Assembly: GCA_964352085.1 (NCBI GenBank)
Contig: CAYGPN010000007.1
Coordinates: 27,725 to 91,724, forward strand
From: an uncultured Gammaproteobacteria bacterium
GTDB taxonomy: Bacteria > Cyanobacteriota > Vampirovibrionia > LMEP-6097 > CAYGPN01
DNA length: 64,000 bases
Direction of reading: 5' to 3'
Shown here: positions 1 to 64,000 of the stretch, in pieces
How positions within the stretch are numbered: the stretch's first letter is position 1
Layout of the letters: each line of letters opens with the position of its first letter
The notes under the pieces: generated by a model
Seen by the model: only the letters and a program-made list of their open reading frames with translations
Databases searched by the model: none
What the model was told of the DNA's origin: nothing
Made by a program: the position numbers and the translations under genes

Positions 1-8973: not shown

Positions 8974-10758
8974 TTAAAGAAAAGATTTTATATACTCTTG
9001 GCGCTCTTTGGACTCTTTTGAGTAGGTCCCGGCAGGGTCAACAGCCAGGTATTTCTCATAAAGGTCAATTGCTGCTATTAGCTCACGCTTTTCTTCCAGT
9101 AAAATAGCTGCAAAGAAGATTGCATCGCTTTGATTTTTTTCATCTAATGCAAAAGCTTTTTTGTAAGCATTCAGAGCCTCTTCTTTTTTATCTAAAGCTT
9201 GGAATGCTGTACCAAGGTTATACCAAGCACTAGAATTATCTGGGAAAAGAACAATTACTGACTCGTAACTTAAAATAGCTTCTTCGTTATTTCCAGCTGA
9301 TTGAAGATCAATCCCCTTAGACAAAAGTCCGTTTGCTTTTTCTAATTTAACAGTTGTGATTGCATCTTTGTATTCAGGTTTTTGATCTAGCTCGTAAGCA
9401 AACTCATAATTATCTAAAGCTTTATCAATGTTCCCTGTAGCTTGATAGGCAGTTCCTAGATTAAAGTAGACTTGGTCATCTTCTGGTCTATCAGCAGCAA
9501 TTGCGTTATAGACTTTTATAGCATCTTCAAGTTTACCCATCTCTTGCAAGCGAATTGCATGCTGGAAGCCCTTCTCTACAGCAACGTTCGCTTTTTTACT
9601 TAAAAGGTTATCAAGCGCATCTTGAGCTAAGTTATCTCGAGGTCTTAAATCTAAAGTTCTTCTGTAAGCTTTCTCTGCTCTTATGAAATCATTCTTTGCC
9701 TGGAATGCTGTACCAATGTTGTAGTGGATATCAGCGTTGTTTGGTTCTAGATTTAAAGCTTTAATATATTCAGCAAGTGCAGCATCGTATTTTTCTGCTT
9801 TTTGAAGATCTAGTGCGCGGTTGATAAATAGAGAGCTTTGAGTTTTAACTCTATCAACTCTTAAAGTTTTTAAGCCTTCAAGTGCGAGTCTATTATCAGG
9901 TGAAATTTCTAGTGCCCTTCTAAAACCTCTTTCTGCTTGTGTGAAATTTCCTTGAAGTTGGTATGCAGTTGCAAGTCCAGTATGGTTGCTTGCAATGTTT
10001 GGAGCCATACGAACTGCTGCTAGCCAGCCATTTACCAAAGCTGATTGCGCAATTCGACTATCAGGTTCTTTTGCAATTGCATCCTTGTAAAAATCAATAC
10101 CCTTGCTGATTTCGTTTTTGGCAACGTAGAGATCACCAAGTTTTACAATTGGTCTAATATCATCACCAGCAATTTGCTGAGCCATAGTTAAACTATCAAT
10201 TGCTTTATTTGCATACTCAAGTTTCCTTCCTGTTTTTAAATAAAGCACATGGTAGATCTCACCAATTTCTAGATAGGCCTCTAAATTTTCTTTGAGTCTG
10301 ATAGATTCTCTTGCTTCAGCAATTGCAGCAAAAAAATTAGCTCTCTTTCGTTCTTTCTGAGCAAGTTTCAGTCTAGTATCTATATCTTTTGGATCTTCAC
10401 CAAGCTCTTCAAGTTTGGTGTCTAAGTTTATTCTTGAAACATTATTATTTATGTCGTAATAAAGAGCATTTCTAAATTCGCGTGCAGCGCCATCATCATC
10501 AGTTCTTTCAACGAGATATTTACCGTAGTTGTTGTGAGTGATACTAAGATTGGCTAATATATCTTTGTTGCCTGGTGAATAACTGAGTGCTCTTGTGAAA
10601 GATTTGATCGCTTGAATATAATTGCGATTATTGTGATAGGTTATTCCTTCATTTATAAAACGTGTTAAATCATCAGATTCATATTCGGCATTTGCAGCAT
10701 TTGCTAATGCGAAACTTGAGATTAATGAAAGAATGATTAGTGGCTTTTTAATTTTCAA
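8974..10758 (-). CDS. tetratricopeptide-repeat (TPR) protein with an N-terminal signal peptide
   Basis: 594 aa. The signal peptide is MKIKKPLIILSLISSFALANAANA. There are multiple 34-aa TPR-like units (AxxxYxxALxxxP...). Confidence 0.75.
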   Translation of the reverse strand: MKIKKPLIILSLISSFALANAANAEYESDDLTRFINEGITYHNNRNYIQAIKSFTRALSYSPGNKDILANLSITHNNYGKYLVERTDDDGAAREFRNALYYDINNNVSRINLDTKLEELGEDPKDIDTRLKLAQKERKRANFFAAIAEARESIRLKENLEAYLEIGEIYHVLYLKTGRKLEYANKAIDSLTMAQQIAGDDIRPIVKLGDLYVAKNEISKGIDFYKDAIAKEPDSRIAQSALVNGWLAAVRMAPNIASNHTGLATAYQLQGNFTQAERGFRRALEISPDNRLALEGLKTLRVDRVKTQSSLFINRALDLQKAEKYDAALAEYIKALNLEPNNADIHYNIGTAFQAKNDFIRAEKAYRRTLDLRPRDNLAQDALDNLLSKKANVAVEKGFQHAIRLQEMGKLEDAIKVYNAIAADRPEDDQVYFNLGTAYQATGNIDKALDNYEFAYELDQKPEYKDAITTVKLEKANGLLSKGIDLQSAGNNEEAILSYESVIVLFPDNSSAWYNLGTAFQALDKKEEALNAYKKAFALDEKNQSDAIFFAAILLEEKRELIAAIDLYEKYLAVDPAGTYSKESKERQEYIKSFL

Positions 10759-10940
10759 GATATTCTTCTTTAGGCGCTATACGGATTGTTAAGTTTTATA
10801 TTCGCGCTCAGATATTATAACTTTTTCCTTGAATTTAGGCTATTCTCAGATCTTCTCTTAAATTTAGTTAACAATACTGTTAACAGTTTCTTAAATATTT
10901 TGTAATATAATATTGGAAAGTATTGTGAGGCAAGGAGTAC

Positions 10941-11603
10941 ATGCCAGAAGATTTTTATAAATACCTCGAAAGTGGTTTTCATAATGCGGCGAAAGCTCTG
11001 ATCTATGCATTGGAGGCTAAGGATCCTTACACAAGTGGTCATAGCTATAGAGTTTATAAAGTTGCAAAACAATTAGGTGAGATGTTAGATCTCAGTGAAG
11101 AAGACCAATTTCATTTAGAGGGTGGTTCACTGCTCCACGATGTCGGCAAGATCGGTATTCGCGACGATGTACTTTTTAAGCCAGCAACTTTAAGTTCTGA
11201 AGAGTTTGAGGTGATGAAATCTCATGTTCTTCTTGGCGCAAATATAGTTTCTAAAATTGATGTACTTAAATGTTGCCTTGAGCCGGTTCTTTTTCATCAC
11301 GAAAGAATTGACGGGAAAGGCTACCCGCATGGCTTAATGGGTGATGAAGTTCCTTTCATAGCTAAAATTACAACAGTTGCCGATTGCTACGATGCAATGA
11401 CAACAAATAGAGTTTATATGCCAGCGCGCTCACCTCAAGATGGATTAGAGGAAGTTATTAGATGCTCTGGTAGCCAATTTGAGCCAGTCGTTGTAGAAGC
11501 CTTTGTTGAATGGTGGCACAATAAAAATAAAGCTAAAGACCCTATTATTCAGTCTGAAACTCAAAGAGTGAAACATGAAAAAGGTTTAAAAGTAGTTTAT
11601 TGA
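10941..11603 (+). CDS. HD-GYP domain phosphohydrolase (c-di-GMP phosphodiesterase family), stand-alone
   Basis: 220 aa with HD...HDVGKIGI...HHERIDGKGYPHGL (the HD and GYP signature). No receiver domain is present. Confidence 0.8.
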   Translation: MPEDFYKYLESGFHNAAKALIYALEAKDPYTSGHSYRVYKVAKQLGEMLDLSEEDQFHLEGGSLLHDVGKIGIRDDVLFKPATLSSEEFEVMKSHVLLGANIVSKIDVLKCCLEPVLFHHERIDGKGYPHGLMGDEVPFIAKITTVADCYDAMTTNRVYMPARSPQDGLEEVIRCSGSQFEPVVVEAFVEWWHNKNKAKDPIIQSETQRVKHEKGLKVVY

Positions 11604-11677
11604 TATTTGCCTTTACGGTTTTTGAAAATCAACCTATAATGCAGTTACCAGAAACATTCTGGTAATGGGGTTTTACT

Positions 11678-12262
11678 ATGAAAAAATTAATTACAAGTAT
11701 TTCAGTTGCTGCGTTATTAGCAAGCAGTTTTATTTCAGCTGAGGCTAAGAAATCTACAATTGAATTTGTGGGTAGTGTTTCAGGTTTTGTGAAAATCAAC
11801 TCGCGCTCAAATAGAAATAAAAATAGCACAGTGAGAATTGTTGTTGATCGTATAGATCGAGATTTAGTAGAAGATTTAGAAAGTGGTGATTTGCTTGAGG
11901 CTTGGTTGGTTGATGAAGGGAGAGCTAGCGCGCTTAATGTTGTAAGTAGTGTTGATCCTATCGATGCTTCTCCTGAAGATGAGCAGCCTTTTGGCGATAC
12001 TGCTGTAACGCCACTTGGCTCAACAGTTCTAGATACAAATGGTAACCCCGTTGCTATTTCAAATGTCTCTTTTATAAATTTAGTTGAAGCAGCACCTTTT
12101 GCCATGACTTTAGGCACATTGAAGAAAACTAAAAAGGGAAATTACGTAGGTAATTTTAAAGTCAGATCTAACTTTAACTCTTTTGACTCATTGATGATCA
12201 CTCGTGAGCGTGGTTCTGACCCGCGTCCCGGTGGTTTAGTTGGTGAGGCTAAAGGTCTTTAA
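11678..12262 (+). CDS. hypothetical secreted protein (194 aa)
   Basis: Sec signal peptide MKKLITSISVAALLASSFISAEA. Preferred over the overlapping antisense ORF 11629..12117. Confidence 0.45.
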   Translation: MKKLITSISVAALLASSFISAEAKKSTIEFVGSVSGFVKINSRSNRNKNSTVRIVVDRIDRDLVEDLESGDLLEAWLVDEGRASALNVVSSVDPIDASPEDEQPFGDTAVTPLGSTVLDTNGNPVAISNVSFINLVEAAPFAMTLGTLKKTKKGNYVGNFKVRSNFNSFDSLMITRERGSDPRPGGLVGEAKGL

Positions 12263-13051
12263 TTAGTTATTTATAAGTTCTAGAATTTCTTCAACTGAAT
12301 ATCTAAGTGCTTCTTTTCCGATCTCTTCAGTAGATCCGCTGTAGTCAGCGCGCATAACACCGTCTGGATAAAGGTCTCTGAACTTTGCGGGCATAACCCA
12401 AGTGCAGTCTGGACCCGTTACTTCTTTTTGAGGGCACTTGTAAGATTTAGGCATCTTCATTGCACCAGGTACTAAAGCCATAGTTAGGGAAATTTCTGTT
12501 GGTGTTGCGTGATAGCCTTCTTTTTCACCAAAGTGTTTATCAATAATGTTTTTTTGCAAGCCTGGCATAACCCACCAGTTTATAAAGCGCACTTCAAGAT
12601 CTGCAAATTCATCAGCTTTTTCTTGCATTGCATTTAAGAAAGGTCCTTTGTTGCCGCCATGTCCGTTAACGACATAGATTTTTTTAAAGCCATGTTTTTT
12701 TAAACTTGAAAGAATATCAACAATGACATTTATATAAGTAGTTGGGCGAAGAGCCATTGTGCCCGGAAAGCCCAAATGGTGCATAGCCATACCAAAATTT
12801 AAAGGTGGCGCGCAAAGAACACCACTAAGCTCAGCTACAGCATATGAAATTCCAGTAGCTGTAATATGATCGATTCCTATAATTCCATCTGGGCCGTGCT
12901 GCTCAGTACTACCTATAGGTAGGATAATTCGATCATCTTTCTTTAGATATTCTTCCACCTCTTGCCAAGTCTTATTAGCCAAGACTTGCTTGTTAGTTGC
13001 GGGATTCATTAATTCTGTAGGGTTTTCCAGGAATTGCTTTAAAGTCGCCAT
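12263..13051 (-). CDS. creatininase (creatinine amidohydrolase) family protein
   Basis: 262 aa with the characteristic GSTEQHGP...VNGHGGN motifs. Confidence 0.8.
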   Translation of the reverse strand: MATLKQFLENPTELMNPATNKQVLANKTWQEVEEYLKKDDRIILPIGSTEQHGPDGIIGIDHITATGISYAVAELSGVLCAPPLNFGMAMHHLGFPGTMALRPTTYINVIVDILSSLKKHGFKKIYVVNGHGGNKGPFLNAMQEKADEFADLEVRFINWWVMPGLQKNIIDKHFGEKEGYHATPTEISLTMALVPGAMKMPKSYKCPQKEVTGPDCTWVMPAKFRDLYPDGVMRADYSGSTEEIGKEALRYSVEEILELINN

Positions 13052-13120
13052 AAAGTAAATTTTAGCCTAGTATTCCTGTTCTGTAAGCTTTCTGCTTATT
13101 TTAGGGAATATTGCAGATGA

Positions 13121-13819
13121 GTGGAAATCCTAAGCCAAATTAGGATAAGATTTTCATTGGATAGATTTATGAGATTAATTAGTAGTTTAGTTTTAATTTG
13201 TACATTATCACTTCTTTTAGTGCGCCCTTCTTTGGCGGAAGAAGTGCAGAAAGAAAATGCAGGTGCTTCTAAAGATTTCGTACTTAATTATGAAGAAAGC
13301 ACGATAATTGATCCAGCTATAATTCAAAATTCTATAAAACAAGAATCAATAAAAGTAACTAAAGAAATTGATGTTGCTGAAAAAAAGAAAGCTGACCCTA
13401 AGGCTGAGAAGGATAAACGATACGAAACATATAACGGATATATTGCTCAAAGTTTTGAATCAATTGAAGAAGATGAATGGAGCGCTGCTTTAGTAAACAT
13501 CAAATCAGTGTCTAACTATTTCCTTGCAGAGGCAAGAAAATATCCTCAAGAGAAGGAGATTAATGTTTATTTTGGCTTAACAGAAGTTTTTGTATCGTAT
13601 ATTGAAACAGGGATTGAGATTGATAAAGATGTTGATGTGCCTGACTTAGCTAAGATTAAAAAAATGTCAGAAGAGAATCAAAAAAAATCAAACAGTCTAT
13701 CTAAGAAATCTCATGTTGATTATTTAGACGCAAGTTTTAAACTTATTGATCAGTATATTGAAGATGACCTTCTTTACGTAAAAGAAGCTGAAAAATACGA
13801 GAAGAAGGATGAAATTTAA
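13121..13819 (+). CDS. hypothetical secreted protein (232 aa), translationally coupled to hisB
   Basis: Hydrophobic N-terminal signal/anchor. The stop TAA overlaps the hisB ATG (TAATG). Confidence 0.45.
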   Translation: MEILSQIRIRFSLDRFMRLISSLVLICTLSLLLVRPSLAEEVQKENAGASKDFVLNYEESTIIDPAIIQNSIKQESIKVTKEIDVAEKKKADPKAEKDKRYETYNGYIAQSFESIEEDEWSAALVNIKSVSNYFLAEARKYPQEKEINVYFGLTEVFVSYIETGIEIDKDVDVPDLAKIKKMSEENQKKSNSLSKKSHVDYLDASFKLIDQYIEDDLLYVKEAEKYEKKDEI

Positions 13820-14445
13820 TGGCTATAGAGTCAGTAGAGAGAACAGGTCAAAGATTAATGTCAAGAAAAGCTAAGGTAGAACGTAAAACAAAAGAGACTT
13901 CTATAATTGTCGAGATTGATCTTGATGGCACAGGTAAAGGTGAGATTAAAACTGGTGTTCCTTTTTTCGATCATATGCTTGAGCAATTTAATAAACATGC
14001 TTTTGTCGACTTGACGGTTAAATGTGTTGGGGACCATCATATAGATGATCATCACGCTGTTGAAGATACTGGAATTGTTTTGGGGCAAGCTATCGAGAAA
14101 GCTCTAGGTGACCGTAAAGGAATAAAAAGATACGCAAGCGCGCGCGTGCCAATGGATGAAGCTCTTTTAACTGCTGATATTGATCTGGGAACTAGACCAT
14201 ATTTGGTTTACGATATTATTCTTGGGAAAGAAAAAATAAATGATTTTGAAACTGAACTTTGCATAGAATTTTGGCGTGCACTTTCAAACAATGTGCCGAT
14301 GTGCTTACACTTTCATAAATTAACTGGGAAAAATAGTCATCATATAATTGAAGCAAGTTTTAAAGCTTTTGCACTTGCCTTTGATCAAGCTAAGATGATT
14401 GATGATCGTATTGATGATGTTAGAACAACTAAAGGTTTGATTTAA
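13819..14445 (+). CDS. hisB: imidazoleglycerol-phosphate dehydratase (monofunctional)
   Basis: 208 aa with IGPD motifs: FDHML...DHHIDDHHAVEDTGI... Confidence 0.9.
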   Translation: MAIESVERTGQRLMSRKAKVERKTKETSIIVEIDLDGTGKGEIKTGVPFFDHMLEQFNKHAFVDLTVKCVGDHHIDDHHAVEDTGIVLGQAIEKALGDRKGIKRYASARVPMDEALLTADIDLGTRPYLVYDIILGKEKINDFETELCIEFWRALSNNVPMCLHFHKLTGKNSHHIIEASFKAFALAFDQAKMIDDRIDDVRTTKGLI

Positions 14446-14465
14446 AAATGATTTAAAAGTTAAAG

Positions 14466-14510
14466 ATTTCCGGTATTCCGGGTCTGACCCCTTTATGACC
14501 CCTTTTTTAT
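14466..14510 (+). terminator. putative intrinsic terminator after hisB
   Basis: CCGGtattCCGG / GGGTCTGACCCC hairpins followed by a T-rich tract. Confidence 0.3.
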
Positions 14511-14559
14511 TTTTAGTTTATAAAGAAGCTAAATTGTGAATTCTGTATATCAATTCTTT

Positions 14560-14595
14560 ATTTTTTCCTTTGCTTTGCTATAATATACTTCAACC
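14560..14595 (+). promoter_or_regulatory. putative sigma70-type promoter for the MNIO peptide operon
   Basis: tgcTATAATat (an extended -10) lies about 55 nt upstream of the precursor ATG. AAGGA RBS at -12. Confidence 0.3.
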
Positions 14596-14646
14596 ACGAA
14601 GGTAATTGCTCCAGGGGGAAGCAAAAGTAAAAGGAACTCAAAACAG

Positions 14647-14922
14647 ATGAAGAAAACAAAAATCTTAGGTGCTGCATTAGCTGCTGGTTTAACTGCAGGT
14701 GCTGCAAACGCAATCAACGTACCAGGAGTAGATACTAGTGCAAACACTCTATTTGCAATGGAAGAAGTAGCTTCTCCATCATTGCTTTTAGCTGGTCACG
14801 GTCAATGTGGCGCTGGCAAATGCGGTGGTGATAAGTCTTGCAAAGGTGATCACGACTGTAAAGGTGATCATGACTGCAAAGGCGATCATGATTGTAAAGG
14901 TGATAAGTCTTGCAAAGGTTAA
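14647..14922 (+). CDS. RiPP-type precursor peptide: Sec signal peptide plus a Cys/His/Asp-rich repetitive core (candidate copper-binding peptide precursor, BufA/HvfA-like)
   Basis: 91 aa. MKKTKILGAALAAGLTAGAANA (AxA cleavage site), then QCGAGKCGGDKSCKGDHDCKGDHDCKGDHDCKGDKSCKG, which contains seven Cys. It sits immediately upstream of the DUF692/DUF2063 pair and has a good RBS. Confidence 0.65.
   Translation: MKKTKILGAALAAGLTAGAANAINVPGVDTSANTLFAMEEVASPSLLLAGHGQCGAGKCGGDKSCKGDHDCKGDHDCKGDHDCKGDKSCKG
14821..14919 (+). repeat. tandem 18-bp coding repeat (about 5.5 units) encoding (C-G/K-G-D-H/K-D/S)n
   Basis: tgcaaaggtgatcacgac / tgtaaaggtgatcatgac / tgcaaaggcgatcatgat / tgtaaaggtgataagtct / tgcaaaggt. 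There is synonymous third-position variation between units. Confidence 0.85.
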
Positions 14923-14942
14923 TTGAGCTATACTAATAGTCA

Positions 14943-15857
14943 ATGACTTTTAAGAAAACTAAAATTAATAAATTTGGTTTAGGACTAGGGTTGAGGAGTG
15001 AATTGCTCTCCTCAACCCTTTCTTTTTGTCAAGAAAATCCTGAAAATGATCTTATTCAGTGGTTAGAGTTTATCCCTGAAAACTACGCTACTAAAGGTGG
15101 CAAGCATAGAAAAAGTTTTAGGCAAGCAGTGGATGCTGGCTTTCAGTTAATCCCACATTCAGTTTCTATAAGCATAGGAACCGCACCTAAAGAAAAGGGT
15201 GAGATAGTTTTTAATAAATATCTTTTGGATTCTTTGAAAGATATTTTCACTGAAGTAAAACCACCTTGGTTTTCTGATCATTTATCTTTTTCCTACATTG
15301 ATGGTATTTATCTTGAAGACTTAATACCTCTCCCAAGAACTCAAGAAGCGATTGATGTGGTTGCAGACAATGTTAAGTATCTGCAAGATGAATTTCAACT
15401 TCCTTTTTTGGTTGAAAACCCTAGTTACTACTCAAACATTATTCTAAGTGAGATGAAAGAGTATGAATTTTTAAACTCAATAGTGAATAAAGCAGATTGT
15501 GGTTTGCTTTTAGATGTAAACAATATTTATGTCAATTCTGTGAATCATGAATATGATGCTTTTAACTTTCTAGATAATATGGATCTTGATAGAGTGGTTC
15601 AAGTGCATGTGGCTGGGCATGATGCTGATTATAAAACTCCAAGTGGTGAGTTTTTAAAAGTTTTAGATACTCACGGACAAAAAACTTTGCCTGTTGTAAT
15701 GGAGCTTCTAGACAGGCTTTTAGAGAAGACAGAAGTTAACGGTATTCTTTTAGAAAGAGACGGAAATTATCCTGAAGATTTTAAAGAGATAACTGATGAG
15801 TTGAAAGAAATTCGCGCTGTCATGAATAAGCACGAAAAAGTTTTGGAGGTGGTGTAA
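14943..15857 (+). CDS. DUF692 / MNIO (multinuclear non-heme iron oxidative) enzyme, MbnB/BufB/HvfB-like
   Basis: 304 aa. It begins FGLGLGLR and has the TIM-barrel xylose-isomerase-like pattern with conserved His/Asp/Glu positions (PHSVSISIG, SDHLSF, ENPS, LLLDVNN, HVAGH). Confidence 0.8.
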   Translation: MTFKKTKINKFGLGLGLRSELLSSTLSFCQENPENDLIQWLEFIPENYATKGGKHRKSFRQAVDAGFQLIPHSVSISIGTAPKEKGEIVFNKYLLDSLKDIFTEVKPPWFSDHLSFSYIDGIYLEDLIPLPRTQEAIDVVADNVKYLQDEFQLPFLVENPSYYSNIILSEMKEYEFLNSIVNKADCGLLLDVNNIYVNSVNHEYDAFNFLDNMDLDRVVQVHVAGHDADYKTPSGEFLKVLDTHGQKTLPVVMELLDRLLEKTEVNGILLERDGNYPEDFKEITDELKEIRAVMNKHEKVLEVV

Positions 15858-16582
15858 TGGCAGTCAAGACTCCAAGCTTAAGAGAGCTGCAACAAGAGAT
15901 AAAAACTTTTATCTTAGAAAATAAAGAAGGCTCTGTAACTACTTTGCCCAAGCATGAATATGGCAGGCTTAGTATTTACCGTGACCTGATTTATAATATG
16001 ACCACAAATTTCTTTGGGGATGTTTTTCCGCTTTCATATAAATTTTTAAAAAGCGAGTGGAGATCTTTAGTCAAAGAATACTACTCTAAATACACTCCAG
16101 ATGATCCGATTTTGGTTTACATGGCATATAACTTCCCTCTATTTATTCAAGAAAAAGGAGTCGGTCCTGCTTACTTGGCTGAGCTTGCTCTTTATGAGTG
16201 GTGTGAGCTAGAAGTTTCTATTTGCAAGCCTGAAGAGAAGGAGCAAGGCATTAACCCAGCTCATTTGGTAATTGATTTTGAATATCCAGTTACAGACATT
16301 GCTATTGAAATAGAAAAAGATAATCTGTCATACGAGCCTGAGCAAAAGAAACAACAAATACTTTTTTACAGAGACCCTGAAACATTACTAGTAAAAACTT
16401 TTGTGCTTGCACCTACTACGGCGATTGCTATAGAGATGCTTGATAACGGAGCTAGCTTAGGTGAGATCGCTTTAAAGGTTAAGGAAGCTTTCTCATTGCC
16501 AAATGAGATGGATGAAAAATTAAGAACAGATCTATCTGCTTTAATAGCTTCCTTGCAAGATAAGGGTATACTGCTAAAATAG
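15857..16582 (+). CDS. DUF2063-family partner protein (MbnC/BufC/HvfC-like)
   Basis: 241 aa. The start overlaps the MNIO stop (TAATG). The N-terminal L..Q..F...I / RLSIYRDLIYN...FGDVFP motifs are typical of DUF2063 partners of DUF692 enzymes. Confidence 0.65.
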   Translation: MAVKTPSLRELQQEIKTFILENKEGSVTTLPKHEYGRLSIYRDLIYNMTTNFFGDVFPLSYKFLKSEWRSLVKEYYSKYTPDDPILVYMAYNFPLFIQEKGVGPAYLAELALYEWCELEVSICKPEEKEQGINPAHLVIDFEYPVTDIAIEIEKDNLSYEPEQKKQQILFYRDPETLLVKTFVLAPTTAIAIEMLDNGASLGEIALKVKEAFSLPNEMDEKLRTDLSALIASLQDKGILLK

Positions 16583-16624
16583 AGAATAGGCGCTGCTTTC
16601 CTTAGTCATTTAGCCTTCTCTACT

Positions 16625-18499
16625 ATGGAATTGACTCATAATAGCTTGAATAACCCGGGGATAAGTCAGCAGGCAAATTCTGCTTCGAAGCATTTAGATT
16701 ACAGTAGAGTAAAAGAATTTTTAGAAAAAACAAAAGATAAGATCTCTAAAAATGAAAAAGTTATTTTTTATTGCATTGGCGCATCTTTGCATCATATACC
16801 TGTACCCGATACTTTTAAATACCCTAAGGCAAACCAAGGAGAATTTGACCTTAATTGGCAAGCAAAATATAAACCTTTTATCGAGAATCCAGTTTTTAAT
16901 AAAGCGGCTTCGCTTTGCTATAGTGGCGCTTTTGCTAGAGAGCTTTCTAAAATTCACCATCACGCGGAGTTAACAGAAATGGTTTCTGGTCTTAGGCTTG
17001 CTTCGCCAGTTACTAATTACCATAGTCTTTTAAGTAAACAGCTTGCTGATACTAAAATCATTGGTGACTTTACTTTTGCATATGTAGAAGCTAGAGCAAA
17101 TCATTTTTACCGTGAAAAATATCTTAGTAATAAAGCAATAGATCATTATTGGAGTGCAGAAGGTTTGATAAACATAGATCTTTTCGCTGATGTTTTAAAA
17201 GCCAATGAAACTCCAAAAGATGATTTGGTAGTTTTAGCGGTTCCTGCAAATGCTATTAAAGCCTTTTGTAATGAGAAGTTTGGTGTCTGGGAGGAAGTCG
17301 AGTGCGAGCAAGTGCCTTCTAGTTTTGCTAATGGAAAGCTCTATGAATACGATAAATATGGAAACCATAAAGCTGATTTGAAGCTTATTGAGCACCATCC
17401 AAAAAATCTTTATTCTCCTATCTATAAAATCAGATCTGGGGAGTATTGGATAATTGTTGTGCCGGTTAGTGAAAACGCTTATGGGAAATTCTCTAATTCT
17501 TTAGACAAAGGTGGTTTTACTAAAGCTGTGGAAAACAGACTGACAAAATCTGGAACCAAAGGCTTTATTGAAATTCAAGCTGATTATAATTTTGTTGAAG
17601 AGATCGTCAAATCTACTGAGCATGGTGAAAATATAGAGAAGGCTTTAAATTATGATTTGCCAGCCAATGGTATTATCTCCTGTTCGATTGGTGAAGCTGC
17701 TAGAACTAGTTTTGAGTTGATGGGTGGTTTTGACAATATTCCTGAAGCTCTCTTTTTCCAAGATGGAGGTAGCGCTTCTTCTGTAGCCACAGAAAAGAAT
17801 AGCGATGGCAGGCACCTTGGTGTTCATGATATGCACAAGATTTTAAAAAACGGCTGGCACAGCAGAGAAGATGTGGCTATTCCATGGCAGCTTATCGCTG
17901 GTGATCTTTTAGATAGCTCAAATGAGCACATCCTTGACGATGAAAATGTTTTTATCTTATCTCCAGAGATGGATAACACTAAATCCTTGAAAGAAAAGAA
18001 GGTGTTTTTAGAAGCTCCTCAAGAATGGAAGCCAATTGCCAACGATGTATTAAAACACTTTATTAAAGCAATTTATGCTGAATATACTATCCTTGCTACA
18101 CGCAAGTATCATATAAATATTCGTGACTCAGCTGAACTCGTTGCTAGCTATCTTGGTCTTGTTGCTATTTATGATAATAAGATTGATGCAAAGAATTTCA
18201 AAGAAGAACTTGCAAAATTAGAAGTGGCTGAAGAATTAGAAAAGTTTTTACAAATGCTTGGGCATATTCATTTCGCGGCTTGTTCATCTGCAGATTATTA
18301 CAGCGCTAAGACTCACCCTCACAGTATTATAAGGCTTCAGTGGCTAGCTAAAGCTCATAAAGAATTTAAATCAATCTCTCCTAATTTGGCTATGAAGTTT
18401 GAAGAAAAAATAAGAGAGATTTGCAAAGGTGAAGTGAGCTCAGAGTTCACGACTCTTGAAAACCTCTATTTTAGTGAACTGAATAAAATATCGGACTAA
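16625..18499 (+). CDS. hypothetical cytoplasmic protein (624 aa), co-directional with the MNIO operon
   Basis: Long clean ORF 42 bp after the DUF2063 gene. No signal peptide and no recognised domain. Confidence 0.5.
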   Translation: MELTHNSLNNPGISQQANSASKHLDYSRVKEFLEKTKDKISKNEKVIFYCIGASLHHIPVPDTFKYPKANQGEFDLNWQAKYKPFIENPVFNKAASLCYSGAFARELSKIHHHAELTEMVSGLRLASPVTNYHSLLSKQLADTKIIGDFTFAYVEARANHFYREKYLSNKAIDHYWSAEGLINIDLFADVLKANETPKDDLVVLAVPANAIKAFCNEKFGVWEEVECEQVPSSFANGKLYEYDKYGNHKADLKLIEHHPKNLYSPIYKIRSGEYWIIVVPVSENAYGKFSNSLDKGGFTKAVENRLTKSGTKGFIEIQADYNFVEEIVKSTEHGENIEKALNYDLPANGIISCSIGEAARTSFELMGGFDNIPEALFFQDGGSASSVATEKNSDGRHLGVHDMHKILKNGWHSREDVAIPWQLIAGDLLDSSNEHILDDENVFILSPEMDNTKSLKEKKVFLEAPQEWKPIANDVLKHFIKAIYAEYTILATRKYHINIRDSAELVASYLGLVAIYDNKIDAKNFKEELAKLEVAEELEKFLQMLGHIHFAACSSADYYSAKTHPHSIIRLQWLAKAHKEFKSISPNLAMKFEEKIREICKGEVSSEFTTLENLYFSELNKISD

Positions 18500-18897
18500 A
18501 CTTTTATATATCTTTCTTTGTAATCAATGAAAACAGAGAGGAACATAGCCTGTAAGCCGATCTTTAAGGACTGCATAAGCATGATAAAGTCAGCATCACT
18601 GTTGCTGAAATCCAGTGTTGAAATTAACTGTTTGCTTAAGCCAAGCATTTCGTCAATTGCAAGAAAAAAAACAAAAGTGCTAATGAAAGCCCATAATAAA
18701 TTAGCTTTAGCTTCGATTTTTTGTCTCAATTTGAAAATTTCCCAAGTACATGAAGCGATTATCATTAGCTTAAAAAAAGAATAGATGCTGATAAAGCCAC
18801 CATCCATAAAGCTGTTATCGGGTGTTAGTAATATTGCGTAAGCCAATGCAGTAGCATCAGCAAGCAAAAATATTATGATGACTTTCTTTGATGACAT
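18496..18897 (-). CDS. small hypothetical membrane protein (133 aa, 3-4 TM)
   Basis: Hydrophobic segments. Convergent with, and 4 bp overlapping, the 16625..18499 gene. Confidence 0.45.
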   Translation of the reverse strand: MSSKKVIIIFLLADATALAYAILLTPDNSFMDGGFISIYSFFKLMIIASCTWEIFKLRQKIEAKANLLWAFISTFVFFLAIDEMLGLSKQLISTLDFSNSDADFIMLMQSLKIGLQAMFLSVFIDYKERYIKV

Positions 18898-18928
18898 CTA
18901 TAACTATATTCTACTGTAAAAAAGTGGA

Positions 18929-19486
18929 TTAAAGACAAGGACCGTCATTTACTTTAATAGCACCAAAGCTATTCATGATGCACTCATTATTGAAGGTTAG
19001 ATTTTCTGGGCTTGATTCATCACCATTGCAAATTTTGTTTTTAGTTGATTCGCAGCCGTCAAAGTTTACAGTTGCACAGACTGGAGCAAATTCTGTTATG
19101 CAATTAGAACCATCTGGAAGCATTAGTTTCAATGCTTTGTTTTCAACATTATCTTTGTCTGAATCAAATGCAAATAAAGCAAAGATTTCATTTAAAGGCT
19201 CCCCAGTCTTAGATTTCTTCGTTCTTAGCTTGACTTTTGCGGTGCCATTTTTAACATTTGCTTTTTTATTAATTCTTCTAATTCTTGTTTGACCATTGGT
19301 TTTTACTCTTAGTCTTCTAATTCCAGGATCAATATTAGTAACTGTAATAATATTTTTAGCGCGAGCGGTGAGTATGATTGGTGCAAGACCATTAAAACTT
19401 ACAGTTTGTCTAACTTTTCGCAGCTTTGCTGAAGCTGGCATCAAAGAGAAAAGTGATAAAGCTAATATTAGAGTTTTAATTTTCAT
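18929..19486 (-). CDS. secreted Cys-rich protein with a possible Kazal-like C-terminal domain
   Basis: Signal peptide MKIKTLILALSLFSLMPASA. The C-terminal 50 aa carry six Cys (PVCATVNFDGCESTKNKICNGDESSPENLTFNNECIMNSFGAIKVNDGPC), loosely matching Kazal spacing. Confidence 0.4.
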   Translation of the reverse strand: MKIKTLILALSLFSLMPASAKLRKVRQTVSFNGLAPIILTARAKNIITVTNIDPGIRRLRVKTNGQTRIRRINKKANVKNGTAKVKLRTKKSKTGEPLNEIFALFAFDSDKDNVENKALKLMLPDGSNCITEFAPVCATVNFDGCESTKNKICNGDESSPENLTFNNECIMNSFGAIKVNDGPCL

Positions 19487-19592
19487 TCATTTTCCTTATT
19501 CTTCACAAGAAATCCGTATCAATATTTTAGCAAATTGAGCTTAGCTTTGCACTCAGGGCAGAAAAGCCTTATAAATAGCGGCTTTTAGTCGG

Positions 19593-20423
19593 CTAAAAGG
19601 GCTCAGAGCCTATATTTAAGATAACTACAAACTCGCCTAGAATCTTGGCTTCGTTTTTAAACTGATCGCGTAATTGAGATTTAACAGCTTCAAAGGAGCC
19701 AGTATAAAGCTCTTCAAATTTTTTGGTTAATTCTCTAGCTAAAAATACTTCTAAGTTAAGCTCACTAAAAATACTTTCTATATCATCTAGAGTTTTTAAT
19801 AAACGATGCGGGCTTTCATAAAATACTAAAGTCTCTGAAATCGGATCAGCTTTAGCTACTTTCTTTTCTTTTTTATAATCTGGGATATTATCTTCTATAA
19901 CTGCTTTTGCCGTAAGTTTTTCAAACAGTTTCTTAAGTACTCGCCTTCTATGCTGACCGCTACTAGGCAAGAAACCATGAAAACTAAATTGCTCTATTTC
20001 AAAAGGGCAAGCTGAAAGTGCTGTGGTGAGTGCGCTTGCTCCAGGAAGCGGCACTACTTTATGATCAGTTTCACTAAGTGCTTTTATAATCACAGAACCA
20101 GGATCAGAGATAAGGGGTGTGCCAGCGTCTGACACTAAAGCTAGGTCTTCGCCATTATCAAGAATTTTTAAAATCTCTTCTACGCGCTTTTCTTCATTAT
20201 GCTCATGATAGCTAATTAGTTTTTTGTTTTTAAGGTTTATCTTCACGGTTTCTGTGCTGTGATTGAAAGAATAACTAAAATCATGAAAATGATTTAAAAG
20301 TTTCTGGCTAGTGCGGGTATCTTCACAGAGAATCACATTAACGCCACTAAGAATATTTAGAGCTCTTAAGCTCATGTCTTCGAGGTTGCCTATTGGCGTG
20401 GGAACTATGTATAAATTCGCCAT
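19593..20423 (-). CDS. rsmI: 16S rRNA (cytidine1402-2'-O)-methyltransferase
   Basis: 276 aa. MANLYIVPTPIGNLEDMSLRALNILSGVNVILCEDTRTSQKLLNHF is the canonical RsmI N-terminus. Confidence 0.85.
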   Translation of the reverse strand: MANLYIVPTPIGNLEDMSLRALNILSGVNVILCEDTRTSQKLLNHFHDFSYSFNHSTETVKINLKNKKLISYHEHNEEKRVEEILKILDNGEDLALVSDAGTPLISDPGSVIIKALSETDHKVVPLPGASALTTALSACPFEIEQFSFHGFLPSSGQHRRRVLKKLFEKLTAKAVIEDNIPDYKKEKKVAKADPISETLVFYESPHRLLKTLDDIESIFSELNLEVFLARELTKKFEELYTGSFEAVKSQLRDQFKNEAKILGEFVVILNIGSEPF

Positions 20424-20440
20424 AAGAAGAAGTCTAACAG

Positions 20441-20476
20441 AAAAAAAAGAGCCCGCCGAAGCGAGCTCTTTAGCTT
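20441..20476 (-). terminator. intrinsic terminator downstream of icd
   Basis: On the minus strand: AAGAGC-tcgcttcggcgg-GCTCTT followed by a T8 run (aaaaaaaa on plus at 20441-20448). Confidence 0.45.
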
Positions 20477-20490
20477 AACTTTTAACTGAT

Positions 20491-21750
20491 TTAAACAGCA
20501 GCTGGAGCTTTCATATTATCTATGATTGCTTGACCAAACTCAGAGCACTTAAGAAGCTTAGCTCCTTCCATTTGACGCTCGAAGTCATAAGTAACAGTTT
20601 TGTTACTTATTGCTGTTTCCATACCTTGCTCAATTAACTTAGCTGCTTCATCCCAGCCCATGAACTCAAGCATGATTACACCAGAAAGAATAACTGAACC
20701 AGGGTTTACTTTATCCTGACCAGCATACTTAGGAGCTGTTCCGTGAGTAGCCTCGAAGATCGCTTGGTTCGCACCAATATTTGCTCCAGGAGCGATTCCT
20801 AAACCACCAACTTGAGCCGCTGCAGCATCAGAAAGGTAATCACCATTAAGGTTCATAGTAGCTAGTACTTCGTACTCATCAGGTCTTAGAAGAAGTTGTT
20901 GGAAAATACTGTCAGCGATTCTATCACCGATAACTATTTTATCTCCAGGATCTTTACCATCCCAAACTTCTTGCTCAGCAATTACTTCATTAGGGAAAGC
21001 TTCTTTAGCAATCTCGTAACCCCAGTCTCTAAAAGAGCCTTCGGTGTACTTCATGATATTACCTTTATGAACTAAGCAAACTTTTTTGCGACCTTTTTTA
21101 ATCGCGTACTCGATAGCTGCTTTAACTAATCTTTTAGAGCCTTTAGCAGTGATTGGTTTGATACCAATACCAGCAAGTTCAGAAAGTTGTTTTTCAGGGT
21201 TGAGTTTATTAACTGCAGTAATTACCGCTTTAGCTTCAGCGCTACCTGACTCGTAGTCAAATCCAGCGTAAACATCTTCAGTATTTTCACGGAAAAGACA
21301 GATGTCTAATTTCTCTGGGTGCTTCATTGGGCTTGGAACGCCGTTGTACCACTTAACAGGGCGAACGCAAGAGTAAAGATCAAAGATTTGACGAAGCGCA
21401 ACATTAAGACTTCTAATCCCGCCACCAATTGGTGTAGTAAGTGGTCCTTTAATAGCTATTGAATATTCTTTTATAAGGTCTAAAGTTTCTTGCGGAAGCC
21501 ATTCGCCAGTTTTGTCTTTTGCTTTTTCGCCAGCAAGAATTTCTTTCCAGTCGATTTTACGTTTGCCGCCGTATGCTTTTTCTACCGCCGCATCAAAAAC
21601 TGCTTGGGATGCTTTCCAAATATCTGGTCCGATGCCATCACCTTCTATAAATAAAACCGTAGGGTTATCAGGGACATTTGCTTTACCATTTTCAATTATT
21701 ACTTTTTCAGCCATAAATTCAATGATAGACTTAAAGCTTAGAGATTTCAA
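20491..21750 (-). CDS. icd: NADP-dependent isocitrate dehydrogenase
   Basis: 419 aa with strong homology over the full length (GDGIGPDIW..., [10 protein letters not shown]...). The real start is possibly the internal Met MAEK. Confidence 0.9.
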
Positions 21751-21795
21751 CAGTTAAACAAGTCTTTAGTAATTATCTAATAATTTAAGCAAGCA

Positions 21796-22593
21796 ATGTC
21801 AAAGCCAATCGTAATTAAAATAGGTACTAGCACCCTTACGGGACGCAATCCTGGCGAGCCTATTAACATTGAGCTTGTAAATAAGCTTGCTAAGACGATT
21901 TGTGATTTTGAAAAGCAATATAAAAGAAAGTGTATTTTAGTTAGCTCTGGAGCTATGGGCCTTGGTATCGCGAAGCTAGGTCTTCAAGATAAGCTAGATG
22001 TCTATAAAGGGAAGCTAGATATGAAAGCTTCTATCACTGCTATTGGACAAGTGCAGCTGATGAACGTTTATGAGGGCGCTTTTCTGCATCAATGTAAAAA
22101 ACATGTTGGGCAGATACTTATAACCGATCACGCACTTAAAGAGCCTGGTAGGCAAAAGCGCGTTAAAAAAACTATCGAAAATCTTTTTGAATTAGATGTG
22201 CTTCCTATTTTTAACGAGAACGACACTGTTTGTCCTGATGAAATAGAGTACGGTGATAATGATAAACTCTCTGCTCACGTAGCAGTGCTAGCTGGCGCAG
22301 AGCGTTTGATAATTCTTACTGACACAGATGGTCTTTTTGATGCTGATCCACACTCTAATCCTGAGGCTAAACTCATAGAAAATATTTCTGAAATAACTGA
22401 AGATATAAAATCTATTGCTGGTGATAGCAGCACGCATGGCGGGCTAGGCGGCATGAAAACTAAAGTCCATGCAGCGGAGATTTGCATGCAAAATGGCATC
22501 GTCATGAATATTATTAATAAAGAACGCGTTGAAGAAATCTCTAACTTCGTTAATGGAAAAGAAAAGCCTAGAGGGACTGAGTTTAAGGCTTAA
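21796..22593 (+). CDS. proB: glutamate 5-kinase (short form without a PUA domain)
   Basis: 265 aa, amino-acid kinase family. IVIKIGTS...LVSSGA.GLG..KLGL matches ProB. Confidence 0.75.
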   Translation: MSKPIVIKIGTSTLTGRNPGEPINIELVNKLAKTICDFEKQYKRKCILVSSGAMGLGIAKLGLQDKLDVYKGKLDMKASITAIGQVQLMNVYEGAFLHQCKKHVGQILITDHALKEPGRQKRVKKTIENLFELDVLPIFNENDTVCPDEIEYGDNDKLSAHVAVLAGAERLIILTDTDGLFDADPHSNPEAKLIENISEITEDIKSIAGDSSTHGGLGGMKTKVHAAEICMQNGIVMNIINKERVEEISNFVNGKEKPRGTEFKA

Positions 22594-23867
22594 TTACTTA
22601 GCTGCACTGAATACGGTCCTGTATGACTGTTTCCACTGTAAGTGGACCTTCCTACTTGTAAGTAAAAAATTAAATCTGGATCTTGGAAATCAAAAATAGG
22701 CAGGTTGATATTATTATCACTTAAAATACCTCCGTTGTGGAAGGTTAACTTCTGGATAAAGAAACCACCAAGACCTGGGATTTTATAATTAACGCTAACG
22801 TCGTTTATTATTTTACTAGTAAATTTCAAGTTGTAATTACCAGGAGCGAGTTTCCCTATTCGAAAGTAATCTGTGTCTCCGGGATAGTCAATATCTCCAG
22901 TTTTCATGCTTCCATTTAACTCAAGCTCACTAGCATTAGCTGTACCGTTTCCTCTACCATCAGGTTCTCGAACTACAAGTCTAAAAACCCCAGGAGTATT
23001 TAAGTTAACAGAAAGTTTAATAGTGTAAGTGCCAGGGGTTAAGAACCTGTTTATCTTTCGAAGAGTTCCAGAAGAAAAGCCATCATGGTCAATAACATTT
23101 TTTGAAGTTGCTATTTCATTTTCAGAAGAGTCAAAAAGTCTCATGGTTAAGTTTGCAAATCTTTTAATTATGATATTTCCACTTTCATCAAAGCTTGTAT
23201 CAGGATCATTTTGCAATAATTCGATTGCGTAGAAATCTTCTTTATCTTTCCCGATGGTAAATTTAAAGCAAGCTATATCATCTGGAGAGTCTAAAGTCTC
23301 TTCGACTACTTTACCTATAGGGATTGCTCTAATACCATCATCACCTGGACTCCCATCCCCGCCGGGGTTCTCGTCACCATCAGGATTCTCTTCAGGCTCA
23401 TCACCTTTTAAAGCTTCTTTACTAAAAAGAGTAATTTTAAAATCATAAGCTTGAGGTGGCACGAACTTTCTACCAAACTTTTTAGAAGATCTTAAATGAT
23501 AAACACCTCTTTTTTTAAGCTTCACTACTATGTTGTTATCCGCATCTCTTTTTTTAGCAAGCCTTTTTCTTCCTTTGTAAAATTTAATAAAAGCAGGGCT
23601 AGTACTTTCTAAATGAAGCTCCATATTATTCTCTGGAACTAAGAATTCAAAAAAATCTTTATCTCTTCTATGATCAAGAGTACTTTCGCCTGATGCTGTC
23701 AGATTACCGTCTTCGTTTTCACTAAGCTCAAGTTTAGTAGCGTTTTTTCTATTGTTGCCAACAAGATCGACAGTACTTGGATCTTCAACAGCTAAAGCTG
23801 GTAAAAGGCTGCTAGCCACTAAAATTGTGATTGCAATGATCTGATAAAGTCTATTTCTAAAGTTCAT
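22590..23867 (-). CDS. secreted protein with two PPC (pre-peptidase C-terminal)-like domains
   Basis: 425 aa. Signal peptide MNFRNRLYQIIAITILVASSLLPALA. DxDxFxF signatures (HRRDKDFFEF, GDTDYFRI) and a Gly/Asp/Pro-rich linker. Confidence 0.55.
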   Translation of the reverse strand: MNFRNRLYQIIAITILVASSLLPALAVEDPSTVDLVGNNRKNATKLELSENEDGNLTASGESTLDHRRDKDFFEFLVPENNMELHLESTSPAFIKFYKGRKRLAKKRDADNNIVVKLKKRGVYHLRSSKKFGRKFVPPQAYDFKITLFSKEALKGDEPEENPDGDENPGGDGSPGDDGIRAIPIGKVVEETLDSPDDIACFKFTIGKDKEDFYAIELLQNDPDTSFDESGNIIIKRFANLTMRLFDSSENEIATSKNVIDHDGFSSGTLRKINRFLTPGTYTIKLSVNLNTPGVFRLVVREPDGRGNGTANASELELNGSMKTGDIDYPGDTDYFRIGKLAPGNYNLKFTSKIINDVSVNYKIPGLGGFFIQKLTFHNGGILSDNNINLPIFDFQDPDLIFYLQVGRSTYSGNSHTGPYSVQLSN

Positions 23868-23962
23868 ATGGGCTCCCCTTGCTTGATAGAACTAATCTTA
23901 GAATATAGCTGTACTAAAAGTCAAATAATTGGCTAAATACTAGGGGAAACCCTGATGTTTTC

Positions 23963-24099
23963 TTGGATTGCTTCGCTGTCATCACGAGGAGCGTGGCGAC
24001 GTGGTGATCCAAGGATTGCTTCGCTATGCTCGCAATGACAATCGTCAGCTCGCAATGACAATCGTCAGCTCGCAATGACAATCGTCAGCTCGCAATGAC
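23963..24099 (+). repeat. dispersed intergenic repeat element, copy A (GGATTGCTTCGC ... CGCAATGAC family) with 3.5 x 20-bp tandem units
   Basis: ggattgcttcgc + tgtcatcacgaggagcgtggcgacgtggtgatccaa + ggattgcttcgc + (tcgcaatgacaatcgtcagc) x 3.5. It ends at the glnA stop codon. Confidence 0.85.
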
Positions 24100-25458
24100 T
24101 TAGTAAGCGTGAAGATAACTATCTAGTTCCCACTTGCTAACAGCAGCTCGGTAGTCTTGATATTCTCTATGCTTCGTTTCGATGTAGTGCTTAAAGATAT
24201 GCTCGCCTAGAGCTTCTTTAACGATCTTAGATTTTTCCATCTTCTGAAGTGCTTCATTTAAACTTGCTGGAAGAGAGTTAATTTCTCTTTGCTCTAAAGT
24301 TTTCATTTCTAGTTTGTAGATGTTTTCATTAACTTCTTTAGGTGGAGTAATTTTATTTTTAATTCCATCTAAACCAGCTTCTAAAATTACAGCAAAAGCT
24401 AGGTAAGGATTACAGCTAGGGTCTGGAGATCTTAACTCCATGCGAGTACCAATGCCTCTTGTAGCTGGAACTCTCACTAAAGCAGATCTGTTCATTCTTG
24501 ACCAAGCAATATAAACAGGCGCTTCATATCCAGGCACAAGTCTTTTGTAACTGTTTACGATCGGGTTAGTTACAGCACAGAATTCTCTAACGTGTTTTAA
24601 AACACCACCGATGAAGTACATCATAGTTTCAGAAAGACCATCTTCAGCATTCTCATCAAAGAAAACATTATTTCCTTCTAGATCAAAAAGCGACATATTG
24701 CAGTGCATACCATTACCATTGATTCCAGCAATTGGTTTTGGCATGAATGTTGCGTATAAATTAAAAGCATGAGCTATGGCTTTAGTTGCCCATTTGAAAG
24801 TTAGAACATTGTCAGCAGTTTTTAAACACTCTTCGTATTTAAAATCAATCTCGTGTTGAGACTGCGCAACTTCGTGGTGACTAGCTTCGATATGAAAACC
24901 CATATCTTCAAGTGTGTAAACCACCGCTCTTCTAACATCTGCGCCCTCATCAGTAGGCTCAACATCGTAGTAACCACCCTCGTCAATTGTATTTGTAGTA
25001 GGTTTGCCATGCTCGTCGTACTCGAATAAGAAAAATTCAGCCTCAGGACCGACGTTACATTCGTAACCCATTTCAGCAGTTTTTTTAAGAAGACGCTTTA
25101 AATTGTTACGAGGACATCCTTCAAATGGCGTGCCATCAGGGTTATAAATATCACAGATAAGTCTTGCTACAGCACCTTCTTTTGGTCTCCAAGGAAGGAT
25201 TTGAAAAGTACTAAGGTCTGGGTGAAAGTACATATCAGAAGTTTCAATACTTCTAAATCCGCGAATTGAAGAACCATCAAGCATCATTTTGTTATCAAGT
25301 GCTTTTTCAATTTGCTCAACAGGAATAGCCATATTTTTCACGTGACCATGTATGTCGCAAAATTGTAGTCTTATAAATTTCACGTCGTTAGCTTTTGCTA
25401 TGCGTATAATTTCTTCTTTAGTCAGTTTTTCCTTGCTCATAAAGGAATATAATATCAT
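24100..25458 (-). CDS. glnA: glutamine synthetase type I
   Basis: 452 aa with GSI signature regions (e.g. KPIAGINGNGMHCNMSLF). Confidence 0.9.
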   Translation of the reverse strand: MILYSFMSKEKLTKEEIIRIAKANDVKFIRLQFCDIHGHVKNMAIPVEQIEKALDNKMMLDGSSIRGFRSIETSDMYFHPDLSTFQILPWRPKEGAVARLICDIYNPDGTPFEGCPRNNLKRLLKKTAEMGYECNVGPEAEFFLFEYDEHGKPTTNTIDEGGYYDVEPTDEGADVRRAVVYTLEDMGFHIEASHHEVAQSQHEIDFKYEECLKTADNVLTFKWATKAIAHAFNLYATFMPKPIAGINGNGMHCNMSLFDLEGNNVFFDENAEDGLSETMMYFIGGVLKHVREFCAVTNPIVNSYKRLVPGYEAPVYIAWSRMNRSALVRVPATRGIGTRMELRSPDPSCNPYLAFAVILEAGLDGIKNKITPPKEVNENIYKLEMKTLEQREINSLPASLNEALQKMEKSKIVKEALGEHIFKHYIETKHREYQDYRAAVSKWELDSYLHAY

Positions 25459-25532
25459 TCACAATACAGTTTTTATTTACTAATTTATTTGTATGGCTAA
25501 TTACTTAATAGATAATTGGATATACTTATATT

Positions 25533-26303
25533 GTGATTACGAAGCGGATCATTCCATGTTTAGATGTCGACAAAGGTCGTGTGGTTAAAGGCACCCAATT
25601 TGTTGATATAAAAGATGCCGGCGATCCTGTTGAGCTAGCAAAACATTATTACGAGGCTGGAGCTGATGAGATTTGTTTTCTCGATATCACAGCGACTCAT
25701 GAAGGCAGAAGTGCGACTCATGAAATTATAAGAAAAACAGCAAAGCAAGTTTTTATTCCACTTACAGTTGGTGGTGGTGTTAATTCTGTTGATGATGCAA
25801 AAGCACTTTTAGATGCTGGCGCTGATAAAGTGGCTATGAATTCTGGTGCTGTTAAAAACCCGCAGCTTATAAAAGACTGCGCTGAAAGGTTTGGATCTCA
25901 GTGCGTGGTGCTTGCAGTTGATGTGAAAAGAAATGCTGCCAAAGAAGATGAATACAGTTGGCAAGTCTATGTTCGTGGCGGGCGCGAGAATACAGGGCTT
26001 GATGCTATTGAGTGGGTTAAAAAAGCTTACGAGCTTGGTGCGGGTGAAATCCTGCTTACAAGTATGGATAAAGATGGCTCAAAAGATGGTTATGATATAG
26101 AACTTACTAAAAAAATCTGCGAGTCAGTAAATATTCCTGTGATAGCTAGTGGCGGAGCTGGAAGCTCAGAGCATATTGTTGATGCTTTTAAAGCTGGCGC
26201 TGATGCAGCATTGCTCGCTTCTCTGCTGCATTATAAAGAGTTGACTATTGATGAAATTAAAAAAGTGATGATGGAAAATAAAATTGCTACGCGATTAGCT
26301 TAG
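25533..26303 (+). CDS. hisF: imidazole glycerol phosphate synthase cyclase subunit
   Basis: 256 aa with a GTG start. RIIPCLDV...TVGGG...DGYD matches HisF. Confidence 0.9.
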
Positions 26304-26949
26304 TGTCTTCCTTGTTTTCAGTATCTTTGTTTTCTTTTGCTCTTTGGCAAGCTTTTAACTCTTCGTAAAAAATTAAATTAAGATCTTGACGCATATCTTT
26401 AGGTAAAAGGTCTAGAGTTAGTTTCATTAAGCTAGCTATCTCAAAAGGACTTTCTTGTGCGCTCACTCTGCCTGGTGCTAGAAGTACTAATAAGTCTTGA
26501 AGAGATTTTTTGATTTTATCTTTTGTTCCCTCAAGCCCATCTTTATAGCGTAGTTCAGCCACATAAGCATCGTTCTTTGGATGCCTGTCTAAACCAAGGT
26601 CAACTTTTGCGGACCTCACTACTTTTTTAAGCCTCTCAAAAAAACTTAAAGTGTTTTTGGGATCTTTAGAAAAGATCTCTTTAAGAGCTGCAGCTGAATT
26701 TTTATAACTCTCAGAAAGGTACTTTGCGATATAAAATCTTGCGGGTTCATCAAGATCAAAGCTAAGTTGCATGATTATTTGATCATATCTTTCTTTAAAT
26801 TTTGGAGCTACTTTGAATACTTCTTTTTTAGTATCTGTAAGTTTGGGAGTTTTAGTTTCATCAGGAATTCTTCCAAGTAAAGCTCTTGCGGCCAAAGTTA
26901 CTCTTTGACTTATTCCAGCACCGTTATTAGTTTTTATAGATCCAGACAT
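26287..26949 (-). CDS. hypothetical protein (220 aa)
   Basis: Clean ORF downstream of pilC. No recognised domain. Confidence 0.4.
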
Positions 26950-27026
26950 CTTTGTCTTTTCCTTCGTGATTTATAATTTACCACTAAAAATCTAAGCTAA
27001 AAAGTCTTATTAAGCAAATCTAATCC

Positions 27027-28274
27027 CTACTGTATTTGCTTAATGATATTAAAGATAGGTAAGTACATCGCAACAACAACTGAACCTACTAGACCACCAA
27101 GAACCACAATTAGTATTGGCTCCATCATAGATGTCAGCGACTCTACAGCATTGTCTACTTCTGTATCATAGAAATCTGCTACTTTTTCTAGCATTGTTTC
27201 AAGCTCACCAGACTCTTCACCAATTGCAATCATTTGCGTAACCATAGGAGGGAAAATATCTGATTGTTCAAGCTTCGTGCTTAAAGAACCGCCTTCCTCC
27301 ACTTCTTTTCGAACTTCTAAAATTATGCCTTCTAAAATTGCGTTATTCGCAGAATCTTTTACCACATCAAGCGCTGTTATCATAGGCACTCCAGATTGGA
27401 TCAAAGTACCAAAGGTTCTAGCAAATCTAGCAACAGCTACTTTTTTAATAATGTCACCAAATAAAGGTAGCTTAAGTGAGAATCTATCAAGTGTTAGTCT
27501 ACCTTGCTCCGTTTTATACCAATTCTGAACACTTGTAATGGTAAACCATACAGTAGCGATTATCACCAGCATCCAAGGTGATCTAACAATCTCACTTAAA
27601 TTTATAAGAGCTTGAGTGAAGGCAGGAAGCTCGCCGCCAGTACTTTCAAAAATTGCAGAAAATTTAGGAAGAATAAAAGTTAGCATGAACCATAGAACTA
27701 CAACAGCTATTATCACCACCACGAATGGATAAGTCATTGCTGTTTTTACTTTTTGGGTTAGTTTGCTTCTAGATTCAAGAAAGCCTGCTAGTCGATTTAG
27801 AACCTTGTCCAGGACACCACCAGCCTCGCCGGCTTTTACCATCGCTACATAAAGCCTATCAAAGGTTTCAGGATAATTAGCTAGAGATTCAGAGAGAGCT
27901 TTACCTTGCTCGATATCATCTTTAACTTCTGAAAGCATAGTGCCTAATTTTTCGTTTTCTGTTTGATCGATAAGTACAGTGAGTGCACGAAGCATTGCTA
28001 TGCCAGCTTCGATCATCGCAGCAAACTGTCTAGAGAAAATCACCATGTCTCTAAGCGTCACTTTATCTCCACCAAAGAGCTTTTTGCTTCTCTTCTTTTT
28101 TCTACTTCCGGCTTGAGTTGCTGCAGTAGCATCAAGCTTTTGGTTTAAGTTAATTACAGTAAAGCCCTTTTTCTTTAAAGTGAAGCGTGCAATATGAATA
28201 TTTTTAGCCACTATTTCTCCATGCAAAGTTTTACCTTTGGTGTTTTTTGCAAGATAGCTGAATTTATTTGGCAT
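27027..28274 (-). CDS. pilC: type II secretion system F / type IV pilus assembly platform protein (PilC/GspF family)
   Basis: 415 aa. Two GspF-type repeats with the conserved polytopic membrane pattern (GIAMLRAL...GEESGELETML). Confidence 0.8.
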   Translation of the reverse strand: MPNKFSYLAKNTKGKTLHGEIVAKNIHIARFTLKKKGFTVINLNQKLDATAATQAGSRKKKRSKKLFGGDKVTLRDMVIFSRQFAAMIEAGIAMLRALTVLIDQTENEKLGTMLSEVKDDIEQGKALSESLANYPETFDRLYVAMVKAGEAGGVLDKVLNRLAGFLESRSKLTQKVKTAMTYPFVVVIIAVVVLWFMLTFILPKFSAIFESTGGELPAFTQALINLSEIVRSPWMLVIIATVWFTITSVQNWYKTEQGRLTLDRFSLKLPLFGDIIKKVAVARFARTFGTLIQSGVPMITALDVVKDSANNAILEGIILEVRKEVEEGGSLSTKLEQSDIFPPMVTQMIAIGEESGELETMLEKVADFYDTEVDNAVESLTSMMEPILIVVLGGLVGSVVVAMYLPIFNIIKQIQ

Positions 28275-28319
28275 TAACTAAACAAGCACACAAGAAGCGC
28301 TTATTCTAGTATTTCATAC

Positions 28320-29414
28320 CTATTGCTTTAGCTCAAGAACAAATCTGCCCTTAGCTAAACCGCTACTTGTAAATTCATTAAATTGACCTTTAAGTACTGC
28401 TTTTTTAGGGTTTCTAGATCTGATTAGAGTTACAGATCTTGGAGCGACATCAAAAGAAACACCGTTGCTTAGATCTCTTATGTTAAGAGTACCTATGCTA
28501 TTTAGGCTAGTAGAACCATCAATGCTATTAACTTTATTGGCTAGAGCACTCAATAGGCGTGGAAGTTTTCTAACTCTCATAGTGTAGTTTCCAATATTGT
28601 TGATTGAAATTCCACCACTAATAACACTACCAACACTATTCGTTACAATTTTGCTGATAGATGATCTAGCTTTTTCGAAACTGAAAATACTGCTGTTATC
28701 ATTAGCACCTTTTAGTTTTATCTTTTTAATGCTCTCTAAAGTCCCTGTACCTCTATATATAGATAATAATGATCCTGTTAGTTGAGGCTCAAAGCTTTTA
28801 GGAGCTAATAAATATAAAGCACCTGTAACTGAAGGTAAGAATATTGATTGAACAGAGTTGCTTAAAGTAAGGCTAGTTTTTATCTTGTTTAACAGACCTG
28901 TACTAGGTTTAGACCCTCTTGCTGTTAAAGCTTTTAGCTTATTAGTTTTTTTAGCTTTAGCTTTTTTCTTCTTCTGCTTTAGCTTCTTGGCTTTCTTCTT
29001 TGATACCTTAAAAGTTTTGTTGATGTCTTTAACAAAGCTAGCTTGAGGGCTAAGCTTAACCTTCGTTTTCTTCAATTCGGAAGTCTTCAAAGAACTAAGC
29101 TCAGCTTTTTTCTTTGTCTTCTTTGCTGTTTTCGGCTTTGTGTTTTCCTTAACTGTTTTTTTAGCTTGGCTAGCTTTTTTAAGCTGCTTAGCAGTTGGCT
29201 TAACTTTCACTGCTTTTTTGACCTTAGCTTTCTTCGCTTTTTTTGGATCAAATTTCTTAGCCCTTTTAGCTTTTAAAGCTTTCTTGTCAACTTTCTTAAG
29301 AGATTTAACAAGCTTAACTTTCGCTGTATCTTGCGCCTCATTTTTTGCAATAGCAGGTGTTGCAGTTAGGACCAAGATTGTAGAAGTAATTATATTTAGT
29401 AATTTTGTTTTCAT
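28320..29414 (-). CDS. secreted Lys/Ala-rich (histone H1-like, low-complexity) protein with a C-terminal globular domain
   Basis: 364 aa. Signal peptide MKTKLLNIITSTILVLTATPAIA. Residues 25-180 are about 40% Lys (KKAKKAKVKKAVKVKP...). The C-terminal 190 aa are non-repetitive. Confidence 0.5.
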   Translation of the reverse strand: MKTKLLNIITSTILVLTATPAIAKNEAQDTAKVKLVKSLKKVDKKALKAKRAKKFDPKKAKKAKVKKAVKVKPTAKQLKKASQAKKTVKENTKPKTAKKTKKKAELSSLKTSELKKTKVKLSPQASFVKDINKTFKVSKKKAKKLKQKKKKAKAKKTNKLKALTARGSKPSTGLLNKIKTSLTLSNSVQSIFLPSVTGALYLLAPKSFEPQLTGSLLSIYRGTGTLESIKKIKLKGANDNSSIFSFEKARSSISKIVTNSVGSVISGGISINNIGNYTMRVRKLPRLLSALANKVNSIDGSTSLNSIGTLNIRDLSNGVSFDVAPRSVTLIRSRNPKKAVLKGQFNEFTSSGLAKGRFVLELKQ

Positions 29415-29426
29415 TGTTATAACCTC

Positions 29427-32400
29427 TTATTTTTTACCTTTTAAGTTGACTAAGATGGAACCTTCTATTCGGTTTCCTGTCTCGACCTCAGTGAATATAA
29501 TCGGTACGGTTACCGTATTGTTCACTGAATCAAAGGCATCGCCTAAAGCATCTACGCTCTCTAAGAATTTTTTGCGGCTTTTAAGAACCACTTTAACCTT
29601 GCGAGCTTTTTTCTTCTTGCTATTAAGCTTGAATGGACTAGAAGGTTTGATTCTTACTAGATTTGCAAATAGTTCAGTAGTACTTGCTTGCACCGTTGTA
29701 ACTTTCTTTTCATTGTCTTCGCTATTGTTGAATTGAACTTTTAAGTTAACAGCTTTCTTTTTCTTTGCTTTAAGTTTTTTGACTTCTTTTAAAGTAGTTC
29801 CATCATCAGTAGTTCCGCCAATATCAAAAGTGGTTTTACCACCTGGATCTGAAGGTTCGCTAGGATCAGGTCCACCTGTAGTCGTAGCCTCTCTTACCGA
29901 GATGCTTTGGCTGCTAACGTTCTGCAAGCCACCAGCATCTGTAACAGTTAAGCTAACAGTTTTGCTTCCAGCACTTGTAAAAGTAAAGCTTGCTTGAGCT
30001 GTCGCCGCATCAAAAATTCCATCACCATCAAAGTCCCACTGAAATGATGTAACAGCTAGATCATCTGTGCTTGAGCTTCCATCAAAGCTAACAGCCGTAT
30101 TTTCAATTGGGCTAGTTGGACTAAAAGTAAAGCTGGCTACAGGAGCTTGGTTTGGAGGAGGAGCTGGTGGTGCTGGAGGAGCAGGAGCAGGAGGTGTTGG
30201 TGGAGGATTGCTCACTAGCACGCTCATTGAAATTACGCTTTGCTTTCCGCCATCATCAGTTACCCTTAAAAGAACATTATTAGTGCCAGCACTAGTATAA
30301 GTATTAGTTACTTGAGCGCCAGTAGCATCAAAAGTTCTATCACCATCAAAGTCCCATTCGTAAGTAGTTATGGTCCCATCATCTGTACTTAAGGATCCAT
30401 CAAAACTAACTTGTTGATTAGTTACTGGGCTTGCAGGATTAAAGCTAAATAAAGCTGTTGGAGCTAAGTTGTCAGGAGTAAACACTGTTTCAAATGTGTA
30501 ATTCTCTGGACTTAAAGAACTTGTGCTAAATGGACTTACTTGAATAAAGAAAGTAGTAGCACCAGCTTGGTTAGTTAACTCTAGTGATGCATTTAAACCT
30601 GAGCCACTATCATCATCTTGAGCTAATAAAGTTCCATTGGCGTCAAATACTGAAATAAGAGTATCTGCGCTTCCAGTAGTTCTAAATGTTATAGAACCAG
30701 CTTCAGAAAGTGTTGTTGTAAAGAAATCAAGATCAGCACCTGTCTCAAAAGTATTTAGAGCAGAGCTGTTATTAGCTACGCTAGTAGCGTTTGCTATGGA
30801 GTCGCCGTGATCGTCAGCAAGTAGTGATGTCATGAATGTGTAAGCTCCAAGATCAAATGGATTAAATCCAGTTACACTAGCCTCATAAGTAGTACCTGCT
30901 GTCACAGGAATAATTAAGCCGGCATTTTCTTCATTTGCACTATCATCATTTTCGCCAATTTGATTTAAATTTGAATCAAAAAGTCTAATGAATGTATCAG
31001 TGCTTCCTTCTGTGAACACAGTAAGAGCACCGTTTTGATTAGGCGTAAAAGTAAACCTATCATCATCAAGTCTTGTTTCAAGAATTCCGGCATCGGAAGT
31101 CTCGCCAGCTACTTGACTAGGAGTTACAGTTGTTGGGCTAACAGCTGGGTGATCATCATTTACTTGCTGAGTGTCAGGTGTAAATGTGGTTTTAACAGCA
31201 TATTGACCTACTAGACCATCAAAGTCTGAGAATAATTCAAGATAGTAAGTACCTGGGTTTAATGGTCTCTGGAATTTGAAATTAAATTTATCACCAAGGG
31301 GTTCTTCAAATGCAGAATCAAAAGCTGAGCCATTACTGTCTAATAAGAACATGTTGATTGCAGCATTTCCAAAAGACTCTGCTACAAAAATACCAGGCTC
31401 TGTGATAACGAATCTTAAAACATCGATATCAAACTCCTCCATTTCCTCTTTATAAGTTTCTCCCAAAGTAAGTAATGTAGTGGTTGAGATGTCTGCAGCT
31501 GAATCTGGATTAGGGGCAATACCATTGCTATCAAATTGAAGATCTAAAGTATAAACACCTTGATCGTCAGCTGAGAAACCACTAACACTTACAAAATAAA
31601 TACCTGATGGAAGATTAAGTGCAAGGTTAGCGTTTAAGTCTGTGCCAAGCTCGTCATCGTCATTAGTTCCTAGGCTGAGACCATTCGCATCAAAAATTTC
31701 TATGAAAGTATCAGTTGAACCAGTAGTTAATGCTGTCAGTGCACCAGCTTGAGCTAGCGTAACTGAGAAGAAATCAAAATCTTGATTGTTATTTATATTT
31801 CCATTAAATTGACTTCCCGTGCTTGCAATAGTTGCTTCAGCATTAGAGTTGCCGTGATCATCCGCTATAAAGGATGATGATAAAGAATAAGGTCCAGTAA
31901 CGAAATCACCAAAACCACCAACATCTATATAGTATGTGCCAGCAGGCAGTGATAAGCCACTAATATTGAAATTCAAAGATGGACCATCATCGTCATTATT
32001 AATAATAATGTTGCCGTTACTGTCTCTAAGTCTTCCAAGAGTATCAGTTCCACCTGAAGTCTCTAATTCTAAGTAACCTCTACTAGGCAAGATGATTTGG
32101 AAAACATCTCTATCACCAGAACTTTCTAGAAAACCATTTACAAATAAATCAATGCCATTAGTGTGATCTAAGATTGTTGCTGATGGGCTAGTGAAAACAC
32201 TACCATGGTCATCAGTTAAGCCATTCGTGAAAGCAGGCTGTATATTGTAAAAGCCAGTGCTAGTTAATGAATTACCAAGAACGGTTAGTATGTAGGTCCC
32301 GGCACTTACTGCTGTAGTTCGATTGTTCGCACTGGAGCCTACATTAGTGTCTAGGATGTTGTTGTCATTAGGGTCATCTAAAATCAATCTTAAGCCTGCT

Positions 32401-33758
32401 GAATTTGTGCTCGTTGATAAGAAGAGAGTACCTGTTTCAGTAAAAGTTAAGCTAAATACATCCCTATCACCACTTGTATCAATGCTAAAACCAGCATTAG
32501 TGTCCAAATTCAAAGCTAATGGTGTAGCTTTAGAGTTTGAAACATCGTCAAAAGAAAGAGTGTCAGTAATAGTTATTCCAGAAGTTGCAGAACCAGCTTG
32601 AACATTTAGTACGCCACCTTGACCAGCATCCACTAAATCAATAGTTGAAACTAAAGGGTTACCAGGACCATTATAGAATCCAGTTTTAATAAACTGTGTT
32701 TGTGGTCTGACAGGACCTAGTCTGGACCCACCTGTAAACCCTGCAGGGATAGTATCAACTCTAAGTGCGTAGTCGCCAGTTGGAAGGCAAGGAATATTAA
32801 ATGCACCATCACCTGTAGCAAACTTGTCTGATGCTGATGAAGCATTAGTGTTAAAAGGATCATTGATTTTAAAAGCAGTAATGTTTACGCCAAGTAGCGC
32901 GTGACCATTGCTTGTCTTAATTGCCCCACTGATATCTCCGCACGAAGAAGAGATTGTAGGCTGGTTTGGATAAGCTTCAGAGATTGATGAAATATCTGCT
33001 TGAGTCAAGGTAAAGCTATTGCTAATTGCAATTGGGAACATTATTGGAGCTAAGCTTGCAAGGTTAGCTGGAGGATTTGCTATTGCATGAATAGTATTTT
33101 CAAATGGATCTTTATTTCCTTGAATATGATCGAGACCAATCGCGTGACCTGTCTCATGAAGGAAAGTTGCCTTAAATAAATCTACTGTCCCTTGGAAGTC
33201 AACTTGTCCATTATTAGCAGTTATATATAAGAAACCATTCATTACCGCTTGCGACTCCACAATTCCACTAGAAGGGCTAGTAAAGGTTGGTCCTGCAAAT
33301 CCAAGAATATTATTTTTTAAACCAGTCCCAAAAAGTGCATCAGTGATTGATCCGTCATCATCAAAAATAACTGGTGAGTAACCAAGAGGGTTTGATGGGT
33401 TTAAAAAAGTGTTGAAGTTAGTTATGTTTACATCAACTCCAATTGAGGGTGTTGCATCTTTTGTAAAAGAGAAATTTGATGTTCCTACTTGATTCCACTG
33501 AGAAAGAATGCTGTCTGATAATGATTGAGGAGAGTTTGCCCCTCCTGCTTCAAGTAGCTCGCCGGCATTGCCAGCGTCAAGTCTATAGTTTAAAGTTCCT
33601 GAACTATAAGTTTTAAAACATTCTGGACCTGTTGGAACACCGCTGCAGCCGCTAACTAAAAGTCCAGCAGCATTTGCTTGCGGGCTTGCAATGAAACTTT
33701 GTGCTAGAAATGCAAGCGTTAAAGTTGTTCTGAGAATTAGTTGATTAAAATTTTTCAT
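29427..33758 (-). CDS. giant secreted multidomain metzincin-type zinc metalloprotease (M10-like catalytic domain + about 9 PPC domains + 2 PKD domains + Pro-rich linker + Lys-rich C-terminal region)
   Basis: 1443 aa. Signal peptide MKNFNQLILRTTLTLAFLAQSFIASPQANA. HETGHAIGLDH is the HExxHxxGxxH metzincin motif, and a Met-turn (APIMFP) lies downstream. The protein carries repeated about 100-aa modules with DxDxFxF (GDRDVF, DQDFDFF, DDDRFTF, ADLDFF), and PKD signatures WDFDGDRTFD / WDFDGDGIFD. A PPPTPPAPAPPAPPAPPP linker is present. Confidence 0.7.
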   Translation of the reverse strand: MKNFNQLILRTTLTLAFLAQSFIASPQANAAGLLVSGCSGVPTGPECFKTYSSGTLNYRLDAGNAGELLEAGGANSPQSLSDSILSQWNQVGTSNFSFTKDATPSIGVDVNITNFNTFLNPSNPLGYSPVIFDDDGSITDALFGTGLKNNILGFAGPTFTSPSSGIVESQAVMNGFLYITANNGQVDFQGTVDLFKATFLHETGHAIGLDHIQGNKDPFENTIHAIANPPANLASLAPIMFPIAISNSFTLTQADISSISEAYPNQPTISSSCGDISGAIKTSNGHALLGVNITAFKINDPFNTNASSASDKFATGDGAFNIPCLPTGDYALRVDTIPAGFTGGSRLGPVRPQTQFIKTGFYNGPGNPLVSTIDLVDAGQGGVLNVQAGSATSGITITDTLSFDDVSNSKATPLALNLDTNAGFSIDTSGDRDVFSLTFTETGTLFLSTSTNSAGLRLILDDPNDNNILDTNVGSSANNRTTAVSAGTYILTVLGNSLTSTGFYNIQPAFTNGLTDDHGSVFTSPSATILDHTNGIDLFVNGFLESSGDRDVFQIILPSRGYLELETSGGTDTLGRLRDSNGNIIINNDDDGPSLNFNISGLSLPAGTYYIDVGGFGDFVTGPYSLSSSFIADDHGNSNAEATIASTGSQFNGNINNNQDFDFFSVTLAQAGALTALTTGSTDTFIEIFDANGLSLGTNDDDELGTDLNANLALNLPSGIYFVSVSGFSADDQGVYTLDLQFDSNGIAPNPDSAADISTTTLLTLGETYKEEMEEFDIDVLRFVITEPGIFVAESFGNAAINMFLLDSNGSAFDSAFEEPLGDKFNFKFQRPLNPGTYYLELFSDFDGLVGQYAVKTTFTPDTQQVNDDHPAVSPTTVTPSQVAGETSDAGILETRLDDDRFTFTPNQNGALTVFTEGSTDTFIRLFDSNLNQIGENDDSANEENAGLIIPVTAGTTYEASVTGFNPFDLGAYTFMTSLLADDHGDSIANATSVANNSSALNTFETGADLDFFTTTLSEAGSITFRTTGSADTLISVFDANGTLLAQDDDSGSGLNASLELTNQAGATTFFIQVSPFSTSSLSPENYTFETVFTPDNLAPTALFSFNPASPVTNQQVSFDGSLSTDDGTITTYEWDFDGDRTFDATGAQVTNTYTSAGTNNVLLRVTDDGGKQSVISMSVLVSNPPPTPPAPAPPAPPAPPPNQAPVASFTFSPTSPIENTAVSFDGSSSTDDLAVTSFQWDFDGDGIFDAATAQASFTFTSAGSKTVSLTVTDAGGLQNVSSQSISVREATTTGGPDPSEPSDPGGKTTFDIGGTTDDGTTLKEVKKLKAKKKKAVNLKVQFNNSEDNEKKVTTVQASTTELFANLVRIKPSSPFKLNSKKKKARKVKVVLKSRKKFLESVDALGDAFDSVNNTVTVPIIFTEVETGNRIEGSILVNLKGKK

Positions 33759-34378
33759 TATTGATTCCCCTCACTTATAAACTCTAAGCAAATCTTCTTA
33801 AGATCTTCGTAGCTCGTTATCGAATTCTCTTTAGCGCTAACGGAGTTGATAGAACTAAGTGATGCTTTTAAACCTGTTTTGTTTAATTCGGACTTTTTAA
33901 ACCCGGTTCTTGTTTGTAAAATTGGTTGCTTGTTGTTGAAATTTACTATCCCTTGATTATCGTATGAAGAAGTGACACCAAGTATGCTTGGCTGAGCGAA
34001 GAAAAGTACATGCTCTTCGTTTTTTTTAATTTCTCTTAGAGGGCTTTTGATTGCAGACCAAACTTTTAAGGTGATTAATTTCTGTCCGTTCTTGATCCCT
34101 TTAATGCCGTCTTCAATTTTAAATTTATAAAGAGTAACAGGGATATTGTTATGAACGCTTTCAGATTTTGAAATTAGTGATCCTTTAAAAACGATCCCAG
34201 CAGATTGTGATAAATCCTTAAGGTCCATTGATCTATGTAAGGCACTAACGTTGTGATGGCTTTGTATCTTATTTGTGTTTTTGCCATTAGTTTTCTTCGC
34301 TTCAGCGCCTGTAATTAAGCAAAACTGTAAACTAAGTAATGTAGTTATAAATATTTTCATTAGAGTTCCTCTCATCAA
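33758..34378 (-). CDS. hypothetical secreted protein (206 aa), first gene of the protease operon
   Basis: Signal peptide (MKIFITTLLSLQFCLITGAEA). The stop overlaps the start of the metzincin gene. Confidence 0.45.
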   Translation of the reverse strand: MMRGTLMKIFITTLLSLQFCLITGAEAKKTNGKNTNKIQSHHNVSALHRSMDLKDLSQSAGIVFKGSLISKSESVHNNIPVTLYKFKIEDGIKGIKNGQKLITLKVWSAIKSPLREIKKNEEHVLFFAQPSILGVTSSYDNQGIVNFNNKQPILQTRTGFKKSELNKTGLKASLSSINSVSAKENSITSYEDLKKICLEFISEGNQ

Positions 34379-34582
34379 TTTCTCCCCCGGATAAATTTCT
34401 CAAGCAATTACTCAAAGAGTCTTAGCTTTAAATCTGAATTGATACTAGCAAAATGGGCATGCGGTTTTCAGGTATTTACATTAAATCCTTTTAATATTTT
34501 CTAAAGAGTTGATTTGGCGGGAACTTTTTCTCTGAGAGTGTTTTACACAATTAGGGAAAACCCCCAGTGAGTTAGACTGTTT

Positions 34583-36133
34583 TTGGTGTTGATTTTATTC
34601 ACTATAATTTGCTTCCTTTTGGTCTATTTCTTTGGGGCTCCTGCTGGCTTGTCCTTTTTTATTGGTCATCTTGGTGCCGCACTTCTTTCTCTACTATATA
34701 TAAAGAAGCTTTCTAGTTATTTTTTCTTTTGGGTCTTAGTCTTGGTATCTTTCTTCTTTTCTTCAGAGCCCAGGTTTAGCCTTGAGTTTCTCTTACTAAC
34801 TAGTTCCTTCTCTATTTTTGCTTTTTCTGATTTTTGGAGAAACACAAAAGAGTCTCATAGAAAAAATGTCCTTTTATCTATATTTATTTTGCTGGCTTAC
34901 TTTAACTTAGAGAAGATTGGCTTTTCAGAAAGAGGCTCTTTACTCCTTTGGCTTCCAGCTTTTTTAGTTCTTTATTACCCTAAGCTTGATAAATCAAACT
35001 ATTTAACTTATGCAATTTCAGCTCTAGTTCTTTTCTTTTCAAATAAACGCACAACTTTTTTAGCTTTCTTCACTACTTTAAGATCTAAGGTTTTTTATTT
35101 AATAGGTTTGCTTGGTCTTGCTCTGTCATTTGTATTTAAGCAAAAATTAAAAGCATTTTGGCTCAAGTCAATGTTGCCTAGATTGTTTATTTGGAAGTCT
35201 AGTTTTTTTGCTTTCTTCAATAAAATTTTATTTGGGCATGGCTTGGGGACTTTTGCTTTAGACTTTCCTATTTATCGCGCGCATGCTTCTGTGCTTGGCG
35301 GACGAGTAGATGAGCAAGTTGTTCATGGACATAGTAACTTTGCGCATTTTGGTTTTGAATTAGGTTTGCTCGGACTTTTTATACTGGCAGTTTTCTTTTA
35401 TTTGATTTATTTAAATGCACCACGAGCTTTGCTTCCTGTCTTTGTGATTTCTATTTTTGATAGTTCTTTGTTTACAGTTAATCAATTTCTATTGGCTTCT
35501 CTTATTTTTGCCCCATTTATAAAAGACTTGGGGGTTTTTGAAAAACTTTTTAGAACTTTTTCAAGTAAGTTAAAGTCATTAATGATGCTTCTAGGATTTG
35601 TTTTAGTTGCTCTAGTTATGGCGCCAAGCTTGATAGGACATCATTTTTATATTAAAAAACAATACTCTAAAGCTATTCAATGGGATAAAGATAACGGTCT
35701 TTATTACTTCATGCGCGGGAATAAGTTTTTAAATAAAGATCCTAAAAAAAGTGAAGTGGATTTTAAAAAAGCTACAGAGCTTTGTCCTTCTGTTTCCTAC
35801 TTCTATGGATTTTTGGCAGCTTCTCAATTAGCAAATGGGAAAAGGACTGAAGCTGAACTAAGTATTGATAAAGCAATTCAATATGATGGTAATGATGGTT
35901 ATTGGTATTTAATAAAAGCCTTTGTGAATTACGAAGATAAAGATAAATTTAAAGAATTAAAAAAGAAAGCTTTGAAGAGAAATCCAGAAATAAAAGTAAT
36001 TTTGAAGCATCCTGAATTAAGTTCAGCTCAGCTTATTGGAGGGCGAAAAAGAGGAGATATAAGAGTTTCTTCTTTTTATAGAAGGGGCGAAAAGGTTTTC
36101 TATCCTATAGCTTTTCCTGTTTACAGTAAATAG
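34583..36133 (+). CDS. O-antigen ligase (Wzy_C) family polytopic membrane protein with a C-terminal TPR-like domain (WaaL/PglL/PilO-like)
   Basis: 516 aa with more than 10 TM helices. HGHSNFAHFGFELGLLGL matches the Wzy_C H..N....E.G..G motif. A soluble TPR-like tail follows. Confidence 0.55.
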   Translation: MVLILFTIICFLLVYFFGAPAGLSFFIGHLGAALLSLLYIKKLSSYFFFWVLVLVSFFFSSEPRFSLEFLLLTSSFSIFAFSDFWRNTKESHRKNVLLSIFILLAYFNLEKIGFSERGSLLLWLPAFLVLYYPKLDKSNYLTYAISALVLFFSNKRTTFLAFFTTLRSKVFYLIGLLGLALSFVFKQKLKAFWLKSMLPRLFIWKSSFFAFFNKILFGHGLGTFALDFPIYRAHASVLGGRVDEQVVHGHSNFAHFGFELGLLGLFILAVFFYLIYLNAPRALLPVFVISIFDSSLFTVNQFLLASLIFAPFIKDLGVFEKLFRTFSSKLKSLMMLLGFVLVALVMAPSLIGHHFYIKKQYSKAIQWDKDNGLYYFMRGNKFLNKDPKKSEVDFKKATELCPSVSYFYGFLAASQLANGKRTEAELSIDKAIQYDGNDGYWYLIKAFVNYEDKDKFKELKKKALKRNPEIKVILKHPELSSAQLIGGRKRGDIRVSSFYRRGEKVFYPIAFPVYSK

Positions 36134-36202
36134 TCCTGGATTTAGCTAAATTTCACTGTTATATTAGAGTATGAGCTCTGGGAATATTGACTTTAGGCAT
36201 AT

Positions 36203-38038
36203 ATGAAGTTTCGCAACATAGCTGAATTATTCTGGCGAAGGCACGATAAATATCGTTCCAAAGTATTCTTGCGTTATAAAACAAGATTACGCAAACCTTT
36301 AGAAGATATTACTTGGGCTGAAGCAGGTAATCAGATTACAGATATCGCTCATGGCTTAAAGGCGCTTGGTGTTGATAAGGGTGATAAAGTTTGTTTGCTT
36401 GCAGCGACTTGCCATTACTGGCCTCTTTGTGACTTAGGGATTATTTGTGCAGGTGCGTGTACAGTGCCGATATACCATAGCTCGACGAAAGAAACAGTTG
36501 AATATATTGTGAATCACTCTGATGCTGAAATTATTTTTGTAAGAAATAAAATACAGTTACAGAAAATAAGAGCCAGTTGGGATAATTTACCAAAGCTTAA
36601 ATACGCTGTGGTGATCTTGGATATAGGTGATTTGCCTGAACACGATCCTAGAATTATTACTCTTGATGAGTTGATGCGAATTGGGCATAAGGACCTTAAA
36701 AAAGATCCTGGTTTTATAATGCAGCGCAGAAGAGATGTGACGCTTGAAGATGATGCAAGTATTATTTATACTTCAGGCACAACAGGAGATCCTAAAGGTG
36801 TTGTGATTACTCATGAAAATTTCTTGACAGCAGCTCTTACTTTTTACCAGTATGTGCCTTTAAGTGAAGGGGATAAAATACTTTCTTTCTTGCCACTCGC
36901 TCATGTTTTTGAAAGAGTGGCTAGTCAGTTTTATGGAATAGATCAAGGGGCGATTTTTACTTACTGCGAGAAGATGGAGTATCTGCCGGAGTTGATGGTA
37001 GAGTCTGGCTGTCAGGCGATGATGGTCGTGCCTAGAATGCTAGAGAAAATGCATGATCGTATTATGCAGCAGGTCGCAAGTTTCCCTAAAGCTAAGCGGA
37101 TTATCTTTGAAGAAGCTTTAAGGCTTGGTGTTAAATATCATAAAAAGAAAATTAGAGGTGAGCTAATTGATAGGTGGCTTGATACGAGATATCAAATTGC
37201 TAAAAAGATGGTGCTTTCAAAAGTAAAAGAAAGGCTAGCACCTCATTTAAAAGTTTTTGTAGTTGGCGGAGCGCCAGTGACTGAAGAGTTGATTTATTTC
37301 TTTCTGGCTCTTGGCTATGATGTAGTAGAAGGTTATGGTCTTACTGAAACTACCTGCGCTATTACGGTAAATCCTCCTTGGGCAAACAGACCTGGGACTG
37401 TAGGTTTGCCATTTAAACATTTTGAAGTGAAAATTGCTGATGATGGGGAGATTATATGTAAAGGGAAAGGTGTCTTTAAAGAGTACTTTAAAGATCCTGA
37501 AGCTACAAAAGCAGTTTTAAAGGATGGATGGTTCTATACTGGTGATCTAGGTAGCTTCGATAAAGATGGATACTTGAGAATCACTGGCAGGAAGAAGGAT
37601 CTAATAATTTTAGCTTCGGGTAAAAATATTACTCCAGCAAGAGTAGAAGGTCATTTGCTGAAAAGTAAATACATTAACCAGGCAGTAGTGCTTGGTGATA
37701 ATGAAAAGTATTTAGCTGCTTTAGTGACAGTTAATGAAGATGAAGTTAAAAGATATTTAAATGAAAATAATTTTGTGATCCAGAAAAATCAAGAGTTTAG
37801 TAAGCTAGAGCTTGTGAATAAACTCATTAAGACGGAAATCCGGGTTAATACTTTGGATCTGGCTAGCTATGAACAAGTAAAAGCTTTTCATATTATTGAT
37901 GGTGAATTTACTATAGCTTCTGGTGAATTGACACCAACTTTGAAAATAAGACGTAATGTTTTAAGAGCAAAGCACGGGGATATTATCAAAAACTTATTTA
38001 ACAGGACTAAAGAAAGTTCCAAATTCTCTCAAGCTTAG
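36203..38038 (+). CDS. long-chain fatty acid--CoA ligase (AMP-dependent synthetase/ligase)
   Basis: 611 aa with the YTSGTTGDPKG AMP-binding P-loop and a GYGLTET motif. Confidence 0.8.
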   Translation: MKFRNIAELFWRRHDKYRSKVFLRYKTRLRKPLEDITWAEAGNQITDIAHGLKALGVDKGDKVCLLAATCHYWPLCDLGIICAGACTVPIYHSSTKETVEYIVNHSDAEIIFVRNKIQLQKIRASWDNLPKLKYAVVILDIGDLPEHDPRIITLDELMRIGHKDLKKDPGFIMQRRRDVTLEDDASIIYTSGTTGDPKGVVITHENFLTAALTFYQYVPLSEGDKILSFLPLAHVFERVASQFYGIDQGAIFTYCEKMEYLPELMVESGCQAMMVVPRMLEKMHDRIMQQVASFPKAKRIIFEEALRLGVKYHKKKIRGELIDRWLDTRYQIAKKMVLSKVKERLAPHLKVFVVGGAPVTEELIYFFLALGYDVVEGYGLTETTCAITVNPPWANRPGTVGLPFKHFEVKIADDGEIICKGKGVFKEYFKDPEATKAVLKDGWFYTGDLGSFDKDGYLRITGRKKDLIILASGKNITPARVEGHLLKSKYINQAVVLGDNEKYLAALVTVNEDEVKRYLNENNFVIQKNQEFSKLELVNKLIKTEIRVNTLDLASYEQVKAFHIIDGEFTIASGELTPTLKIRRNVLRAKHGDIIKNLFNRTKESSKFSQA

Positions 38039-38129
38039 CTAAATTTTATTTTTCTTGGGAACATAGATTTTTTTATGGGAACATTCGATATTTAGGAACT
38101 AGTGCTGGCCCCTTAACGCCTTTATATTA

Positions 38130-39578
38130 GTGCCGGCCAATGTTTTAAAAGAAATCAAAGAGAAAAATCTGATCGAGAGATCAGCTGAGAAACTTGAATT
38201 TCCAGAATCTTCTACTGCAATTAAAAAGAAAGTTAAAAAGCTTTCAAAAGAGCTTTTTACTAAAGGATTTTCTGATTTACTTAGTGAAGATGATTTTTGG
38301 ATTGAAAATGGCTATCTAACAGCAAGCAGTTTTTCACTTAAAGGTTCTTGGAAAGGAGAAAAGCGAAATTGGGGGCATAGTATGCACTCTATGGCATCTA
38401 GATCAGGCTCTTTCCCTCCAGCTCTAACTAATTATTTTATAGAAAACTTCTCTAAGAAAAATCAAACTGTTTTGGATCCTTTCTCGGGAAAAGGCACCAC
38501 TCTTTTTCAAGCACTTTTAAGTGAAAGAAACGCTGTGTCTATCGACATCACGCCAGAAGCATATATTATGTCTGCTGCTAAAGCATCAGGTATAGATCAT
38601 GAAACAGCAGTTGAGTATTTAAGATCTATTAAACTGAAAAAAGATATTGAACTTATTAAAGGTGTGCCTGAAGAAGTAAAGATTTTTTATCATGATAAAA
38701 CTCTTGCTCAGATAGTATCTCTTCAAGAAGAGCTTATGAAAGATTATTCTTTTAAAGTTGCTTACCTTTCAGAGAAAGCACCATGTAAAGAGTTCTCTAA
38801 TAAGAAAAATATAATACCTAAATTAAAAGGTACTTTTGGGATTGAAAGAGCAGATTTGAAAAATAAAGATCTTAGAGCTAAGTGCTCTATCTATTGGATG
38901 GGAGTGATGATGGGAATCCTTCATGGTTCATCTGATCTAAGTTTGAGCGTGCCATGTTCTCATAGCTTTAGCATGTCACCTGGTTATGTAAAAAATTACA
39001 CTAAGAAACATGGCTTAATAAAACCTGACCGTGATGTGAAAGCGTGTTTGATTAAACGTTCAGAAAAACTGCAGTTTGATGGCGCGCCTAAGCGTGGTGG
39101 AAAAGTGATCTTGGGTTCTGCAATGGATATGCCACACTCACTTACTAATCAAATAGATTTGATAATAACAAGCCCGCCTTATTACACAGCTCAAACATAT
39201 GCTTGGGATAACTGGCTTCGTGAGTGGTTCTTAGGTTTTAATTTTAAAGAAGTGCGCACTAAAACTCTTCATACAAATGTAGAAGATAAATATCGTGCTG
39301 GAATGCATGACTATCTAAGAGATTCTTATCGTGTAATGAAACCGGGCACCTGGTCTTTTGTAGTTGTTGGTGATGTGATGAAAAAGATCAATGGTGGTAA
39401 GGATAAAAAACATCTAATTACTTCAAATGTGATTGCTGAAGAAGCTATGAAAGTTGGCTTTAGTGTTGAGCTTGTTATTAATGATGATATTCCGCCGGAG
39501 AATTGCTATAACCGCGCTTTCTTGAAAGAAGGTCAGGGATTGAAGCTTGATCGTATTGTTTGTCTTTATAAAAATTAA
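38130..39578 (+). CDS. orphan DNA methyltransferase (N6-adenine/N4-cytosine class) with apparently permuted motif order
   Basis: 482 aa. Motif I VLDPFSGKGTT sits at about aa 105 and motif IV IDLIITSPPYY at about aa 345. No restriction endonuclease gene is adjacent. Confidence 0.65.
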   Translation: MPANVLKEIKEKNLIERSAEKLEFPESSTAIKKKVKKLSKELFTKGFSDLLSEDDFWIENGYLTASSFSLKGSWKGEKRNWGHSMHSMASRSGSFPPALTNYFIENFSKKNQTVLDPFSGKGTTLFQALLSERNAVSIDITPEAYIMSAAKASGIDHETAVEYLRSIKLKKDIELIKGVPEEVKIFYHDKTLAQIVSLQEELMKDYSFKVAYLSEKAPCKEFSNKKNIIPKLKGTFGIERADLKNKDLRAKCSIYWMGVMMGILHGSSDLSLSVPCSHSFSMSPGYVKNYTKKHGLIKPDRDVKACLIKRSEKLQFDGAPKRGGKVILGSAMDMPHSLTNQIDLIITSPPYYTAQTYAWDNWLREWFLGFNFKEVRTKTLHTNVEDKYRAGMHDYLRDSYRVMKPGTWSFVVVGDVMKKINGGKDKKHLITSNVIAEEAMKVGFSVELVINDDIPPENCYNRAFLKEGQGLKLDRIVCLYKN

Positions 39579-39587
39579 TTGGCTTAA

Positions 39588-40223
39588 TTATTTCCCGAAA
39601 TTTTCTGGATCTTTTTTCCAGCTTGTTAATTTTTCAATTTGATTTTCTGAGATAGTACCATTTTCTTTAGCTACTTCAATCAGAGTTTCGTAATTGCTTA
39701 GTGTAGTTAAGGGGATGCCTGATTTTTCAAAAGCTTGATTAGCTTTTTCTAATTGATAAGTGAAGATTGCAGCTATGCCTAAAACTTTAGCGCCTGCTTC
39801 TTTAACAGCTTCAGCAGCTTGAATAGAGCTGCCACCTGTTGAAATTAAATCTTCTATAACGACTACTTTTTTATCTTTTTCTAAAAGTCCTTCGATTTGA
39901 TTAGTTCTCCCGTGTGATTTTGAGCCAGAGCGGATATAAATCATAGGAAGATCTAAAGCATCAGCAAGCCACGCAGCGTGAGGGATTCCTGCAGTTGCTG
40001 TTCCAGCAATGATTTCTGTTTCTGGATAATTGTTTTTTATGATTTCTAGAAAGCCATCTTTAATCATTTTGCGTACTTCAGGATATGACATAGTCATTCG
40101 GTTATCACAATAAATAGGAGATTTGATGCCAGATGCCCAAGTGAAAGGATCATCAGGTTTTAAGAAGACTGCTTTGATTTCAAGAAGTTTGCTTGCTATT
40201 TCTTTGGCTGTTGTTGTTGTCAT
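39588..40223 (-). CDS. pyrE: orotate phosphoribosyltransferase
   Basis: 211 aa. The PRPP-binding motif [13 protein letters not shown] is present. Confidence 0.9.
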
Positions 40224-40978
40224 ACTTTTGCTAAATTAATCTCTTCTAAAATTTCAGTGAAAGCTGCTTTAGAATCTGCAGCTTGAGTAACTGCTCTGCC
40301 TACTACTATATAGTCTGTTCCAAGCTCCATCGCTTCTTTAGGAGTGGTGACGCGTTTTTGGTCATTGCTACTTGTAGATTTTGGTCTAATGCCTGGAGTT
40401 ATAGTAATAAACTCTGGTCCAATTTTTTCTTTAATCATTTTTACTTCAAGTGGTGAAGCGACTATACCATCGAGTCCAGCGGTTTTAGTGTTTTGAGCTA
40501 ATTTTAAAACAGAGTCTTGAACTGAACCTGGAATGCCAAGCTCGTTATTCATAGTCTTTTCATCTGTGCTTGTTAGTTGAGTTACGCCGATTAAAAAAGG
40601 TTTTTTGCTGTTTGGTCTTCCACCCATAGATAAATCGTAATCACCAAAAGCTTCAGTCAAAGCTCCTTTAGCTGCTTTCATCATTTGAGTGCCGCCCGCT
40701 GCGTGTACATTTATAATGTCACACTCAAGCTTGGCTAAGTTACTCATAGCTTTATATACAGTAGTGGGGATATCGTGAAGTTTTAAGTCTAGGAAAATTT
40801 TAAGGTCTTGGTCTTTGAGGTATTTAATAATATCAGTGCCCTCAGAGTAGTAAAGTTCCATGCCTACTTTTACAAAGCGAAGATCACCTTTAAGCTTGGT
40901 GATTATATTTTTCACATGGTCTTTGCTGTTTACATCGAGTGCGATAATTACTCTTTCGTTAAAGTCTAAACTGCTCAT
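40220..40978 (-). CDS. pyrF: orotidine 5'-phosphate decarboxylase
   Basis: 252 aa. IIALDV...KVGMEL...DLKLHDIP motifs. There is a 4-bp overlap with pyrE. Confidence 0.85.
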
Positions 40979-41009
40979 TAATACTATCTTAGCTCATTTT
41001 ACTTATAAA

Positions 41010-42044
41010 TTATTTCCAGGCTAAGCCTTTAAGCTCAGAAATGTTTTTGATATCCATATCTTTAAGCTTTACTTGTAGCTCTTTAATAATATCTGGACAA
41101 GCATATGGGTTGATGAAATTCTCTGTGCCAATAGCAACTGCGCTAGCTCCTGCTAAGAAAAACTCTATAACATCATCAGCGCATGTGATTCCGCCCATCC
41201 CTATGATAGGAATATTTAGCTTCCTGCTCACTTCATAAATCATGCGAATCGCTACTGGTTTAATTGCTGGTCCTGAAAGACCGCCTGAGCCTCTAGCTAG
41301 AATTGGTTTTCTGCTATTAAGATCTATGCGCATACCAAGCAAAGTGTTAATTAGGCTAAGTCCATCAGCACCAGCTTTCTCTACAGCCACTGCCATCGAT
41401 ACTATATCTGTAATATTTGGTGAGAGTTTTACAAAGAGTGGCGTGTTCGCGCAAACTTTTTTGACTTCTCTAGTTAGCTCAGAAGCTAGCTCTTCGCTAG
41501 CACCAAAAAGAGTCGCGCCATCTTTAACGTTTGGGCATGAGATATTAAGTTCTAAGCCAGCTACGTTTTTCACTTTGGAAAGTTCACGTGCAACAGTCAC
41601 GTAATCTTCTATAGTAGAACCTGCGATATTAACTATGATCGGTGTATTTGTTTCTGATTCAAGCCATTTAAGATCTTCGTTGATTACTTTTTCTAGACCT
41701 GGATTCTGCAAACCAATAGAATTAAGCATTCCGCCAGGGGTTTCAGCAACACGTGGTGTGTCATTGCCTGAGCGCTCTTCAAGTGATGTGGCTTTAACTG
41801 CTATTGCACCAAGCTCGTTAAGATCATAAAATTTTGCGTACTCTCTGCCAAAACCAAAACAACCAGATGCTGGCATGATTGGGTTTTTCATTTTAATTCC
41901 ACAGATTTCTATTTCTAGTTTTGGGTCAATGATAATATTGCTTTTGTCATCACGAGAAGCAGGGCGATGTGGTGATCCATGGATTGCTACGCCTGCGGCT
42001 CGCAATGACGAGTTGTCGGTTCGCAATGATGGCTTGGTGTTCAT
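41010..42044 (-). CDS. pyrD: dihydroorotate dehydrogenase class 1B catalytic subunit; N-terminal 51 codons derive from a repeat element, so the true start may be the internal ATG at 41891
   Basis: The protein from [15 protein letters not shown] onward matches PyrD-1B. Upstream in-frame codons ([33 protein letters not shown]...) are encoded by repeat copy B. ATG at 42044 overlaps the pyrK stop (ATGA). Confidence 0.85.
41945..42030 (+). repeat. dispersed repeat element, copy B
   Basis: gtcatcacgagaagcagggcgatgtggtgatccatggattgctacgc + (tcgcaatgac N11) x 2. It is about 87% identical to the 5' module of copy A. Confidence 0.8.
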
Positions 42045-42886
42045 ATCGCTACCTCCTGCAATTCAAAGACCGGACCATCGCAACAAATCTTACTATATGA
42101 TTTCTCCCAAGCTGAAATTTCTTTGCCGACATTTTCTGTAGGCTTGCAAACACAAGCTAGGCACGCACCCACACCGCAACCCATACGCTCTTCAAGTGAC
42201 ATGTAAGCATCTGCTTTTTTGTCACCGATAAATAAAGGTACTTTCTTTTGGATAGCTTTAAGCATTGGGGTAGGTCCGCAGGTAAAGAGTGAGTCCCAGT
42301 TTTTGATTTCTTCTTCAGAGCTTTCTTTTGGATTGCCAGTGAAAAGATCTGTAACTAAACCATTATGTCCTTGACTTCCATCCATGGTTGAAACATAAAC
42401 ATCACCAAGCTCAGCAAATTCTTTTTCTAGGAAAACATCTTTTGCGCTATTGAAGCCAATTACAGCTTTGATCTTAGCGCCTTTCTTTTTAAGTTCTTTG
42501 GCGAGATAATAAAGAGGAGGTACGCCTATGCCACCACCAACCATAAGTGCGGTTTGACCATTTGAAACTGTGTCTGTTGGGAAACCCTGACCTAGAGGTC
42601 CAAGCACATCTAGTAGATCACCTTCTCTAGCTTTAGCAAGTTCAGCTGTGCCTTTACCTTCAACTCTATAAATCATATTGATAATGCGTTTTTCTTTATC
42701 AACGTCACAAATACTTATAGGTCTTCTTAAAATTGGATCAATGCCATTGCCGCATTTGATGTGTAAAAATTGTCCGGGTAAAAAGCTTTCTATTGGATAT
42801 TCACTAGGCGCGCAATACAGGTCTGTGCTGTAGATTTTGTCTGCAATCAAGGTGTTGCTTTTGACTTCTAGCTTTAATCTATCCAT
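42041..42886 (-). CDS. pyrK: dihydroorotate dehydrogenase electron-transfer subunit (FAD/2Fe-2S)
   Basis: 281 aa. An FNR-like fold and the C-terminal Cys cluster ([10 protein letters not shown]) are present. Confidence 0.85.
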
Positions 42887-42957
42887 GGATTTTCTTTGAA
42901 AGGCCTTGAGCCTAGTTAATTCTAGCAGATTCTAGACTTTTGTATATACCTACATGC

Positions 42958-43021
42958 TGGGGTCAGACCAGATTAAGACTTCTAATTTATATATTACGTC
43001 CCTTAATCTGGTCTGACCCCA
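42958..43021. promoter_or_regulatory. perfect 20-bp inverted repeat with a 24-nt AT-rich spacer in the pyrK / 43052-gene divergent region (candidate operator or hairpin element)
   Basis: tggggtcagaccagattaag (42958-42977) is the exact reverse complement of cttaatctggtctgacccca (43002-43021). The spacer contains TATATAT. Confidence 0.6.
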
Positions 43022-43051
43022 GGAGGGTGAGCACTGATATGATTAAGCGGT

Positions 43052-43702
43052 ATGAGTTTCCAAATCAGACCACTTAGAGGCTTTTTAGCGATTTTTGGAC
43101 TAGCAGTTTTAGCAGTAATTTTGCTGCAGATGCAACCTTATGAAGTAGCCAAGCCAATTATAAAAGAGCACGGTCCTATAGAAACAGCATCTGTTTTTAT
43201 CTACATCGCAGCTGGCTCTATGGCGATTTACCTTGCGATGAAAAATCATTGGGAGCGCGCGCTGATGGCAGCTCTATTTATTTTTCTTATGGGCGCGCGT
43301 GAGCTAGATGCTCACGTAAAGTTCACCTCTATGAACTTTGCTAAAACTAGATTTTTTATAAGCCCAAAGGTCCCAATGATAGAGAAAGTTTGGGTGACGA
43401 TATTTTTAATAGCTTTAGTGGCTGGGCTTTATTACTTTGCTAAAATTCATTGGAAAAATTTCGTGATAGCAATGAAAGAAGGAAGATCTTATGTCTACAC
43501 AATGGTTTTAGCAATTGGCTTTGTGCCACTTTCTAAAATCTTAGATAGTCTTCCTAAAGCACTTCGAGATCATTTCCACATCCCAGTTACTGATGAGCTT
43601 AGACTCTTTACAGGAATCTTTGAAGAAGTTATGGAGTTAATGATTCCAGCACTTTTCCTTTTGGCTATGATTCAGTTTCTTAGATATAAGTCAAAGAGAT
43701 AG
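43052..43702 (+). CDS. hypothetical polytopic membrane protein (216 aa)
   Basis: About 6 predicted TM helices. No recognised family. Confidence 0.45.
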   Translation: MSFQIRPLRGFLAIFGLAVLAVILLQMQPYEVAKPIIKEHGPIETASVFIYIAAGSMAIYLAMKNHWERALMAALFIFLMGARELDAHVKFTSMNFAKTRFFISPKVPMIEKVWVTIFLIALVAGLYYFAKIHWKNFVIAMKEGRSYVYTMVLAIGFVPLSKILDSLPKALRDHFHIPVTDELRLFTGIFEEVMELMIPALFLLAMIQFLRYKSKR

Positions 43703-43705
43703 TCT

Positions 43706-43796
43706 ATGGATTGCTTCGCCAGTAGGCTCGCAATGACGACTATGCTCGCAATGACGACTAAGCTCGCAATGACGACTAAGCTCGCAATGACAGCTA
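43706..43796 (+). repeat. dispersed repeat element, copy C, with 4 x 18-bp tandem units
   Basis: tggattgcttcgcc agtagg (gctcgcaatgacgactaa) x 4. The last unit overlaps the carB stop codon. Confidence 0.85.
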
Positions 43797-46700
43797 GACT
43801 GCTAGCTCTTCTTTCTTTTTAGTTTTTTCAGGCAATGCTTCAACAGAAAAAGCAATAGTCTCTAGTGCTTTTAAAAGTGCGTGCGCAGTATCAAGTGATG
43901 TTATGCAAATAGCACCTTTTTCTACAGCCTCTCGTCTGAGCTTGAAGCCATCTGAGCTTGAAGCTTTGCCTTTTGTGATTGTGTTTATGATTAAATCTGC
44001 TTCACCATTTTTAATTACATCCATAATATTTGGTTCGCCCTCTTCAAGTTTCGCAATTTTTTTAACTTGAATACCATTTGCAGCAAGCATATCTGCTGTG
44101 CCTGAAGTTGCCAGCATTTTAAAACCTAGATCGTTATATCTTTTTAGAATTTTAAGCGCGTATTCCTTATCTTTATCAGCAACCGTCGCTAAGATGGTTC
44201 CACTATGAGGGATTTTCATGCCAGCAGCTATCAGAGCTTTGTAAAGTGCTTTATCAAAAGATCTATCTTTGCCCATCACTTCGCCAGTTGATTTCATCTC
44301 TGGACCAAGCGCTACTTCTACAAGATCCAATTTAGCAAAAGAGAAAACAGGAGCTTTTACTGAAACCATTTCACTTTCTGGATGATAACCAGCTTTAAGA
44401 TCATGTTTCTCGAGTAAAGATTCTAGGCTCTCACCTAGAATGACCTTAGTAGCAATATTTGCCATAGGCACATCAGTGACCTTACTTAAGAAGGGTACAG
44501 TACGTGATGATCTAGGGTTTACCTCGATTACATAAACTTGATTTTGAGAAATAACAAATTGAATATTTATGAGTCCTCTAGTGTCTAGTGCAAGCGCTAC
44601 TTTTTCTGTTATGTTAATAACCTCTTCTTTAATATGCTCGTAGATAGTCTGTGGAGGGTAAACAGCGATTGAATCACCTGAGTGCACGCCCGCTCTTTCT
44701 ATATGCTCCATGATTCCAGGTATGATTACGGTTTTTCCATCAGAGATTGCATCTACGTCCATCTCGCGTCCAATCATATAGCGATCAATTAGTACTGGAT
44801 GCTCTGGATTAACTTTTACAGCAGCTTGCATGTAAGTTAAAAGCTCGTCTTTATTGTAAACAATCTCCATCGCTCTACCACCTAGTACATAAGAAGGTCT
44901 AACTACTACAGGGAAACCCAGTTCGTCAGTAGCTTTAACGGCTTCATCCACTGAAGTGACAGTTGTGCCAAGAGGCTGCGCTACATAAAGTTCTTTAAGA
45001 AGCTCTTCGAATTTCTTGCGGTTCTCTGCTCTATCTATATTCTCTAAAGATGTACCTAAGATCTTAATGCCTCTGTCAGCTAGTGGCTTAGCTAGATTGA
45101 TAGCTGTTTGCCCGCCGAACTGCACAATAACTCCAATAGGATTTTCTTTTTCAATAACATTCATCACGTCTTCTATAAAGAGCGGCTCGAAATATAACCT
45201 GTCTGAAATACTAAAGTCTGTAGAAACTGTCTCAGGGTTGTTGTTTATAATTACAGCCTCGTAACCTGCTTCTTGAATGGCTCTTACTGCATGAACAGTC
45301 GCGTAATCAAACTCAATACCCTGACCAATACGAATAGGACCTGAGCCCAGTACTAGCACTTTCTCTTTAAGAGATTTGGTGACCTCGTCTTCATCCTCAT
45401 AAGTTGAGTAGTAGTAAGGGGTAGCAGCTTCAAATTCAGCAGCACAAGTATCTACCATCTTAAAAGTAGGGACTATGTGGTTCTGTAGTCTAAACTCTCT
45501 AACTTTCTCTTCGGTAAATTCTTCTTTGCCACTATCTTTCTTAAGTGCCGCAATAATATAGTCAGTGAAACCTGCTCTTTTAGCATCATATAGAAGCTCA
45601 GGACTTAGAGGTTCTTCTTTGATTTGCTGCTCCATATTAATTATGTTTTGTAGTTTGTTTAAAAACCATTTGTCTATTTGCGACCAGGCATGAATTTCAT
45701 CTATTGTAATTCCACGACGAAGAGCATCAGCAACTAAGAAAATTCTCTCATCATCAGCTCGTCTGATTCTTTCTTCAAGCTCATAATTATCGATTTTATC
45801 TGAGCCAGGAAGCGCTAGGTGCACTAAATCTATCTCAAGTGAGCGAACAGCTTTTAAAATAGACTCTTCAAAAGTCCTGCCAATAGCCATGACCTCTCCA
45901 GTCGCTTTCATCTGTGTTCCCAGTCTACGATTAGCTTTAACAAATTTATCAAAAGGCCATCTAGGGATTTTAGAAACTATGTAGTCTAGAGCCGGCTCGA
46001 AACTCGCATACGATTTTTTTGTAACGGGGTTTTGTAGTTCATCAAGCGTGTAACCAATAGCAATCTTTGCTGCCATCTTCGCTATCGGGTAACCAGTGGC
46101 TTTAGACGCTAGAGCACTAGATCTACTAACACGAGGGTTTACTTCAATTACGTAATATTTAAAACTATGCGGGTCAAGCGCGTATTGTACATTACAGCCA
46201 CCTTCTATTCCTAGCTCACGAATGATTTTAAGAGAAGAAGATCTCAGCATTTGGTATTCTTGATCAGCTAAAGTTTGGCTGGGAGCTACTACAATACTAT
46301 CTCCAGTGTGCACGCCAACTGGATCGAAGTTTTCCATATTACAAACAACAATGCAGTTATCGTTTTTATCGCGCATTACTTCGTATTCTATTTCTTTAAA
46401 ACCTGCGATGCTGCGCTCTACAAGACACTGATTGATGGGGCTTTGCTTAAGACCCGAAGTCAGTACTTCTTTTAACTCTTCTTCATTACTAGCAATTCCA
46501 CCACCAGAACCACCAAGTGTGTAAGCTGGTCTAACAATAAGTGGGTAGCCTATTTCGCTCGCAAAAACTAAAGCTTCTTCTATCTCGTTTACAATAACGC
46601 TTTCAGGAATTGGCTCAGCAATTTCATGCATGAGTGATCTGAACTCTTCTCTATCTTCAGCTTTTATAATACTTCTAAGTTTTGTACCTAGAAGTTCTAC

Positions 46701-47036
46701 GCCTTCTTCAGCAAGAACCCCACTTTCAGCTAACTCTTTAGCTAGGTTTAGTCCAGTTTGACCGCCAAGAGATGCTAGTAAACCATCAGGTCTTTCTTTT
46801 AGAATAATTTTTTTAACATACTCAGCAGTTAGAGGTTCTATGTAAACTTTGTCTGCCATCTCCTGATCAGTCATGATCGTAGCTGGGTTGCTGTTAATTA
46901 AAACTGTTTCGATGCCTTCTTCATTTAAAGCTTCTAAAGCTTGGGTTCCTGCATAATCAAATTCTGCAGCTTGCCCTATTACAATGGGTCCGGATCCTAT
47001 TACTAGAACTTTTTTTAGTTCGTTTCTTTTAGGCAT
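43794..47036 (-). CDS. carB: carbamoyl-phosphate synthase large subunit
   Basis: 1080 aa with two ATP-grasp halves plus the MGS-like C-terminal domain. Homology is unmistakable. Confidence 0.95.
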
Positions 47037-47105
47037 TTTATTGATTTTCCTTTATAGATTCTATCTTATAGGCGCAAGAAATACACATTAACTTCTAAAA
47101 GATAG

Positions 47106-49040
47106 ATGAAACATGTATTAAACCTCCTTAACACAGTTGATAAGCTCAATTCGCTAAACTTAGCTTTGAGGACAATTAGGGAGAGATTGATGAATAAGAA
47201 TAATGTAGCGGCTTACAATACTTTTGTGAGGATTTTGGCTTTAGGGCAGCCCTTATTTGCTGAGGTAGACACGATTGATACTTTTAAGGGGCAGCCTGAT
47301 TTTGTAAAAATTAATAGTTCAGTTAAGCCTATTTTTATTAGAGCATATCATAATGGTGTTGTTACTTTAGGCAAAACCGAAAATGATGAAGCTAAAAAAA
47401 TTGGCACAATTGATCAATTAAGATCACTTCATCAAGAAGATCCTGAGCGTGCAGCAAGTATCTTTTCTGTATTTATTGAGGATGAAAAGAAAGAACCTGG
47501 ACTTGCTATTTTGCTTGCCGGTTTAAGAAATCTGGAGGATGATCCAAAGAAATCTGAAAAAGAACTTTCTATGTTTCTTATGAGCCAAGGTTTACCCTCT
47601 GATGTTGCTAGGCAGTTTGAAGAGCGTTTTGGTTTAGATAAAGCTATTGAGTTATATGAAAAGCTCCTTGATGGTAACGGGTCGCATCCGAGGAAGAGTT
47701 ATTTTGCTAAACGTTTGCTTGCAATTTACCGTGAGCAAGAAGATTTTGACAAGATTCAAAGAATGTCAGCTAGGCTCAATTCTGATGAGTATAAAGATCC
47801 AAGAGGTATTTATGGCTTAACAGCAAGATATGAAAAAGAGGGTAAAAGGACTGAATTAAAGGCTCTGCTTAAAAAGTTAGTGAATGCTAGCCCATTGCCA
47901 GAGTTTTACTATGCAGCATTTGACCTTGCAAAATTAGCTCGCTTACAGTTTGAGGATGCTGAGATTGGGGATTTGAAAGGAACCTTAATCAAGCTTTTCC
48001 AGGTACCTTTCCACTCTGACTGTGCATTTGAAGGTAAAGATAGCAATTTAAGTAATATAGATGAAATGGCAAAAGAAGCTTTTGGTTTAGAAGGAGCCAT
48101 AAAGTTTTTTGAAGATTCAAAAGAAGAGATTCTAAGTATAACTAAAAACCCAGAATATAAAATGAAGAAAGAGTATTTAGCTACTGCTGTTGATTTCAGA
48201 ATAGGTTATTTCCATTATCTTAACGGCGATAAGGAAAAAGCTATTGAAATTTTCTTTAAGATGGCTAAGGCTGATGAAATTAAGCGTGAAAACTATTTGG
48301 ATTATTTAGAAGCTATTACTGAAACTGACCAAGAGCGTTTTAAGGTGCTGGCTAAATTGTACAAAGGTAAATATCCTGATGCTTTGGTGGAGTCGCTTGA
48401 GATTTTGGCTAAAAATGGTAAGCAGGATTATGCCTTTAAGTTTTTGAAAAATCTATACTTAAAGAGATGTGAGAGTAGCGACTCATCTGAAAATATAATG
48501 GAAGTAGCTAAAATGCTTGTTGAAGAGCTTGAGAAAAAGGAAGAAGCTTATGATTTACTATCTTTCTATTCAGAGCGTTTTAAACTTCATTTCTCTGGAG
48601 CTCTTGAAACTATTAAGTACTTAAAAATGCAAGCAAAGCTATCGAAAGATCTAGGCAAGAATGCTGAAGCTGAAAAGATTTTATCAGAGCTTTCTGACTC
48701 CTTGGTCCAACTTTACAGCGGCATGAGGTATAAAAGTTCTAAATTCACGAATAGGCTTGTCTGTAGATCTGTACTTAGGGTTGAAATAATTAAGTTGGCT
48801 ATAGAGAGAGGTAAATATGAAGAAGCGGTCAATTTCATTCATGGAGTTCTGTCAGATTCTGAAAAACTATGTCCTGAGAACGCAAGTCTGGTAAAAACTT
48901 TGGCTAGCTTGTATAAGAAACTTGGCAGAACAAAGTATGCGGAAAAGACACTAGAGCTCTTGCGTGCAAGTTACCATCCTGAAATCAGAGACAAAAAGAT
49001 TGCGAAGCTTGAAGATTTAACAAAGCAAATAGAGGCTTAA
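47106..49040 (+). CDS. hypothetical alpha-helical protein (644 aa) inserted between carB and carA on the opposite strand
   Basis: Clean ORF. Predicted all-helical/TPR-like, with no signal peptide. Confidence 0.5.
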   Translation: MKHVLNLLNTVDKLNSLNLALRTIRERLMNKNNVAAYNTFVRILALGQPLFAEVDTIDTFKGQPDFVKINSSVKPIFIRAYHNGVVTLGKTENDEAKKIGTIDQLRSLHQEDPERAASIFSVFIEDEKKEPGLAILLAGLRNLEDDPKKSEKELSMFLMSQGLPSDVARQFEERFGLDKAIELYEKLLDGNGSHPRKSYFAKRLLAIYREQEDFDKIQRMSARLNSDEYKDPRGIYGLTARYEKEGKRTELKALLKKLVNASPLPEFYYAAFDLAKLARLQFEDAEIGDLKGTLIKLFQVPFHSDCAFEGKDSNLSNIDEMAKEAFGLEGAIKFFEDSKEEILSITKNPEYKMKKEYLATAVDFRIGYFHYLNGDKEKAIEIFFKMAKADEIKRENYLDYLEAITETDQERFKVLAKLYKGKYPDALVESLEILAKNGKQDYAFKFLKNLYLKRCESSDSSENIMEVAKMLVEELEKKEEAYDLLSFYSERFKLHFSGALETIKYLKMQAKLSKDLGKNAEAEKILSELSDSLVQLYSGMRYKSSKFTNRLVCRSVLRVEIIKLAIERGKYEEAVNFIHGVLSDSEKLCPENASLVKTLASLYKKLGRTKYAEKTLELLRASYHPEIRDKKIAKLEDLTKQIEA

Positions 49041-50302
49041 GCTAAAACTTCTTCTTTAGGCTTGGCCCTAACTATATTGTCAAAAAACTTTTCAAAAAGT
49101 GAGCCTGTGTCTCTCGGTCCAGGCATAGCTTCTGGGTGAAACTGCACTGAGAAAGCGTTGTGGCGTTTGTGTTTTAATCCTTCGACTGAATCATCATTTA
49201 CATTTACAAAACTAGCTTCAAGCTCAGTGTCTTTAAGTGATTCATCATCAACTGTGTAGCCATGATTCTGTGATGATATGTAGACTTTATTTGTTTCTAG
49301 ATCTTTAACAGGATGATTACAGCCTCTATGCCCAAATTTCATTTTGCTAGTATTGGCGCCATTAGCTAGAGCAAAAAGCTGGTGACCAAGGCAAATACCA
49401 AACAATGGATAATTAACTTGCACAGAGCGAATCAGCTCTAAAGCATGCTCTACATCTTTAGGATCACCAGGACCATTAGAGAGAAGCACGCCATCAGGAT
49501 TTATTTGTTTAATTTCTTTGTAGCTTACATTGTGCGGGACGACAGTAACATCGCAGCCATAATTAATTAGAGCTCTTAAGATTCCTTGCTTGTAACCATA
49601 GTCAACAAGCACTATACGGTGACCACTACCCGGACATCTAAATGTGCTTTTAGTAGAAACTATTTCTACTTGATTAGTCATAAGCTCGTTGCGTAATTTA
49701 TCTTTAGCTAGTTTATTTAGCTCTGAGCTAGAGGTTATTAGATTTTTAGATCTTGTAATATCAACACCTGGTTCAAAATCACCAGCTTCATTGAAAATAC
49801 CTGGAGTGAAAACTCTATTTTTAGTAAATAGGCTAGCGTTGCCCTCTGTATTTTCTTCTGTCTTAGAGCTGGTTTCAATTATGCCTGGAACGATAATAGC
49901 TTTCATGCTTCCATGATCTCTAATAATTTTTGTAAGCTTGCGTGTGTCAATTCCTGAGATTCCTGGAATTCCAAATTCTTTTAGTAGATCATCAAGAGTT
50001 CGTTGGCTTCGCCAGTTACTTGGCTGCTCGCAATATTCTCTGACTACAAAACCATGCACAAAAGGTCTAAGTGATTCAAAGTCTTCCTGGTTAATCCCAT
50101 AGTTTCCGATTAAAGGATAAGTCATGGTGATGATTTGACCGCAGTAAGAAGGATCGCTAAGTATCTCTTGGTAGCCAGTCATCCCAGTGTTAAAAACAAT
50201 CTCACCAAAGCTTTCTTTGCTTGCGCCAAAGGCATCACCAATAAATTCTGTCCCATCTTCTAGAATGAGCTTTGCTTTTAGTTTTTGTTTTTTTTCGTTC
50301 AC
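49037..50302 (-). CDS. carA: carbamoyl-phosphate synthase small (glutamine amidotransferase) subunit
   Basis: 421 aa. The GATase triad region (GICLGHQL, HNxE) is present. There is an about 40-aa insertion in the inter-domain linker. Confidence 0.9.
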   Translation of the reverse strand: MNEKKQKLKAKLILEDGTEFIGDAFGASKESFGEIVFNTGMTGYQEILSDPSYCGQIITMTYPLIGNYGINQEDFESLRPFVHGFVVREYCEQPSNWRSQRTLDDLLKEFGIPGISGIDTRKLTKIIRDHGSMKAIIVPGIIETSSKTEENTEGNASLFTKNRVFTPGIFNEAGDFEPGVDITRSKNLITSSSELNKLAKDKLRNELMTNQVEIVSTKSTFRCPGSGHRIVLVDYGYKQGILRALINYGCDVTVVPHNVSYKEIKQINPDGVLLSNGPGDPKDVEHALELIRSVQVNYPLFGICLGHQLFALANGANTSKMKFGHRGCNHPVKDLETNKVYISSQNHGYTVDDESLKDTELEASFVNVNDDSVEGLKHKRHNAFSVQFHPEAMPGPRDTGSLFEKFFDNIVRAKPKEEVLA

Positions 50303-50342
50303 GCTTTCCTTCTCTTTTCTCTTTTTGGCACCGGTGTGACAT

Positions 50343-51308
50343 TTATGTGCATATAGCCCTTTCTAAAACAGCCATTCTGATAGCCACTCCGTTTGCAACT
50401 TGTTTGTAGATAAGTGATTTTTCACCTTCTACTAAAGTTTCATCAATTTCTATGCCTCTATTGAAAGGAGCTGGGTGCATAATCATTGCAGATGGCTTCA
50501 TCATCTTAGATCTTCTTTTTGATAAGCCGTAATTTTCTAAATAATTTTCTTTAAACTCACTACTATCTTTAGTCCAACCAACTTTGGCGTACCTGTCAGC
50601 ATGCCTTTCTAATTGGACGCGAAGCATCATCACCACGTCAGCTTCTTTAACTGCTTCGTCCACTGAAACTATCTTTGCGTTATTTTCTAGGTCTTCAAGA
50701 TTTGGCATGAAATTTTCTGGTCCGCTAAAAAGTACTTCAGCACCAAGTTTCTTCAGTGCGTACATATTTGAGCGAGCTACTCTGCTGTGTAAAATATCAC
50801 CAATAATCGCTACTTTAAGACCTTCGATCTTTCCGTATTCTTGTTTGATGGTTAGAAGATCTAGTAAACACTGAGTTGGGTGTTCATGGGTGCCATCGCC
50901 AGCATTTATAATTGCAAGATTTACTTTAGGAGCAATTTCTTGAAGCACATGACCATCTGGGTGTCTAATGATTACAAGATCAGTGCCCATTGCTTCCAAA
51001 GTTTTTACTGTGTCATAAAGAGTTTCACCTTTTTGGGTGCTTGAACTGCCAGGCTGGAAGTTCAAAACATGCGAGCCTAATTTTTTAGCTGCCACTTCAA
51101 AAGAAAACCTAGTACGAGTGCTAGGTTCAAAAAATAAATTGCATATAACTGAGTTTTCTAAAGGTTGTTTGCTTATGCCTTTAACGTTTTGGAGGCTTGA
51201 TACTTGAGACCAATATTCCCCTCTTTCTAATAATTTAAAAATTTCTTCCTTGCTCAGGTCTTTAATACCCAAGAGATGCTTTCTAGACGTAGTCTGAGTT
51301 AAGCTCAT
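50343..51308 (-). CDS. pyrB: aspartate carbamoyltransferase catalytic subunit
   Basis: 321 aa with STRTR and HPxQ motifs. Confidence 0.9.
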   Translation of the reverse strand: MSLTQTTSRKHLLGIKDLSKEEIFKLLERGEYWSQVSSLQNVKGISKQPLENSVICNLFFEPSTRTRFSFEVAAKKLGSHVLNFQPGSSSTQKGETLYDTVKTLEAMGTDLVIIRHPDGHVLQEIAPKVNLAIINAGDGTHEHPTQCLLDLLTIKQEYGKIEGLKVAIIGDILHSRVARSNMYALKKLGAEVLFSGPENFMPNLEDLENNAKIVSVDEAVKEADVVMMLRVQLERHADRYAKVGWTKDSSEFKENYLENYGLSKRRSKMMKPSAMIMHPAPFNRGIEIDETLVEGEKSLIYKQVANGVAIRMAVLERAICT

Positions 51309-51372
51309 CTTTAGCCTAATGTATTATAGCTCTATCTTGTAGAGATATTCAAGTTTAAATTTAAAAGATGGA

Positions 51373-51400
51373 TGGATTGCTTCGCTGCGATCGCAATGAC
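51373..51400 (+). repeat. dispersed repeat element, copy D (single unit)
   Basis: ggATTGCttcgctgcgatcGCAATgac: a hairpin with a 5-bp ATTGC/GCAAT stem. Confidence 0.75.
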
Positions 51401-51463
51401 GTTAAAAGCAAAAAAAGAGCAGCTTTGCCAGCTGCCCTTTTATAGTAAGTTAATTCATTTGAA

Positions 51464-52555
51464 TTACTCAGTAGGAGATGCGATGTCCTTAAGAGAAAGA
51501 CTAATACGTCTCTCGTAAGGTGAGAATCTCTTAATAAGAACCTCAATCTCATCATCAACTTTAAGGTATTTGTCTGGAGTAGGATCGTCATCGTCATTAG
51601 TGATTTCACTAACTGGAAGAAGAGCTTCAACGCCGGGGTAAATCTCAACGAAAGCACCAAATACTTGAAGCTTAGAAACTTTACCTTTAACAATTTGACC
51701 TTCAGCAAATTTATCTTCGATTTCAGTCCAAGGGTCTGGCTGAAGTCTCTTAAGAGAAAGACTGATGCGGTGTGCTTCTTTATCAATCTTAAGAACTTTA
51801 ATAGATAGCTTTTCACCAACCTCAAGAACTTCTTTAGGGTGATTAATACGCTGCCAAGAAAGCTCAGAGATTGGAAGTAATCCATCAACACCGCCGATGT
51901 CAATGAAAGCACCAAATTCAGCAACTCTTACAACTTCTCCACTTACTACCTGACCAATTTCAAGATTAGCTAGAGTTTCTTCTCTTTGCTCAGCCTTTTC
52001 ATCAGTGATTGCAAGTTTTTGAGAAAGAATAAGTTTGTTACGTCTCTTGTCCATTTCAAGAATTTTGAATGGAATAACTGAACCTTTAGGACAGCTATCA
52101 TTCTTAACTCTAAGTTGACTAGCAGGTATGAAGCCACGTACGCCGTAAGCTTCAACTACAAGTCCACCTTTAACGATGCTAACTACTTCGCCTTCAATAG
52201 CTTCGTTCTTATCTTTTACTTCTTCAAGTTTCACCCAGCCTCTAGCTAGTGCAACTCGTTTGTAAGAAACGATTAGCGGTTTGTTTTCAGCTTCTTCTTT
52301 AAGAATGAATAGTTCATATTCCTTCCCAAGCTCAATTACATCCTCTGCTTTTTTATCGCTCTCTTTTGCTACGATCTCTCTAAAAGGTAAGAAAGCTTCA
52401 GACTTAGCAGCTATATCAATTAGCGCTCCGTCTTTTTCTATTTGAAGCACAATACCTTTAATGATTTGACCGGCTTCAAGTTTATCCTTCTCTGTGCAGT
52501 CTCCAAGTAATTTCTCGAATTCAGCACTTAGATCGATTGTGTTTTGTGTTGTCAT
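51464..52555 (-). CDS. rpsA: ribosomal protein S1-like protein with four S1 domains
   Basis: 363 aa with four S1 RNA-binding domains (G.IV.G.V......GAF..I......LP.SE). This is shorter than the 6-domain S1 of most Proteobacteria. Confidence 0.7.
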   Translation of the reverse strand: MTTQNTIDLSAEFEKLLGDCTEKDKLEAGQIIKGIVLQIEKDGALIDIAAKSEAFLPFREIVAKESDKKAEDVIELGKEYELFILKEEAENKPLIVSYKRVALARGWVKLEEVKDKNEAIEGEVVSIVKGGLVVEAYGVRGFIPASQLRVKNDSCPKGSVIPFKILEMDKRRNKLILSQKLAITDEKAEQREETLANLEIGQVVSGEVVRVAEFGAFIDIGGVDGLLPISELSWQRINHPKEVLEVGEKLSIKVLKIDKEAHRISLSLKRLQPDPWTEIEDKFAEGQIVKGKVSKLQVFGAFVEIYPGVEALLPVSEITNDDDDPTPDKYLKVDDEIEVLIKRFSPYERRISLSLKDIASPTE

Positions 52556-52675
52556 TTATTTCTATGTTCCTTGATTGTTTCGGGAATCACCCGTTCAGCC
52601 AAAACAGAATAAATTCTGAGCTTCGACGGCTGTTTGCTCACTTTACTAGTTTGAAAAAATTCTCAACTAGAAAAA

Positions 52676-52750
52676 TGGAGCGGAAGACGAGATTCGAACT
52701 CGCGACCCTTTCCTTGGCAAGGAAATGCTCTACCACTGAGCCACTTCCGC
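52676..52750 (-). tRNA. tRNA-Gly (anticodon GCC)
   Basis: The reverse complement gcggaagtggctcagtggtagagcatttccttgccaaggaaagggtcgcgagttcgaatctcgtcttccgctcca is 75 nt and folds as a cloverleaf, with anticodon loop ttgccaa. Confidence 0.88.
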
Positions 52751-52867
52751 GTGTACAGTCCATAATATTAGCAAAAATCACAGCAAATTCAGTAAATAAA
52801 GATTAAGAAATAATGGACCGAGTCCGTTTTGGCTAATTTATTGACAGGGTCCGCTATTCGCGGTCTA

Positions 52868-53437
52868 TTACTGGTTCTTTAATAGGTCTTGCTCTTTTAG
52901 GTCTGATAAGTAGCGTCTGCCATTTTTCACAGCACCTAATAGTTCAACTAAATTCTGGTCTACATGATTTAAAAGTTCTTCAGCATAGTTTTCAGCATCT
53001 TCTTTAATTCTTCTAGATTCGTCTAATGCTTTTTGATGAAGTTCACGAGCTTGCTCTAATGATCTTCTGCGTATTTCTTCGATTTCTTCAAAGACTTCTT
53101 TTTTTATTCTTTTAGCTTCATCTTCAACCATTGCTTTAAGTTTGTCTTCATCAAGAATGCGCTTTGCCTCTTCACGAGAGCTTCCTAGTAGGCGCTCACA
53201 TTCTTCTTGAGTTCTTTTCATTAATTCGTCAGCTGTTTTTTTTGTAGTATCTTCAAGCTCTTTTTGTTTTTTAGTAAGTTCTTCTGCTTGTTTAATTTCT
53301 TCGGGGATTGCAGCATAAAGCGTTTCAAGCATATGCATCAAATGCTCAGTGTCTAAAACTTTTTTATTAAGAACAGGCAGAACTTGAGCCTTCTCTACAA
53401 ATTCTCCGATTTCATCAATTTTTTTATAAATGCTCAA
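52868..53437 (-). CDS. hypothetical coiled-coil protein (189 aa), in an operon after coaD
   Basis: Highly charged and heptad-rich. The start overlaps the coaD stop by 4 bp. Confidence 0.4.
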   Translation of the reverse strand: MSIYKKIDEIGEFVEKAQVLPVLNKKVLDTEHLMHMLETLYAAIPEEIKQAEELTKKQKELEDTTKKTADELMKRTQEECERLLGSSREEAKRILDEDKLKAMVEDEAKRIKKEVFEEIEEIRRRSLEQARELHQKALDESRRIKEDAENYAEELLNHVDQNLVELLGAVKNGRRYLSDLKEQDLLKNQ

Positions 53438-53907
53438 CTGCGTTTCTCCCTTAAATAATTAGCGACGTTCCTAGGAACAAGATTATCAATATCTCCCCCT
53501 AATTTTAACAACTCCCAGACCCTACTGGCTCTAATAAAAGAATATTCTGGGCTTGTCATTAAAAATACAGTTTCCATACCTTTAGATAAGAAATTGTTAA
53601 TCTGAGCCATCTCAAGTTCGTATTCAAAATCTGAAGCTCCGCGAATCCCACGAACAATCACATCACATTTATTATCAGCTGCATACTTCACTGTTAAAGC
53701 ATCATGAGAATTGACTTCTACATTTTTCATACCGTAAGTTGCTTCTTTTATAAGTTTGATTCTTTCTTTTAAAGAAAGCTTGCGATCTTTGTCACTGTAA
53801 GCAGAGACTAGTATTTCAACTGAACCAAAAATTTCTGTTGCACGTTTAATGATATCTAGGTGCCCTAGAGTTAATGGATCGAAGCTACCTGGATAAAGTG
53901 CTTTCAT
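53434..53907 (-). CDS. coaD: phosphopantetheine adenylyltransferase
   Basis: 157 aa. YPGSFDPLTLGHLDII is the nucleotidyltransferase H/TxGH motif. Confidence 0.9.
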   Translation of the reverse strand: MKALYPGSFDPLTLGHLDIIKRATEIFGSVEILVSAYSDKDRKLSLKERIKLIKEATYGMKNVEVNSHDALTVKYAADNKCDVIVRGIRGASDFEYELEMAQINNFLSKGMETVFLMTSPEYSFIRASRVWELLKLGGDIDNLVPRNVANYLREKRS

Positions 53908-54058
53908 AACTAAGCATCATTGTACTAGAGCTTGCTTTTTTTAGATTTATTTCTATGAACTTGTTAATATAGTCTAGGGTATCGAAGAAAGATTCATTAA
54001 CTTAATAAAGAAGACTATAGGCGCTCAGGCGGCTAAATTTATCGATGATGATTGCGCG

Positions 54059-54919
54059 GTGGTTAAGCATGGTGATAAAACACTTCTTTATAGTTTAGAT
54101 AATCTTATAGAAGACACTCACTTCACTAGTGATTTATTCTCGCCTTATGACATTGGATGGAAATCTGCTGCTGCAAATATTTCTGATATTTGTGCGATGG
54201 GCGGCAAACCTTTATATATGATGCTCGGGCTTGGGCTTCCAGCTGCTGTGAGTGAAGACTGGATAGAAAGTTTTTATAAAGGACTAAATGACTGTTCTCA
54301 AAAACATGGCGGGGCAATAGTTATTGGTGGTGATCTTTGTAAGGCAGATAAAATTTCTATTTCAGTAGCGATTATAGGCGAAGCAAATCCTGCTGGAGTC
54401 TTGCTCAGGTCGGGGGCTAAGCCTGGCTACAAACTTTGCGTGACTGGAAAGTTTGGTAATGCAAAGAGCTTTTTGGATAAATACCTGGCGAAAAATGGAT
54501 CACCTCAAAATGAAGCGATAGATTTTTCAGAGCAAGCTATAGGCTTAGACCTTGAAAACCGTAATCTCTTTTTAAGACCAGAGCCAAGATATAAGGAAGC
54601 TCAAGCTATTTGGGAGAAAGTGAAGGATGGGGCACTTATAGATTCTAGTGATGGTCTGGCTGTTTCAATGCTCGAGATTGCTGAGCAAAGTGGACTTAAG
54701 CTCGTTTATGACTCTCATAAGTTGCCCAGAGATAATGAAATAGATCTAGATAATGCTCTCTTTGGTGGTGAAGAATACGAATTAGTGGGCTGCTTTCCTG
54801 AAATCCCAGATGGCTTTTGTCAAATTGGTCATACAGAAGCTGGAAATGGCGTAATAGAAGCTAATACGGGCGAATTGTTAACAAAAAGTAAATGCTATAA
54901 GCATTTTGAAGATGAGTGA
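54059..54919 (+). CDS. thiL: thiamine-monophosphate kinase (N-terminus uncertain)
   Basis: ThiL/PurM-like fold motifs. The homologous region (EERFINLIKK...IDDDCAVV) extends upstream of the GTG at 54059 to an in-frame TAG at 53975, with no canonical start in between. Confidence 0.7.
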   Translation: MVKHGDKTLLYSLDNLIEDTHFTSDLFSPYDIGWKSAAANISDICAMGGKPLYMMLGLGLPAAVSEDWIESFYKGLNDCSQKHGGAIVIGGDLCKADKISISVAIIGEANPAGVLLRSGAKPGYKLCVTGKFGNAKSFLDKYLAKNGSPQNEAIDFSEQAIGLDLENRNLFLRPEPRYKEAQAIWEKVKDGALIDSSDGLAVSMLEIAEQSGLKLVYDSHKLPRDNEIDLDNALFGGEEYELVGCFPEIPDGFCQIGHTEAGNGVIEANTGELLTKSKCYKHFEDE

Positions 54920-54983
54920 TATTTAAGCAATAGAGTACAGACTAATCGTATAATTAAATTGGTAATTACACCAAGGTTGAAAT

Positions 54984-56525
54984 ATGGCTCTAGCTACTGC
55001 TACACCTACATTTTCAGAGATGAGTAATACGAGGCCGGCGCCTCTGGGCTCTCCTGCTTCGAAGGCCTACGAAGCCGTTCAAAATAACAATCAAAATAGT
55101 TCTAACCAAGATGCTCCTCTAAATGAAAAAAAAGAGGAGCATTCTTTTTCTTTTGGGGTTTATGCTGATGCTGTGAAATCTCTCTGGAAGATACTTTCCG
55201 GAGCCATGGTAACTGAGGTTTTACGTGGAATTTTAAAGACTGATGATAAGTTCTCGTTAGCAAAAATTATTGATAAATCATTTCGCGTAGATTTTATTTC
55301 TAGATTTGTTGGTGATTTCGGTGGAGCCTTAATGGTTAGGATTTTAAATGGTAAGACAAAGTTCCTTGGCATGACAATCCCTAAGGTGCACACAGCAATT
55401 TCTTCTCAACTCTTTACAAATCTTTGGGTGAAATTTTGGCGTACGATGTCAAGTTCAGATAATCTAAATAAATTATCAGCAGATAATAATGACAACGAAG
55501 TTGCTAAGAAAAATATTGAGAAATTCCAGAATAAAACTTGGCATAAGATTCTTACCAGCATGAATGGCTTCTATAAAAATAAACTTGCACCAAACATTAC
55601 TCTATTCTTCTCTAAGATTTTTGGAATTAAGCCTGGTGAGAAAAACGCTGATGGTAAAACTGCTGATCCTAGTATCAATTGGATGCATTTTGGATCTGTT
55701 GCAGCTGCAGCTGGCTTAGGGACTTGGTTCTTGCCTGGTGACACTCAGATATTTGGTTTTGAAGATGTTCATAAAAGTAAAGATGCAAAATCTACTTTCT
55801 TAAATTCACTTTTAACTTGGGGTTTAACATCACTTGTTAGATTGGAGAATTATATCTTCAATAACGCCGTTACTTTACAACCTAAGGGTTATGGTTTCGA
55901 TGCTTGTAAGAAAATTGCAGTTCGCGAAAAAGGATTTATACCGATGGCGCAATATGCTTGCGATACTGTTGCTGCCGTTCTTTCTAAATCGACCAGTATG
56001 AATGGAGCTTTCTTATCATCTATTTTAAGGTTACCAATTGAAATTGCGACTACTTTCTTGACAGCTAGTTTAGTGGGTGTGTCTAAAACAAATAGGGTAC
56101 AAGATCATTGGGTGCTTCTTGCTGACAAGCTTATCAAGCCAATAGCGAAGAAGGTTGAGTGGATAGTTTCACCAGTCTTTGGTTTAGTGAGAGCTTTAAT
56201 TTACACGCCAATCTTTGGCTTCTTTGATCCTGCTGATGAAGGAGATAGTATCCCTTATGAAGAAGATAAAACACAGCTTTCTAAAGAAAAAGAAGAAGCT
56301 CTTTATAAGCGTATAGGTCATAGAAGTAAATTTAGATTATTTCTTAAGTCAGTCTTGTTTGACTGGTGGGCTAAAGATGTAGGAACTGCTCTGAAGCTAA
56401 GTATGAATGGTGGTACTAAGTCTAAGAAAGCTGCTCCGCCTGCTGCTGGCAAGGTTAAACAGGGCGTGGACGAAAAAAAGGGAGCCCTTAAGGCTCCCGA
56501 GTCAAAGCTTAATGCCTCTAAGTAA
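54984..56525 (+). CDS. hypothetical protein (513 aa)
   Basis: Clean ORF with no recognised domain. The C-terminus is Lys/Ala-rich. Confidence 0.45.
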   Translation: MALATATPTFSEMSNTRPAPLGSPASKAYEAVQNNNQNSSNQDAPLNEKKEEHSFSFGVYADAVKSLWKILSGAMVTEVLRGILKTDDKFSLAKIIDKSFRVDFISRFVGDFGGALMVRILNGKTKFLGMTIPKVHTAISSQLFTNLWVKFWRTMSSSDNLNKLSADNNDNEVAKKNIEKFQNKTWHKILTSMNGFYKNKLAPNITLFFSKIFGIKPGEKNADGKTADPSINWMHFGSVAAAAGLGTWFLPGDTQIFGFEDVHKSKDAKSTFLNSLLTWGLTSLVRLENYIFNNAVTLQPKGYGFDACKKIAVREKGFIPMAQYACDTVAAVLSKSTSMNGAFLSSILRLPIEIATTFLTASLVGVSKTNRVQDHWVLLADKLIKPIAKKVEWIVSPVFGLVRALIYTPIFGFFDPADEGDSIPYEEDKTQLSKEKEEALYKRIGHRSKFRLFLKSVLFDWWAKDVGTALKLSMNGGTKSKKAAPPAAGKVKQGVDEKKGALKAPESKLNASK

Positions 56526-56531
56526 ATGGGT

Positions 56532-56711
56532 CTAGTTAGCAAAGCTTCTGCCAACATTTCTTTTTGCTTCAGTCGCTGAAGTACGAGAATTAGTAGGGCT
56601 AGAAGTTCTAGACACTTGGCTAGAGGGAGCTTTAATAGCAGCATTACGTGCTTTAGCTTGATTGCTTCTTGCATTCATAAAAGCTGCTGGATATAGAAGT
56701 AATGAGATCAT
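56532..56711 (-). CDS. candidate small basic Ser/Thr-rich protein (59 aa) not in the ORF track
   Basis: Minus-strand ORF MISLLLYPAAFMNARSNQAKARNAAIKAPSSQVSRTSSPTNSRTSATEAKRNVGRSFAN. It is preceded by a strong SD (aaaGAGGAGagaaagaATG). Confidence 0.3.
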   Translation of the reverse strand: MISLLLYPAAFMNARSNQAKARNAAIKAPSSQVSRTSSPTNSRTSATEAKRNVGRSFAN

Positions 56712-57301
56712 TCTTTCTCTCCTCTTTGGTAAGTGAATAAAACGGCGACCAAGAGCTTTTGCTCAAATTTGTTTTATTCTTTCTAGGTTAAGTTGGTTTT
56801 GATTCGGTTTCTTCGAATTCAGGTCTAGTCTTATGCATCAAGTTTCTTTCGCCTGAGAAAATCAACTTGGAAAAAATCCTTTCGGATTTGATGTTGGTCC
56901 TTTCGGACACATGCAATGCTTCCTTGCTTTGTTCTATTAACATTATCACTATGCCAGCTACTTGGCTACCCGTATTTCTATATATTTCCTATATTATTTA
57001 TTTTTTGTTTATAATTCAATGAGTTTTCTTTCATTTATTTTTTTAACTTGTTGATAGTAAAGGAATCTCAGTGATGTGTAATTGTAAATTGGTTTTCGTT
57101 TCTTATTTTGAATTAATATTAGACCGTGTGAAAAATAATCGTATTAACTATTTTGGAAGCGGTATTTATTTGAGGAGTGATAGCCTTGCGTGATTTTTTT
57201 AGCTTTATTTCCTTCACTTGAATAAAGCAAAGCGGGCACCGAAAGTGAATACCGCTTCCGAAACCAAGTACTAAGCATTATTTTAGTTATACTGTTAACC
57301 A

Positions 57302-58675
57302 GTGATTAAAACAGTTGTACTAGCGGCAGGCAAAGGCACTCGCCTTAAATCAAAAACACCAAAGGTCTTGCACAGAGTCTTTGATAAGCCGGTTTTGTAT
57401 TGGGTGCTTGATGCGCTTGCTGAAATTCCACAAGATGAAATTATAGTTGTTAGTGGTTATAAATCTGATGACGTTGAAGCTTTTCTTCACGCTTATCCTG
57501 TAACTATGGCTAAGCAAGAATCTCAGTTGGGGACAGGTGATGCACTCAAGAGTGCGGCGGCGGCAATTGGTGATGATTTTGAAGGAACGGTTTTAGTAAT
57601 TAACGGTGATTGTCCTTTAATAAAAGCAGAAACTATAAACTCACTTTTAGATCAACATAAAAAATCTAGAGCTGAAGTGACTTTGCTTACTTGTAGTGTT
57701 TGGAATCCTGGTTCTATGGGGCGCATTGTTAGGCGCAACGATAATATTATTGCAATTCAAGAAGCGAAAGATTGCTCAGAAGCTGAGTCAGCAATTAACG
57801 AAGTTAATGCTGGCGTTTATGCTTTTGATTGGCTTGCTATTAAAGATGGTTTAAAAGCACTTAGAAGTAACAACGCACAAGAAGAATATTATTTAACTGA
57901 TTTAGTTGCTTGGGCTTATAGTCAAGGTTACAAAATTTCTAATTTTAAAACTGAAGATGAGCTAGAGATTTTAGGTGTTAATAATCGTAATGATTTAGCT
58001 AAAGTTGCAGCGATTAAAAATAAAAATACCATTGAAGAACTTCAAGCAAATGGAGTTACCATAATAGATCCAAGCAATACTTACATCTCTCCAGATGTAG
58101 ATATCGATGCTGATACTGTAATTTATCCAGGTACTTATATCCAAAGAAGAGTTGTGATAGGTAAAGGCTGTGAGATTGGACCTAACACTTCGATTTTCGG
58201 TCCAGCTGAAATTGGAAGTGGCTCTACAGTGATTCAGTCTCATATCTTTAGAAGTAGTATTGGTGAGAACTGTTCTGTTGGACCTTTTGCGCATATTAGA
58301 GATGGTAGTGATATTACTGATAATGTAAGAATTGGAAACTTCGTTGAAGTGAAAAATTGTGAGATTGGTGATGGCACTGCTGCAGCGCACCTTAGCTATC
58401 TTGGTGATAGTCAAATAAAATCAAATGTAAACATTGGTGCTGGAACGATTACCGCTAATTATAATTCTCGTACTGGTGAGAAAAACCAAACAGTGATTAA
58501 GAAAGGCGCAAGTACTGGATCAAATTCTGTTTTAGTAGCTCCAGTGGAAATTGGTGAAGGCAGTATGGTAGCTGCTGGAACTGTGGTCACAAATGACGTG
58601 CCGGATCACAGCCTCGCTATAGCGCGCCCTAAGCAAGAAATAAAAGAGCTAAAAAAGAAAGCTGCAGCTAAGTAA
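57302..58675 (+). CDS. glmU: bifunctional UDP-N-acetylglucosamine pyrophosphorylase / glucosamine-1-phosphate N-acetyltransferase
   Basis: 457 aa with a GTG start. N-terminal LAAGKGTRL nucleotidyltransferase motif and C-terminal left-handed beta-helix hexapeptide repeats. Confidence 0.9.
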   Translation: MIKTVVLAAGKGTRLKSKTPKVLHRVFDKPVLYWVLDALAEIPQDEIIVVSGYKSDDVEAFLHAYPVTMAKQESQLGTGDALKSAAAAIGDDFEGTVLVINGDCPLIKAETINSLLDQHKKSRAEVTLLTCSVWNPGSMGRIVRRNDNIIAIQEAKDCSEAESAINEVNAGVYAFDWLAIKDGLKALRSNNAQEEYYLTDLVAWAYSQGYKISNFKTEDELEILGVNNRNDLAKVAAIKNKNTIEELQANGVTIIDPSNTYISPDVDIDADTVIYPGTYIQRRVVIGKGCEIGPNTSIFGPAEIGSGSTVIQSHIFRSSIGENCSVGPFAHIRDGSDITDNVRIGNFVEVKNCEIGDGTAAAHLSYLGDSQIKSNVNIGAGTITANYNSRTGEKNQTVIKKGASTGSNSVLVAPVEIGEGSMVAAGTVVTNDVPDHSLAIARPKQEIKELKKKAAAK

Positions 58676-58743
58676 AAAGTATATTATTATCTTAATTGAG
58701 GAAGCTCAAGTAGTTTAGCTATTTGGGTTTATGAGGAGCTTAA

Positions 58744-59697
58744 ATGATAGATAGAAAAATTGTATTCGATTTACCAATTTCTAATTCTTTCCATGCTTTA
58801 AATGCATGGGAAAGATTTTCACAAGAATTAGCTCAAGCGCATTGGATAATAATTAATGGTCAGAAAATAAATATACGCACTAAAGAAGACAATGCTAACT
58901 ATGAAGCAGGTTTAGTTAAAACGAAAGAAGAATTTTTAAATAAAGGTCACGAAGTAAGAGCCTTATTGACTAAAGTTGACAAAATGGATCGAGGGAGAGA
59001 GTTTGCTTCGAAGCCGGGTCTTATGAAAGAGACTGATCTTCGTAAATCTGCTAAAAGAAAATTCCTAACTGAAGCTTTTGCTAAACTCTCTGGTTTCACT
59101 AAATTTCTAACTGCAAAATATAAAGAGATAAGAGATCATCTGCCGGAAGAAGGATTTAGGACTATTGACTCTATAAAACAACGCATTAAGACTTTTACAG
59201 ATTTTAAAACAGAAGTCTTAACGGGGATTTTGCCTATAAGAGCTCATGCTGAAGCTGGATACTTAGTTGTGGGGGCTGATAAAGCAGCCAAGCCAATTTT
59301 AGAGGGGGTTTTATTTGCTATGCTCCGCGATGTTTACCCAGAGTTTCATGATCAGCGAAGGTTCAAAGGAAGTCTGGAGGACGCGCAAAAGACTTTTGCT
59401 GAGCGCAAAGCATCAATTGGTTTTGAAAAGATGAGTAAATCTATAGGTGGAGCGGTTTTGTATTTAGCTATGGATTTGAAGGATGATTGGAATAAAATTG
59501 ATCAAGATGATCGTTACAGCTCTGCTGGAAATTATTTGGAAAAATATTTTTTAAATGATAAAGGCGATGATGCAGAATCAAACTTTAGTTTGCTTACTAA
59601 TAAACAAATAAAAATGCTAATAAGAGTTTTTAGAAATGATTTTACAAAAGAAGAGTTTCAAAAGATTTTCTATAGCCCGGAATTTTCAGTAAACTAA
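58744..59697 (+). CDS. hypothetical protein (317 aa)
   Basis: Clean ORF with no recognised domain. Confidence 0.4.
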   Translation: MIDRKIVFDLPISNSFHALNAWERFSQELAQAHWIIINGQKINIRTKEDNANYEAGLVKTKEEFLNKGHEVRALLTKVDKMDRGREFASKPGLMKETDLRKSAKRKFLTEAFAKLSGFTKFLTAKYKEIRDHLPEEGFRTIDSIKQRIKTFTDFKTEVLTGILPIRAHAEAGYLVVGADKAAKPILEGVLFAMLRDVYPEFHDQRRFKGSLEDAQKTFAERKASIGFEKMSKSIGGAVLYLAMDLKDDWNKIDQDDRYSSAGNYLEKYFLNDKGDDAESNFSLLTNKQIKMLIRVFRNDFTKEEFQKIFYSPEFSVN

Positions 59698-59701
59698 GTT
59701 G

Positions 59702-59797
59702 TGGATTGCTTCGGCTTTGCCTCGCAATGACGGTTTGGATTGCTTCACTACGTTCACAATGACGGTTTGGATTGCTTCACTACGTTCACAATGACGG
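59702..59797 (+). repeat. dispersed repeat element, copy E: whole 32-bp element tandemly triplicated
   Basis: tggattgcttcggctttgcctcgcaatgacgg followed by (tttggattgcttcactacgttcacaatgacgg) x 2. Confidence 0.85.
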
Positions 59798-59802
59798 TTT
59801 TT

Positions 59803-60096
59803 TTAAGACCAAACATCTAAAATATCGCCACAGAAAGCTGATTCTAGAAAACTAAATATACCGCCCCAGCCAAGTGTTTCTAAAGCTAGTTTTGATCTGC
59901 GTTTGTCTTTTAAAAGTTTGCGTGAGATTTTCTTTCTCAGTTCAAAGTAGTTAACCTTAAGGTCTTTAAGGTCACTAACAATATTAGGTAAGCTTTTTTG
60001 AAAGTTTTTTACTCTTTCTGAAAAGTCTTTTATCTGCGCATTGTTTTCCATGCGCGCAGCTAATTGTTCACCAAGATTAATAAGTAAGTTTGCCAT
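59803..60096 (-). CDS. hypothetical protein (97 aa)
   Basis: ORF only; predicted helical. Confidence 0.35.
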   Translation of the reverse strand: MANLLINLGEQLAARMENNAQIKDFSERVKNFQKSLPNIVSDLKDLKVNYFELRKKISRKLLKDKRRSKLALETLGWGGIFSFLESAFCGDILDVWS

Positions 60097-60147
60097 ACAT
60101 AGCTACAAAGTAGGGTTCTAGGGCTATTTGATATGAATTTTGGATAA

Positions 60148-60663
60148 TTATGCAGTAGGCGAAAGAGTCTCGTTTTGGTACTTTCTAAGGTTTGCTGCTA
60201 GAACATTGTTGTTTTTCTCTTTTAAAGAGCCAAATGCCCTGTATTCAGGCACTTCTGGGTCTGATTTCCAGAGATGAGAACTACGGTCTGGGTCAAATCG
60301 CTTGAAATAGTCATCATCAAGCTCAGACATTGGGAAATCGCGTGCTGGTGGTGGGCTTAATTTGTTATTAAAGACCCATTTGTCCCAGTCATCATTCTCA
60401 TCGGAATCACGCTCAGAGCTTGTGTTTTCGAGTTTATCTTCGAATTCATTTAGCTCATTTTCGAATTCATCAAGATCAAGAAGATCCTCCTTCTCCTCGT
60501 CCTCGCCATTCTCAAAATCAGTAATTTCGCCTTCTAGATAAGGGTCTATTGAGTCCTTTACTTTTTGACGTAGATCTTTAAATTTTGATGTGAGCTTTCC
60601 ATCAGTCTTTTCAGCTCTTTCAATTTCGTTTTCAAGCTCGTTATCTATTGATTCTATTGCCAT
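60148..60663 (-). CDS. hypothetical highly acidic protein (171 aa)
   Basis: Asp/Glu-rich low-complexity ORF (DLLDLDEFENELNEFEDKLEN). Confidence 0.4.
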   Translation of the reverse strand: MAIESIDNELENEIERAEKTDGKLTSKFKDLRQKVKDSIDPYLEGEITDFENGEDEEKEDLLDLDEFENELNEFEDKLENTSSERDSDENDDWDKWVFNNKLSPPPARDFPMSELDDDYFKRFDPDRSSHLWKSDPEVPEYRAFGSLKEKNNNVLAANLRKYQNETLSPTA

Positions 60664-60910
60664 TTATCTGTCCTTACTTATTTGAACATTTACTATTTTA
60701 GAATAAGTAATACCTGTTTGTCAAGCTCTTTTTTACTAATTTAGGTCTATTTTCTGGTCTATCTAGTCTAATTCCACCTGAATTCCTAAAAAATTCTGGA
60801 AGACTCGGCTTTTTTCAGGTCTCTTTATATGAACTATATTATAATCTTCAATTGCAAGTCAAGGATTTTAGGTAATGTTACCCATAATTTATGACAAGCC
60901 GTTCGTTTTT

Positions 60911-60987
60911 CGGGATGTGGCTCAGTTTGGTAGAGCGCTTCGCTTGGGACGAAGAGGTCCCAGGTTCAAATCCTGGTATCCCGACCA
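60911..60987 (+). tRNA. tRNA-Pro (anticodon TGG)
   Basis: cgggatgtggctcagtttggtagagcgcttcgcttgggacgaagaggtcccaggttcaaatcctggtatcccgacca is 77 nt and folds as a cloverleaf, with anticodon loop cttggga. Confidence 0.88.
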
Positions 60988-60994
60988 TTAACGA

Positions 60995-61030
60995 AAAAAA
61001 AGGACCCCCAAGGGTCCTTTTTTATTGAAA
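60995..61030. terminator. bidirectional intrinsic terminator (tRNA-Pro on plus, nuoA on minus)
   Basis: aaaaaaaAAGGACCCccaaGGGTCCTTttttatt: an 8-bp GC-rich stem with a 4-nt loop, flanked by an A-run and a T-run. Confidence 0.65.
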
Positions 61031-61046
61031 AATTTTATTTAGAAAA

Positions 61047-61430
61047 TTAGACTTCTTGATTCCAATTTAGAGCACCTTTACGCCATGCGTAAGCAAGACC
61101 CACAAAAAGAATTCCAACAAATACAAATGTCTCAGCGATGATAAAGCCTCTAGTCCCCGCCTCAAGCGTGTTGTAAAGGTTTGCCCAAGGCATTAAGAAT
61201 ACAAACTCAACATCAAAAATAATAAATAGAATAGCGAACAAGTAGTATTTAATATCGAACTGAACTCTACTCTCCATTTCAATTGGCATACCGCACTCGT
61301 AGACTTCGTTTTTCACGCCACCAGGATTACTGATTCCAAAAACTTTTTGAAGAAATAAACTGAGTGCAAGCAGAATCACACCATTAACCAGTGCAAGAGC
61401 TACTATTAAACCTATTTGACCTGCTGCCAT
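61047..61430 (-). CDS. nuoA: NADH-quinone oxidoreductase subunit A
   Basis: 127 aa with 3 TM. YECGMPIEMESRVQFDIKYYLFAILFIIFDVEFVFLMPWA matches the NuoA/ND3 signature. Confidence 0.85.
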   Translation of the reverse strand: MAAGQIGLIVALALVNGVILLALSLFLQKVFGISNPGGVKNEVYECGMPIEMESRVQFDIKYYLFAILFIIFDVEFVFLMPWANLYNTLEAGTRGFIIAETFVFVGILFVGLAYAWRKGALNWNQEV

Positions 61431-61499
61431 ACAAATAGATTATATATTAAAAATATCTACTATGCATAAAAGCTTCTGTGCCTTTAGTTGATTTTTCTA

Positions 61500-61575
61500 G
61501 CTTGCTTCACCTTCGCTTCGCAATGACAAGCTTGTGCTTCGCAATGACAAGCTTGTGCTTCGCAATGTCAATATT
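61500..61575 (+). repeat. dispersed repeat element, copy F, with 3 x 21-bp tandem units
   Basis: tagcttgcttcacc + (ttcgcttcgcaatgacaagcttgtgc) units. The last unit is degenerate (cgcaatgtcaatattcg). Confidence 0.8.
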
Positions 61576-61577
61576 CG

Positions 61578-63218
61578 CTACCAACCGTATTTGGAATAAA
61601 TTGATAATACCTTATTCCTTTTTACTTTACCTTCTAGGATAGTTTCTTTATTTGCTTCACTGACCTTGCTGATATTTCCAAGAGGGCTTATTTTTGCTGA
61701 GTAGCCTGAATTGCTTGCAAGCAAGATTGCTTTTTTGTTTTCAATAGCTCTAAAAACTGAAGCTGCTAAAAATTGTTTTTTAATAAGATCACTTCGAAAC
61801 CAAGAAAGATCACTAACATTAATAATAAGCTCAGCTCCAGAAATCACCTGCTCTCTTATAAGATTTGGAAAGAGCATCTCAAAACAAATACTAAAACCAA
61901 TCTTTCCAATGCTTGTTTGAACGGCTTCTTGTTTTTGAGGGCCATCAGTGAAACCATCACCCACAACAGATTTCGCTAACTCTTTTAAAAATCTAGGTAG
62001 TAGTTTTAAAAAAGGCGTGTACTCACCAAAAGGCACTAAGTGTCTCTTGTGATAAAAATGTGAAGGATTGTCTTTTTTGTTTTCGTGTAGCTCGATGCTG
62101 TTATAAATTTTGGATTCACCTTTATGATCTTCTATAACGTAAGTGCCAAAGACCATGAGTTTTGGAGACTTAGTTCCTACTAAAGTTTCACTATCGTCTA
62201 ATGTGTGCTTAGCATCTTCTTTATTTATACTAAAGCTAGTTAAGTCTCGAGAAAGAGCTCTTTTGCCGGTAGGCACAGCGCCTTCTGGCCATATTAGAAG
62301 ATCTCTATTTGGCTTTAGCTGCATAGAAAGATCTTTATGCTTTTGCACTATCTTTTCGATGTCTAAGCTTTGACCTCTAATGTTTTCAGCAGAAAGATTT
62401 CCTTGGACTATCCCAAAATTTATTGATTCACCATCAGGGATCTTGGTGTTTAAGCCTGAAATGAAAATTAAAAAGCTAGTAAGAGCTAGCGTGACTATAA
62501 AAATGATATTGCTAGTGTGCTTTTCTAAGCTGCCTATGCTTGATTCAGGAAGATTTAATTCTTTCATCTTGAAGATCTCTTCTTTATTTAGATCAATCAT
62601 ATTTGCAAAGAATAAATTAACGAAAACAATAATAAACTCAACACCAATTGCTCCTATCTTATTTGCGATTTGGATAAAAGCTAAATTTTCAAACTGGCTA
62701 TAAGCTAGCAGGTTGATTGGGATAGCCATTATATTTAATAGAGGAACGCTAGTTGCTATTTTGTGGTGGATGATTACCCAAATGAAAGCTATTAAAATTG
62801 AATTTAAAATGTTTTGTTGGTTAGCACTAAATCTAAAGATTAGTTTTGCAAGAAATGCAAAAGCTACTATAAGGATGCTGTGATAAAGACTCGGCATTAT
62901 CCAAGCTGCAAAAGCTATAAAGAAGCTCTCAAGCTGGGAGTAGCCCTGCCAAGTTAAAGGGTGGATGGTAAGAAGCCAAGTGAAACTTACTAGGTTATAA
63001 ATAATTGCAAAGGTGAAAGACTCTCTTGCTAAGCCCCAATGTGAATTTGAGCTTTTTATTAATAAAAGAAGTGGCACTAAACCAATCCATGCTGTAAATG
63101 AATAGCCCAGAAAAGCTAGTGATGTGGAAAGCAGCGCGCCACCTAGAAGTGCAACTATTACTCTGCAAATTGAGGAGTCAAAGATATGAGCAATTTTTGG
63201 GTTTTTTAGTTTTTGCAT
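61578..63218 (-). CDS. lnt: apolipoprotein N-acyltransferase
   Basis: 546 aa with an N-terminal polytopic membrane domain plus a C-terminal CN-hydrolase domain (...SICFEMLFP... catalytic Cys). Confidence 0.8.
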   Translation of the reverse strand: MQKLKNPKIAHIFDSSICRVIVALLGGALLSTSLAFLGYSFTAWIGLVPLLLLIKSSNSHWGLARESFTFAIIYNLVSFTWLLTIHPLTWQGYSQLESFFIAFAAWIMPSLYHSILIVAFAFLAKLIFRFSANQQNILNSILIAFIWVIIHHKIATSVPLLNIMAIPINLLAYSQFENLAFIQIANKIGAIGVEFIIVFVNLFFANMIDLNKEEIFKMKELNLPESSIGSLEKHTSNIIFIVTLALTSFLIFISGLNTKIPDGESINFGIVQGNLSAENIRGQSLDIEKIVQKHKDLSMQLKPNRDLLIWPEGAVPTGKRALSRDLTSFSINKEDAKHTLDDSETLVGTKSPKLMVFGTYVIEDHKGESKIYNSIELHENKKDNPSHFYHKRHLVPFGEYTPFLKLLPRFLKELAKSVVGDGFTDGPQKQEAVQTSIGKIGFSICFEMLFPNLIREQVISGAELIINVSDLSWFRSDLIKKQFLAASVFRAIENKKAILLASNSGYSAKISPLGNISKVSEANKETILEGKVKRNKVLSIYSKYGW

Positions 63219-63311
63219 TTGGGGTGCTGTAGATACTAGTTTGCTTAAAGAACAAGTCTATCTTAGCAAAAAAAGGAAATGGTGTAATAATGACTTATTA
63301 AAGGGGATTCT

Positions 63312-63812
63312 TTGTCAGAAGCTGATTTTAAAATTTTAGGAATTGATCCAGGAAACGCTAGACTTGGCTACGCCTTGATTGGTGCTGACACTAGTTTACT
63401 AAGTTGCGGAGTTATTGAAACGAGTAAAGATTTAGAAGAAGCCAAGAGACTTGCAGAAATTAGAAAAGATTTAATGGCATTGATTGAGGATTTTGATCCT
63501 GATGTTGTTTCTGTAGAAAAGCTTTTTTTCTTTAAAAATTTAAAGACCATAATTCCTGTAGCACAAGCAAGAGGTGTGATTCTTGAGGTGGCTGGCTCAA
63601 AGGGAATAGCGGTCTATGAGTACACACCTTTGCAGGTCAAACAGATTTTAACTGGGCATGGAAGAGCTGAAAAATCTTTGGTTGCAGAATTAGTAAAAAA
63701 AGAATTTAAGATCGAAGAAGATATAAAACCTGATGATGCAGTTGATGCAATAGCTATTGCATATAGCTATTTGCGGTCCGATCATATGATGAGAGATTTA
63801 GCGGTTAAGTAA
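63312..63812 (+). CDS. ruvC: crossover junction endodeoxyribonuclease
   Basis: 166 aa. ILGIDPGNARLGYALI and the downstream catalytic Asp/Glu (VEKLFFFKN..., DAVDAIAIAY) match RuvC. Confidence 0.9.
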   Translation: MSEADFKILGIDPGNARLGYALIGADTSLLSCGVIETSKDLEEAKRLAEIRKDLMALIEDFDPDVVSVEKLFFFKNLKTIIPVAQARGVILEVAGSKGIAVYEYTPLQVKQILTGHGRAEKSLVAELVKKEFKIEEDIKPDDAVDAIAIAYSYLRSDHMMRDLAVK

Positions 63813-63816
63813 TAAT

Positions 63817-64000
63817 TTAAACAATTGGAGTTAGGTCTAAAGTTTTAGTTTTTACTGTAAATTTATGACCTTCAATTTCCATGTCAAATTTATCTAAACC
63901 CTTGTGGATTGCAGTATTGCGAAGATGAAGAACATGATTCATTTGCTCAGAATTCAATTCTAGATCGTCTACATTTAAAGTTTCATTTTTTTCTAATTTA
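63817..64000 (-). CDS. partial hypothetical CDS (C-terminal 60 aa only; convergent with ruvC)
   Basis: The reverse frame ...LEKNETLNVDDLELNSEQMNHVLHLRNTAIHKGLDKFDMEIEGHKFTVKTKTLDLTPIV* is open to the window end. Confidence 0.3.
   Translation of the reverse strand, partial: KLEKNETLNVDDLELNSEQMNHVLHLRNTAIHKGLDKFDMEIEGHKFTVKTKTLDLTPIV

What the first reader, a model, noticed from the sequence alone, without database searches (positions are those of the whole stretch)
14560..18499. Apparent RiPP cluster: Sec-signal Cys/His/Asp-repeat precursor + DUF692 (MNIO) + DUF2063, followed by an uncharacterised 624-aa protein
Seen: a 91-aa ORF with a textbook Sec signal peptide and a 40-aa Cys-rich core is followed 20 bp later by a DUF692-type TIM-barrel protein (GLGLR..., conserved H/D/E positions). 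A DUF2063-type gene overlaps the DUF692 stop (TAATG). Established: DUF692 enzymes are the multinuclear non-heme iron oxidases MbnB, BufB, HvfB, TglH and ChrH, each paired with DUF2063 partners MbnC, BufC and HvfC. They convert peptide Cys residues into metal-chelating heterocycles: oxazolone-thioamide in methanobactin and Hvf, and thiooxazole in bufferins. Bufferin and Hvf precursors are unusual among RiPPs in carrying Sec signal peptides. Inference: this is a periplasmic or exported copper-chelating peptide system. The core does not match the published DUF2282 or 6/12-Cys bufferin cores, nor the EGKCG repeats of Hvf, so the product is probably undescribed. The gene order precursor-MNIO-partner is intact. 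No DoxX-type gene is visible: the adjacent 133-aa membrane protein is convergent and unrecognised. This is the strongest candidate in the window for a new biological system.
Basis: partly seen in the sequence, partly recalled or inferred. Interest (0 to 1): 0.85.

Follow-up and report, generated by a model that had tools for sequence, protein, structure and literature searches.

The report
Copper-peptide cluster with orphan fourth gene
This is a real gene cluster of an already described, very widespread kind that makes exported copper-binding peptides. It has two unusual features: an atypical cysteine repeat in the peptide, and a conserved, previously unseen fourth gene whose predicted shape resembles a starch-cutting enzyme.

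Summary
A 91-aa Sec-signal precursor with 7 Cys is followed by an MNIO (PF05114, 7e-79), a DUF2063/HvfC-type partner, and a 624-aa protein with no family match.

This is a "captophorin" (bufferin/oxazolin-type) MNIO-PME1 cluster, a class with more than 24,000 known loci, so it is not a new system. Orthologous loci in related uncultured low-GC bacteria carry canonical Hvf-type (E/D)(G/H)KCG precursors. A profile of these precursors reaches straight into the Buf_EGKCG/oxazolin family.

The window's core is an outlier inside that family. Five of its 7 Cys are followed by Lys (C-K-G), against 0.4% of 675 Cys in 120 relatives. The expected modification is 5-thiooxazole. Hvf's oxazolone-thioamide assignment has been revised.

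The parts
14576..14584 (+). Extended -10 promoter element TGCTATAAT for the operon
   Evidence: Read directly. A TGnTATAAT or TATAAT element lies 40-60 nt upstream of the precursor ATG in 6 of 10 orthologous loci. Function is inferred, not shown.
14647..14712 (+). Sec signal peptide of the precursor (residues 1-22, MKKTKILGAALAAGLTAGAANA, cleavage after A-N-A)
   Evidence: Direct reading. The MKK start and the AxA motif are invariant in alignment A3. Sec signal peptides are typical of bufferin and oxazolin precursors (PMC12452194).
14713..14796 (+). Leader / recognition segment (residues 23-50, includes LFAMEEVASPSLLL)
   Evidence: The F/L-x-I/M-S/E-E segment is conserved across orthologues. 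It is shared with canonical EGKCG precursors, for example P0073 'PFAMTEI' and P0099 'PFGMSEM'. Binding by the partner's RRE-like domain is inferred from PMC13097082.
14797..14922 (+). Core (residues 51-91): HGQCGAGKCGG then DKSCKG-DHDCKG-DHDCKG-DHDCKG-DKSCKG; 7 Cys at residues 54, 59, 65, 71, 77, 83 and 89
   Evidence: 18-nt tandem repeat at 14827-14919. Two Cys are followed by Gly and five by Lys. There is no hit to the HvfA models and only a weak BufA2 hit (24.4 bits, cutoff 60).
14943..15857 (+). MNIO (DUF692) oxidase, BufB/HvfB-like
   Evidence: PF05114 7e-79 over 2-262 of 263 profile positions. BufB scores 226 bits and HvfB 225 bits, both below their equivalog cutoffs. 3BWW scores 1.6e-48, and the HxV, SDHL, VEN, LDVNN, HxAGH, DTH and ERD motifs align. 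The specificity sites read R18-S19 and ERD-G.
15857..16582 (+). PME1 / HvfC-type partner (DUF2063 N-terminal domain plus RRE-like C-terminal domain)
   Evidence: PF09836 2.4e-9. NGO1945_C 7.5e-4 and PqqD 1.3e-3 in the C-terminal half. NF050145 HvfC 1.2e-26, 94 bits, below the 142-bit cutoff. The start codon overlaps the MNIO stop.
16625..18499 (+). Conserved fourth gene ('BIG'): cytoplasmic 624-aa orphan protein with a GH57-like (beta/alpha)7 barrel plus a C-terminal helical domain
18496..18897 (-). Convergent 133-aa four-TM membrane protein; probably not part of the system
   Evidence: No DoxX hit. A homologue is found only in the closest locus L001 (33% identity). It is absent from the other syntenic loci.

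Best explanation
The region 14576-18499 is a four-gene operon of the captophorin type (bufferin/oxazolin; MNIO-PME1 RiPP).

Proposed mechanism, inferred by homology:
1. The 91-aa precursor is made in the cytoplasm.
2. Its leader segment is held by the RRE-like C-terminal domain of the HvfC-type partner.
3. The iron-dependent MNIO performs a four-electron oxidation of Cys residues to 5-thiooxazoles, with a loss of 4 Da per Cys.
4. The peptide is then exported by Sec and cleaved after Ala22.
5. This gives a roughly 69-residue periplasmic peptide that sequesters copper. The His and Asp of each DHDCKG unit are possible extra ligands.

The precursor is an orthologue of Hvf-type (E/D)(G/H)KCG repeat precursors. 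Its repeat has changed to D-(H/K)-(D/S)-C-K-G. The two C-G cysteines (54 and 59) are the safest predicted modification sites. The five C-K-G cysteines may or may not be modified.

The fourth gene encodes a cytoplasmic GH57-fold orphan protein that is inherited as a unit with MNIO and HvfC in one uncultured low-GC lineage. I consider it about as likely as not that it acts in the same pathway, as an accessory hydrolase or transferase, or as a precursor-handling factor. Its chemistry is unknown.
For: Shown here:
- MNIO and partner domain hits. The MNIO metal-ligand and catalytic ERD motifs align with 3BWW.
- The four genes are tightly coupled: a 20-nt gap, a 1-nt overlap and a 42-nt gap, with no terminator.
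- A conserved extended -10 element lies upstream of the precursor.
- Precursor orthology and family membership by profile: 267 hits, including canonical EGKCG proteins and an EGKCG|EF-hand fusion.
- HvfA-domain model NF050137 passes its cutoff on the L001 and L004 orthologue fragments.
- The trio MNIO-HvfC-BIG is found in 14 distinct loci with gaps of 5-70 nt. BIG identity across them falls to 27-30% and MNIO identity to 48%.
- The trio persists where the downstream neighbour differs (L019), where the upstream neighbour differs, and where no precursor lies within 8 kb (L021/L022).
- The GH57-like fold is supported by two methods.

From the literature:
- All characterised MNIO-PME1 pairs install 5-thiooxazole and their products bind Cu (PMC13097082).
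- Sec export has been shown for bufferins (PMC12452194).
Against: - The BufB, HvfB and HvfC equivalog cutoffs are not reached, so the enzymes are only family-level members.
- The window's core fails the HvfA and BufA2 models.
- Five of 7 Cys are followed by Lys. FonBC does not process that context (HNDCK, NACKG).
- Cys-Lys-type MNIOs carry Asp at the FonB-Phe250 site. This MNIO has Gly there and its relatives have Ser or Ala.
- The one relative with a mixed KCG/CKG core (L018) keeps Ser at that site, so no co-adaptation is demonstrated.
- BIG occurs without an MNIO within 6-10 kb in L002/L003 and L009.
- All trio loci belong to one lineage, so they are not independent observations.
- No sequence-level link of BIG to any enzyme family was found, and catalytic residues could not be superposed.
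- There are no expression, mass-spectrometry or metal-binding data.
Confidence: 0.8

Rival explanations
1. The 624-aa GH57-fold protein is an unrelated cytoplasmic carbohydrate-active enzyme. It is simply the next gene in a strongly syntenic chromosome region, and the RiPP system is the ordinary three-gene set.
For: The whole neighbourhood (HD-GYP, creatininase, hisB, cluster, rsmI, S18/L28, chorismate synthase) is collinear across the lineage. BIG occurs away from any MNIO in L002/L003 and L009, where it is fused in an operon with a TrmA-like methyltransferase. Its best structural matches are amylases, glucanotransferases and branching enzymes. No published MNIO cluster includes such a protein.
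Against: The trio stays intact where both flanks have changed (L019, L021) and where the precursor is not adjacent. Gaps are 5-70 nt on the same strand. The family is essentially confined to genomes with this cluster: 20 representatives in 1.84 billion proteins. No other glycogen or starch genes were seen among the window ORFs scanned. There is no Pfam GH57 signal in any of the 19 members.
Confidence: 0.45
2. Only the two C-G cysteines (54 and 59) are converted to thiooxazoles. The five C-K-G cysteines stay as thiols. The product is then a hybrid thiooxazole / Cys-His-Asp, metallothionein-like peptide.
For: 97% of 675 Cys in 120 family relatives are followed by Gly. FonBC needs a small residue after Cys and rejects C-K substrates. 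This MNIO lacks the Asp that accompanies Cys-Lys substrates.
Against: Cys-Lys precursors are processed by their own MNIOs, such as BufB2. The window's MNIO has Gly, uniquely, at the gatekeeping site, which could make room for Lys. The five C-K-G units are maintained as a clean in-frame tandem array.
Confidence: 0.35
3. One reading: the product carries oxazolone-thioamide groups like methanobactin, or is an undescribed chemotype.
For: MNIOs catalyse diverse reactions. The equivalog cutoffs are not met. PMC13097082 itself notes that it is not yet established that 5-thiooxazole is the only MNIO-PME1 modification.
Against: The MbnB match is far weaker (42.8 bits) than the BufB/HvfB matches (about 225 bits). 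Oxazolin, gonophorin, fontiphorin and the bufferins, which are all the PME1-dependent cases examined, carry 5-thiooxazole.
Confidence: 0.08
4. The window's precursor is a drifting or decaying allele. Its repeat array was homogenised to a non-substrate motif, so the cluster no longer makes a modified peptide.
For: It is the only C-K-dominated core among more than 120 relatives. No compensating Asp is present in the MNIO.
Against: The ORF, signal peptide, leader, promoter element and all three downstream genes are intact, and the MNIO catalytic motifs are conserved. Cys spacing and the His/Asp context are preserved.
Confidence: 0.07

Closest known systems
Oxazolin system hvfA-hvfB-hvfC (+DoxX) of Haemophilus influenzae / Buf_EGKCG-oxazolin family
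   Same: Sec-signal precursor with short Cys repeats, then MNIO, then DUF2063/RRE partner, in the same gene order. The orthologous precursors of this lineage are xxKCG repeats, and two pass the HvfA-domain model. The precursor profile retrieves canonical EGKCG proteins. The MNIO scores 225 bits on the HvfB model.
   Different: The window's core is mostly D-H-D-C-K-G in 6-residue units, with His and Asp and with Lys after Cys rather than before it. The HvfA, HvfB and HvfC equivalog cutoffs are not met. The MNIO has RS...ERD-G instead of RR...ERD-F. There is no DoxX. An extra 624-aa gene is present.
Bufferin 2 system BufA2-BufB2-BufC2 (Cys-Lys captophorins)
   Same: A Cys-Lys motif in the substrate. 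There is a weak BufA2 model hit (24.4 bits), and the MNIO scores 226 bits on the BufB model. The product is a periplasmic copper-binding peptide.
   Different: All hits are below cutoff. The MNIO lacks the Asp at the FonB-Phe250 / BufB2-Asp251 site that is described for Cys-Lys enzymes. By leader homology and synteny the precursor belongs to the Lys-Cys/EGKCG group.
Fontiphorin FonABC (Fontimonas thermophila)
   Same: A three-gene MNIO-PME1 cluster without DoxX, with seven modifiable Cys. The leader segment is similar (VFQASDL...YMVA versus LFAMEEV...LLLA).
   Different: FonA has EGKCG repeats. FonBC does not process C-K substrates. There is no fourth gene.
GH57 glycoside hydrolases (e.g. Pyrococcus maltose-forming amylase 4CMR, AmyC 2B5D, branching enzyme 1UFA)
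   Different: Identity is 9-13%. There is no PF03065 hit in any of 19 members and no PDB sequence hit at E<=10. The five GH57 signature regions are not recognisable. The candidate residue E155 is replaced by Ser in one member. The genomic context is a RiPP operon, not glycan metabolism.
Methanobactin MbnA-MbnB-MbnC
   Same: An MNIO acts on peptide Cys to give a copper-binding heterocycle.
   Different: MbnB similarity is low (42.8 bits, E 4e-11). MbnA has a classical leader and no Sec signal. MbnC is not a DUF2063/PME1 protein. The product is oxazolone-thioamide, and it is secreted for copper uptake rather than periplasmic sequestration (PMC12452194, PMC13097082).

Membership tests
MNIO superfamily (PF05114, MbnB_TglH_ChrH/DUF692) | Full-length match to the Pfam model above the gathering score | tested here: met
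   265.2 bits against a cutoff of 25, covering profile positions 2-262 of 263.
MNIO superfamily (PF05114, MbnB_TglH_ChrH/DUF692) | Conserved metal-ligand and catalytic motifs, including the ERD catalytic base | tested here: met
   IPHSV, SDHL, VEN, LDVNN, HVAGH, DTH and LLERD are aligned and identical with 3BWW. The ERD motif is at residues 271-273.
BufB equivalog (NF050167) / HvfB equivalog (NF003818) | Score at or above the NCBIfam curated cutoff | tested here: not met
   226 bits against cutoff 310, and 225.2 bits against cutoff 360. The two are equally close, so neither subfamily can be assigned.
PME1 partner (DUF2063 + RRE; HvfC/BufC) | DUF2063 N-terminal domain above the Pfam cutoff | tested here: met
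   PF09836 at 37.8 bits against a cutoff of 27.2.
PME1 partner (DUF2063 + RRE; HvfC/BufC) | C-terminal RRE-like (NGO1945_C / PqqD-like) domain | tested here: inconclusive
   NGO1945_C scores 20.3 bits (cutoff 27) and PqqD 19.5 bits (cutoff 23.4), both over residues 134-239. Orthologues in L004 and L005 have recorded HvfC_C hits. The HvfC equivalog scores 94 bits against a cutoff of 142.
Captophorin class (PMC13097082) | MNIO, PME1 and a Cys-rich precursor encoded together | tested here: met
   All three are adjacent and co-oriented.
Captophorin class (PMC13097082) | 5-thiooxazole modification of Cys, and copper binding | not testable with these tools
   This needs co-expression, LC-MS, UV at about 305 nm, alkylation plus HMBC, and native MS with Cu.
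Buf_EGKCG/oxazolin (HvfA) precursor family | Sec signal peptide | tested here: met
   By direct reading (MKKTK, hydrophobic stretch, ANA|I) and by conservation in A3. No dedicated predictor was available.
Buf_EGKCG/oxazolin (HvfA) precursor family | Repeated E-G-K-C-G motifs (NCBIfam NF050137, cutoff 19.5) | tested here: not met
   The window's precursor gives no hit. Orthologue fragments score 24.1 (L001), 19.7 (L004) and 14.1 (L005). The window has a single AGKCG unit, and 5 of its 7 Cys are in C-K-G units.
Buf_EGKCG/oxazolin (HvfA) precursor family | Homology of the leader and overall precursor to family members | tested here: met
   The profile of 8 lineage precursors, window included, retrieves 267 proteins. 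These include canonical EGKCG-repeat proteins and an EGKCG|EF-hand fusion. The window scores 2e-35 against that profile, but it was part of the profile.
Buf1 (DUF2282) / Buf2 (BufA2, NF050166) precursors | Model hit above cutoff | tested here: not met
   No DUF2282 hit. BufA2 scores 21-24 bits against a cutoff of 60.
Typical bufferin/oxazolin BGC | DoxX gene in the cluster (frequent but not obligatory) | tested here: not met
   No DoxX hit for the 133-aa or other adjacent ORFs. tblastn with the L002 DoxX finds nothing in the window. FonABC also lacks DoxX.
GH57 glycoside hydrolases (for the 624-aa protein) | (beta/alpha)7 barrel plus helical domain fold | tested here: met
GH57 glycoside hydrolases (for the 624-aa protein) | Sequence membership (PF03065; five conserved regions) | tested here: not met
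   No Pfam hit in 19 members at E<=5. No PDB sequence hit at E<=10.
GH57 glycoside hydrolases (for the 624-aa protein) | Catalytic Glu nucleophile and Asp acid/base in equivalent positions | tested here: inconclusive
   D173, E374, D/E380 and E463 are invariant, and E155 is present in 18 of 19 members.

The most novel reading that the evidence does not exclude
The GH57-fold orphan protein is a previously unrecognised accessory component of thiooxazole-metallophore (captophorin) biosynthesis. One possibility is a tailoring enzyme acting on the precursor in the cytoplasm. Another is a factor that holds or hands over the signal-peptide-bearing precursor, so that it is modified before Sec export. 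How premature export is avoided is explicitly flagged as an open question in PMC12452194. In parallel, the natural KCG-to-CKG switch within an orthologous locus would mark a shift in MNIO substrate specificity achieved without the published Phe-to-Asp change.
Probability: 0.3. Interest if true: 0.65.

Novelty: new variant of a known kind. Interest (0 to 1): 0.45.

Why it matters
Captophorin (bufferin/oxazolin) clusters are among the most widespread RiPP systems. They are linked to copper stress and, in Haemophilus, to virulence. Several questions remain open:
- what accessory genes such as DoxX do;
- how signal-peptide precursors avoid premature export;
- what sets Cys-site selectivity.

This locus offers two handles on those questions. 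The first is a new protein family with a glycosidase-like fold that is locked to the MNIO-partner pair. The second is a natural precursor whose repeats moved the Lys from before to after the Cys, while its enzyme kept a small residue at the known gatekeeping site.

If the fourth gene turns out to be an unrelated neighbour, the locus is an ordinary member of a known class, found in a poorly sampled uncultured lineage.

Tried and rejected
- Single-sequence search with the precursor found nothing. Only the orthologue profile worked.
- Sequence-level annotation of the 624-aa protein gave no result. This covered Pfam and NCBIfam on the window protein, Pfam on all 19 family members, and a profile against PDB sequences at E<=10.
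- The afdb50 fold library was unavailable.
- The first AF2 model, built from 5 sequences, was mediocre (pLDDT 67). It was replaced by a 19-sequence model.
- I looked for co-adaptation between the C-K core and the MNIO specificity site. The window is uniquely ERD-G, but L018, with a mixed KCG/CKG core, keeps ERD-S. No acidic gain is seen in the window's MNIO. The idea is not supported.
- An 11-bp direct repeat upstream (14485-14505) was considered as a response-regulator site. It is not conserved in any orthologous locus and is followed by a T-run, so it is more likely part of the hisB terminator.
- The 133-aa convergent membrane protein was considered as a DoxX analogue. It has no DoxX signal and is conserved only in L001.
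- L012 (short contig) and L013, L016, L018 and L020 (cut contigs) were uninformative for part of the context.
- Organism identity could not be resolved because public labels conflict.

Full report
**1. Observation.**
- The precursor is 14647-14922 (91 aa).
- The second ORF is 14943-15857, 20 nt after the precursor.
- The third ORF is 15857-16582. Its ATG shares an A with the preceding TAA (GTGTAATGGCA).
- The 624-aa ORF is 16625-18499.
- A convergent 133-aa ORF overlaps its end by 4 nt.

The precursor reads MKKTKILGAALAAGLTAGAANA | INVPGVDTSANTLFAMEEVASPSLLLAG | HGQCGAGKCGGDKSCKGDHDCKGDHDCKGDHDCKGDKSCKG. It has seven Cys, at residues 54, 59, 65, 71, 77, 83 and 89. The core is encoded by an 18-nt tandem array (TRF score 82, or 128 at period 36).

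PF05114 scores 7e-79 over the whole model. PF09836 scores 2.4e-9, above its gathering score.

**2. What kind of system it is.**
NCBIfam places the MNIO equally close to BufB (226 bits) and HvfB (225 bits), and far from MbnB (43 bits), ChrH and ApyH. The partner is closest to HvfC (94 bits). All three scores are below their equivalog cutoffs.

The closest solved structure is the Histophilus somni HvfB-type MNIO 3BWW (E 1.6e-48). The metal-ligand and ERD motifs align identically with it. The partner's C-terminal half gives sub-threshold NGO1945_C and PqqD hits, which fits an RRE-like domain.

Recent literature defines exactly this architecture as a class:
- MNIO, plus a DUF2063/RRE partner (PME1), plus a Cys-rich precursor that usually carries a Sec signal peptide.
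- The class is called "captophorins". It has more than 24,000 loci and occurs in about half of Pseudomonadota reference genomes.
- Precursors are grouped as DUF2282, Lys-Cys repeats (4,667 BGCs) and Cys-Lys repeats (1,172 BGCs) (PMC13097082).
- The Buf_EGKCG/oxazolin family has about 2,000 members, and hundreds more signal-peptide Cys peptides remain unclassified (PMC12452194).
- All characterised members carry 5-thiooxazoles. This includes oxazolin (Hvf), whose oxazolone-thioamide assignment has been revised, also by the original authors.

**3. Related loci and the precursor.**
The single precursor sequence found nothing in the 5.8-billion-cluster database. Loci retrieved through the 624-aa protein and the MNIO are syntenic with the window. 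Their gene order is HD-GYP protein, creatininase, a repeat-rich protein, hisB, precursor, MNIO, HvfC-type partner, 624-aa homologue, then convergent rsmI.

Their precursors share the signal peptide and an F/L-x-I/M-S/E-E leader segment (alignment A3). Their cores are (E/D)(G/H)(K/E/H)CG repeats:
- DHKCGEGKCGEGKCG (L010);
- DHKCGKDHKCG (L006 and L007);
- GEGKCGEGKCG (L001).

The NCBIfam HvfA-domain model NF050137 (cutoff 19.5) scores 24.1 and 19.7 on the L001 and L004 fragments and 14.1 on L005. It gives nothing on the window.

A profile of the eight lineage precursors retrieves 267 proteins. Among them are canonical EGKCG-repeat proteins, such as the one from gamma proteobacterium HTCC5015. 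There is also an EGKCG|EF-hand fusion of the kind described in PMC12452194.

The window's precursor is therefore a divergent member of the Buf_EGKCG/oxazolin family by descent. Its core is nevertheless an outlier:

| Feature | 120 relatives (675 Cys) | Window (7 Cys) |
|---|---|---|
| Cys followed by Gly | 97% | 2 of 7 |
| Cys followed by Lys | 0.4% | 5 of 7 |
| Cys preceded by Lys | 86% | 1 of 7 |

(All figures.) Anchored on the conserved D-H and C, the unit changed from D-H-K-C-G-K to D-H-D-C-K-G.

**4. Does the enzyme match the changed substrate?**
PMC13097082 reports the following:
- FonBC needs a small residue after Cys and does not process HNDCK or NACKG substrates.
- Lys-Cys MNIOs conserve Arg-Arg near the N-terminus and Phe after the catalytic Asp.
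- Cys-Lys MNIOs have Asp at that Phe site.

3BWW, HvfB and FonB read RR...ERD-F. In this lineage the site is Ser or Ala (ERD-S-N-F). In the window it is uniquely Gly (ERD-G-N-Y), with R-S at the N-terminal site.

The only relative with a mixed KCG/CKG core is P0045 (locus L018), and it keeps ERD-S. A small residue at the gatekeeping position may tolerate both contexts. Co-adaptation is not demonstrated, and it remains open how many of the seven Cys are modified.

**5. The fourth gene.**
The 624-aa protein has no signal peptide or TM segment and no Pfam or NCBIfam match. The word-indexed search found only 4 homologues. A profile search that read all 1.84 billion representatives found 20, of which 17 score below 1e-30.

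- lower scores to CE4 deacetylases (15.8 or less) and GH38 (15.5).

Foldseek independently ranks 4CMR first (E 6e-8, prob 1.00, TM 0.52). No sequence-level relation exists. Pfam gives nothing on all 19 members, and a profile against PDB sequences gives no hit at E<=10.

The family's conserved motifs are:
- AY(I/V)EA(K/R);
- (I/V)DHF;
- (V/I)PxNAIKAFR;
- SPIYKVK;
- CSxGQAAR;
- PEALLNx(E/D)GGSWSS..TEK.S.GRH.G;
- IPWNYL;
- E.PQxWKK;
- DFYSSKTHP.

Invariant carboxylates D173, E374 and D/E380 lie on or after predicted strands 4 and 7. By my own knowledge of GH57 structures, these are the strands that carry the GH57 catalytic pair. I could not superpose residues, so this is inference only. E155 is Ser in one member.

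**6. Is the fourth gene part of the system?**

For:
- MNIO, then HvfC, then this protein, on one strand with gaps of 5-70 nt, occur in 14 distinct loci. These are the window, L001, L004, L005, L006, L007, L008, L010, L013, L014, L015, L016, L019 and L021/L022.
- Identity of the protein across these loci falls to 27-30%.
- The trio survives rearrangement on either side. In L019 it is followed by an epimerase rather than rsmI. In L021/L022 it is preceded by RNase HII, and no precursor homologue lies within about 8 kb.
- A more distant MNIO-HvfC locus (L017, GC 58%, 42% MNIO identity) lacks the protein.
- In the window, the 42-nt gap has no terminator and no unusually stable hairpin.

Against:
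- All trio loci belong to one low-GC lineage with strong general synteny, so they are not independent.
- In L002/L003 and L009 a shorter homologue sits with no MNIO within 6-10 kb. There it lies between an unknown 254-aa gene and a TrmA-like methyltransferase, two genes downstream of a weak DoxX hit.
- No MNIO paper mentions a GH57-like or deacetylase-like partner.

I put the probability of a functional link near one half.

**7. Mechanism proposed.**

Shown:
- gene content, order and coupling;
- domain membership;
- precursor orthology;
- a conserved TGnTATAAT element 40-60 nt upstream of the precursor ATG in the window (14576-14584) and five other loci.

Inferred from characterised homologues:
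- The partner's RRE-like domain binds the leader.
- The MNIO oxidises Cys to 5-thiooxazole in the cytoplasm, with a loss of 4 Da each.
- Sec exports the peptide and signal peptidase cleaves after A22.
- The periplasmic peptide binds Cu(I). The His and Asp in each repeat are possible additional ligands.

Unknown:
- the number of modified Cys;
- the metal specificity;
- the role of the GH57-fold protein.

**8. Novelty and verdict.**
The cluster is a member of a well-described and very large class.

Two features go beyond a routine new member:
- an orphan GH57-fold protein family that is genetically locked to MNIO-PME1 in one uncultured lineage;
- a natural Lys-Cys to Cys-Lys switch in an orthologous precursor, without the published enzyme signature for Cys-Lys substrates.

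I classify it as a new variant of a known kind, with interest 0.45.

Public labels for the lineage conflict. L006 and L007 are titled "uncultured Gammaproteobacteria". A protein of the syntenic L019 assembly is labelled "Cyanobacteriota bacterium". The window's own genome is not in the searched collections, where the best homologue of the 624-aa protein is 58% identical.

Noticed in passing
L006/L007 (record titles), L019 (GCA_041170505.1), proteins P0037, P0065, P0069: Public taxonomic labels for this lineage conflict. The L006 and L007 MAGs are titled 'uncultured Gammaproteobacteria bacterium'. The precursor of the fully syntenic L019 locus is named '[Cyanobacteriota bacterium]'. More distant precursor relatives are labelled Melainabacteria or Vampirovibrio. 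The window encodes AstA, Lnt, GlnA, HisF, a T2SS-F/PilC-type protein, CarAB and PyrD.
   Followed up: partly
window 14485-14505: A perfect 11-bp direct repeat, TGACCCCTTTA x2, followed by a T-run, lies between hisB and the operon promoter. It is not present in any orthologous intergenic region. It is possibly part of the hisB terminator rather than a regulator site.
   Followed up: partly
window 18496-18897 (-) and 18929-19486 (-); L001 3643-4299 (-) and 4415-4999 (-): Two genes lie between the cluster and rsmI. One is a four-TM 133-aa protein that overlaps the end of the 624-aa gene by 4 nt. The other is a 185-aa secreted protein with a Cys-rich C-terminal domain. Both have homologues only in the closest locus L001, and neither matches any family.
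   Followed up: partly
L021/L022 5137-9590: In this relative the MNIO-HvfC-BIG trio directly follows an RNase HII gene (6-nt gap). No precursor homologue lies within about 8 kb, so the precursor must be encoded elsewhere or be unrecognisable.
   Followed up: partly
L002 5139-11575; L009 1117-7515: Stand-alone homologues of the 624-aa protein (524 and 504 aa, lacking the region around residues 288-345) lie in a different conserved block. That block is: ABC permease, 623-aa unknown, weak DoxX hit, SBP_bac_5, 254-aa unknown, homologue, TrmA-like methyltransferase. DoxX is the usual accessory gene of bufferin/oxazolin clusters, so its proximity may or may not be a coincidence.
   Followed up: no
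L012 (GCA_013565675.1, contig JACCDV010673716.1): A homologue of the 624-aa protein lies on a 3-kb contig of an assembly whose contig accession number exceeds 670,000, next to a tRNA gene and an ATPase-like ORF. This may be bacterial sequence inside a eukaryotic host assembly, which would hint at a host-associated lifestyle for part of the lineage.
   Followed up: no
L014 4607-4924, L019 8001-8267 (precursors P0028-P0037 type): A sub-branch of the lineage has precursors with only two Cys (DHECGEGQCGE), followed by an acidic Gly/Asp/Glu-rich tail instead of further Cys repeats. These are minimal-core variants of the family.
   Followed up: no
window 6420-8633 (-), 29427-33758 (-), 22590-23867 (-), 54984-56525 (+): Other unannotated or unusual large ORFs occur in the window. 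One is a 737-aa protein with only a Peptidase_C39_2 domain. Another is a 1443-aa PKD/PPC-domain protein. Two proteins, of 425 aa and 513 aa, have no Pfam match at E<=1e-5.
   Followed up: no

What the first reader, a model, noticed from the sequence alone, without database searches (positions are those of the whole stretch)
14770..14922. Precursor core is a near-perfect tandem hexapeptide array (C-K-G-D-H-D)n with seven Cys
Seen: the core reads ...GHGQCGAGKCGGDKSCKGDHDCKGDHDCKGDHDCKGDKSCKG-stop. It is encoded by 18-bp DNA units with synonymous third-position differences (cac/cat, gac/gat, tgc/tgt). That pattern argues for purifying selection on the peptide rather than recent slippage. Every Cys is spaced exactly 6 residues apart and flanked by Lys/Gly upstream and Asp/His downstream. 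MbnA and HvfA cores are mostly Cys-Gly. Here only the first two Cys are followed by Gly, and the repeat units have Cys-Lys-Gly. The D-H-D triplets would themselves be metal ligands. Inference: the core may form a multi-site modular metal-binding peptide, with one site per repeat. Repeat number may vary between strains.
Basis: partly seen in the sequence, partly recalled or inferred. Interest (0 to 1): 0.7.

Follow-up and report, generated by a model that had tools for sequence, protein, structure and literature searches.

The report
Hexapeptide-repeat core of a captophorin-type metallophore precursor
This small gene encodes a secreted, cysteine-repeat peptide next to the iron enzyme pair that in related bacteria turns such cysteines into copper-binding rings; it is an unusual sequence variant of a recently described, very widespread family, not a new kind of system.

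Summary
ORF 14647-14922 (+) encodes 91 aa ending HGQCGAGKCGGDKS(CKGDHD)x3CKGDKSCKG, with seven Cys. Only three units are perfect, and the first Cys-Cys spacing is 5, not 6. The three perfect units differ at four sites, all synonymous third positions.

The peptide has a Sec-type signal peptide and a leader conserved in orthologous loci. It sits 20 nt upstream of an MNIO (DUF692) enzyme and a DUF2063/RRE partner. That is the architecture of captophorins (oxazolin/HvfA, fontiphorin, bufferins), whose Cys become Cu-binding 5-thiooxazoles before Sec export.

It fails the curated HvfA and BufA2 models. Syntenic Melainabacteria-like orthologues carry canonical KCGEG cores, so this core is a diverged HvfA-lineage derivative with Buf2-like Cys-Lys-Gly sites and His/Asp spacers.

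The enzyme has changed at two published substrate-selectivity positions: gatekeeper Phe to Gly and second Arg to Ser. This matches a core with Lys after Cys and no Glu.

Repeat type and number differ between related lineages. Three samples of this organism are identical. "One metal site per repeat" is not supported by known stoichiometries.

Verdict: new variant of a known kind, moderate interest. A conserved terminator-like hairpin inside the 5' end of the MNIO gene was also noticed.

The parts
14576..14584 (+). Extended -10-like element TGcTATAAT, about 60 nt upstream of the precursor ATG; possible promoter of the precursor gene.
   Evidence: Read directly from the sequence. The consensus scan did not list it because the -35 is poor. 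Inference only.
14647..14712 (+). Sec-type signal peptide, residues 1-22: MKKTKILGAALAAGLTAGAANA, with predicted cleavage after Ala-Asn-Ala.
   Evidence: Basic n-region, hydrophobic h-region and an AxA c-region are read from the sequence. The same layout occurs in clade orthologues. No signal-peptide predictor was available.
14713..14796 (+). Leader or follower region between the signal peptide and the core (INVPGVDTSANTLFAMEEVASPSLLLAG); probable recognition sequence for the RRE-containing partner.
   Evidence: An HMM of the pre-core regions of six clade orthologues (signal peptide included) hits this ORF at E=6.3e-16, with the next ORF in the window at 0.49. The exhaustive phmmer hits align through this region.
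14797..14919 (+). Core peptide HGQCGAGKCGGDKS(CKGDHD)x3CKGDKSCKG. It has two Cys-Gly sites (C54, C59) followed by five Cys-Lys-Gly sites (C65-C89). The hexad array proper is 14821-14919.
14943..15857 (+). MNIO (DUF692) enzyme, 304 aa, of the HvfB/BufB type. It carries R18-S19 and E271-R272-D273-G274 at the published substrate-selectivity positions.
   Evidence: Pfam PF05114 265 bits. NCBIfam BufB 226 bits (cutoff 310) and HvfB 225 bits (cutoff 360). PDB 3BWW E=1.6e-48. Presumed metal-ligand positions are invariant or nearly so in 40 homologues. Determinant positions are tabulated.
14987..15029 (+). Terminator-like RNA hairpin inside the MNIO coding region: 12-bp stem 14987-14998 / 15008-15019, 9-nt loop, then TTCTTTTTGT. 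Possible attenuator that sets the precursor-to-enzyme ratio.
   Evidence: strand folding z=-3.5 to -4.0. Synonymous-codon resampling gave 0/1000 as stable. Equivalent hairpins occur in L165, L166 and L168, more weakly in L169 and L174. Covariation is modest.
15857..16582 (+). HvfC/BufC-type partner protein (PME1): N-terminal DUF2063 and a C-terminal RRE-like domain. Its start overlaps the MNIO stop by 1 nt.
   Evidence: NCBIfam HvfC 94.1 bits (cutoff 142). Pfam DUF2063 37.8 bits (cutoff 27.2). Weak NGO1945_C and PqqD hits.

Best explanation
The ORF is the precursor (the 'A' gene) of a three-gene captophorin-type RiPP cluster: precursor, MNIO and DUF2063/RRE partner.

Proposed mechanism:
1. In the cytoplasm, the MNIO-partner heterodimer binds the region between the signal peptide and the core.
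2. It oxidises the core cysteines by four electrons each to 5-thiooxazoles.
3. The modified peptide is exported by Sec, and its 22-residue signal peptide is removed.
4. The mature peptide of about 69 residues sequesters metal, most likely Cu, in the periplasm. It uses thiooxazole N/S donors at roughly one metal per two heterocycles. The Asp-His-Asp spacers may add ligands.

The core is a diverged member of an HvfA-like lineage. The usual KCGEG pentads have been replaced by C-K-G-D-H-D hexads. The enzyme's gatekeeper Phe (next to the catalytic Asp) has become Gly, and its Glu-binding second Arg has become Ser.

Shown here: gene order, family assignments, leader homology, selection on the repeats, and enzyme-substrate covariation. 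Inferred: the chemistry, how many of the seven Cys are modified, export, the metal and its stoichiometry.
For: - Architecture: precursor, then a 20-nt gap, then the MNIO, with the partner gene overlapping the MNIO stop.
- More than 130 homologous MNIO loci carry a signal-peptide, Cys-repeat ORF in the same upstream position.
- Syntenic orthologues share the order hisB, precursor, MNIO, HvfC, 620-aa ORF. They have a homologous leader (E=6e-16). Their cores are canonical KCGEG; L168 and L004 pass the HvfA-family model NF050137 at 25.1 and 29.3 bits against a cutoff of 19.5.
- The presumed MNIO iron-ligand positions (assigned from memory of MbnB) and the catalytic Asp are conserved.
- Published determinants (PMC13097082): Lys-Cys enzymes have Arg-Arg and Asp-Phe, while Cys-Lys enzymes have Asp at the Phe site.
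- My tabulation reproduces this. ERD-F enzymes (37 loci) have 95% Cys-Gly. EWD-D enzymes (54 loci) have 77% Cys-Lys. The window and L164 are ERD-G, with Lys 46%, Gly 31% and Asp 23% after Cys. Where the second Arg is present, Glu sits at Cys-3 in 72% of cases. The window has Ser there and no Glu in its core.
- Other ERD-lineage enzymes without Phe pair with Cys-Lys-rich cores: L006/L088/L090 (ERD-Q), L173 (ERD-S, four Cys-Lys plus two other Cys) and L174 (ERD-S, mixed Cys-Gly/Cys-Lys).
- All characterised MNIO-PME1 systems install 5-thiooxazoles and bind Cu.
- The buf2 cluster also lacks DoxX.
- Synonymous-only repeat divergence indicates selection on the peptide.
Against: - The precursor fails every curated precursor model. 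It has no HvfA hit even at E<=10, and BufA2 scores 21 bits against a cutoff of 60.
- The MNIO and the partner both score below the NCBIfam equivalog cut-offs.
- The characterised Lys-Cys enzyme FonBC did not process Cys followed by a charged residue, including an NACKG variant. Modification of the five CKG sites therefore rests on the covariation argument, not on a tested enzyme.
- The short post-signal motif of proteobacterial HvfA-like leaders does not significantly match this peptide (E=2.6).
- There are no copper-homeostasis, sigma/anti-sigma or DoxX genes nearby.
- There is no expression or mass-spectrometry evidence.
Confidence: 0.75

Rival explanations
1. Partial modification. Only the two N-terminal Cys-Gly sites (QCG, KCG) are substrates of the HvfB-lineage enzyme. 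The five Cys-Lys-Gly cysteines stay as thiols or disulfides and, with the His/Asp spacers, bind metal like a small periplasmic metallothionein tail.
For: The enzyme belongs to the E-R-D (Lys-Cys/HvfB-like) group, not the E-W-D-D Buf2 group. FonBC could not process Cys followed by Lys or other charged residues. In Buf1, Buf2 and HvfA, some Cys remain unmodified and form disulfides.
Against: The gatekeeper Phe is replaced by Gly here and in the closest relative, L164, whose core has mostly C-D-H sites. ERD-lineage enzymes with Gln at that site pair with precursors that have only Cys-Lys/Ala sites (L006, L088, L090); L173 (Ser) pairs with a core that is mostly Cys-Lys, so the lineage evidently handles such substrates. 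Strict conservation of the hexad at peptide level fits, but does not prove, enzyme recognition.
Confidence: 0.15
2. Same biosynthesis but a different metal role. The Asp-His-Asp triads between heterocycles create mixed N/O/S sites tuned to Cu(II), Zn(II) or Ni(II), or to metal buffering or acquisition, rather than Cu(I) detoxification.
For: His is enriched in the cores of the whole Melainabacteria-like clade; the eight most His-rich cores among 133 all belong to it. Several orthologues end in pure His/Asp tails such as P0129 and P0137. No copper-stress genes lie nearby. The literature states that the metal specificity of 5-thiooxazole peptides is not settled and links some bufferin fusions to mercury.
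Against: Every characterised member binds Cu, and expression is induced by Cu or Au in model organisms. Nothing in the sequence discriminates between metals.
Confidence: 0.2
3. Unmodified secreted Cys/His-rich peptide, or a non-coding DNA minisatellite that only happens to lie next to the MNIO genes.
For: The exact 91-aa sequence is absent from the 15-billion-protein collection. The word-indexed search found no homologue. The repeat is low-complexity.
Against: The ORF has a signal peptide and a leader homologous to orthologues at E=6e-16. The exhaustive phmmer search finds 29 relatives. Repeat differences are synonymous only. The gene occupies the precursor position seen in more than 130 loci. 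Unmodified HvfA did not compete with BCA for Cu(I).
Confidence: 0.04

Closest known systems
Oxazolin (HvfA/HvfB/HvfC, Haemophilus influenzae) and fontiphorin/gonophorin: the 'Lys-Cys' or Buf_EGKCG captophorins
   Same: A Sec signal peptide, then an N-terminal region, then a C-terminal tandem Cys repeat. An MNIO and a DUF2063/RRE partner lie immediately downstream. The enzyme shares the E-R-D catalytic motif (3BWW: ERDF). Syntenic orthologues of this locus carry bona fide KCGEGKCG cores that pass NF050137. The first two Cys here are QCG and KCG. Seven Cys matches fontiphorin's seven 5-thiooxazoles.
   Different: Five of the seven Cys sit in D-C-K-G, not K-C-G. The period is 6, not 5. The core has no Glu. 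The peptide does not hit either HvfA model. The enzyme has Gly instead of the gatekeeper Phe and Ser instead of the second Arg. There is no DoxX (HvfX) gene. The host is Melainabacteria-like, not Pseudomonadota.
Bufferin 2 (BufA2/BufB2/BufC2; Buf_6/12Cys, the 'Cys-Lys' group)
   Same: Cys-Lys-Gly context and 6-residue Cys spacing (CKGQNSCKGKGGC). Three-gene cluster without DoxX. Sec signal peptide. This is the only curated precursor model that gives any hit (NF050166, 21 bits).
   Different: BufA2 is a fixed six-Cys small folded protein whose first and last Cys form a disulfide, not a tandem array. Its enzymes carry E-W-D-D and R-[VIA]-P, whereas this one has E-R-D-G and R-S. The hit is far below the cutoff of 60 bits. 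The His/Asp spacers are absent from Buf2.
Methanobactin (MbnA/MbnB/MbnC)
   Same: An MNIO enzyme oxidises Cys of a ribosomal peptide into a Cu-binding heterocycle.
   Different: MbnA has a classical leader and no Sec signal. The product is oxazolone/thioamide. The partner is MbnC, not a PME1. MbnB scores only 42.8 bits against a cutoff of 325. Methanobactin is a secreted chalkophore for Cu acquisition.
Other hexad-array precursors found here: L070 (Opitutales, CKGKD[SG]), L173/P0136 (CKG[DE]K[SDG]), L171 (KCGKDH), L123, L091 and L164 (CDHDKG)
   Same: Tandem 6-residue Cys repeats directly upstream of an MNIO. L173 even contains the window's CKGDKSCKG string. L164, whose MNIO is 67% identical, uses the same residues (C, K, G, D, H, D) and the same E-R-D-G / R-S enzyme signature.
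   Different: None has the C-K-G-D-H-D unit. In L164 the order is C-D-H-D-K-G, so the residues flanking Cys are not conserved even between the two closest relatives. These precursors are uncharacterised.

Membership tests
Captophorin / MNIO-PME1 RiPP cluster (class level) | MNIO (DUF692) enzyme with conserved iron ligands and a catalytic Asp | tested here: met
   PF05114 265 bits against a cutoff of 25. H72, H113, E158, D191, N194, H222, D242 and E271 are invariant and H244 nearly invariant in 40 homologues. They align to the SDH, EN, DxxN, HxAG, DTH and ERD motifs of 3BWW and MbnB 7DZ9. The assignment of these residues as iron ligands is from my own knowledge of MbnB.
Captophorin / MNIO-PME1 RiPP cluster (class level) | PME1 partner (DUF2063 plus an RRE-like C-terminal domain) encoded next to the MNIO | tested here: met
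   DUF2063 37.8 bits against a cutoff of 27.2. NGO1945_C E=7.5e-4 and PqqD E=1.3e-3, both weak. NCBIfam HvfC 94 bits is below the equivalog cutoff of 142. The gene overlaps the MNIO stop.
Captophorin / MNIO-PME1 RiPP cluster (class level) | [quoted passage not shown] | tested here: met
   The signal peptide was judged by its n/h/c regions and AxA site, because no predictor was available.
Captophorin / MNIO-PME1 RiPP cluster (class level) | Cys converted to 5-thiooxazole; Cu binding | not testable with these tools
   Needs MS, UV (about 305 nm), alkylation-assisted NMR and metal titration.
HvfA family / Buf_EGKCG (oxazolin-type precursor) | Repeated (E)GKCG pentads; match to NF050137 (KCGExKCG_twice, cutoff 19.5) or NF050188 (cutoff 95) | tested here: not met
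   No hit to either model at E<=10. Only one KCG occurs. Clade orthologues L168 (25.1 bits) and L004 (29.3 bits) do meet NF050137.
HvfA family / Buf_EGKCG (oxazolin-type precursor) | Cognate MNIO with Arg-Arg near the N-terminus and Phe after the catalytic Asp (PMC13097082) | tested here: not met
   The window has R18-S19 and D273-G274. 3BWW has RR and DF.
HvfA family / Buf_EGKCG (oxazolin-type precursor) | Orthology by leader homology and synteny with HvfA-type loci | tested here: met
   A pre-core HMM (signal peptide plus leader) from six clade orthologues gives E=6.3e-16. Shared gene order is shown. Homology of the post-signal motif to proteobacterial HvfA leaders alone was not significant (E=2.6).
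BufA2 / Buf_6/12Cys bufferin | Match to NF050166 (cutoff 60); six or twelve conserved Cys in CKGxxxCKGxGGC... | tested here: not met
   21.2 bits, E=2.5e-4. There are seven Cys in a tandem array. A genuine Buf2-type peptide from L019 scores 42.3 bits in the same run.
BufA2 / Buf_6/12Cys bufferin | Cognate MNIO with Asp after the catalytic Asp (E-W-D-D) | tested here: not met
   The window is E-R-D-G. 54 Buf2-type loci are E-W-D-D.
Methanobactin | MbnA-type leader/core without a Sec signal; MbnB/MbnC enzymes | tested here: not met
   MbnB model 42.8 bits against a cutoff of 325. The precursor has a Sec-type signal peptide.
Canonical four-gene buf1/hvf operon | DoxX-family membrane protein gene in the cluster | tested here: not met
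   tblastn with three DoxX proteins taken from related loci found nothing below E=0.59 anywhere in the 64-kb window. Absence is also known for buf2.

The most novel reading that the evidence does not exclude
This may be a distinct captophorin subtype. A single HvfB-lineage MNIO, with its active-site gate opened (Phe to Gly) and its Glu clamp lost (Arg to Ser), would process both Cys-Gly and Cys-Lys/Cys-Asp sites. The product would carry seven thiooxazoles interleaved with Asp-His-Asp triads. These would form mixed thiooxazole/imidazole/carboxylate sites whose metal selectivity or stoichiometry differs from the Cu(I)-only, two-heterocycles-per-metal sites of oxazolin and fontiphorin. Precursor dosage would be set by an intragenic attenuator hairpin in the enzyme gene.
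Probability: 0.2. Interest if true: 0.6.

Novelty: new variant of a known kind. Interest (0 to 1): 0.38.

Why it matters
MNIO-PME1 clusters number in the tens of thousands, but only a few precursor types have been characterised: DUF2282, EGKCG and Buf2.

This locus is a natural hybrid. An HvfB-lineage enzyme is paired with a core that mixes Cys-Gly and Cys-Lys sites. The enzyme differs at exactly the two residues that mutagenesis implicated in substrate selection. It is therefore a ready-made test of those selectivity rules.

It also tests whether His/Asp spacers change metal choice or stoichiometry. It extends the class to Melainabacteria-like bacteria, the non-photosynthetic relatives of cyanobacteria, where I found no specific description.

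It does not overturn anything. The system as a whole is already explained by published work.

Tried and rejected
- Word-indexed homologue search with the precursor found nothing. The exhaustive phmmer search was needed and gave 29 hits.
- An HMM of only the 19-residue post-signal motif (NPFxxxELxxGYxLA) of proteobacterial HvfA-like leaders gave E=2.6 for the window peptide. Direct leader homology to proteobacterial HvfA could not be shown. The 19.9-bit hit of the full-leader HMM is largely signal-peptide similarity, because a Buf2-leader HMM also gives 13.7 bits.
- The Foldseek afdb50 library was unavailable.
- Supplement searches of the two survey papers for CKGDHD/CKGD, Melainabacteria or Vampirovibrio found nothing.
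- A second MNIO locus or a DoxX gene in the window: none. A weak leader-like ORF near 55408-55570 (-) is a chance match (E about 1).
- Rfam found only three tRNAs in the window and no known RNA family at the hairpin.
- The consensus terminator scan missed the hairpin because its loop is 9 nt.

Full report
**1. The observation**

The + strand ORF 14647-14922 encodes a 91-aa peptide: MKKTKILGAALAAGLTAGAANA / INVPGVDTSANTLFAMEEVASPSLLLAG / HGQCGAGKCGGDKSCKGDHDCKGDHDCKGDHDCKGDKSCKG.

Tandem Repeats Finder reports an 18-nt period with 5.2 copies at 14827-14919. The repeat finder gives four in-register copies. The seven Cys lie at residues 54, 59, 65, 71, 77, 83 and 89.

The spacings are 5, 6, 6, 6, 6, 6, so they are not all 6. 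Only three units are exactly CKGDHD. They are flanked by CGGDKS and CKGDKS and followed by a terminal CKG. A run of five 6-spacings arose in 8 of 2,000,000 shuffles of the core.

The three perfect units differ at four nucleotide sites. All are third-position synonymous C/T changes, with P between 5e-4 and 1e-2 depending on transition bias. This supports selection on the peptide. Two identical 21-nt copies (GGTGATAAGTCTTGCAAAGGT, at 14827 and 14899) bracket the three DHD units, which hints at a more recent duplication or conversion at the edges.

**2. Context**

The MNIO/DUF692 gene (14943-15857) starts twenty nucleotides downstream. It scores 265 bits on PF05114. On NCBIfam it scores 226 bits for BufB and 225 bits for HvfB, both below their equivalog cut-offs.

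An HvfC-type DUF2063/RRE partner (15857-16582) overlaps the MNIO stop. The MNIO keeps the presumed iron-ligand positions and the E-R-D motif when aligned with 3BWW and MbnB. No DoxX gene and no second MNIO occur in the 64-kb window. The published buf2 cluster also lacks DoxX.

The organism is AT-rich, at 37% G+C. The nearest named relatives of the MNIO are Candidatus Melainabacteria, Caenarcaniphilales and Vampirovibrio MAGs.

**3. Relatives**

I scanned species-representative genomes and JGI metagenomes with an MNIO alignment, and looked up contigs for the closest proteins. This gave about 170 loci. Nearly all with a readable upstream region have a signal-peptide, Cys-repeat ORF immediately upstream of the MNIO.

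Three types dominate:
- KCGEG pentads (HvfA/oxazolin type).
- CKGQNSCKGKGGC... (Buf2 type).
- Assorted arrays.

The closest clade has MNIO identity of 50-67% and shares the gene order HD, creatininase, hisB, precursor, MNIO, HvfC, about-620-aa ORF. Its precursors have a homologous signal peptide and leader (HMM E=6.3e-16 against this ORF) but different cores:
- L004: KCGEG x4
- L166: SCGEK x5
- L168: EDHKCGEGKCG x2
- L171: KCGKDH x5
- L174: a mixed CG/CK core
- L164, the nearest relative (67%): CDHDKG hexads followed by CGEGKCGG

An exhaustive phmmer search of 1.84 billion representative proteins found 29 relatives. None has CKGDHD. One (P0136, locus L173) has four CKG[DE]K[SDG] hexads.

The same organism assembled from three sequencing runs is 100% identical over the gene. 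So repeat type and number vary between lineages, with no frameshifts seen. Variation within the species was not observed.

Among 133 non-redundant precursors, 6 is the commonest Cys-Cys spacing, and seven precursors have three or more consecutive 6-spacings. The eight most His-rich cores all belong to the Melainabacteria/Vampirovibrio-like group.

**4. Family membership**

The peptide gives no hit to either curated HvfA model, even at E<=10. It scores only 21 bits on BufA2, against a cutoff of 60. Two clade orthologues pass the HvfA-family domain model.

It is therefore a member of the captophorin class by architecture. It is a diverged orthologue of HvfA-type precursors by leader homology and synteny. 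It is not a member of either curated precursor family.

**5. Enzyme-substrate covariation**

Gadgil et al. (PMC13097082) report these points:
- Lys-Cys-type MNIOs conserve Arg15-Arg16 and Phe250, next to the catalytic Asp249.
- Cys-Lys-type (Buf2) MNIOs have Asp at the Phe site.
- FonBC cannot process Cys followed by a charged residue.

In my alignment of the MNIOs from all loci:
- ERD-F enzymes (37 loci) have 95% of core Cys followed by Gly.
- EWD-D enzymes (54 loci) have 77% followed by Lys.
- Enzymes with the second Arg have Glu at Cys-3 in 72% of cases.
- The window enzyme, and only its nearest relative L164, read R-S and E-R-D-G. Their cores have Lys, Gly or Asp after Cys, and the window core has no Glu at all.
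- Other E-R-D enzymes lacking Phe pair with Cys-Lys-rich or mixed cores: Gln in L006, L088 and L090; Ser in L173 and L174.

I infer that the hexad cysteines are genuine substrates of an enzyme whose pocket has co-evolved with them.

**6. Mechanism**

By analogy with every characterised MNIO-PME1 system, the heterodimer should convert the Cys to 5-thiooxazoles in the cytoplasm. Sec should export the product and signal peptidase should cleave after Ala22. The peptide should then bind Cu in the periplasm.

Fontiphorin has seven heterocycles and binds up to four Cu. Oxazolin is modelled with one Cu(I) per pair of modifications. 'One site per repeat' is therefore unlikely, although the His/Asp spacers could add or alter sites. 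None of this chemistry is testable with the tools here.

**7. Side findings**

*Hairpin.* A 12-bp hairpin followed by a U-run lies inside the MNIO ORF (14987-15029), 45 nt after its start codon.
- It is more stable than dinucleotide shuffles, with z of -3.5 to -4.
- It is more stable than 1000 synonymous-codon resamplings that keep the protein sequence: 0/1000 in the window.
- In relatives the resampling gave 0/1000 for L166 and L168, 1/1000 for L165, about 25/1000 for L169 and L174, and no signal in L164, L170, L171 or L004.
- Pair counts show a few compensatory changes and the correct register, but the covariation is modest.

A plausible role is partial termination, giving more precursor than enzyme transcript. 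From my own knowledge, such hairpins are usually intergenic in RiPP operons.

**8. Verdict**

The general interpretation, a RiPP metallophore core under purifying selection, is right. The specifics need correction: the Cys-Lys-Gly context and the 6-residue period are known motifs, the chemistry is now assigned as 5-thiooxazole, and one site per repeat is unlikely. This is a new sequence variant of a known, very widespread class. Its main value is as a natural test case for MNIO substrate selectivity and for the role of His/Asp spacers.

Noticed in passing
window 14987-15029 (+), inside the MNIO ORF; equivalents at L165:~125-170, L166:~1884-1930, L168:~4039-4085, L169:~160-200: A strong terminator-like hairpin (12-17 bp stem plus U-run) is embedded in codons ~15-29 of the MNIO gene, using the codons of the conserved GLGLGLR motif as its 5' arm. 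It is more stable than 1000 synonymous-codon resamplings in the window, L166 and L168 (0/1000) and in L165 (1/1000). It is weaker in L169 and L174 and absent in more distant relatives. It may be an attenuator that sets the precursor-to-enzyme ratio.
   Followed up: partly
[not shown]
   Followed up: yes
window 14827-14847 and 14899-14919 (+): Two identical 21-nt copies (GGTGATAAGTCTTGCAAAGGT, encoding GDKSCKG) bracket the three CKGDHD units, whereas the inner units have diverged synonymously. This suggests a more recent duplication or gene conversion at the array edges.
   Followed up: no
window 14647-14922: The exact 91-aa precursor sequence is not in the 15-billion-protein collection, although its MNIO, HvfC-like and 624-aa neighbours are (sources NCBI and Logan). 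The precursor may therefore not be among the annotated proteins of the public record.
   Followed up: partly
L004 (CAZFCF010000002.1, labelled 'uncultured Gammaproteobacteria bacterium'): This MAG contig shares the hisB, precursor, MNIO, HvfC, GH57-like gene order and 54% MNIO identity with the Melainabacteria-like clade. Its taxonomic label looks doubtful.
   Followed up: no
L006, L088, L090, L047 (Obscuribacteraceae-like loci): These loci form a separate precursor type with S-C-K-x-G-E-K heptads or SCKGK repeats. Where the motif is readable (L006, L088, L090) the paired MNIO reads E-R-D-Q at the gatekeeper site; L047 is truncated there. This is another enzyme-substrate pairing that I did not find described in the papers I read.
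   Followed up: no
window 18929-19486 (-) and 11678-12262 (+), 13121-13819 (+): These are three ORFs with N-terminal hydrophobic (signal-like) segments and no family hits, close to the cluster. The first has a Cys-rich C-terminal domain. Homologous positions are occupied in relatives' contigs.
   Followed up: no

Follow-up and report, generated by a model that had tools for sequence, protein, structure and literature searches.

Few non-coding repeats in bacteria are commoner than REPs, and for one superfamily of them, the CGTC-tagged REPs, we know of no mobilising enzyme. These elements, which include Neisseria dRS3 and Rickettsia RPE-4 and RPE-6, are defined by a CGTC (or TGTC or CCTC) at one end of a palindrome, and they mostly form head-head dimers with spacers of 20–100 bp (Di Nocera, De Gregorio and Rocco 2013, BMC Genomics 14:522; PMC3733652). 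The published families, CGTC-1 to CGTC-4, have perfect stems of 8–9 bp and loops of 4–5 nt, grouped and head-to-tail forms are rare among them, and bulged forms may, by the authors' own account, have escaped the survey (PMC3733652). GTAG REPs, BIMEs and REPINs are likewise short imperfect palindromes with a conserved 5′ tetranucleotide, which occur as singlets, inverted doublets and tandem clusters and for which a single-stranded DNA hairpin biology has been proposed; tandem REP arrays of P. fluorescens SBW25 are oriented by replichore (PMC3116915), and amplification of BIMEs has been modelled as rolling-circle-like (PMC3333891).

The window analysed here, a 64,000-nucleotide stretch of contig CAYGPN010000007.1, contains six repeat loci (A to F, Table 1), all of them where a sequence-only reading had placed them. 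The motif TCGCAATGAC (at most one mismatch) has 18 matches in the window versus 2.3 expected, and none of 100 shuffles reaches 18; 17 of the 18 are on the plus strand and inside the six loci, and GGATTGCTTCGC also lies at the positions that the same reading gave for it. The tandem unit sizes proposed there are borne out by TRF, which reports arrays of period 20 (24028–24099), 18 (43726–43791), 32 (59725–59800) and 21 (61515–61571), with 97–100% identity within arrays. When the minus strand is read, the left and right half-sites become one element of 27–30 nt with the layout (C/T)GTC-ATTGC-GA-(apical stem-loop, usually GC-GNA-GC)-GA-A-GCAAT-CC(A) and the ends GTCATTGCGAG and CTCGCAATGAC, a grammar common to 232 and, in a later count, 572 units.

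Table 1. Repeat units and the pyrD reading frame in the window (window coordinates)
Feature	Position	Strand	Remark
Locus A, orphan 3′ half (GCGAAGCAATCC), past inverted unit	23965..23976	-	
Locus A, inverted variant unit GTCATCACGAGGAGCGTGGCGACGTGGTGATCC (stem ATCAC/GTGAT)	23978..24010	+	formerly taken for a 36-bp insert; two compensatory pairs
Locus A, complete unit GTCATTGCGAGCATAGCGAAGCAATCC (apical GC-ATA-GC)	24013..24039	-	fits family grammar
Locus A, three identical 20-nt 5′ half-units (GTCATTGCGAGC+TGACGATT)	24040..24099	-	upstream of complete unit on minus strand
pyrD ORF, 344 aa	41010..42044	-	
Locus B, inverted variant unit GTCATCACGAGAAGCAGGGCGATGTGGTGATCC	41946..41978	+	translated as part of PyrD
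Locus B, complete unit GTCATTGCGAGCCGCAGGCGTAGCAATCC (apical GCC-GCA-GGC)	41981..42009	-	within pyrD ORF
Locus B, single degenerate 5′ half-unit (ATCATTGCGAACC+GACAACTC)	42010..42030	-	within pyrD ORF
Locus C, complete unit GTCATTGCGAGCCTACTGGCGAAGCAATCC (apical GCC-TACT-GGC)	43708..43737	-	
Locus C, three 18-nt 5′ half-units	43738..43791	-	
Locus D, single unit CGTCATTGCGATCGCAGCGAAGCAATCC	51374..51401	-	
Locus E, three complete head-to-tail units (59703–59731, 59737–59763, 59769–59795)	59703..59795	-	
Locus F, decayed complete unit GTCATTGCGAAGCGAAGGTGAAGCAAGC	61500..61527	-	
Locus F, two 21-nt 5′ half-units (GTCATTGCGAAGC+ACAAGCTT)	61528..61569	-	

The ATTGC/GCAAT arms do pair as the sequence-only reading had it, but the hairpin was understated: five Watson-Crick pairs are followed by two tandem G·A pairs and at least two further Watson-Crick pairs, so that the stem, with one bulged A, runs on into an apical hairpin that is closed by G-C and has a GNA loop of 3 nt. 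Among 226 distinct cores the apex is closed by at least two nested Watson-Crick pairs in 82% of cases (mean 3.05 apical pairs versus 0.41 in shuffles), by way of more than 35 different apical stem sequences, and the loops are GAA (122), GCA (58), GGA (27) and GTA (25). Of 232 units, 171 have C and 45 have T immediately 5′ of GTC, and about 78% have the tail CCA; within the window the tag reads CGTC in the complete unit of locus B, in the internal units of locus C and at loci D and E, TGTC within arrays A and F, and AGTC where locus A adjoins the glnA stop. The arms are ATTGC/GCAAT or ATCAC/GTGAT in all units, the window variant with the second pair of arms retaining the outer stem through two double, compensatory changes, and in the last two units of locus E the apical stem is AC/GT, a compensatory change, and the outer stem contains a T·G. 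The full hairpin, with its G·A pairs and apical stem, forms only on the window minus strand (fold z −3.65, versus −1.6 for the plus strand), and we infer that the purine-rich strand alone can form it, by means of sheared G·A pairs in tandem and a triloop of the GNA type. Nearest-neighbour calculation gives single units only small energies (−2.7 to −5 kcal/mol), and the case for extra stability is drawn from the literature on an isolated mini-hairpin, the d(GCGNAGC) and d(GCGAAAGC) DNA of Hirao and colleagues, to which the commonest apical module (exactly GCGNAGC, N being any base) corresponds. That mini-hairpin melts at 76.5 °C, is stabler as DNA than as RNA and has been reported at phage single-strand replication origins (review PMC13037366), but descriptions of it concern a biophysical motif in isolation rather than the core of a dispersed repeat family.

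The units are arranged singly, in inverted dimers with tags outward (loci A and B), in head-to-tail arrays (locus E) and in polar half-unit arrays. The last of these had been described as a right half plus spacer in tandem; the repeats are indeed tandem, but they are better read as 5′ half-units preceding one complete unit. In the window, one to four 5′ half-units are followed by exactly one complete unit at loci A, B, C and F, and the half-units come first in 50 of 50 polar arrays, with periods of 16–27 nt. Such arrays are probably footprints of a copying process, which might proceed by nicking, extension and resealing at the GTC tag or by hairpin slippage of the nascent strand. A CRISPR array was considered and rejected, as the repeats are only 11–13 nt and the 6–9 nt spacers are identical within an array, where a CRISPR would have repeats of 23–50 nt and unique spacers of 25–50 nt, and there are no cas genes. 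As for the 36-bp insert that copies A and B were said to share, the common sequence is real (33 nt each, 4 of 33 positions differing, 88% identity), but it is a second repeat unit in inverted position, so that the claim of a single orientation holds for the ATTGC-type main unit and fails for loci A and B as wholes, which hold both orientations. The inverted and main units of locus A lie tail-to-tail, and the dimers of A and B, tags outward, have spacers of 0–2 nt. Several window units, at loci B, E and F, are degenerate.

The family had been thought specific to this lineage, a view overturned by exact 22-base unit patterns in more than 200 IMG/VR viral contigs, in alphaproteobacterial plasmids (Novosphingobium, Methylosinus, Methylobacterium), in Helicobacter canis prophages and in MAGs labelled Chitinispirillales, Actinomycetes and Humimicrobiia. 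The 27-nt arms are near-identical in genomes of 29% to 70% GC. Viral loci hold 126 dimer units and 114 single units; in canonical dimers the tags point outward and the spacer is about 20 nt, and units in phage contigs are often found a short way upstream of ribosome-binding sites. That the copies are dispersed and their flanks unrelated, and that relatives 67–69% identical lack them, is what points to a mobile element.

The likeness to the CGTC-tagged REPs is extensive: a hairpin preceded on its 5′ side by an unpaired (C/T)GTC tag, a stem starting AT, an unpaired CCA tail, tags-outward dimers with spacers near 20 nt in the viral loci, neighbouring genes that are unidirectional or convergent, copies inserted in frame within genes, no transposase, and occurrence in several phyla with alphaproteobacteria strongly represented. 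Classical CGTC-1 and CGTC-3 units even occur in the same viral contigs. The present unit is nevertheless not one of the four published families, because its stem-and-loop geometry falls outside their definition, and polar half-unit and head-to-tail arrays are common here; neither ATTGCGAG...GAAGCAAT in the text or supplements nor the term “lagging strand” is found in PMC3733652. The traits listed above for GTAG REPs, BIMEs and REPINs are shared as well, but assignment to the GTAG REPs or REPINs was rejected on the tag, which is (C/T)GTC and not GT[AG]G; no RAYT (TnpA-REP, Y1 HUH) is seen in the 64-kb window or beside units elsewhere, and REPINs are lineage-specific and vertically inherited, whereas the present unit is nearly identical across phyla and phages. 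Integron attC sites, too, are imperfect palindromes whose ends are conserved and whose centre varies; they are active as a folded single strand, co-oriented along the array and subject to a strand preference relative to replication. The units here, however, flank housekeeping genes rather than cassettes, and attC was rejected given that they have no RYYYAAC/GTTRRRY boxes and the window no integrase. Of the earlier label “REP/MITE-like” only the first half survives: this is a REP-like dispersed hairpin repeat, but no direct duplication flanks the six window loci or the viral dimers, and no parent IS was found. No transposase appears among window ORFs of at least 100 aa or among 150 neighbours in the viral loci, where the commonest Pfam families are phage structural and HTH.

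The window plus strand is G-rich at the third codon position, and in this respect leading-strand-like, for genes of both strands (GC3 skew +0.198 in plus-strand and +0.183 in minus-strand genes), and the hairpin-forming strand at all six loci is the opposite, minus strand, in a sample of one replichore for which six of six alone has a chance of 1/32. In the viral contigs, independent single sites make 70 same- versus 21 opposite-oriented pairs, adjacent sites agree in 44 of 61 pairs (10 of 11 outside the large phage component), co-orientation across 41 multi-site contigs has a permutation p < 5e-5, and the forward-strand GC3 skew averages −0.098 (86 loci negative, 34 positive), figures which overstate independence because the contigs are partly related phages and some REPs sit in repeated intergenic modules near ribosome-binding sites. 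Relative to genes, which in these loci are crude ORF picks, single units are antisense about as often as sense (23/21 in one count, 27 antisense and 24 sense in another), with a coding-strand skew of −0.001 in sense and +0.102 in antisense loci. Singlets of a Helicobacter canis prophage are of mixed orientation. Orientation follows strand composition rather than transcription, and apparently the direction of replication, a pattern suggestive of a process on single-stranded DNA that is linked to replication. The earlier argument for a DNA-level over an RNA-level basis of the orientation is supported by the skew in the window and viral contigs and by the parity of sense and antisense.

Our main reading, to which we give a probability of roughly 65%, is that the six loci are a REP-type element, placed by its features in the CGTC-tagged REP superfamily, that acts in a strand-biased manner as single-stranded DNA in replication. 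Exposure as single-stranded DNA during replication is the most likely setting because the purine-rich strand alone makes the full hairpin. The strand bias could arise if new copies came about, by synthesis or insertion, on a single template strand, as in IS200/IS605-like HUH enzymes, or if selection purged copies with a stable hairpin on the lagging-strand template, and transcribed sense copies may additionally serve as 3′ mRNA structures. The forward strand, if it is the active one, lies on the leading-strand template, opposite to the behaviour of IS608, so that the insertion-bias version would need the pyrimidine strand as its substrate. A bolder and rather unlikely formulation is that of an undescribed, cross-phylum, phage-borne REP family, its hairpin made of non-Watson-Crick DNA motifs (tandem sheared G·A pairs and the GCGNAGC mini-hairpin), that would spread and amplify without a dedicated transposase via a replication-coupled single-strand process, for instance a nick at the GTC tag with short strand-displacement synthesis and resealing, or hairpin slippage on Okazaki fragments, the orientation and the polar arrays being its footprints.

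An unlikely alternative is that the element works as RNA, as a 3′-end mRNA stabiliser, processing site or terminator, roles that have been put forward for many REPs, and that its orientation in the window mirrors the preceding minus-strand genes. The forward strand is sense to the upstream minus-strand gene at every window locus and begins 0–8 nt past the glnA, carB and lnt stops; tandem G·A pairs are stable in RNA too, and the mismatches of the long dimer are G·U on the minus strand. The genes on either side of every window locus, moreover, are unidirectional or convergent, the siting that Di Nocera et al. describe for REPs. Set against this, viral single units are antisense as often as sense and yet mutually co-oriented, locus D lies beyond the rpsA terminator-like hairpin (51441–51413) and before a promoter-like site upstream of pyrB, and locus E, which begins 5 nt past the stop of a plus-strand gene, is antisense to that gene. 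The predicted RNA energy per unit is only about −5 kcal/mol. Rfam offers no family: at gathering score the window yields three tRNAs only, and a permissive search with a canonical dimer returns generic microRNA-hairpin matches only, below threshold.

We also regard as improbable the view that the units are neutral junk, decaying remnants of an old invasion whose arrays come from ordinary replication slippage at short direct repeats and whose shared orientation is coincidence. The 1/32 chance for the window and the degenerate units fit this view, as does the array identity, which is what recent slippage would give, and for want of an enzyme CGTC REPs have been proposed to be dying out (PMC3733652). 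The co-orientation, however, recurs in the 41 multi-site contigs and tracks GC3 skew, simple slippage does not predict 5′ halves with exactly one complete unit in every array, and near-identical arms in genomes of such different GC content argue for continuing constraint or spread. Least credible, and very improbable, is a reading of GTCATTGCGAG as a site, akin to an operator or iteron, for a DNA-binding protein of nucleoid, replication or phage type, with the half-unit arrays as cooperative binding arrays, since the directly repeated half-site always beside a complete unit, the phage-contig units upstream of ribosome-binding sites and the binding of IHF, gyrase and Pol I by E. coli REPs (reviewed in PMC6006769) are outweighed by array periods without helical phasing, an apical stem that covaries and so indicates folding rather than duplex recognition, the implausibility of one DNA-binding protein common to such diverse hosts, and the lack of a candidate gene among the 150 viral-locus neighbours.

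Copies had been described as abutting stop codons or start regions. This stands for glnA, where the half-units of locus A begin right after the stop (24100–24102), and for carB, where locus C occupies the whole gap between convergent stops (43700–43702 and, for carB, 43794–43796), and the half-units of locus F lie between the lnt stop (61578–61580) and the nuoA start (61430). Copy B, by contrast, is inside the pyrD reading frame and not just near its start: it encodes about 29 codons (residues ~6–34) that are absent from pyrD of relatives, and the PyrD profile match begins at residue 42. The start codon of pyrD, an ATG, overlaps the stop of pyrK and follows a strong Shine-Dalgarno sequence, AGGAGG; the 344-aa ORF is seen again in 4 samples. 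Of the unit's six reading frames five are open, and the pyrD of L163 has a dimer in an internal loop; pyrD shows that the family tolerates in-frame insertion into genes. Frame-keeping insertion in conserved genes, here the pyrD N-terminus and the L163 pyrD loop, is shared with Rickettsia palindromic elements, a behaviour that does not show sequence membership; those elements differ in sequence and hosts, and just one of the six window loci is intragenic.

What the family adds is a unit conserved nearly base for base in different phyla, GC contents and phages, a one-strand hairpin that gives each copy a readable polarity, a polarity that tracks strand composition over transcription, and a strictly polar half-unit array, features which together make the question of mechanism testable. 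Were the replication-coupled reading true, it would provide a handle on the propagation of transposase-less CGTC REPs, dRS3 and RPE-4/RPE-6 included. At a practical level, the units create spurious small ORFs and N-terminal extensions, as in pyrD, and the arrays are candidate typing markers. The units also break short-read assemblies, and public short-read contigs end at the arrays.

The six repeat loci are present as the sequence-only reading described them, and the REP-like character that it assigned to them is right (coordinates are collected in the table below). With at most one mismatch, TCGCAATGAC matches 18 times in the 64 kb against 2.3 expected, a number reached in 0 of 100 shuffles, and 17 of the matches fall on the plus strand inside the six loci; GGATTGCTTCGC is likewise found where it had been placed, and Tandem Repeats Finder reports array periods of 20, 18, 32 and 21 with 97-100% identity. 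The left and right half-sites recognized in that reading both exist, and on the complementary strand they join into a single unit. Written on the minus strand, the complete unit of 27-30 nt is (C/T)GTC-ATTGC-GA-[apical stem-loop]-GA-A-GCAAT-CC(A), as exemplified by GTCATTGCGAGCATAGCGAAGCAATCC at locus A. The 36-bp stretch read as an insert at both locus A and locus B turns out to be another unit, inverted (GTCATCACGAG...GTGGTGATCC), with ATCAC/GTGAT rather than ATTGC/GCAAT as its outer stem; since the two stems are related by two compensatory double changes, a 5-bp stem per arm is conserved as structure. The tandem repetition of a "right half plus spacer" is also present, and is read here as 5′ half-units, each GTCATTGCGAGC with a further 6-8 nt, that precede a single complete unit, while locus E is a head-to-tail array of three complete units.

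Coordinates of the repeat loci and other features (window positions unless a retrieved contig, L-number, is named)
Feature	Location	Context or sequence
Locus A	23963-24099	genes unidirectional; first base is the one after the glnA stop
Locus B	41945-42030	genes unidirectional; within pyrD
Locus C	43706-43796	genes convergent; occupies the whole gap between two convergent stops
Locus D	51373-51400	genes unidirectional; between rpsA terminator-like hairpin and promoter-like site for pyrB
Locus E	59702-59797	genes convergent
Locus F	61500-61575	genes unidirectional; between lnt stop and nuoA
Terminator-like hairpin and T-run	43792-43807, plus strand	AGCTAGACTGCTAGCT CTTCTTTCTT; directly after locus C, overlapping last carB codons
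RiPP-like cluster	14647-16582	includes the 91-aa ORF
Tandem repeat of the 91-aa ORF	14827-14919	Cys motif, …GGDKSCKGDHDCKGDHDCKGDHDCKGDKSCKG
MbnB/TglH/ChrH-family enzyme	14943-15857	directly downstream of the 91-aa ORF
DUF2063 protein	15857-16582
In-ORF tandem repeat, period 33	6486-6564	737-aa C39-like peptidase ORF
In-ORF tandem repeat, period 24	30154-30205	GGAGCAGGAGCA…; 1443-aa PKD/PPC-domain protein
Genic dimer, Chitinispirillales MAG	L163 10397-10459	…NLSGLLRRFAPRNDRHCERSEAIQIID…; tags inward, in frame, mid-pyrD
RBS-adjacent modules, phage contigs	L010 3338-12744; L118 5445-8707; L092 2561-8942	e.g. …CAATCT-catgatcgaaggag-ATG
Window family with classical CGTC-type REPs	L014 1204-8842; L016 2225; L064 1437	ATTGCGAG with GTCATCCCGGCGAAGGCCGGGATCC, GTCATCGCCCGGCTTGACCGGGCGATCC etc.

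The hairpin formed by the unit is under structural selection, and it is a hairpin of one strand. In a set of 572 units with 226 distinct cores, at least two nested Watson-Crick pairs close 82% of the cores once the conserved 5′ GA and 3′ GA-N are trimmed away, and the mean number of pairs is 3.05 as compared with 0.41 after shuffling (highest shuffle mean, 0.57). The apical stem varies, with over 35 distinct sequences in use; the commonest apex is GC-GNA-GC, which accepts any base at N (GAA 122, GCA 58, GGA 27, GTA 25), and the long forms possess a second layer, GA-G-GA-...-GA-C-GA. All of the window units fit this grammar, with compensatory apical stems GCC/GGC at loci B and C and AC/GT at locus E. 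Tandem sheared G·A pairs are possible at the flanking 5′-GA/3′-AG positions. On the complement, C·T and T·C mismatches would arise and the loop would consist of pyrimidines, and the hairpin thus belongs to the purine-rich strand, termed forward here, which is the minus strand of the window at all six loci. Folding of locus A goes in the same direction (z = -3.65 for the minus strand versus -1.6 for the plus strand), and single units reach only -2.7 to -5 kcal/mol under standard parameters, which model these motifs poorly. The apex GCGNAGC is a "mini-hairpin" DNA motif, reported in a review to have a Tm of 76.5 °C, to withstand 7 M urea and to be stabler as DNA than as RNA (PMC13037366). Rfam membership fails, in that a search of the window at the gathering threshold returned three tRNAs only, and a permissive search of a canonical dimer returned no family, only generic hairpin noise; a Pfam search of the translated units gave no matches.

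The family had been considered specific to this lineage, which is incorrect. An exact pattern with 22 specified bases is found in at least 120 stretches of IMG/VR, and a second pattern representing the long form has 113 matches; by BLAST, full dimers occur on plasmids and chromids of the alphaproteobacteria Novosphingobium, Methylosinus and Methylobacterium, and units occur in Helicobacter canis prophages, with further units in MAGs labelled Chitinispirillales, Actinomycetes and Humimicrobiia. Outside the window the canonical arrangement is two inverted units whose GTC tags face outward, separated by some 20 nt of variable spacer; singlets are also found. One H. canis prophage (L171, BK070053.1) has 18 units in 45 kb, including many dimers in both arrangements, with long covarying apical stems and GTG instead of GAA on the 3′ side; its singlets are of mixed orientation. 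In several phage contigs a unit lies immediately before the ribosome-binding site of successive genes as part of a repeated intergenic module, and one of these contigs (L092) has a head-to-tail array of five units. The closest MAGs found (67-69% PyrD identity) have no complete unit in 20 kb each, so unit abundance varies by lineage, as it does for other REPs; of these MAGs, L125 has none of the half-site patterns, and L124 has one isolated short-pattern match that is not unit-like. The ATCAC/GTGAT arm has three matches in viral contigs, apparently by chance, and this variant arm alone seems private to the lineage of the window. Overall, the units have dispersed to unrelated sites, coding sequence included, with no adjacent transposase: no transposase or Y1/HUH domain was found in the scanned window ORFs of at least 100 aa (overlapping shadow ORFs excepted), and the 150 REP neighbours in viral loci include no transposase, only phage structural and HTH proteins.

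The shared orientation of the units had been proposed to point to a replication-oriented role or an insertion bias. Measured on the plus strand of the window, GC skew at third codon positions (GC3 skew) comes to +0.198 in genes of that strand and +0.183 in those of the minus strand, a similarity indicating that the plus strand is G-rich regardless of coding direction. A G-rich strand is the usual leading-strand signature, and all six forward strands lie opposite it. Agreement of all six copies carries little weight alone (1/32), and orientation was therefore tested on viral loci. Single-orientation sites with unrelated flanks gave 70 same-orientation pairs versus 21 opposite within contigs, and 44 of 61 adjacent pairs agreed (permutation p < 5e-5), in a set where the phages are partly related, some units belong to the repeated RBS-adjacent modules and gene calls are crude; outside the large component of loci sharing phage proteins, 10 of 11 agree. 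The mixed singlets of the H. canis prophage depart from this pattern. Sense and antisense units are about equal in number in these loci, with no preference relative to the upstream gene, and a simple 3′-UTR explanation is set aside for this reason. Some contigs carry sense units throughout (L004, L118, L216) and others antisense units throughout (L010, L050, L179). The viral forward strand has a mean GC3 skew of -0.098 (86 loci negative, 34 positive), while the GC skew of the coding strand is -0.001 at sense units and +0.102 at antisense units. In both the window and the viral set, then, the forward strand coincides with the C-rich one, and orientation is tied to strand composition, independent of transcription. 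These data from within the window and the viral contigs support, indirectly, the replication-oriented claim, and replichore-oriented tandem arrays have a precedent among GTAG-type REPs (PMC3116915). Of the 51 genes in the window, 30, among them rpsA, glnA, carAB and the pyr genes, run opposite the leading-strand-like plus strand, a head-on excess that is unusual for a 64-kb stretch.

The arrays are polar. A search for two 5′ halves spaced 5-14 nt apart recovered 35 viral stretches, and the architecture is the same in all 50 distinct arrays, window included: between one and four 5′ half-units come first and a single complete unit closes the array, with no case of the opposite order. Periods range from 16 to 27 nt, and spacers are the same within an array and unrelated across arrays, many of the viral ones being C/T-rich; at loci A and F the spacer and the GTCA tag after it together make a short palindrome. 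Short-read Logan contigs from the same population (L001-L003 and L284-L286, ERR3534977-80) stop less than about 30 nt into arrays A and C, which indicates that the repeats fragment assemblies of this organism.

The unit most likely works in single-stranded form, as DNA exposed at the replication fork, with two possible origins for the strand bias. Copying or insertion may be strand-specific, in which case the substrate under IS608 rules would be the pyrimidine strand on the lagging-strand template. Alternatively, copies that place so stable a hairpin on the lagging-strand template may be selected against. The hairpin-forming strand would then be the newly made lagging strand, where, as in triplet repeats, hairpins favour expansions, and this could also feed the half-unit arrays. 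A nick-and-extend model of amplification has precedent in REP systems (PMC3333891). A secondary RNA role is possible for sense copies at 3′ ends, but it leaves the orientation data unexplained.

The copies inside pyrD serve as a case of insertion into coding sequence. The ATG at 42044 is the sole in-frame start upstream of the locus B units; it overlaps the pyrK stop and has AGGAGG 7 nt before it, and the only other in-frame ATG, GTG or TTG codons before the conserved PyrD domain are two TTGs, both within units. About 29 codons of pyrD are encoded by the repeat, and the dihydroorotate dehydrogenase profile starts at residue 42; in relatives the conserved GIKMKNPIM follows the start codon within 13-18 residues. 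The 344-aa ORF is called identically in four independent assemblies. A PyrD search of genome contigs found as closest loci MAGs with 67-69% identity and a different gene order, such that comparison of the site covers the pyrD N-terminus only. The pyrD dimer of the Chitinispirillales MAG (L163) represents another genic insertion into this gene family, independent of the one at locus B. The unit is open in five of six reading frames, which explains the tolerance of in-frame insertion.

Among known systems, the CGTC-tagged REP superfamily (Di Nocera et al. 2013, PMC3733652) is the best match by its features. Shared with it are the CGTC/TGTC tag, the AT at the stem start and the CCA tail, head-head dimers with spacers of 20-100 bp, sites flanked by unidirectional or convergent genes, copies in frame within genes (there RPE-4 and RPE-6), the lack of a transposase, and a presence in several phyla with alphaproteobacteria prominent. 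However, the published families have an 8-9 bp stem and a 4-5 nt loop, unlike the window family, and the window unit is absent from the text and supplements of that paper. A full-text search of 8 million papers with the DNA motifs and encoded peptides, covering text rather than figures, returned unrelated primers or nothing. Classical CGTC-1 and CGTC-3 units are also present in viral contigs that carry the window family. GTAG REPs, REPINs and RAYTs are unlike it in tag, enzyme association and lineage specificity. The MITE half of the original "REP/MITE-like" label fails on defining features, as do attC, CRISPR and iteron readings. The family falls within the known REP kind, and an earlier description of it may exist.

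Several other features of the window deserve mention. The hairpin and T-run after locus C could terminate the convergent 216-aa gene. Tandem repeats also occur inside the peptidase and PKD/PPC-domain ORFs. Finally, the 91-aa ORF encodes a signal peptide and a tandem Cys motif and, judged by its neighbours, looks like the repeat-containing precursor of a RiPP cluster of the multinuclear non-haem iron oxidase type.

Follow-up and report, generated by a model that had tools for sequence, protein, structure and literature searches.

A matrixin-like metalloprotease and a small exported partner of predicted NTR/TIMP-like fold form a conserved gene pair in a Melainabacteria-like bacterium

Which genes belong together where a lone secretion-platform gene lies beside a gene for a large secreted protease? 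The question is raised by a 64,000-nucleotide stretch of DNA from a Melainabacteria-like host (the window, meaning the whole stretch that was analyzed), in which an initial annotation had read four co-directional minus-strand genes as one secretion/protease island around PilC. All four open reading frames (ORFs) proved to be real, and their coordinates were confirmed. The features of the locus are as follows.

27027..28274, minus strand: pilC/gspF platform protein gene (two T2SSF domains, E 7e-68)
28320..29414, minus strand: gene for a Lys-rich exported protein of 364 aa (aa 24-165 are 40% Lys; pI 10.8)
29427..33758, minus strand: gene for a secreted matrixin-like metalloprotease of 1443 aa (motifs and family profile)
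33756..33760, minus strand: TAATG junction, where the stop codon of the partner gene shares 1 nt with the start codon of the protease gene (read from the sequence)
33758..34378, minus strand: partner gene, encoding an exported protein of 205/206 aa with a predicted NTR/TIMP-like OB-fold (AF2 and Foldseek)
34583..36133, plus strand: gene for a polytopic membrane protein of 516 aa (weak Wzy_C match plus TPR)

The gene junctions had been described as overlapping or 12 bp long, which holds for partner/protease and protease/Lys-rich but not for Lys-rich/pilC, where the gap is 45 bp. The partner-protease junction has a Shine-Dalgarno sequence, GAGGGG, at a distance of 8 nt upstream and, given the TAATG overlap, the two genes are likely translationally coupled. 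The protease stop codon is separated from the Lys-rich gene by a 12-nt spacer that contains GAGG, a tight coupling of these two genes as well. The Lys-rich protein was absent from every other locus examined and, on this comparison, is an add-on specific to the present lineage.

We considered whether all four genes could make up a single secretion/protease unit, with the protease as the dedicated substrate of a type II secretion (T2S) or type IV pilus (T4P)-type machine built on the adjacent PilC. The genes are co-directional, and because no terminator-like site was found in the 45 bp between the Lys-rich gene and pilC, cotranscription with pilC is possible in this genome. A protease with a Sec signal must also still cross an outer membrane, and for cyanobacteria it has been proposed that one complex both assembles T4P and secretes proteins (PMC8092324), by analogy with which shared T4P/T2S export of the protease in the cyanobacterial lineage is mechanistically possible. 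Against this, the pilC link lacked conservation: the two closest relatives (L001 and L002, with PilC 69% and 61% identical) have pilC directly adjoining an AMP-binding gene, whereas in the window the two are 7.9 kb apart and an extra block of ~7.9 kb lies between them; the 516-aa membrane protein gene, divergent from the partner gene, is within this block. Neither protease nor partner was found at any of 80 pilC loci with flanks of up to 10 kb on each side, and pilC was found at none of about 20 protease loci. In the relatives, too, pilC is a lone platform gene. As the initial annotation had stated for the surroundings of pilC, no T2SSE ATPase, secretin, or A24 prepilin peptidase was present among the scanned ORFs of at least 100 aa across the whole 64 kb, and the NCBIfam PilC and GspF equivalog models all scored under cutoff on the window PilC. 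The four genes are improbable as one PilC-built unit; their adjacency looks like a lineage-specific rearrangement that made pilC a chance neighbor, and it gives no evidence that the protease is a substrate of PilC's machinery.

The protease itself was resolved into the following parts.

33669..33758, minus strand: signal peptide, aa 1-30, cleaved between ANA and AG (sequence and family alignments)
32955..33668, minus strand: catalytic domain, aa 31-268 (motif conservation, family profile against the PDB, PF00413 in relatives)
32568..32954, minus strand: CarboxypepD_reg-like beta-sandwich, aa 269-397, with a conserved FTGGS motif (PF13620)
30465..32567, minus strand: six tandem PPC-like modules of ~115 aa each, aa 398-1098 (PF04151 and self-HMM)
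29904..30464, minus strand: two PKD domains, aa 1099-1186 and 1203-1285, with a PAPAPP linker (30162-30212) between them (PKD_4)
29430..29840, minus strand: basic C-terminal Ig-like domain, aa 1307-1443, pI 10.1 (alignment, HMM, AF2 model)

The earlier description of an exported multidomain M10-like metzincin, with an N-terminal signal peptide, an HExxHxxGxxH motif, and a Met-turn, was borne out. The zinc motif HETGHAIGLDH occupies aa 201-211 (33126-33158), and the Met-turn PIMFP (aa 238-242, 33033-33047) is followed by the C-terminal helix of the catalytic domain, DISSISEAY. In the alignment with 26 relatives, H201, E202, H205, G208, D210, H211, and P242 were invariant, and M240 was kept in at least 90% of the sequences. 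The window protein reached only 17.8-20.0 bits against Pfam Peptidase_M10, under the gathering score of 24, but 25 of the 26 relatives matched PF00413 (best E 5e-10), and a distant relative at L103 attained the gathering score. Furthermore, the family profile matched MMP-2/13/1/8/3 and karilysin in the PDB (E 1e-6 to 8e-4) over the zinc helix, the Met-turn, and the C-terminal helix. The M10 assignment therefore comes from the family rather than from the Pfam score of the window protein. Since the mature N-terminus (AG..L), conserved across the family, directly follows the signal peptide, the protease has no prodomain, as judged from the alignments. By these motifs and profiles, the 1443-aa protein is a matrixin-like (M10) zinc metzincin that is exported by Sec, lacks a prodomain, and is related to animal matrix metalloproteinases (MMPs).

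Downstream of the catalytic domain, PF13620 scored 20.5-21.3 bits on the window protease, under its cutoff, and was matched by 18 of the 26 relatives. About nine PPC domains had been counted at first; an HMM built from the protease's own modules tiled exactly six. PF04151 scored 60.2 bits on the whole protein, and five of the six modules matched it when scanned singly (E 1e-6 to 3e-4), with no match for module 4. The array is acidic (14% D+E). Relatives show a core architecture of ~510 aa, into which the array seems to have been inserted. At 22590-23867, the 425-aa product previously called a PPC-domain protein had no Pfam PPC match but did match the six-module HMM (E 1e-7, three module-like stretches). 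Both PKD domains and the linker were confirmed, with PKD_4 matching two stretches of the whole protein (E 1e-26) and each domain alone (E 1e-14).

The C-terminal region is Lys-rich, as had been noted (19% Lys). A Pfam scan of this domain gave no match; it was found by a leave-one-out HMM at E 3e-11, and its AF2 model (pLDDT 78) is an Ig-like/PapD-like sandwich. The domain is rare, with 72 matching clusters among 1.84 billion representatives. Its single-stretch matches all lie at or within ~20 residues of the protein C-terminus, and the proteins that bear it are proteases, a GH18 enzyme, and small uncharacterized proteins. Because the domain is C-terminal on several types of cargo, its distribution suggests a sorting or anchoring module.

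An ORF of the partner family was located immediately upstream of the protease gene, overlapping or abutting it, at 10 independent loci in addition to the window (L081, L084, L085, L088, L090, L091, L101, L102, L103, and L104). The overlapping or abutting junction of the window recurs in L081, L084, L085, L101, L103, and L104. The organisms range in GC from 0.33 to 0.67, and the paired proteases differ in C-terminal architecture. Among the loci examined, no partner ORF occurred without a downstream protease (11/11 adjoining). The partner family is not universal, since one protease subclade carries a different, unrelated small ORF in the same upstream slot.

The window partner (P0064) has a signal peptide that ends in AEA before KK, a mature length of ~180 aa, and a mature pI of 9.8. 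It has two Cys residues, one of them inside the signal peptide. No Pfam domain was found in any of the 73 family members, which share a signature loop, S-x-LG[LV]TS..QG, at aa 130-142. One AF2 model, made from an alignment of 41 sequences, had a pLDDT of 76.5, and in its core, aa 51-150, the block means were 78-97. In a Foldseek search of the PDB, the top 19 matches were all NTR/TIMP modules (TIMP-1, TIMP-2, agrin NtA, and PCOLCE), 14 of them TIMPs from MMP complexes, and ~45 of the best 50 were NTR modules, mostly C345C and meteorin NTR beyond the top 19. The match is moderate (E 3e-4, within values of ~1e-3 to 1e-4; TM 0.5-0.6 on target; ~10% identity), and no sequence-level similarity to TIMP, NTR, or potempin was detected. 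An NTR/TIMP-type OB-fold is therefore a prediction from the model. These E values, the commonness of OB-folds, and the few non-NTR OB proteins in the top 50 would suit an upstream ORF that is an unrelated periplasmic hitchhiker with a fold call of generic OB-fold noise. That the pairing is functionally meaningless in this way is nevertheless very improbable in view of the predominance of NTR modules and of the invariable adjacency, with overlapping or abutting frames, across such GC values and protease architectures. The conserved pairing and the predicted fold strongly reinforce the earlier guess of an inhibitor- or chaperone-type partner.

Our best explanation as a whole, to which we assign a probability of about 0.55, is that the functional core is the two-gene cassette at 29427-34378 rather than a pilC-centered island, and that the partner would be a cotranslated inhibitor or guard of the protease, laid out like potempin-karilysin. 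Many secreted proteases require a propeptide for folding, and NTR modules also serve in roles other than inhibition, as in agrin NtA, a laminin binder, and PCOLCE, which enhances a metalloprotease. The partner might thus help the propeptide-less protease to fold or to be secreted, as a propeptide acting in trans or as a chaperone, or it might be an enhancer or adaptor that docks the protease on a substrate or the cell surface. The presence of PCOLCE, an astacin protease enhancer, and matrix-binding agrin NtA among the top fold matches fits the enhancer or adaptor version, and strict co-occurrence suits any obligate partner. We regard such a role as rather unlikely, because the top fold matches are chiefly TIMPs from MMP complexes and because the potempins, the experimentally characterized small proteins whose genes immediately precede those of MMP-like and other secreted peptidases in bacteria, are inhibitors. 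PotA was found to play no part in prokarilysin secretion or maturation (PMC9890683).

The parallels named for a guard are potempin A/karilysin, Inh/AprI/serralysins, and TIMPs/MMPs. In the KLIKK-peptidase/potempin system of Tannerella forsythia, PotA is an OB-fold inhibitor of the MMP-like karilysin with the same gene layout (PMC9890683). Shared with it are a small exported protein immediately upstream of a secreted MMP-like peptidase, with stop and start overlapping or a few bases apart; a five-stranded OB-fold barrel (predicted for the window partner) with a conserved candidate functional loop between strands 4 and 5; and an Ig-like C-terminal domain that occurs on other secreted enzymes too. 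Unlike potempins, to which it has no detected sequence similarity, the window partner is twice as long (~180 versus 98-132 aa), has flanking helices typical of NTR modules, and lacks a canonical lipobox. Unlike karilysin, the window protease has no propeptide, and it ends in a domain other than a T9SS CTD. The host is Melainabacteria-like rather than a member of Bacteroidota, and inhibition here would be by analogy.

The likeness to TIMP-MMP (MEROPS I35/M10A) lies in the MMP-type family consensus HExGHxxGLDHSQ, the M-[FY]-P Met-turn, and the DDxxxxxxLY helix, and in the match of the partner's predicted fold to N-TIMP-1/2 and other NTR modules. The partner, however, does not begin with Cys1 in its mature form, shows neither the disulfide pattern nor the C-terminal domain of TIMPs, and gave no Pfam TIMP/NTR match; the protease has neither a cysteine-switch prodomain nor a hemopexin domain, and has Ile instead of Ser after the third His. 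Serralysins and Inh/AprI (M10B/I38) likewise pair a metzincin with a small exported protein encoded side by side, with the same logic of shielding the producer's own envelope. The serralysin inhibitor is an eight-stranded barrel, and serralysins have type I secretion, RTX repeats, and a Ser-x-Met-Ser-Tyr Met-turn, in contrast to the Sec signal and MMP-like Met-turn of the window protease. Other secreted bacterial proteases, such as metalloproteases and collagenases of Vibrio and Pseudoalteromonas, also combine PPC (PF04151) and PKD on an exported protease, presumably for substrate binding, but carry one or two C-terminal cleavable domains, whereas in the window protease six PPC-like modules form an internal array and a further, unrelated C-terminal domain follows PPC and PKD.

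The partner is proposed as a guard because a protease without a prodomain would be active once folded in the periplasm. The charges are complementary: the basic partner, synthesized alongside the acidic protease (pI 4.1), would bind the catalytic domain. The contact is more likely to be a wedge loop than a TIMP N-terminal amine, and the best candidate is the most conserved family motif, S-x-LGLTSPVG-x-x-QG, which in the model falls between strands 4 and 5, where OB-fold potempins have their functional loops. The partner would thereby block or guard the active site until the protease has reached the cell surface or the exterior. The PPC and PKD array would bind an insoluble or polymeric substrate, and the basic C-terminal domain would direct surface retention or outer-membrane sorting.

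The ORF listing places four co-directional genes on the minus strand, as the initial annotation had described:

33758-34378, minus strand, exported protein of 206 aa (the partner)
29427-33758, minus strand, metzincin of 1443 aa (the protease)
28320-29414, minus strand, Lys-rich protein of 364 aa
27027-28274, minus strand, pilC, encoding a PilC/GspF platform protein of 415 aa

The partner and protease genes overlap by 1 base at a TAATG junction with a GAGGGG ribosome-binding site upstream, and between the protease stop codon and the Lys-rich gene lie 12 nt that include GAGG. The overlapping or 12-bp spacing that had been claimed thus holds for two of the three junctions, but a 45-bp gap separates the Lys-rich gene from pilC. 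The neighboring genes are ordinary housekeeping genes (glnA, hisF, acyl-AMP ligase, pyrF, pyrD, carAB, and others), and the GC content is even across the window (~0.33-0.40). Matches in promoter and terminator scans were not more common than in shuffled sequence. A charge asymmetry was also observed over 28320-34378. The protease body has a pI of 4.1, with 14% Asp+Glu in its array of PPC domains, and the basic counterparts are the partner (pI 9.8), the C-terminal domain of the protease (pI 10.1), and the Lys-rich protein (pI 10.8).

The protease contains the zinc-binding motif HExxHxxGxxH (HETGHAIGLDH, aa 201-211) and the Met-turn PIMFP at aa 238-242, followed by a C-terminal helix. Peptidase_M10 (PF00413) scored 17.8-20.0 bits, below the gathering cutoff of 24, and in a whole-protein Pfam scan this sub-threshold match (19.4 bits) was located at the HETGHAIGLDH site. 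Since the Peptidase_M10 evidence from the single sequence was thin, the comparison was made at the family level. With the first 400 aa as query, 63 relatives were retrieved, the best being only 41% identical. PF00413 was the top family in 25 of 26 aligned relatives (E ≤ 0.01; best E 5e-10). H201, E202, H205, G208, D210, H211, and P242 were invariant in the 26 relatives, and M240 (at least 90% of sequences), D254, and Y263 were nearly invariant. The family profile aligned to the MMP segment "LMxP ... DDixxiqxLY" and, when compared with the PDB, matched the catalytic domains of MMP-2, -13, -1, -8, and -3 and bacterial karilysin (E 1e-6 to 8e-4) from the zinc helix through the Met-turn to the final helix. 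In its consensus (HExGHxxGLDHSQ, M-F-P, and DDxxAxxxLYP), the family follows the MMP pattern and not that of serralysins. No PRCGxPD motif of a cysteine-switch prodomain was found in the protease. A conserved mature N terminus directly follows the signal peptide, with cleavage between ANA and AG, so that the protease has no prodomain. These results indicate that, as judged from its sequence, the protease belongs to a matrixin-like family, in which it is divergent. The metalloprotease identity proposed in the initial annotation is thus borne out by the zinc motif, the Met-turn, and the family and PDB matches, and a metallopeptidase HMM does hit the zinc site, although the protease's own match stays below the gathering score.

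On the contigs of seven protease relatives, a small ORF without a Pfam domain was located directly upstream on the same strand in every case (7/7). The partner was homologous to the upstream ORFs at two of these protease loci, L081 (BLASTP E 2e-25) and L084 (E 1e-8), and a search with a profile of four partner-type proteins yielded 73 proteins, ~200-220 aa long, that all lack Pfam domains. The named relatives of both the protease and the partner are "Candidatus Melainabacteria." When three loci were approached from the partner side (L101, L102, and L103) and one from a distant protease (L104), the other gene of the pair was again adjacent, usually with an overlap of 1-4 nt. An HMM scan of all fetched loci placed the partner immediately upstream of the protease at 10 independent loci in addition to the window (GC 0.33-0.67), and no partner without a protease was found among the fetched loci. 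The metagenome scan gave only 8 short loci, of which three contain the gene pair. The pairing persists despite changes in the C-terminal part of the protease (none, one, or six PPC domains, a Big_3_5 domain, and the C-terminal domain present or absent) and is therefore tied to the catalytic core. These results indicate that the partner/matrixin pairing is conserved and cross-phylum.

Four protease loci carry a different small upstream ORF in place of the partner, and three of the four replacement ORFs form a conserved family of their own (family B, 154-195 aa), whose genes overlap or abut the protease gene:

Family B ORFs
L082, 7463-8038
L095, 4404-4991
L096, 4540-5004

Family B was considered as a homologue of the partner and rejected (hhalign probability 0.4%); the two families are unrelated. 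In one protease subclade, the original partner may have been displaced by family B acting as an analogue.

The signal peptide of the partner reads ...LSLQFCLITGAEA before KK, with an AxA signal peptidase I site, and the mature N terminus is KKTNG.... The LQFC in the signal peptide is not a canonical lipobox; in the relatives of the partner, a Cys is often located near the end of the hydrophobic region, likewise without a canonical lipobox. The only Cys residues of the partner are ORF residues 20 (in the signal peptide) and 197, and most relatives instead carry the pair GxC ... CSELG. An AlphaFold2 model built from a 41-sequence alignment had a mean pLDDT of 76.5 (78-97 over aa 51-150 when averaged in blocks of ten residues) and consisted of a helix, a long β-hairpin, three or four more strands, and a C-terminal helix. 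When the model was compared with the PDB by Foldseek, the top 19 matches were agrin NtA, the NTR domain of PCOLCE, and TIMP-1 and TIMP-2, the TIMPs mostly taken from MMP complexes. Complement C345C and meteorin NTR domains came next, and NTR modules made up ~45 of the top 50. Matches to these NTR modules had a Foldseek probability of 1.00 at E 3e-4 to 1e-2; over the whole listing, E values extended to about 3e-2 and target TM-scores reached 0.61. The partner is predicted to have an OB-barrel NTR fold. At the sequence level, no link to solved structures was found: Pfam searches with four members of the partner family gave nothing at E ≤ 1, TIMP (PF00965) and NTR (PF01759) included, and the family profile found neither TIMP nor NTR chains among PDB entries. 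In contrast to TIMPs, the partner has no Cys1, no counterpart of the disulfide framework, and no match to a TIMP or NTR sequence profile. Going by the model, its likeness to TIMPs is one of fold and not membership in the TIMP family (MEROPS I35). The motif most conserved across all phyla, S-x-LG[LV][TS]SP[VI]G-x-x-QG-x-F, maps to the strand 4-5 loop of the model.

The closest characterized precedent is the KLIKK-peptidase/potempin system (PMC9890683). Potempins are small β-barrel inhibitors whose ORFs overlap the peptidase start or sit within 5 bp upstream and are co-transcribed with the peptidase (PMC9890683). PotA, a five-stranded OB-fold, inhibits the MMP-like karilysin, and the functional loops of OB-fold potempins all lie between strands 4 and 5; TIMPs, according to the same authors, share the OB scaffold yet act via the N-terminal amine (PMC9890683). 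As in the Tannerella forsythia potempins, the partner ORF overlaps or abuts a secreted peptidase gene (TAATG in the window, and 10 other loci), and its conserved motif is likewise placed by the model at the strand 4-5 loop. The locus is classed among co-encoded protease/inhibitor pairs, with the inhibitor role predicted. The main rival role, that of a non-inhibitory obligate partner acting as a foldase or an enhancer/adaptor, has a parallel for the enhancer/adaptor in the PCOLCE NTR domain, and we consider it unlikely. Inhibition or guarding is suggested by the potempin precedent and by the restraint that a propeptide-less enzyme would call for. Sec would export the matrixin into the periplasm of a diderm cell (the Lnt homologue at 61578-63218 is cited for the diderm envelope), where an enzyme without a propeptide would need restraint, and the partner (pI 9.8) would dock on the catalytic domain, which is acidic (pI 4.2), and act as an inhibitor or guard of the wedge type. 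We assign this role a probability of about 0.55. The small upstream gene, which the initial annotation had put forward only as a speculative partner of the protease, gains support from the conserved pairing at 10 other loci and from the predicted NTR/TIMP fold.

The last ~137 aa of the protease align with the C termini of its closest relatives (about 510-670 aa), and a leave-one-out HMM detected this domain in the protease with an E value of 3e-11. No Pfam match and no PDB sequence match were obtained for it. Its model (pLDDT 78) is an Ig-like sandwich, with PapD-like/ASH domains and the C-terminal Fn3-like domain of plant subtilases as the nearest folds; this fold is generic. HMMER over 1.84 billion representatives found the domain in only 72 clusters at E ≤ 1e-3. 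About ten of these, large proteins matched partially and in several stretches, were left out of the reading of position and cargo. In every single-stretch match, the domain ended at, or within about 20 residues of, the C terminus. The cargo included M10-like proteases, proteins of 255-310 aa with Pro/Thr linkers and no assigned function, and one GH18 enzyme. Examples are as follows:

Carriers of the C-terminal domain other than M10-like proteases
P0208, 1413 aa, GH18 glycoside hydrolase, domain at the end
P0159, P0163, P0164, P0168, and P0172, 262-308 aa, Pro/Thr-rich linkers and unassigned N-terminal domains

Because the domain is rare, lineage-restricted, consistently C-terminal, and common to unrelated exported enzymes, its distribution suggests a sorting or surface-anchoring module.

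The remainder of the protease is occupied by accessory modules. In the whole-protein Pfam scan, PPC (PF04151) scored 60.2 bits against a cutoff of 25.9, a weak CarboxypepD_reg match was obtained, and the two PKD domains reported earlier (PF18911/PF00801) both exceeded the Pfam threshold (whole-protein E 1e-26; each about 1e-14 alone). The count of about nine PPC domains in the initial annotation was too high. The array consists of exactly six modules of ~115 aa each that tile aa 398-1098; an HMM built from these six finds six and no more, and five of them match PF04151 when scanned singly, two exceeding the cutoff alone. The core architecture of the relatives is ~510 aa, and the protease looks as if ~900 aa (six PPC, two PKD, and linkers) had been added to it by insertion, after the CarboxypepD_reg-like domain and ahead of the C-terminal domain. 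A T9SS C-terminal sorting domain was considered and rejected, as the weak Por_Secre_tail match falls in PPC module 3 (aa 680-726) and not at the C terminus; PF18962 (26.3 bits, cutoff 27) and TIGR04183 (23.4, cutoff 23) both matched within this module. Elsewhere in the window, the 425-aa exported protein at 22590-23867 has three divergent PPC-like modules that match the protease-module HMM (E 1e-7). These modules lend modest support to the suggested expansion of PPC proteins, although Pfam gave no match there.

The window PilC contains two T2SSF domains (PF00482, E 7e-68). The NCBIfam PilC and GspF equivalog models all scored below their cutoffs, and type IV pilus (T4P) and type II secretion (T2S) assignments are therefore not separable. 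Among the scanned ORFs of at least 100 aa in the 64 kb, none was recognized as a T2SSE-type ATPase, secretin, or prepilin peptidase, in agreement with the earlier remark that pilC stands alone. When PilC was searched against one genome per species, the best matches came from a pair of MAGs that bear the title "uncultured Gammaproteobacteria" (69% and 61% identity), with further matches in Melainabacteria, Caenarcanales, Obscuribacterales, and Sericytochromatia MAGs. The loci of the two closest relatives (L001, CAZFCF010000007.1; L002, CAYTKM010000008.1) share the AMP-binding/pilC order with the window, hisF also being present in L001. The Gammaproteobacteria label of both MAGs is probably wrong, as the other relatives of the window are Melainabacteria. 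The window itself most likely comes from a MAG of the non-photosynthetic cyanobacteria, of a Vampirovibrionia/Melainabacteria-like kind.

In these two relatives, pilC lies directly beside the divergent AMP-binding gene, and in L001 hisF directly follows pilC. In the window, 28275-36202 (about 7.9 kb) parts pilC from the AMP-binding gene and holds four genes, those for the Lys-rich protein, the protease, the partner, and a divergent 516-aa Wzy_C/TPR membrane protein. The GC content of this extra block (0.33-0.39 vs 0.33-0.40 window-wide) shows no sign of foreign origin. The 516-aa polytopic protein (34583-36133), encoded divergently from the partner, has a weak Wzy_C (O-antigen ligase-like) match and TPR, and its gene belongs to the block missing from the closest relatives. 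Some Wzy_C proteins are pilin O-glycosylases, a curious point given the nearby pilC. A 220-aa ORF without a family match (26287-26949) lies between pilC and hisF and, given that these genes are directly adjacent in L001, is a second lineage-specific insertion at the pilC locus. Neither the protease nor the partner was detected at any of 80 pilC loci (HMM scans covering as much as 10 kb to either side), and pilC was absent from all protease loci fetched. Since the adjacency is absent in relatives, it is lineage-specific and gives no support for a functional link, and the PilC-centered secretion island of the initial annotation is not upheld. In cyanobacteria, one machine has been proposed to serve both T4P and T2S (PMC8092324); export of the protease by such a machine is possible, and the genome context says nothing on it.

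The Lys-rich protein has a signal peptide, 40% Lys in aa 24-165, and a pI of 10.8, and its gene is tightly coupled to that of the protease. It had no Pfam or NCBIfam match, its C-terminal half had no PDB relative, and no homologue was found in any fetched locus or searched library. Kinship with the Lys-rich C terminus of the protease was rejected, as BLASTP and the domain HMM showed only compositional resemblance. Because this basic protein is encoded beside a very acidic PPC array, one idea is that it serves as an electrostatic partner of the array or as a polyanion binder.

Several other genes were observed in the window. An MbnB/TglH/ChrH-family enzyme (14943-16582; PF05114, E 7e-79) comes immediately before a DUF2063 protein, an arrangement characteristic of RiPP modification systems, and the ORF-poor 500 bp upstream (14446-14942) could be the site of a precursor peptide. 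A 737-aa protein (6420-8633) has a Peptidase_C39-like domain (E 5e-8) with no ABC-transporter domains detected, and a 482-aa N6/N4 DNA methyltransferase (38130-39578) has no recognizable restriction enzyme partner nearby.

TIMPs are treated as a metazoan family in the literature consulted (PMC4860685, PMC9409782), and inhibitors of the NTR/TIMP type go unmentioned in a recent bacterial MMP phylogeny (PMC12587646). Potempin A, from one oral pathogen, is the only characterized bacterial protein inhibitor of an MMP-like enzyme (PMC9890683). Somewhat short of an even chance, in our estimate, is the broader proposal that bacteria have their own NTR/TIMP-fold matrixin inhibitors, each an obligate, translationally coupled upstream partner found in several phyla, here in a cassette with a Melainabacteria-restricted C-terminal sorting or anchoring domain. 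If this is true, the pairing of an MMP with an OB/NTR-fold inhibitor is not a metazoan invention but is either ancient or the product of repeated convergence. A widespread and easily recognized pair of an NTR-fold protein and a prodomain-less matrixin would give a testable bacterial counterpart of MMP/TIMP, supply a new scaffold for selective metalloprotease inhibitors, and inform the debate on the origin of MMPs and their regulators. The C-terminal domain is previously undescribed and appears restricted to Melainabacteria-like organisms, and this rare domain could serve as a marker of exported or surface proteins in an uncultured, non-photosynthetic lineage of cyanobacteria.

Follow-up and report, generated by a model that had tools for sequence, protein, structure and literature searches.

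Small palindromic repeats can make in-frame fusions, best known from the Rickettsia palindromic elements (RPEs), and open reading frames (ORFs) are likewise found in intragenic ERIC, BOX, and QMITE elements (PMC10969869). The RPEs are about 100 to 150 bp long and belong to Rickettsia-specific families, each with a conserved peptide ORF and with a large intragenic share. The locus described here, at the start of the pyrD gene in a 64-kb stretch of DNA (the window), is a new example of an apparent in-frame palindromic-repeat insertion, a principle which is already known from Rickettsia. The original prediction regarded this consequence as unusual for a core metabolic operon, which was overstated, since in-frame fusions of palindromic repeats are documented (PMC10969869). 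The case offers a clean and checkable example from outside Rickettsia, in which a selfish palindromic repeat seems to have become part of a core metabolic enzyme.

The pyrK-pyrD junction and its repeat-free counterparts

The pyrK gene (positions 42041 to 42886, minus strand) encodes the electron-transfer subunit of DHOD-B with 281 amino acids, and was assigned from its ORF, a match to the Pfam family DHODB_Fe-S_bind, and synteny. It lies directly upstream of its partner pyrD (41010 to 42044, minus strand), a 344-codon ORF for the catalytic subunit of a class 1B dihydroorotate dehydrogenase that includes the repeat-derived leader, and this arrangement agrees with membership in PyrD-1B. The expected overlap of the two genes was confirmed, with the pyrK stop codon TGA (42041 to 42043) and the pyrD start codon ATG (42042 to 42044) sharing an ATGA sequence (42041 to 42044, minus strand) as a translational-coupling junction. 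A Shine-Dalgarno (SD) sequence, AGGAGG, is found within the 3' end of pyrK, 7 nt upstream of the ATG (42052 to 42057, minus strand). Scored with a generic anti-SD sequence, this site reaches -11.7 kcal/mol, compared to a window median of -2.9 kcal/mol, and ranks second-strongest among the 44 long ORFs surveyed in the window and the pyrD site. Contigs from two separate sequencing runs (ERR3534979 and ERR3534980) are 100% identical to the window over 2.6 to 5.4 kb across the pyrK/pyrD junction, which argues that it is not an assembly artefact.

The closest relatives by PyrD identity are four loci, named L003 (81%), L004 (77%), L206 (76%), and L207 (74%). The gene order in L003 and L004 is carB-x-pyrK-pyrD-pyrF-pyrE, and the shorter contigs of L206 and L207 carry pyrK-pyrD, followed by pyrF in L207. 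All four share the CAGGAGGT junction, in which a GTG start codon overlaps the pyrK stop codon, and the SD-plus-overlap pattern CAGGAGGTxGCxxTxTGA is conserved among these repeat-free relatives. The overlap takes the form GTGA in L003, L004, and L207 and is 8 nt long in L206. The window resembles its relatives in the 4-nt overlap and in the SD sequence within the upstream gene, but its coupled start is followed within 4 to 10 nt by a structured, GC-richer repeat. No repeat unit was found in the 1.9 to 8.5 kb examined around each of the four junctions.

The proposed alignment with orthologues bore out the prediction, as the N-termini of the repeat-free relatives are shorter or of another sequence at this position: they count 14 to 35 residues before the NP motif and are unrelated to the leader in the window. 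Directly after the overlap, the window is 117 nt longer than L004, and about 90 to 102 nt of this surplus are the repeat copy described below (copy B). L003 has an unrelated extension of 21 residues, suggesting that the extreme N-terminus of PyrD is variable and tolerant, and two further PyrD proteins (P0012 and P0066) carry 30 to 40 extra N-terminal residues. As the nearest PyrD relative is just 81% identical, the boundaries of the insertion are ambiguous, with reconstructions giving 90 nt (L206-like site), 99 nt (L004-like site), or 102 nt, every one of them being a multiple of three because the frame was kept. The empty-site allele may have read ATGAACA joined to TTATCATT, or ATGA joined to GCAATATT, and an older leader may already have been present at the pyrD start. 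An exact L206 empty site, ACYAAGCCA^AATATT (90 nt), was considered and is treated as ambiguous, with both MAFFT and the positional homology of the N-terminal strand favoring other boundaries.

The search with PyrD found 8000 homologues, of which the 120 best were taken for a comparison of start positions. The best named matches in the PyrD and CarB searches were Bacillales at about 70%, next to MAGs labelled Melainabacteria or Gammaproteobacteria. In all of these 120, the start codon lies 11 to 52 residues ahead of the NP(I/V)M motif, usually 14 to 20, compared to 53 residues in the window. Residues 6 to 298 of the PDB chain 1EP1_A align to residues 42 to 334 of the window protein (E=2.6e-109), and the top Foldseek matches for the AlphaFold2 model are 1EP2_A and 1EP3_A, with about 298 columns aligning to the Lactococcus lactis DHOD-B. 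The original prediction described an open leader of 51 codons before the PyrD homology; the frame is indeed open, whereas the homology already begins at K42/L43 and not at M52, and since the 1EP1_A alignment starts at residue 42, the non-homologous leader has about 41 codons. The internal ATG was correctly placed at codon 52, as was the repeat peptide, which corresponds to codons 6 to 30.

Codons K42 to M52 form the conserved N-terminal beta-hairpin of PyrD-1B (41889 to 41921, minus strand), which ends with the internal ATG (41889 to 41891). In an alignment of 40 sequences, residues L43 and G49 reach a conservation of at least 90%, and the N-terminal strand is retained in all of the 120 best homologues. 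In the window, nothing disrupts the strand or shifts it out of frame, and its protein sequence is similar to KLAVDLCGIK and KVSVELCGIQ of the relatives. The AlphaFold2 model gives the hairpin strands (E45-47 and E50-52) a pLDDT of about 96, a level which is held from about residue 41 onward, and residues 1 to 40, with a pLDDT of 37 to 63 and no secondary structure, are predicted to be disordered. Two homologues seem to start at the methionine of MKNP. For one of them, L205, the DNA provides an SD sequence and an ATG 13 codons upstream with a 15-nt overlap with pyrK, indicating that the gene caller truncated both short entries on account of the overlap with pyrK. Truncated calls of overlapping pyrD genes are thus found in public data. 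For annotation, this is a warning that a gene caller may retain a leader derived from a repeat, or may wrongly cut pyrD short at the internal ATG.

Copy B and the dispersed repeat family

Copy B (41936 to 42037, minus strand) shows about 102 nt of homology to the other copies of the repeat and is read in the pyrD frame from about T3 to N36. The repeat suspected in the leader is real, although it covers about 102 nt or 34 codons and not the whole leader. It opens with a degenerate terminal unit, ATCATTGCGAAC (42019 to 42030, minus strand), which is the first tandem unit and differs from GTCATTGCGAGC at 2 positions; the next unit comes 21 nt later, fitting the 18- to 21-nt tandem periods of copies A, C, and F. 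The core arm GTCATTGCGAGC-CGCAG-GCGTAGCAATCC follows (41981 to 42009, minus strand), whose GCC/GGC inner-stem variant is also found in metagenomes, CATTGCGAGCCGCAGGCGAAGCAATC being among the metagenome arms. The inverted arm GGATCACCACATCGCCCTGCTTCTCGTGATGAC (41946 to 41978, minus strand) carries ATCAC/GTGAT in place of ATTGC/GCAAT. Both arms pair in an 11-bp stem, which begins about 35 nt into the pyrD ORF and includes two G-U pairs on the minus strand, in place of which the plus strand would have C-A mismatches. The match of copy B to the family core is exact, and 48 nt of it agree with copy A (23977 to 24024) at 88% identity; at its 5' end, copy B is similar to the spacer between the units of copy E, and at its 3' end it matches copy A through AAGCAAT.

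The composition of the leader differs from the rest of pyrD, with a GC content of 0.50 and a GC3 of 0.44 compared to 0.40 and 0.29, an enrichment in R, S, H, and D, and a GC content of 0.55 in the copy B core compared to 0.40 for the remaining gene. Among the sense frames of copy B, the pyrD frame alone is free of stop codons, the other two meeting TAG in GCGTAGCAA or TGATGA. The corresponding frame of copy A is closed by TAG. The inner spacer measures 5 nt in copy B and 3 nt in copy A, and this 2-nt difference sets the frame. The 5-nt spacer is a normal variant of the family and is present in metagenomes, so the open frame of copy B looks like survivorship rather than repair. An exhaustive HMMER search with the 42-residue leader against 1.84 billion representative proteins found no real relatives; the only matches were two eukaryotic mucin-like repeat proteins, which were dismissed as spurious.

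The sequence CTCGCAATGAC occurs 13 times in the window with at most one mismatch, compared to 0.78 expected (none of 100 shuffles reached 13), and GGATTGCTTCGC occurs 12 times with at most two mismatches, compared to 3.9 expected. The matches group in six loci, named copies A to F. On the minus strand, the family is built from modules, namely a core arm, GTCATTGCGAGC-N3-5-GCGAAGCAATCC, of which the first 12 nt or so plus the spacer are often amplified as 18- to 21-nt tandem units, together with an inverted arm, GGATCACCAC.TCGCC..GCT.CTCGTGATGAC, in copies A and B.

Copy A (23958 to 24099) is a full palindromic doublet with four 20-nt tandem terminal units, 0 nt past the glnA stop codon. Copy C (43705 to 43793), with one core arm and four 18-nt tandem units, begins 2 nt past the carB stop codon and fills the gap between the convergent carB and a membrane-protein ORF. 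Copy D (51367 to 51400) is a single core arm 63 nt past the rpsA stop codon, just beyond a terminator-like hairpin. Copy E (59702 to 59795) has three tandem core arms 7 nt past the stop codon of the ORF at 59803 to 60096, and copy F (61498 to 61570) has a degenerate arm and 21-nt tandem units 7 nt past the lnt stop codon. These five copies are all intergenic and lie on the minus strand, and copy B begins 4 to 10 nt past the pyrK stop codon. All six copies share one orientation, each being found shortly 3' of the stop codon of a minus-strand gene, with a GC content of 41 to 55% in a window of 37% GC.

The repeat matches no Rfam family, and literature searches with its DNA and peptide strings did not find a published name for it, the matches being unrelated primers. 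The pattern GGATTGCTWCGC-N3-5-GCTCGCAATGAC was found in at least 120 stretches of a metagenome collection, where the contigs carrying it range from 35% to 72% GC, and occurs 33 times, unannotated, on a Novosphingobium resinovorum megaplasmid. The core of about 27 nt is nearly identical across the metagenome contigs and Novosphingobium megaplasmids. The metagenome copies listed are mostly inverted doublets, composed of GTCATTGCGAGGAGCGAAGCGACGAAGCAATCC, about 20 nt, and then GGATTGCTTCGCTTCGCTCGCAATGAC. In copies A and B, the inverted arm represents a variant of the metagenome upstream arm, with the ATCAC/GTGAT swap keeping the small hairpin of the arm, and metagenomes also contain an ATCGC/GCGAT arm variant in which the pairing is kept. 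The inner-stem complementarity did not differ significantly from shuffled sequences (2.86 against 2.49), so the structural conservation of the repeat is suggestive only. A search for other intragenic copies through spanning ORFs in the metagenomes was uninterpretable, as high-GC contigs give long spurious ORFs.

Translation start and alternative explanations

The coupled ATG is probably the start codon in use, with the repeat being translated as a disordered N-terminal tail. PyrD is then predicted, most likely, to carry about 35 to 39 extra floppy residues, about 30 to 34 of them encoded by the repeat. Ahead of the conserved strand, ATG1, TTG7, and TTG14 are the sole canonical start codons in frame, and a ribosome that initiates at one of these has to read codons derived from the repeat. 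The original prediction had left the choice between an in-frame extension that retains the coupling and a start at the internal ATG. The conserved SD sequence and overlap, the score of -11.7 kcal/mol, and the stop-free pyrD frame favor the extension. On the other side, the 11-bp hairpin of copy B could impede initiation or elongation.

The internal start (41889 to 41891, MKNPIM...), which would make the repeat effectively intergenic, abolish the coupling, and leave the open frame as fortuitous, is improbable. The ATG is present, a methionine occupies the same position in many homologues, and one promoter-like match ends at 41890; moreover, by our own estimate, the chance that some 34 codons in one frame are free of stops is about 0.2. 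The organism often has no SD sequences and uses them weakly, with 25% of the long ORFs in the window scoring -6 kcal/mol or better, so that the missing SD sequence at M52 (-3.3 kcal/mol, set against -11.7 kcal/mol for the intact ancestral SD and ATG) is weak evidence against a start there. However, the near-invariant strand with L43 and G49 precedes M52 and would be deleted, although it is kept in all of the 120 best homologues and stands in the window intact, in frame, and similar to the relatives, and promoter-like sites in the region are at expectation (7 compared to 6.9 expected). It is very unlikely that translation begins within the repeat at one of the in-frame TTG codons, codon 7 (42024 to 42026) or codon 14 (42003 to 42005), with a shorter tail and no ATGA coupling: these are the only other canonical starts ahead of the conserved strand, but neither has an SD-like sequence (about 0 kcal/mol), and the strong conserved SD and ATG are just 18 to 39 nt upstream. 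The notion that the leader is an old lineage-specific extension of PyrD, or an assembly artefact, with a coincidental likeness to the repeat, is hardly credible. The length of the PyrD N-terminus does vary, as seen in L003, P0012, and P0066, but the exact match to the family core, the 88% identity to copy A, the foreign GC and amino acid composition of the leader, and the identical independent assemblies of two runs speak against it.

Copy B may instead act as RNA in the operon, as a REP-like stabilizer 3' of pyrK, a ribosome-stalling element for this gene, or a brake that sets the PyrK:PyrD ratio, and be kept for that purpose. REP/BIME elements in Escherichia coli operons stabilize upstream mRNA, and work by Liang, Rudd and Deutscher from 2015 reportedly found that the expression of an upstream gene can drop when a REP follows the stop codon within about 15 nt. 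These effects make an influence on the pyrK/pyrD balance a reasonable minor rival, which agrees with the sense orientation of all copies 0 to 10 nt (one 63 nt) past a stop codon and with the inter-arm stem, whose G-U pairs are kept on the transcribed strand only. Still, we consider this role unlikely, as the copies number just six, and the same pattern could arise from compact intergenic space together with selection against promoter-proximal insertions. For the start region, an opening energy of 15.4 kcal/mol is predicted, which falls between the values of 11.4 and 18.0 kcal/mol for two relatives without the repeat, with no clear difference from the relatives in predicted SD and start accessibility with or without the repeat, and the Rfam scan gave no match. 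The promoter and terminator scan found no terminator-like feature in copy B, which has no U-tract and hence is not a terminator, and a GC skew scan showed nothing relevant. A role at the RNA level is compatible with translation of the copy.

The identity and position of the repeat, its open frame, the conserved junction, and its absence from the relatives can be read from the sequence itself. The explanation we prefer, in which the coupled ATG is kept, is that copy B is a member of a dispersed, non-coding REP/REPIN-like family sitting just 3' of gene ends, and that it was placed 3' of pyrK, presumably by insertion, falling within the first few codons of pyrD. The overlap of stop and start codons leaves no intergenic space, so a copy 3' of pyrK had to land in pyrD. 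It would have survived because its length preserves the frame, because the pyrD frame happens to be the sole stop-free sense frame, and because PyrD-1B varies, and tolerates variation, in the tail at its extreme N-terminus. Translation would still initiate at the ancestral coupled ATG behind the conserved AGGAGG, and the ribosome would read through the repeat, adding a tail, probably a neutral passenger, ahead of the normal N-terminal beta-hairpin and TIM barrel. A translational-coupling junction can, on this reading, survive being hit by a repeat.

Comparison with known repeat systems

The family might be a broad, possibly undescribed superfamily of mobile repeats across phyla, following a positional rule of sense orientation a few nucleotides past stop codons, but we regard this as a speculative and rather unlikely generalization. 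The cause of such a rule could be targeting tied to gene 3' ends or a function in the 3' UTR, and the stop-proximal pattern of the six copies could just as well result from selection where the space between genes is compact. If the rule were true, the element would have to land in the following ORF wherever two genes overlap, giving rise to new N-terminal tails with the coupling preserved, and the family would provide a handle on the site choice of REP-like elements and on the seeding of new protein termini.

Among the described systems, the MITEs (Correia/CREE, ERIC, BOX, RUP, Nezha, and QMITE) are likewise small, non-autonomous elements with inverted ends, which are co-transcribed with neighboring genes and occasionally make in-frame fusions (PMC10969869). 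The repeat in the window has inverted arms; in contrast to MITEs, inspection by eye found no consistent direct target-site duplication flanking any of the six copies, and no parent insertion sequence with matching terminal repeats is known.

The likeness to REP, BIME, and REPIN elements is closer. These are mobilized by RAYT tyrosine transposases and consist of imperfect palindrome units of about 27 to 33 nt, often arranged as inverted doublets folding into a long hairpin, and the window repeat correspondingly has a hairpin-capable ATTGC...GCAAT unit with a small inner stem and forms inverted doublets in copies A and B, although the arms are spaced by 2 nt there, compared to about 20 nt in metagenomes. 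Like REPs, the repeat sits after gene ends and between operon genes, has a high copy number, and is without coding capacity. It differs in the missing 5' GTAG-type head, in the 18- to 21-nt tandem amplification of the terminal unit, which is unusual for REPs, and in its translated intragenic copy, which is atypical of them. No RAYT or other transposase was found among the ORFs of the 64-kb window, and a crude HUH-motif screen detected no RAYT beside the sampled metagenome copies, its sole match being a HIT-family protein.

The resemblance to RPEs lies in short dispersed palindromic repeats that occur in frame in unrelated housekeeping genes and add a peptide at tolerant sites (PMC10969869). 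Correspondingly, a member of a dispersed repeat family is found inside a conserved ORF, stop-free and with the frame kept, and the orthologues without the element are uninterrupted (L003, L004, L206, and L207, the nearest being 81% identical). The leader protein search and the Rfam scan gave no sign of homology to RPE-1 to RPE-10. In contrast to RPEs, the repeat appears unrelated in sequence, five of its six copies are intergenic, and copy B sits at the very beginning of the protein, over a translational-coupling junction. The repeat resembles the REP/REPIN elements in its architecture and, at pyrD, the RPEs in its probable outcome.

The pyrimidine gene region and its neighbours

The pyrimidine gene region of the window (39588-51308) carries carA, pyrB, pyrK, pyrF, and pyrE in addition to the genes for CarB and PyrD. 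The nearest named matches of the window CarB and PyrD are Bacillales proteins, at ~70%, whereas other genes of the window (AstA, T2SS protein F, and Lnt) look typical of diderms; this difference suggests that the pyr cluster may possibly have been acquired horizontally.

Two open reading frames on the plus strand accompany these genes. The 216-aa ORF at 43052-43702 separates carB from pyrK, is encoded on the strand opposite to theirs, and gave no match in the Pfam scan. Two relatives with the same pyr gene order, L003 and L004, have ORFs of 139 and 214 aa, respectively, at the same position and on the same strand, which likewise lack a Pfam hit and correspond to the window ORF in position and strand. 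The 482-aa ORF at 38130-39578 adjoins pyrE and shows a match to an N6/N4 DNA methylase domain that is limited to residues 31 to 145; its other residues carry no domain assignment.

In public gene calls, pyrD has been cut back to the internal methionine of the MKNP motif, as seen on contig L205 and in the PyrD homologues P0018 and P0022. In the pyrD start region of L205 (1463-1501), where pyrD and pyrK overlap by 15 nt, the true start, which has an SD, is 13 codons upstream of the MKNP methionine.

A candidate RiPP cluster and a tRNA gene pair

A candidate RiPP gene cluster is located on the plus strand at 14647-16582. Its first gene is a 91-aa ORF with 18-nt tandem repeats at 14827-14934, which encode Cys-rich GD(K/H)xCK units, followed by an enzyme of the MbnB/TglH/ChrH family (DUF692; 14943-15857, plus strand) and a DUF2063 protein (15857-16582, plus strand). 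Elsewhere in the window, positions 8846-8893 and 60927-60974 form an inverted match of 48 nt with 85% complementarity, linking two tRNA genes that lie on opposite strands with 52 kb between them.

Placement and tandem units of the repeat copies

The dispersed palindromic repeat has the same orientation at all six of its loci in the window, and each of the six copies follows a minus-strand gene, starting 0 to 10 nt past its stop codon or, in one case, 63 nt past it. Copy C (43705-43793) and copy E (59702-59795) make up essentially the whole of the spacers between convergent genes. The terminal unit of the repeat is amplified in tandem four times in copy A (23958-24099; period of 20 nt) and copy C (18 nt), three times in copy E (32 nt), and two to three times in copy F (61498-61570; 21 nt). 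Since the period differs from copy to copy, slippage or unequal exchange after insertion is suggested as its source.

The repeat core outside the window

Among the metagenome matches listed, the repeat core of ~27 nt is nearly identical across contigs of 35% to 72% GC and mostly forms an inverted doublet. Contig L113 holds eight core matches (3909-4903), seven spaced at 121 nt and the eighth a further 242 nt away; here, a longer unit containing the palindromic doublet is arranged in a tandem array. The Novosphingobium resinovorum megaplasmid (NZ_CP017076.1) carries the core 33 times, unannotated.
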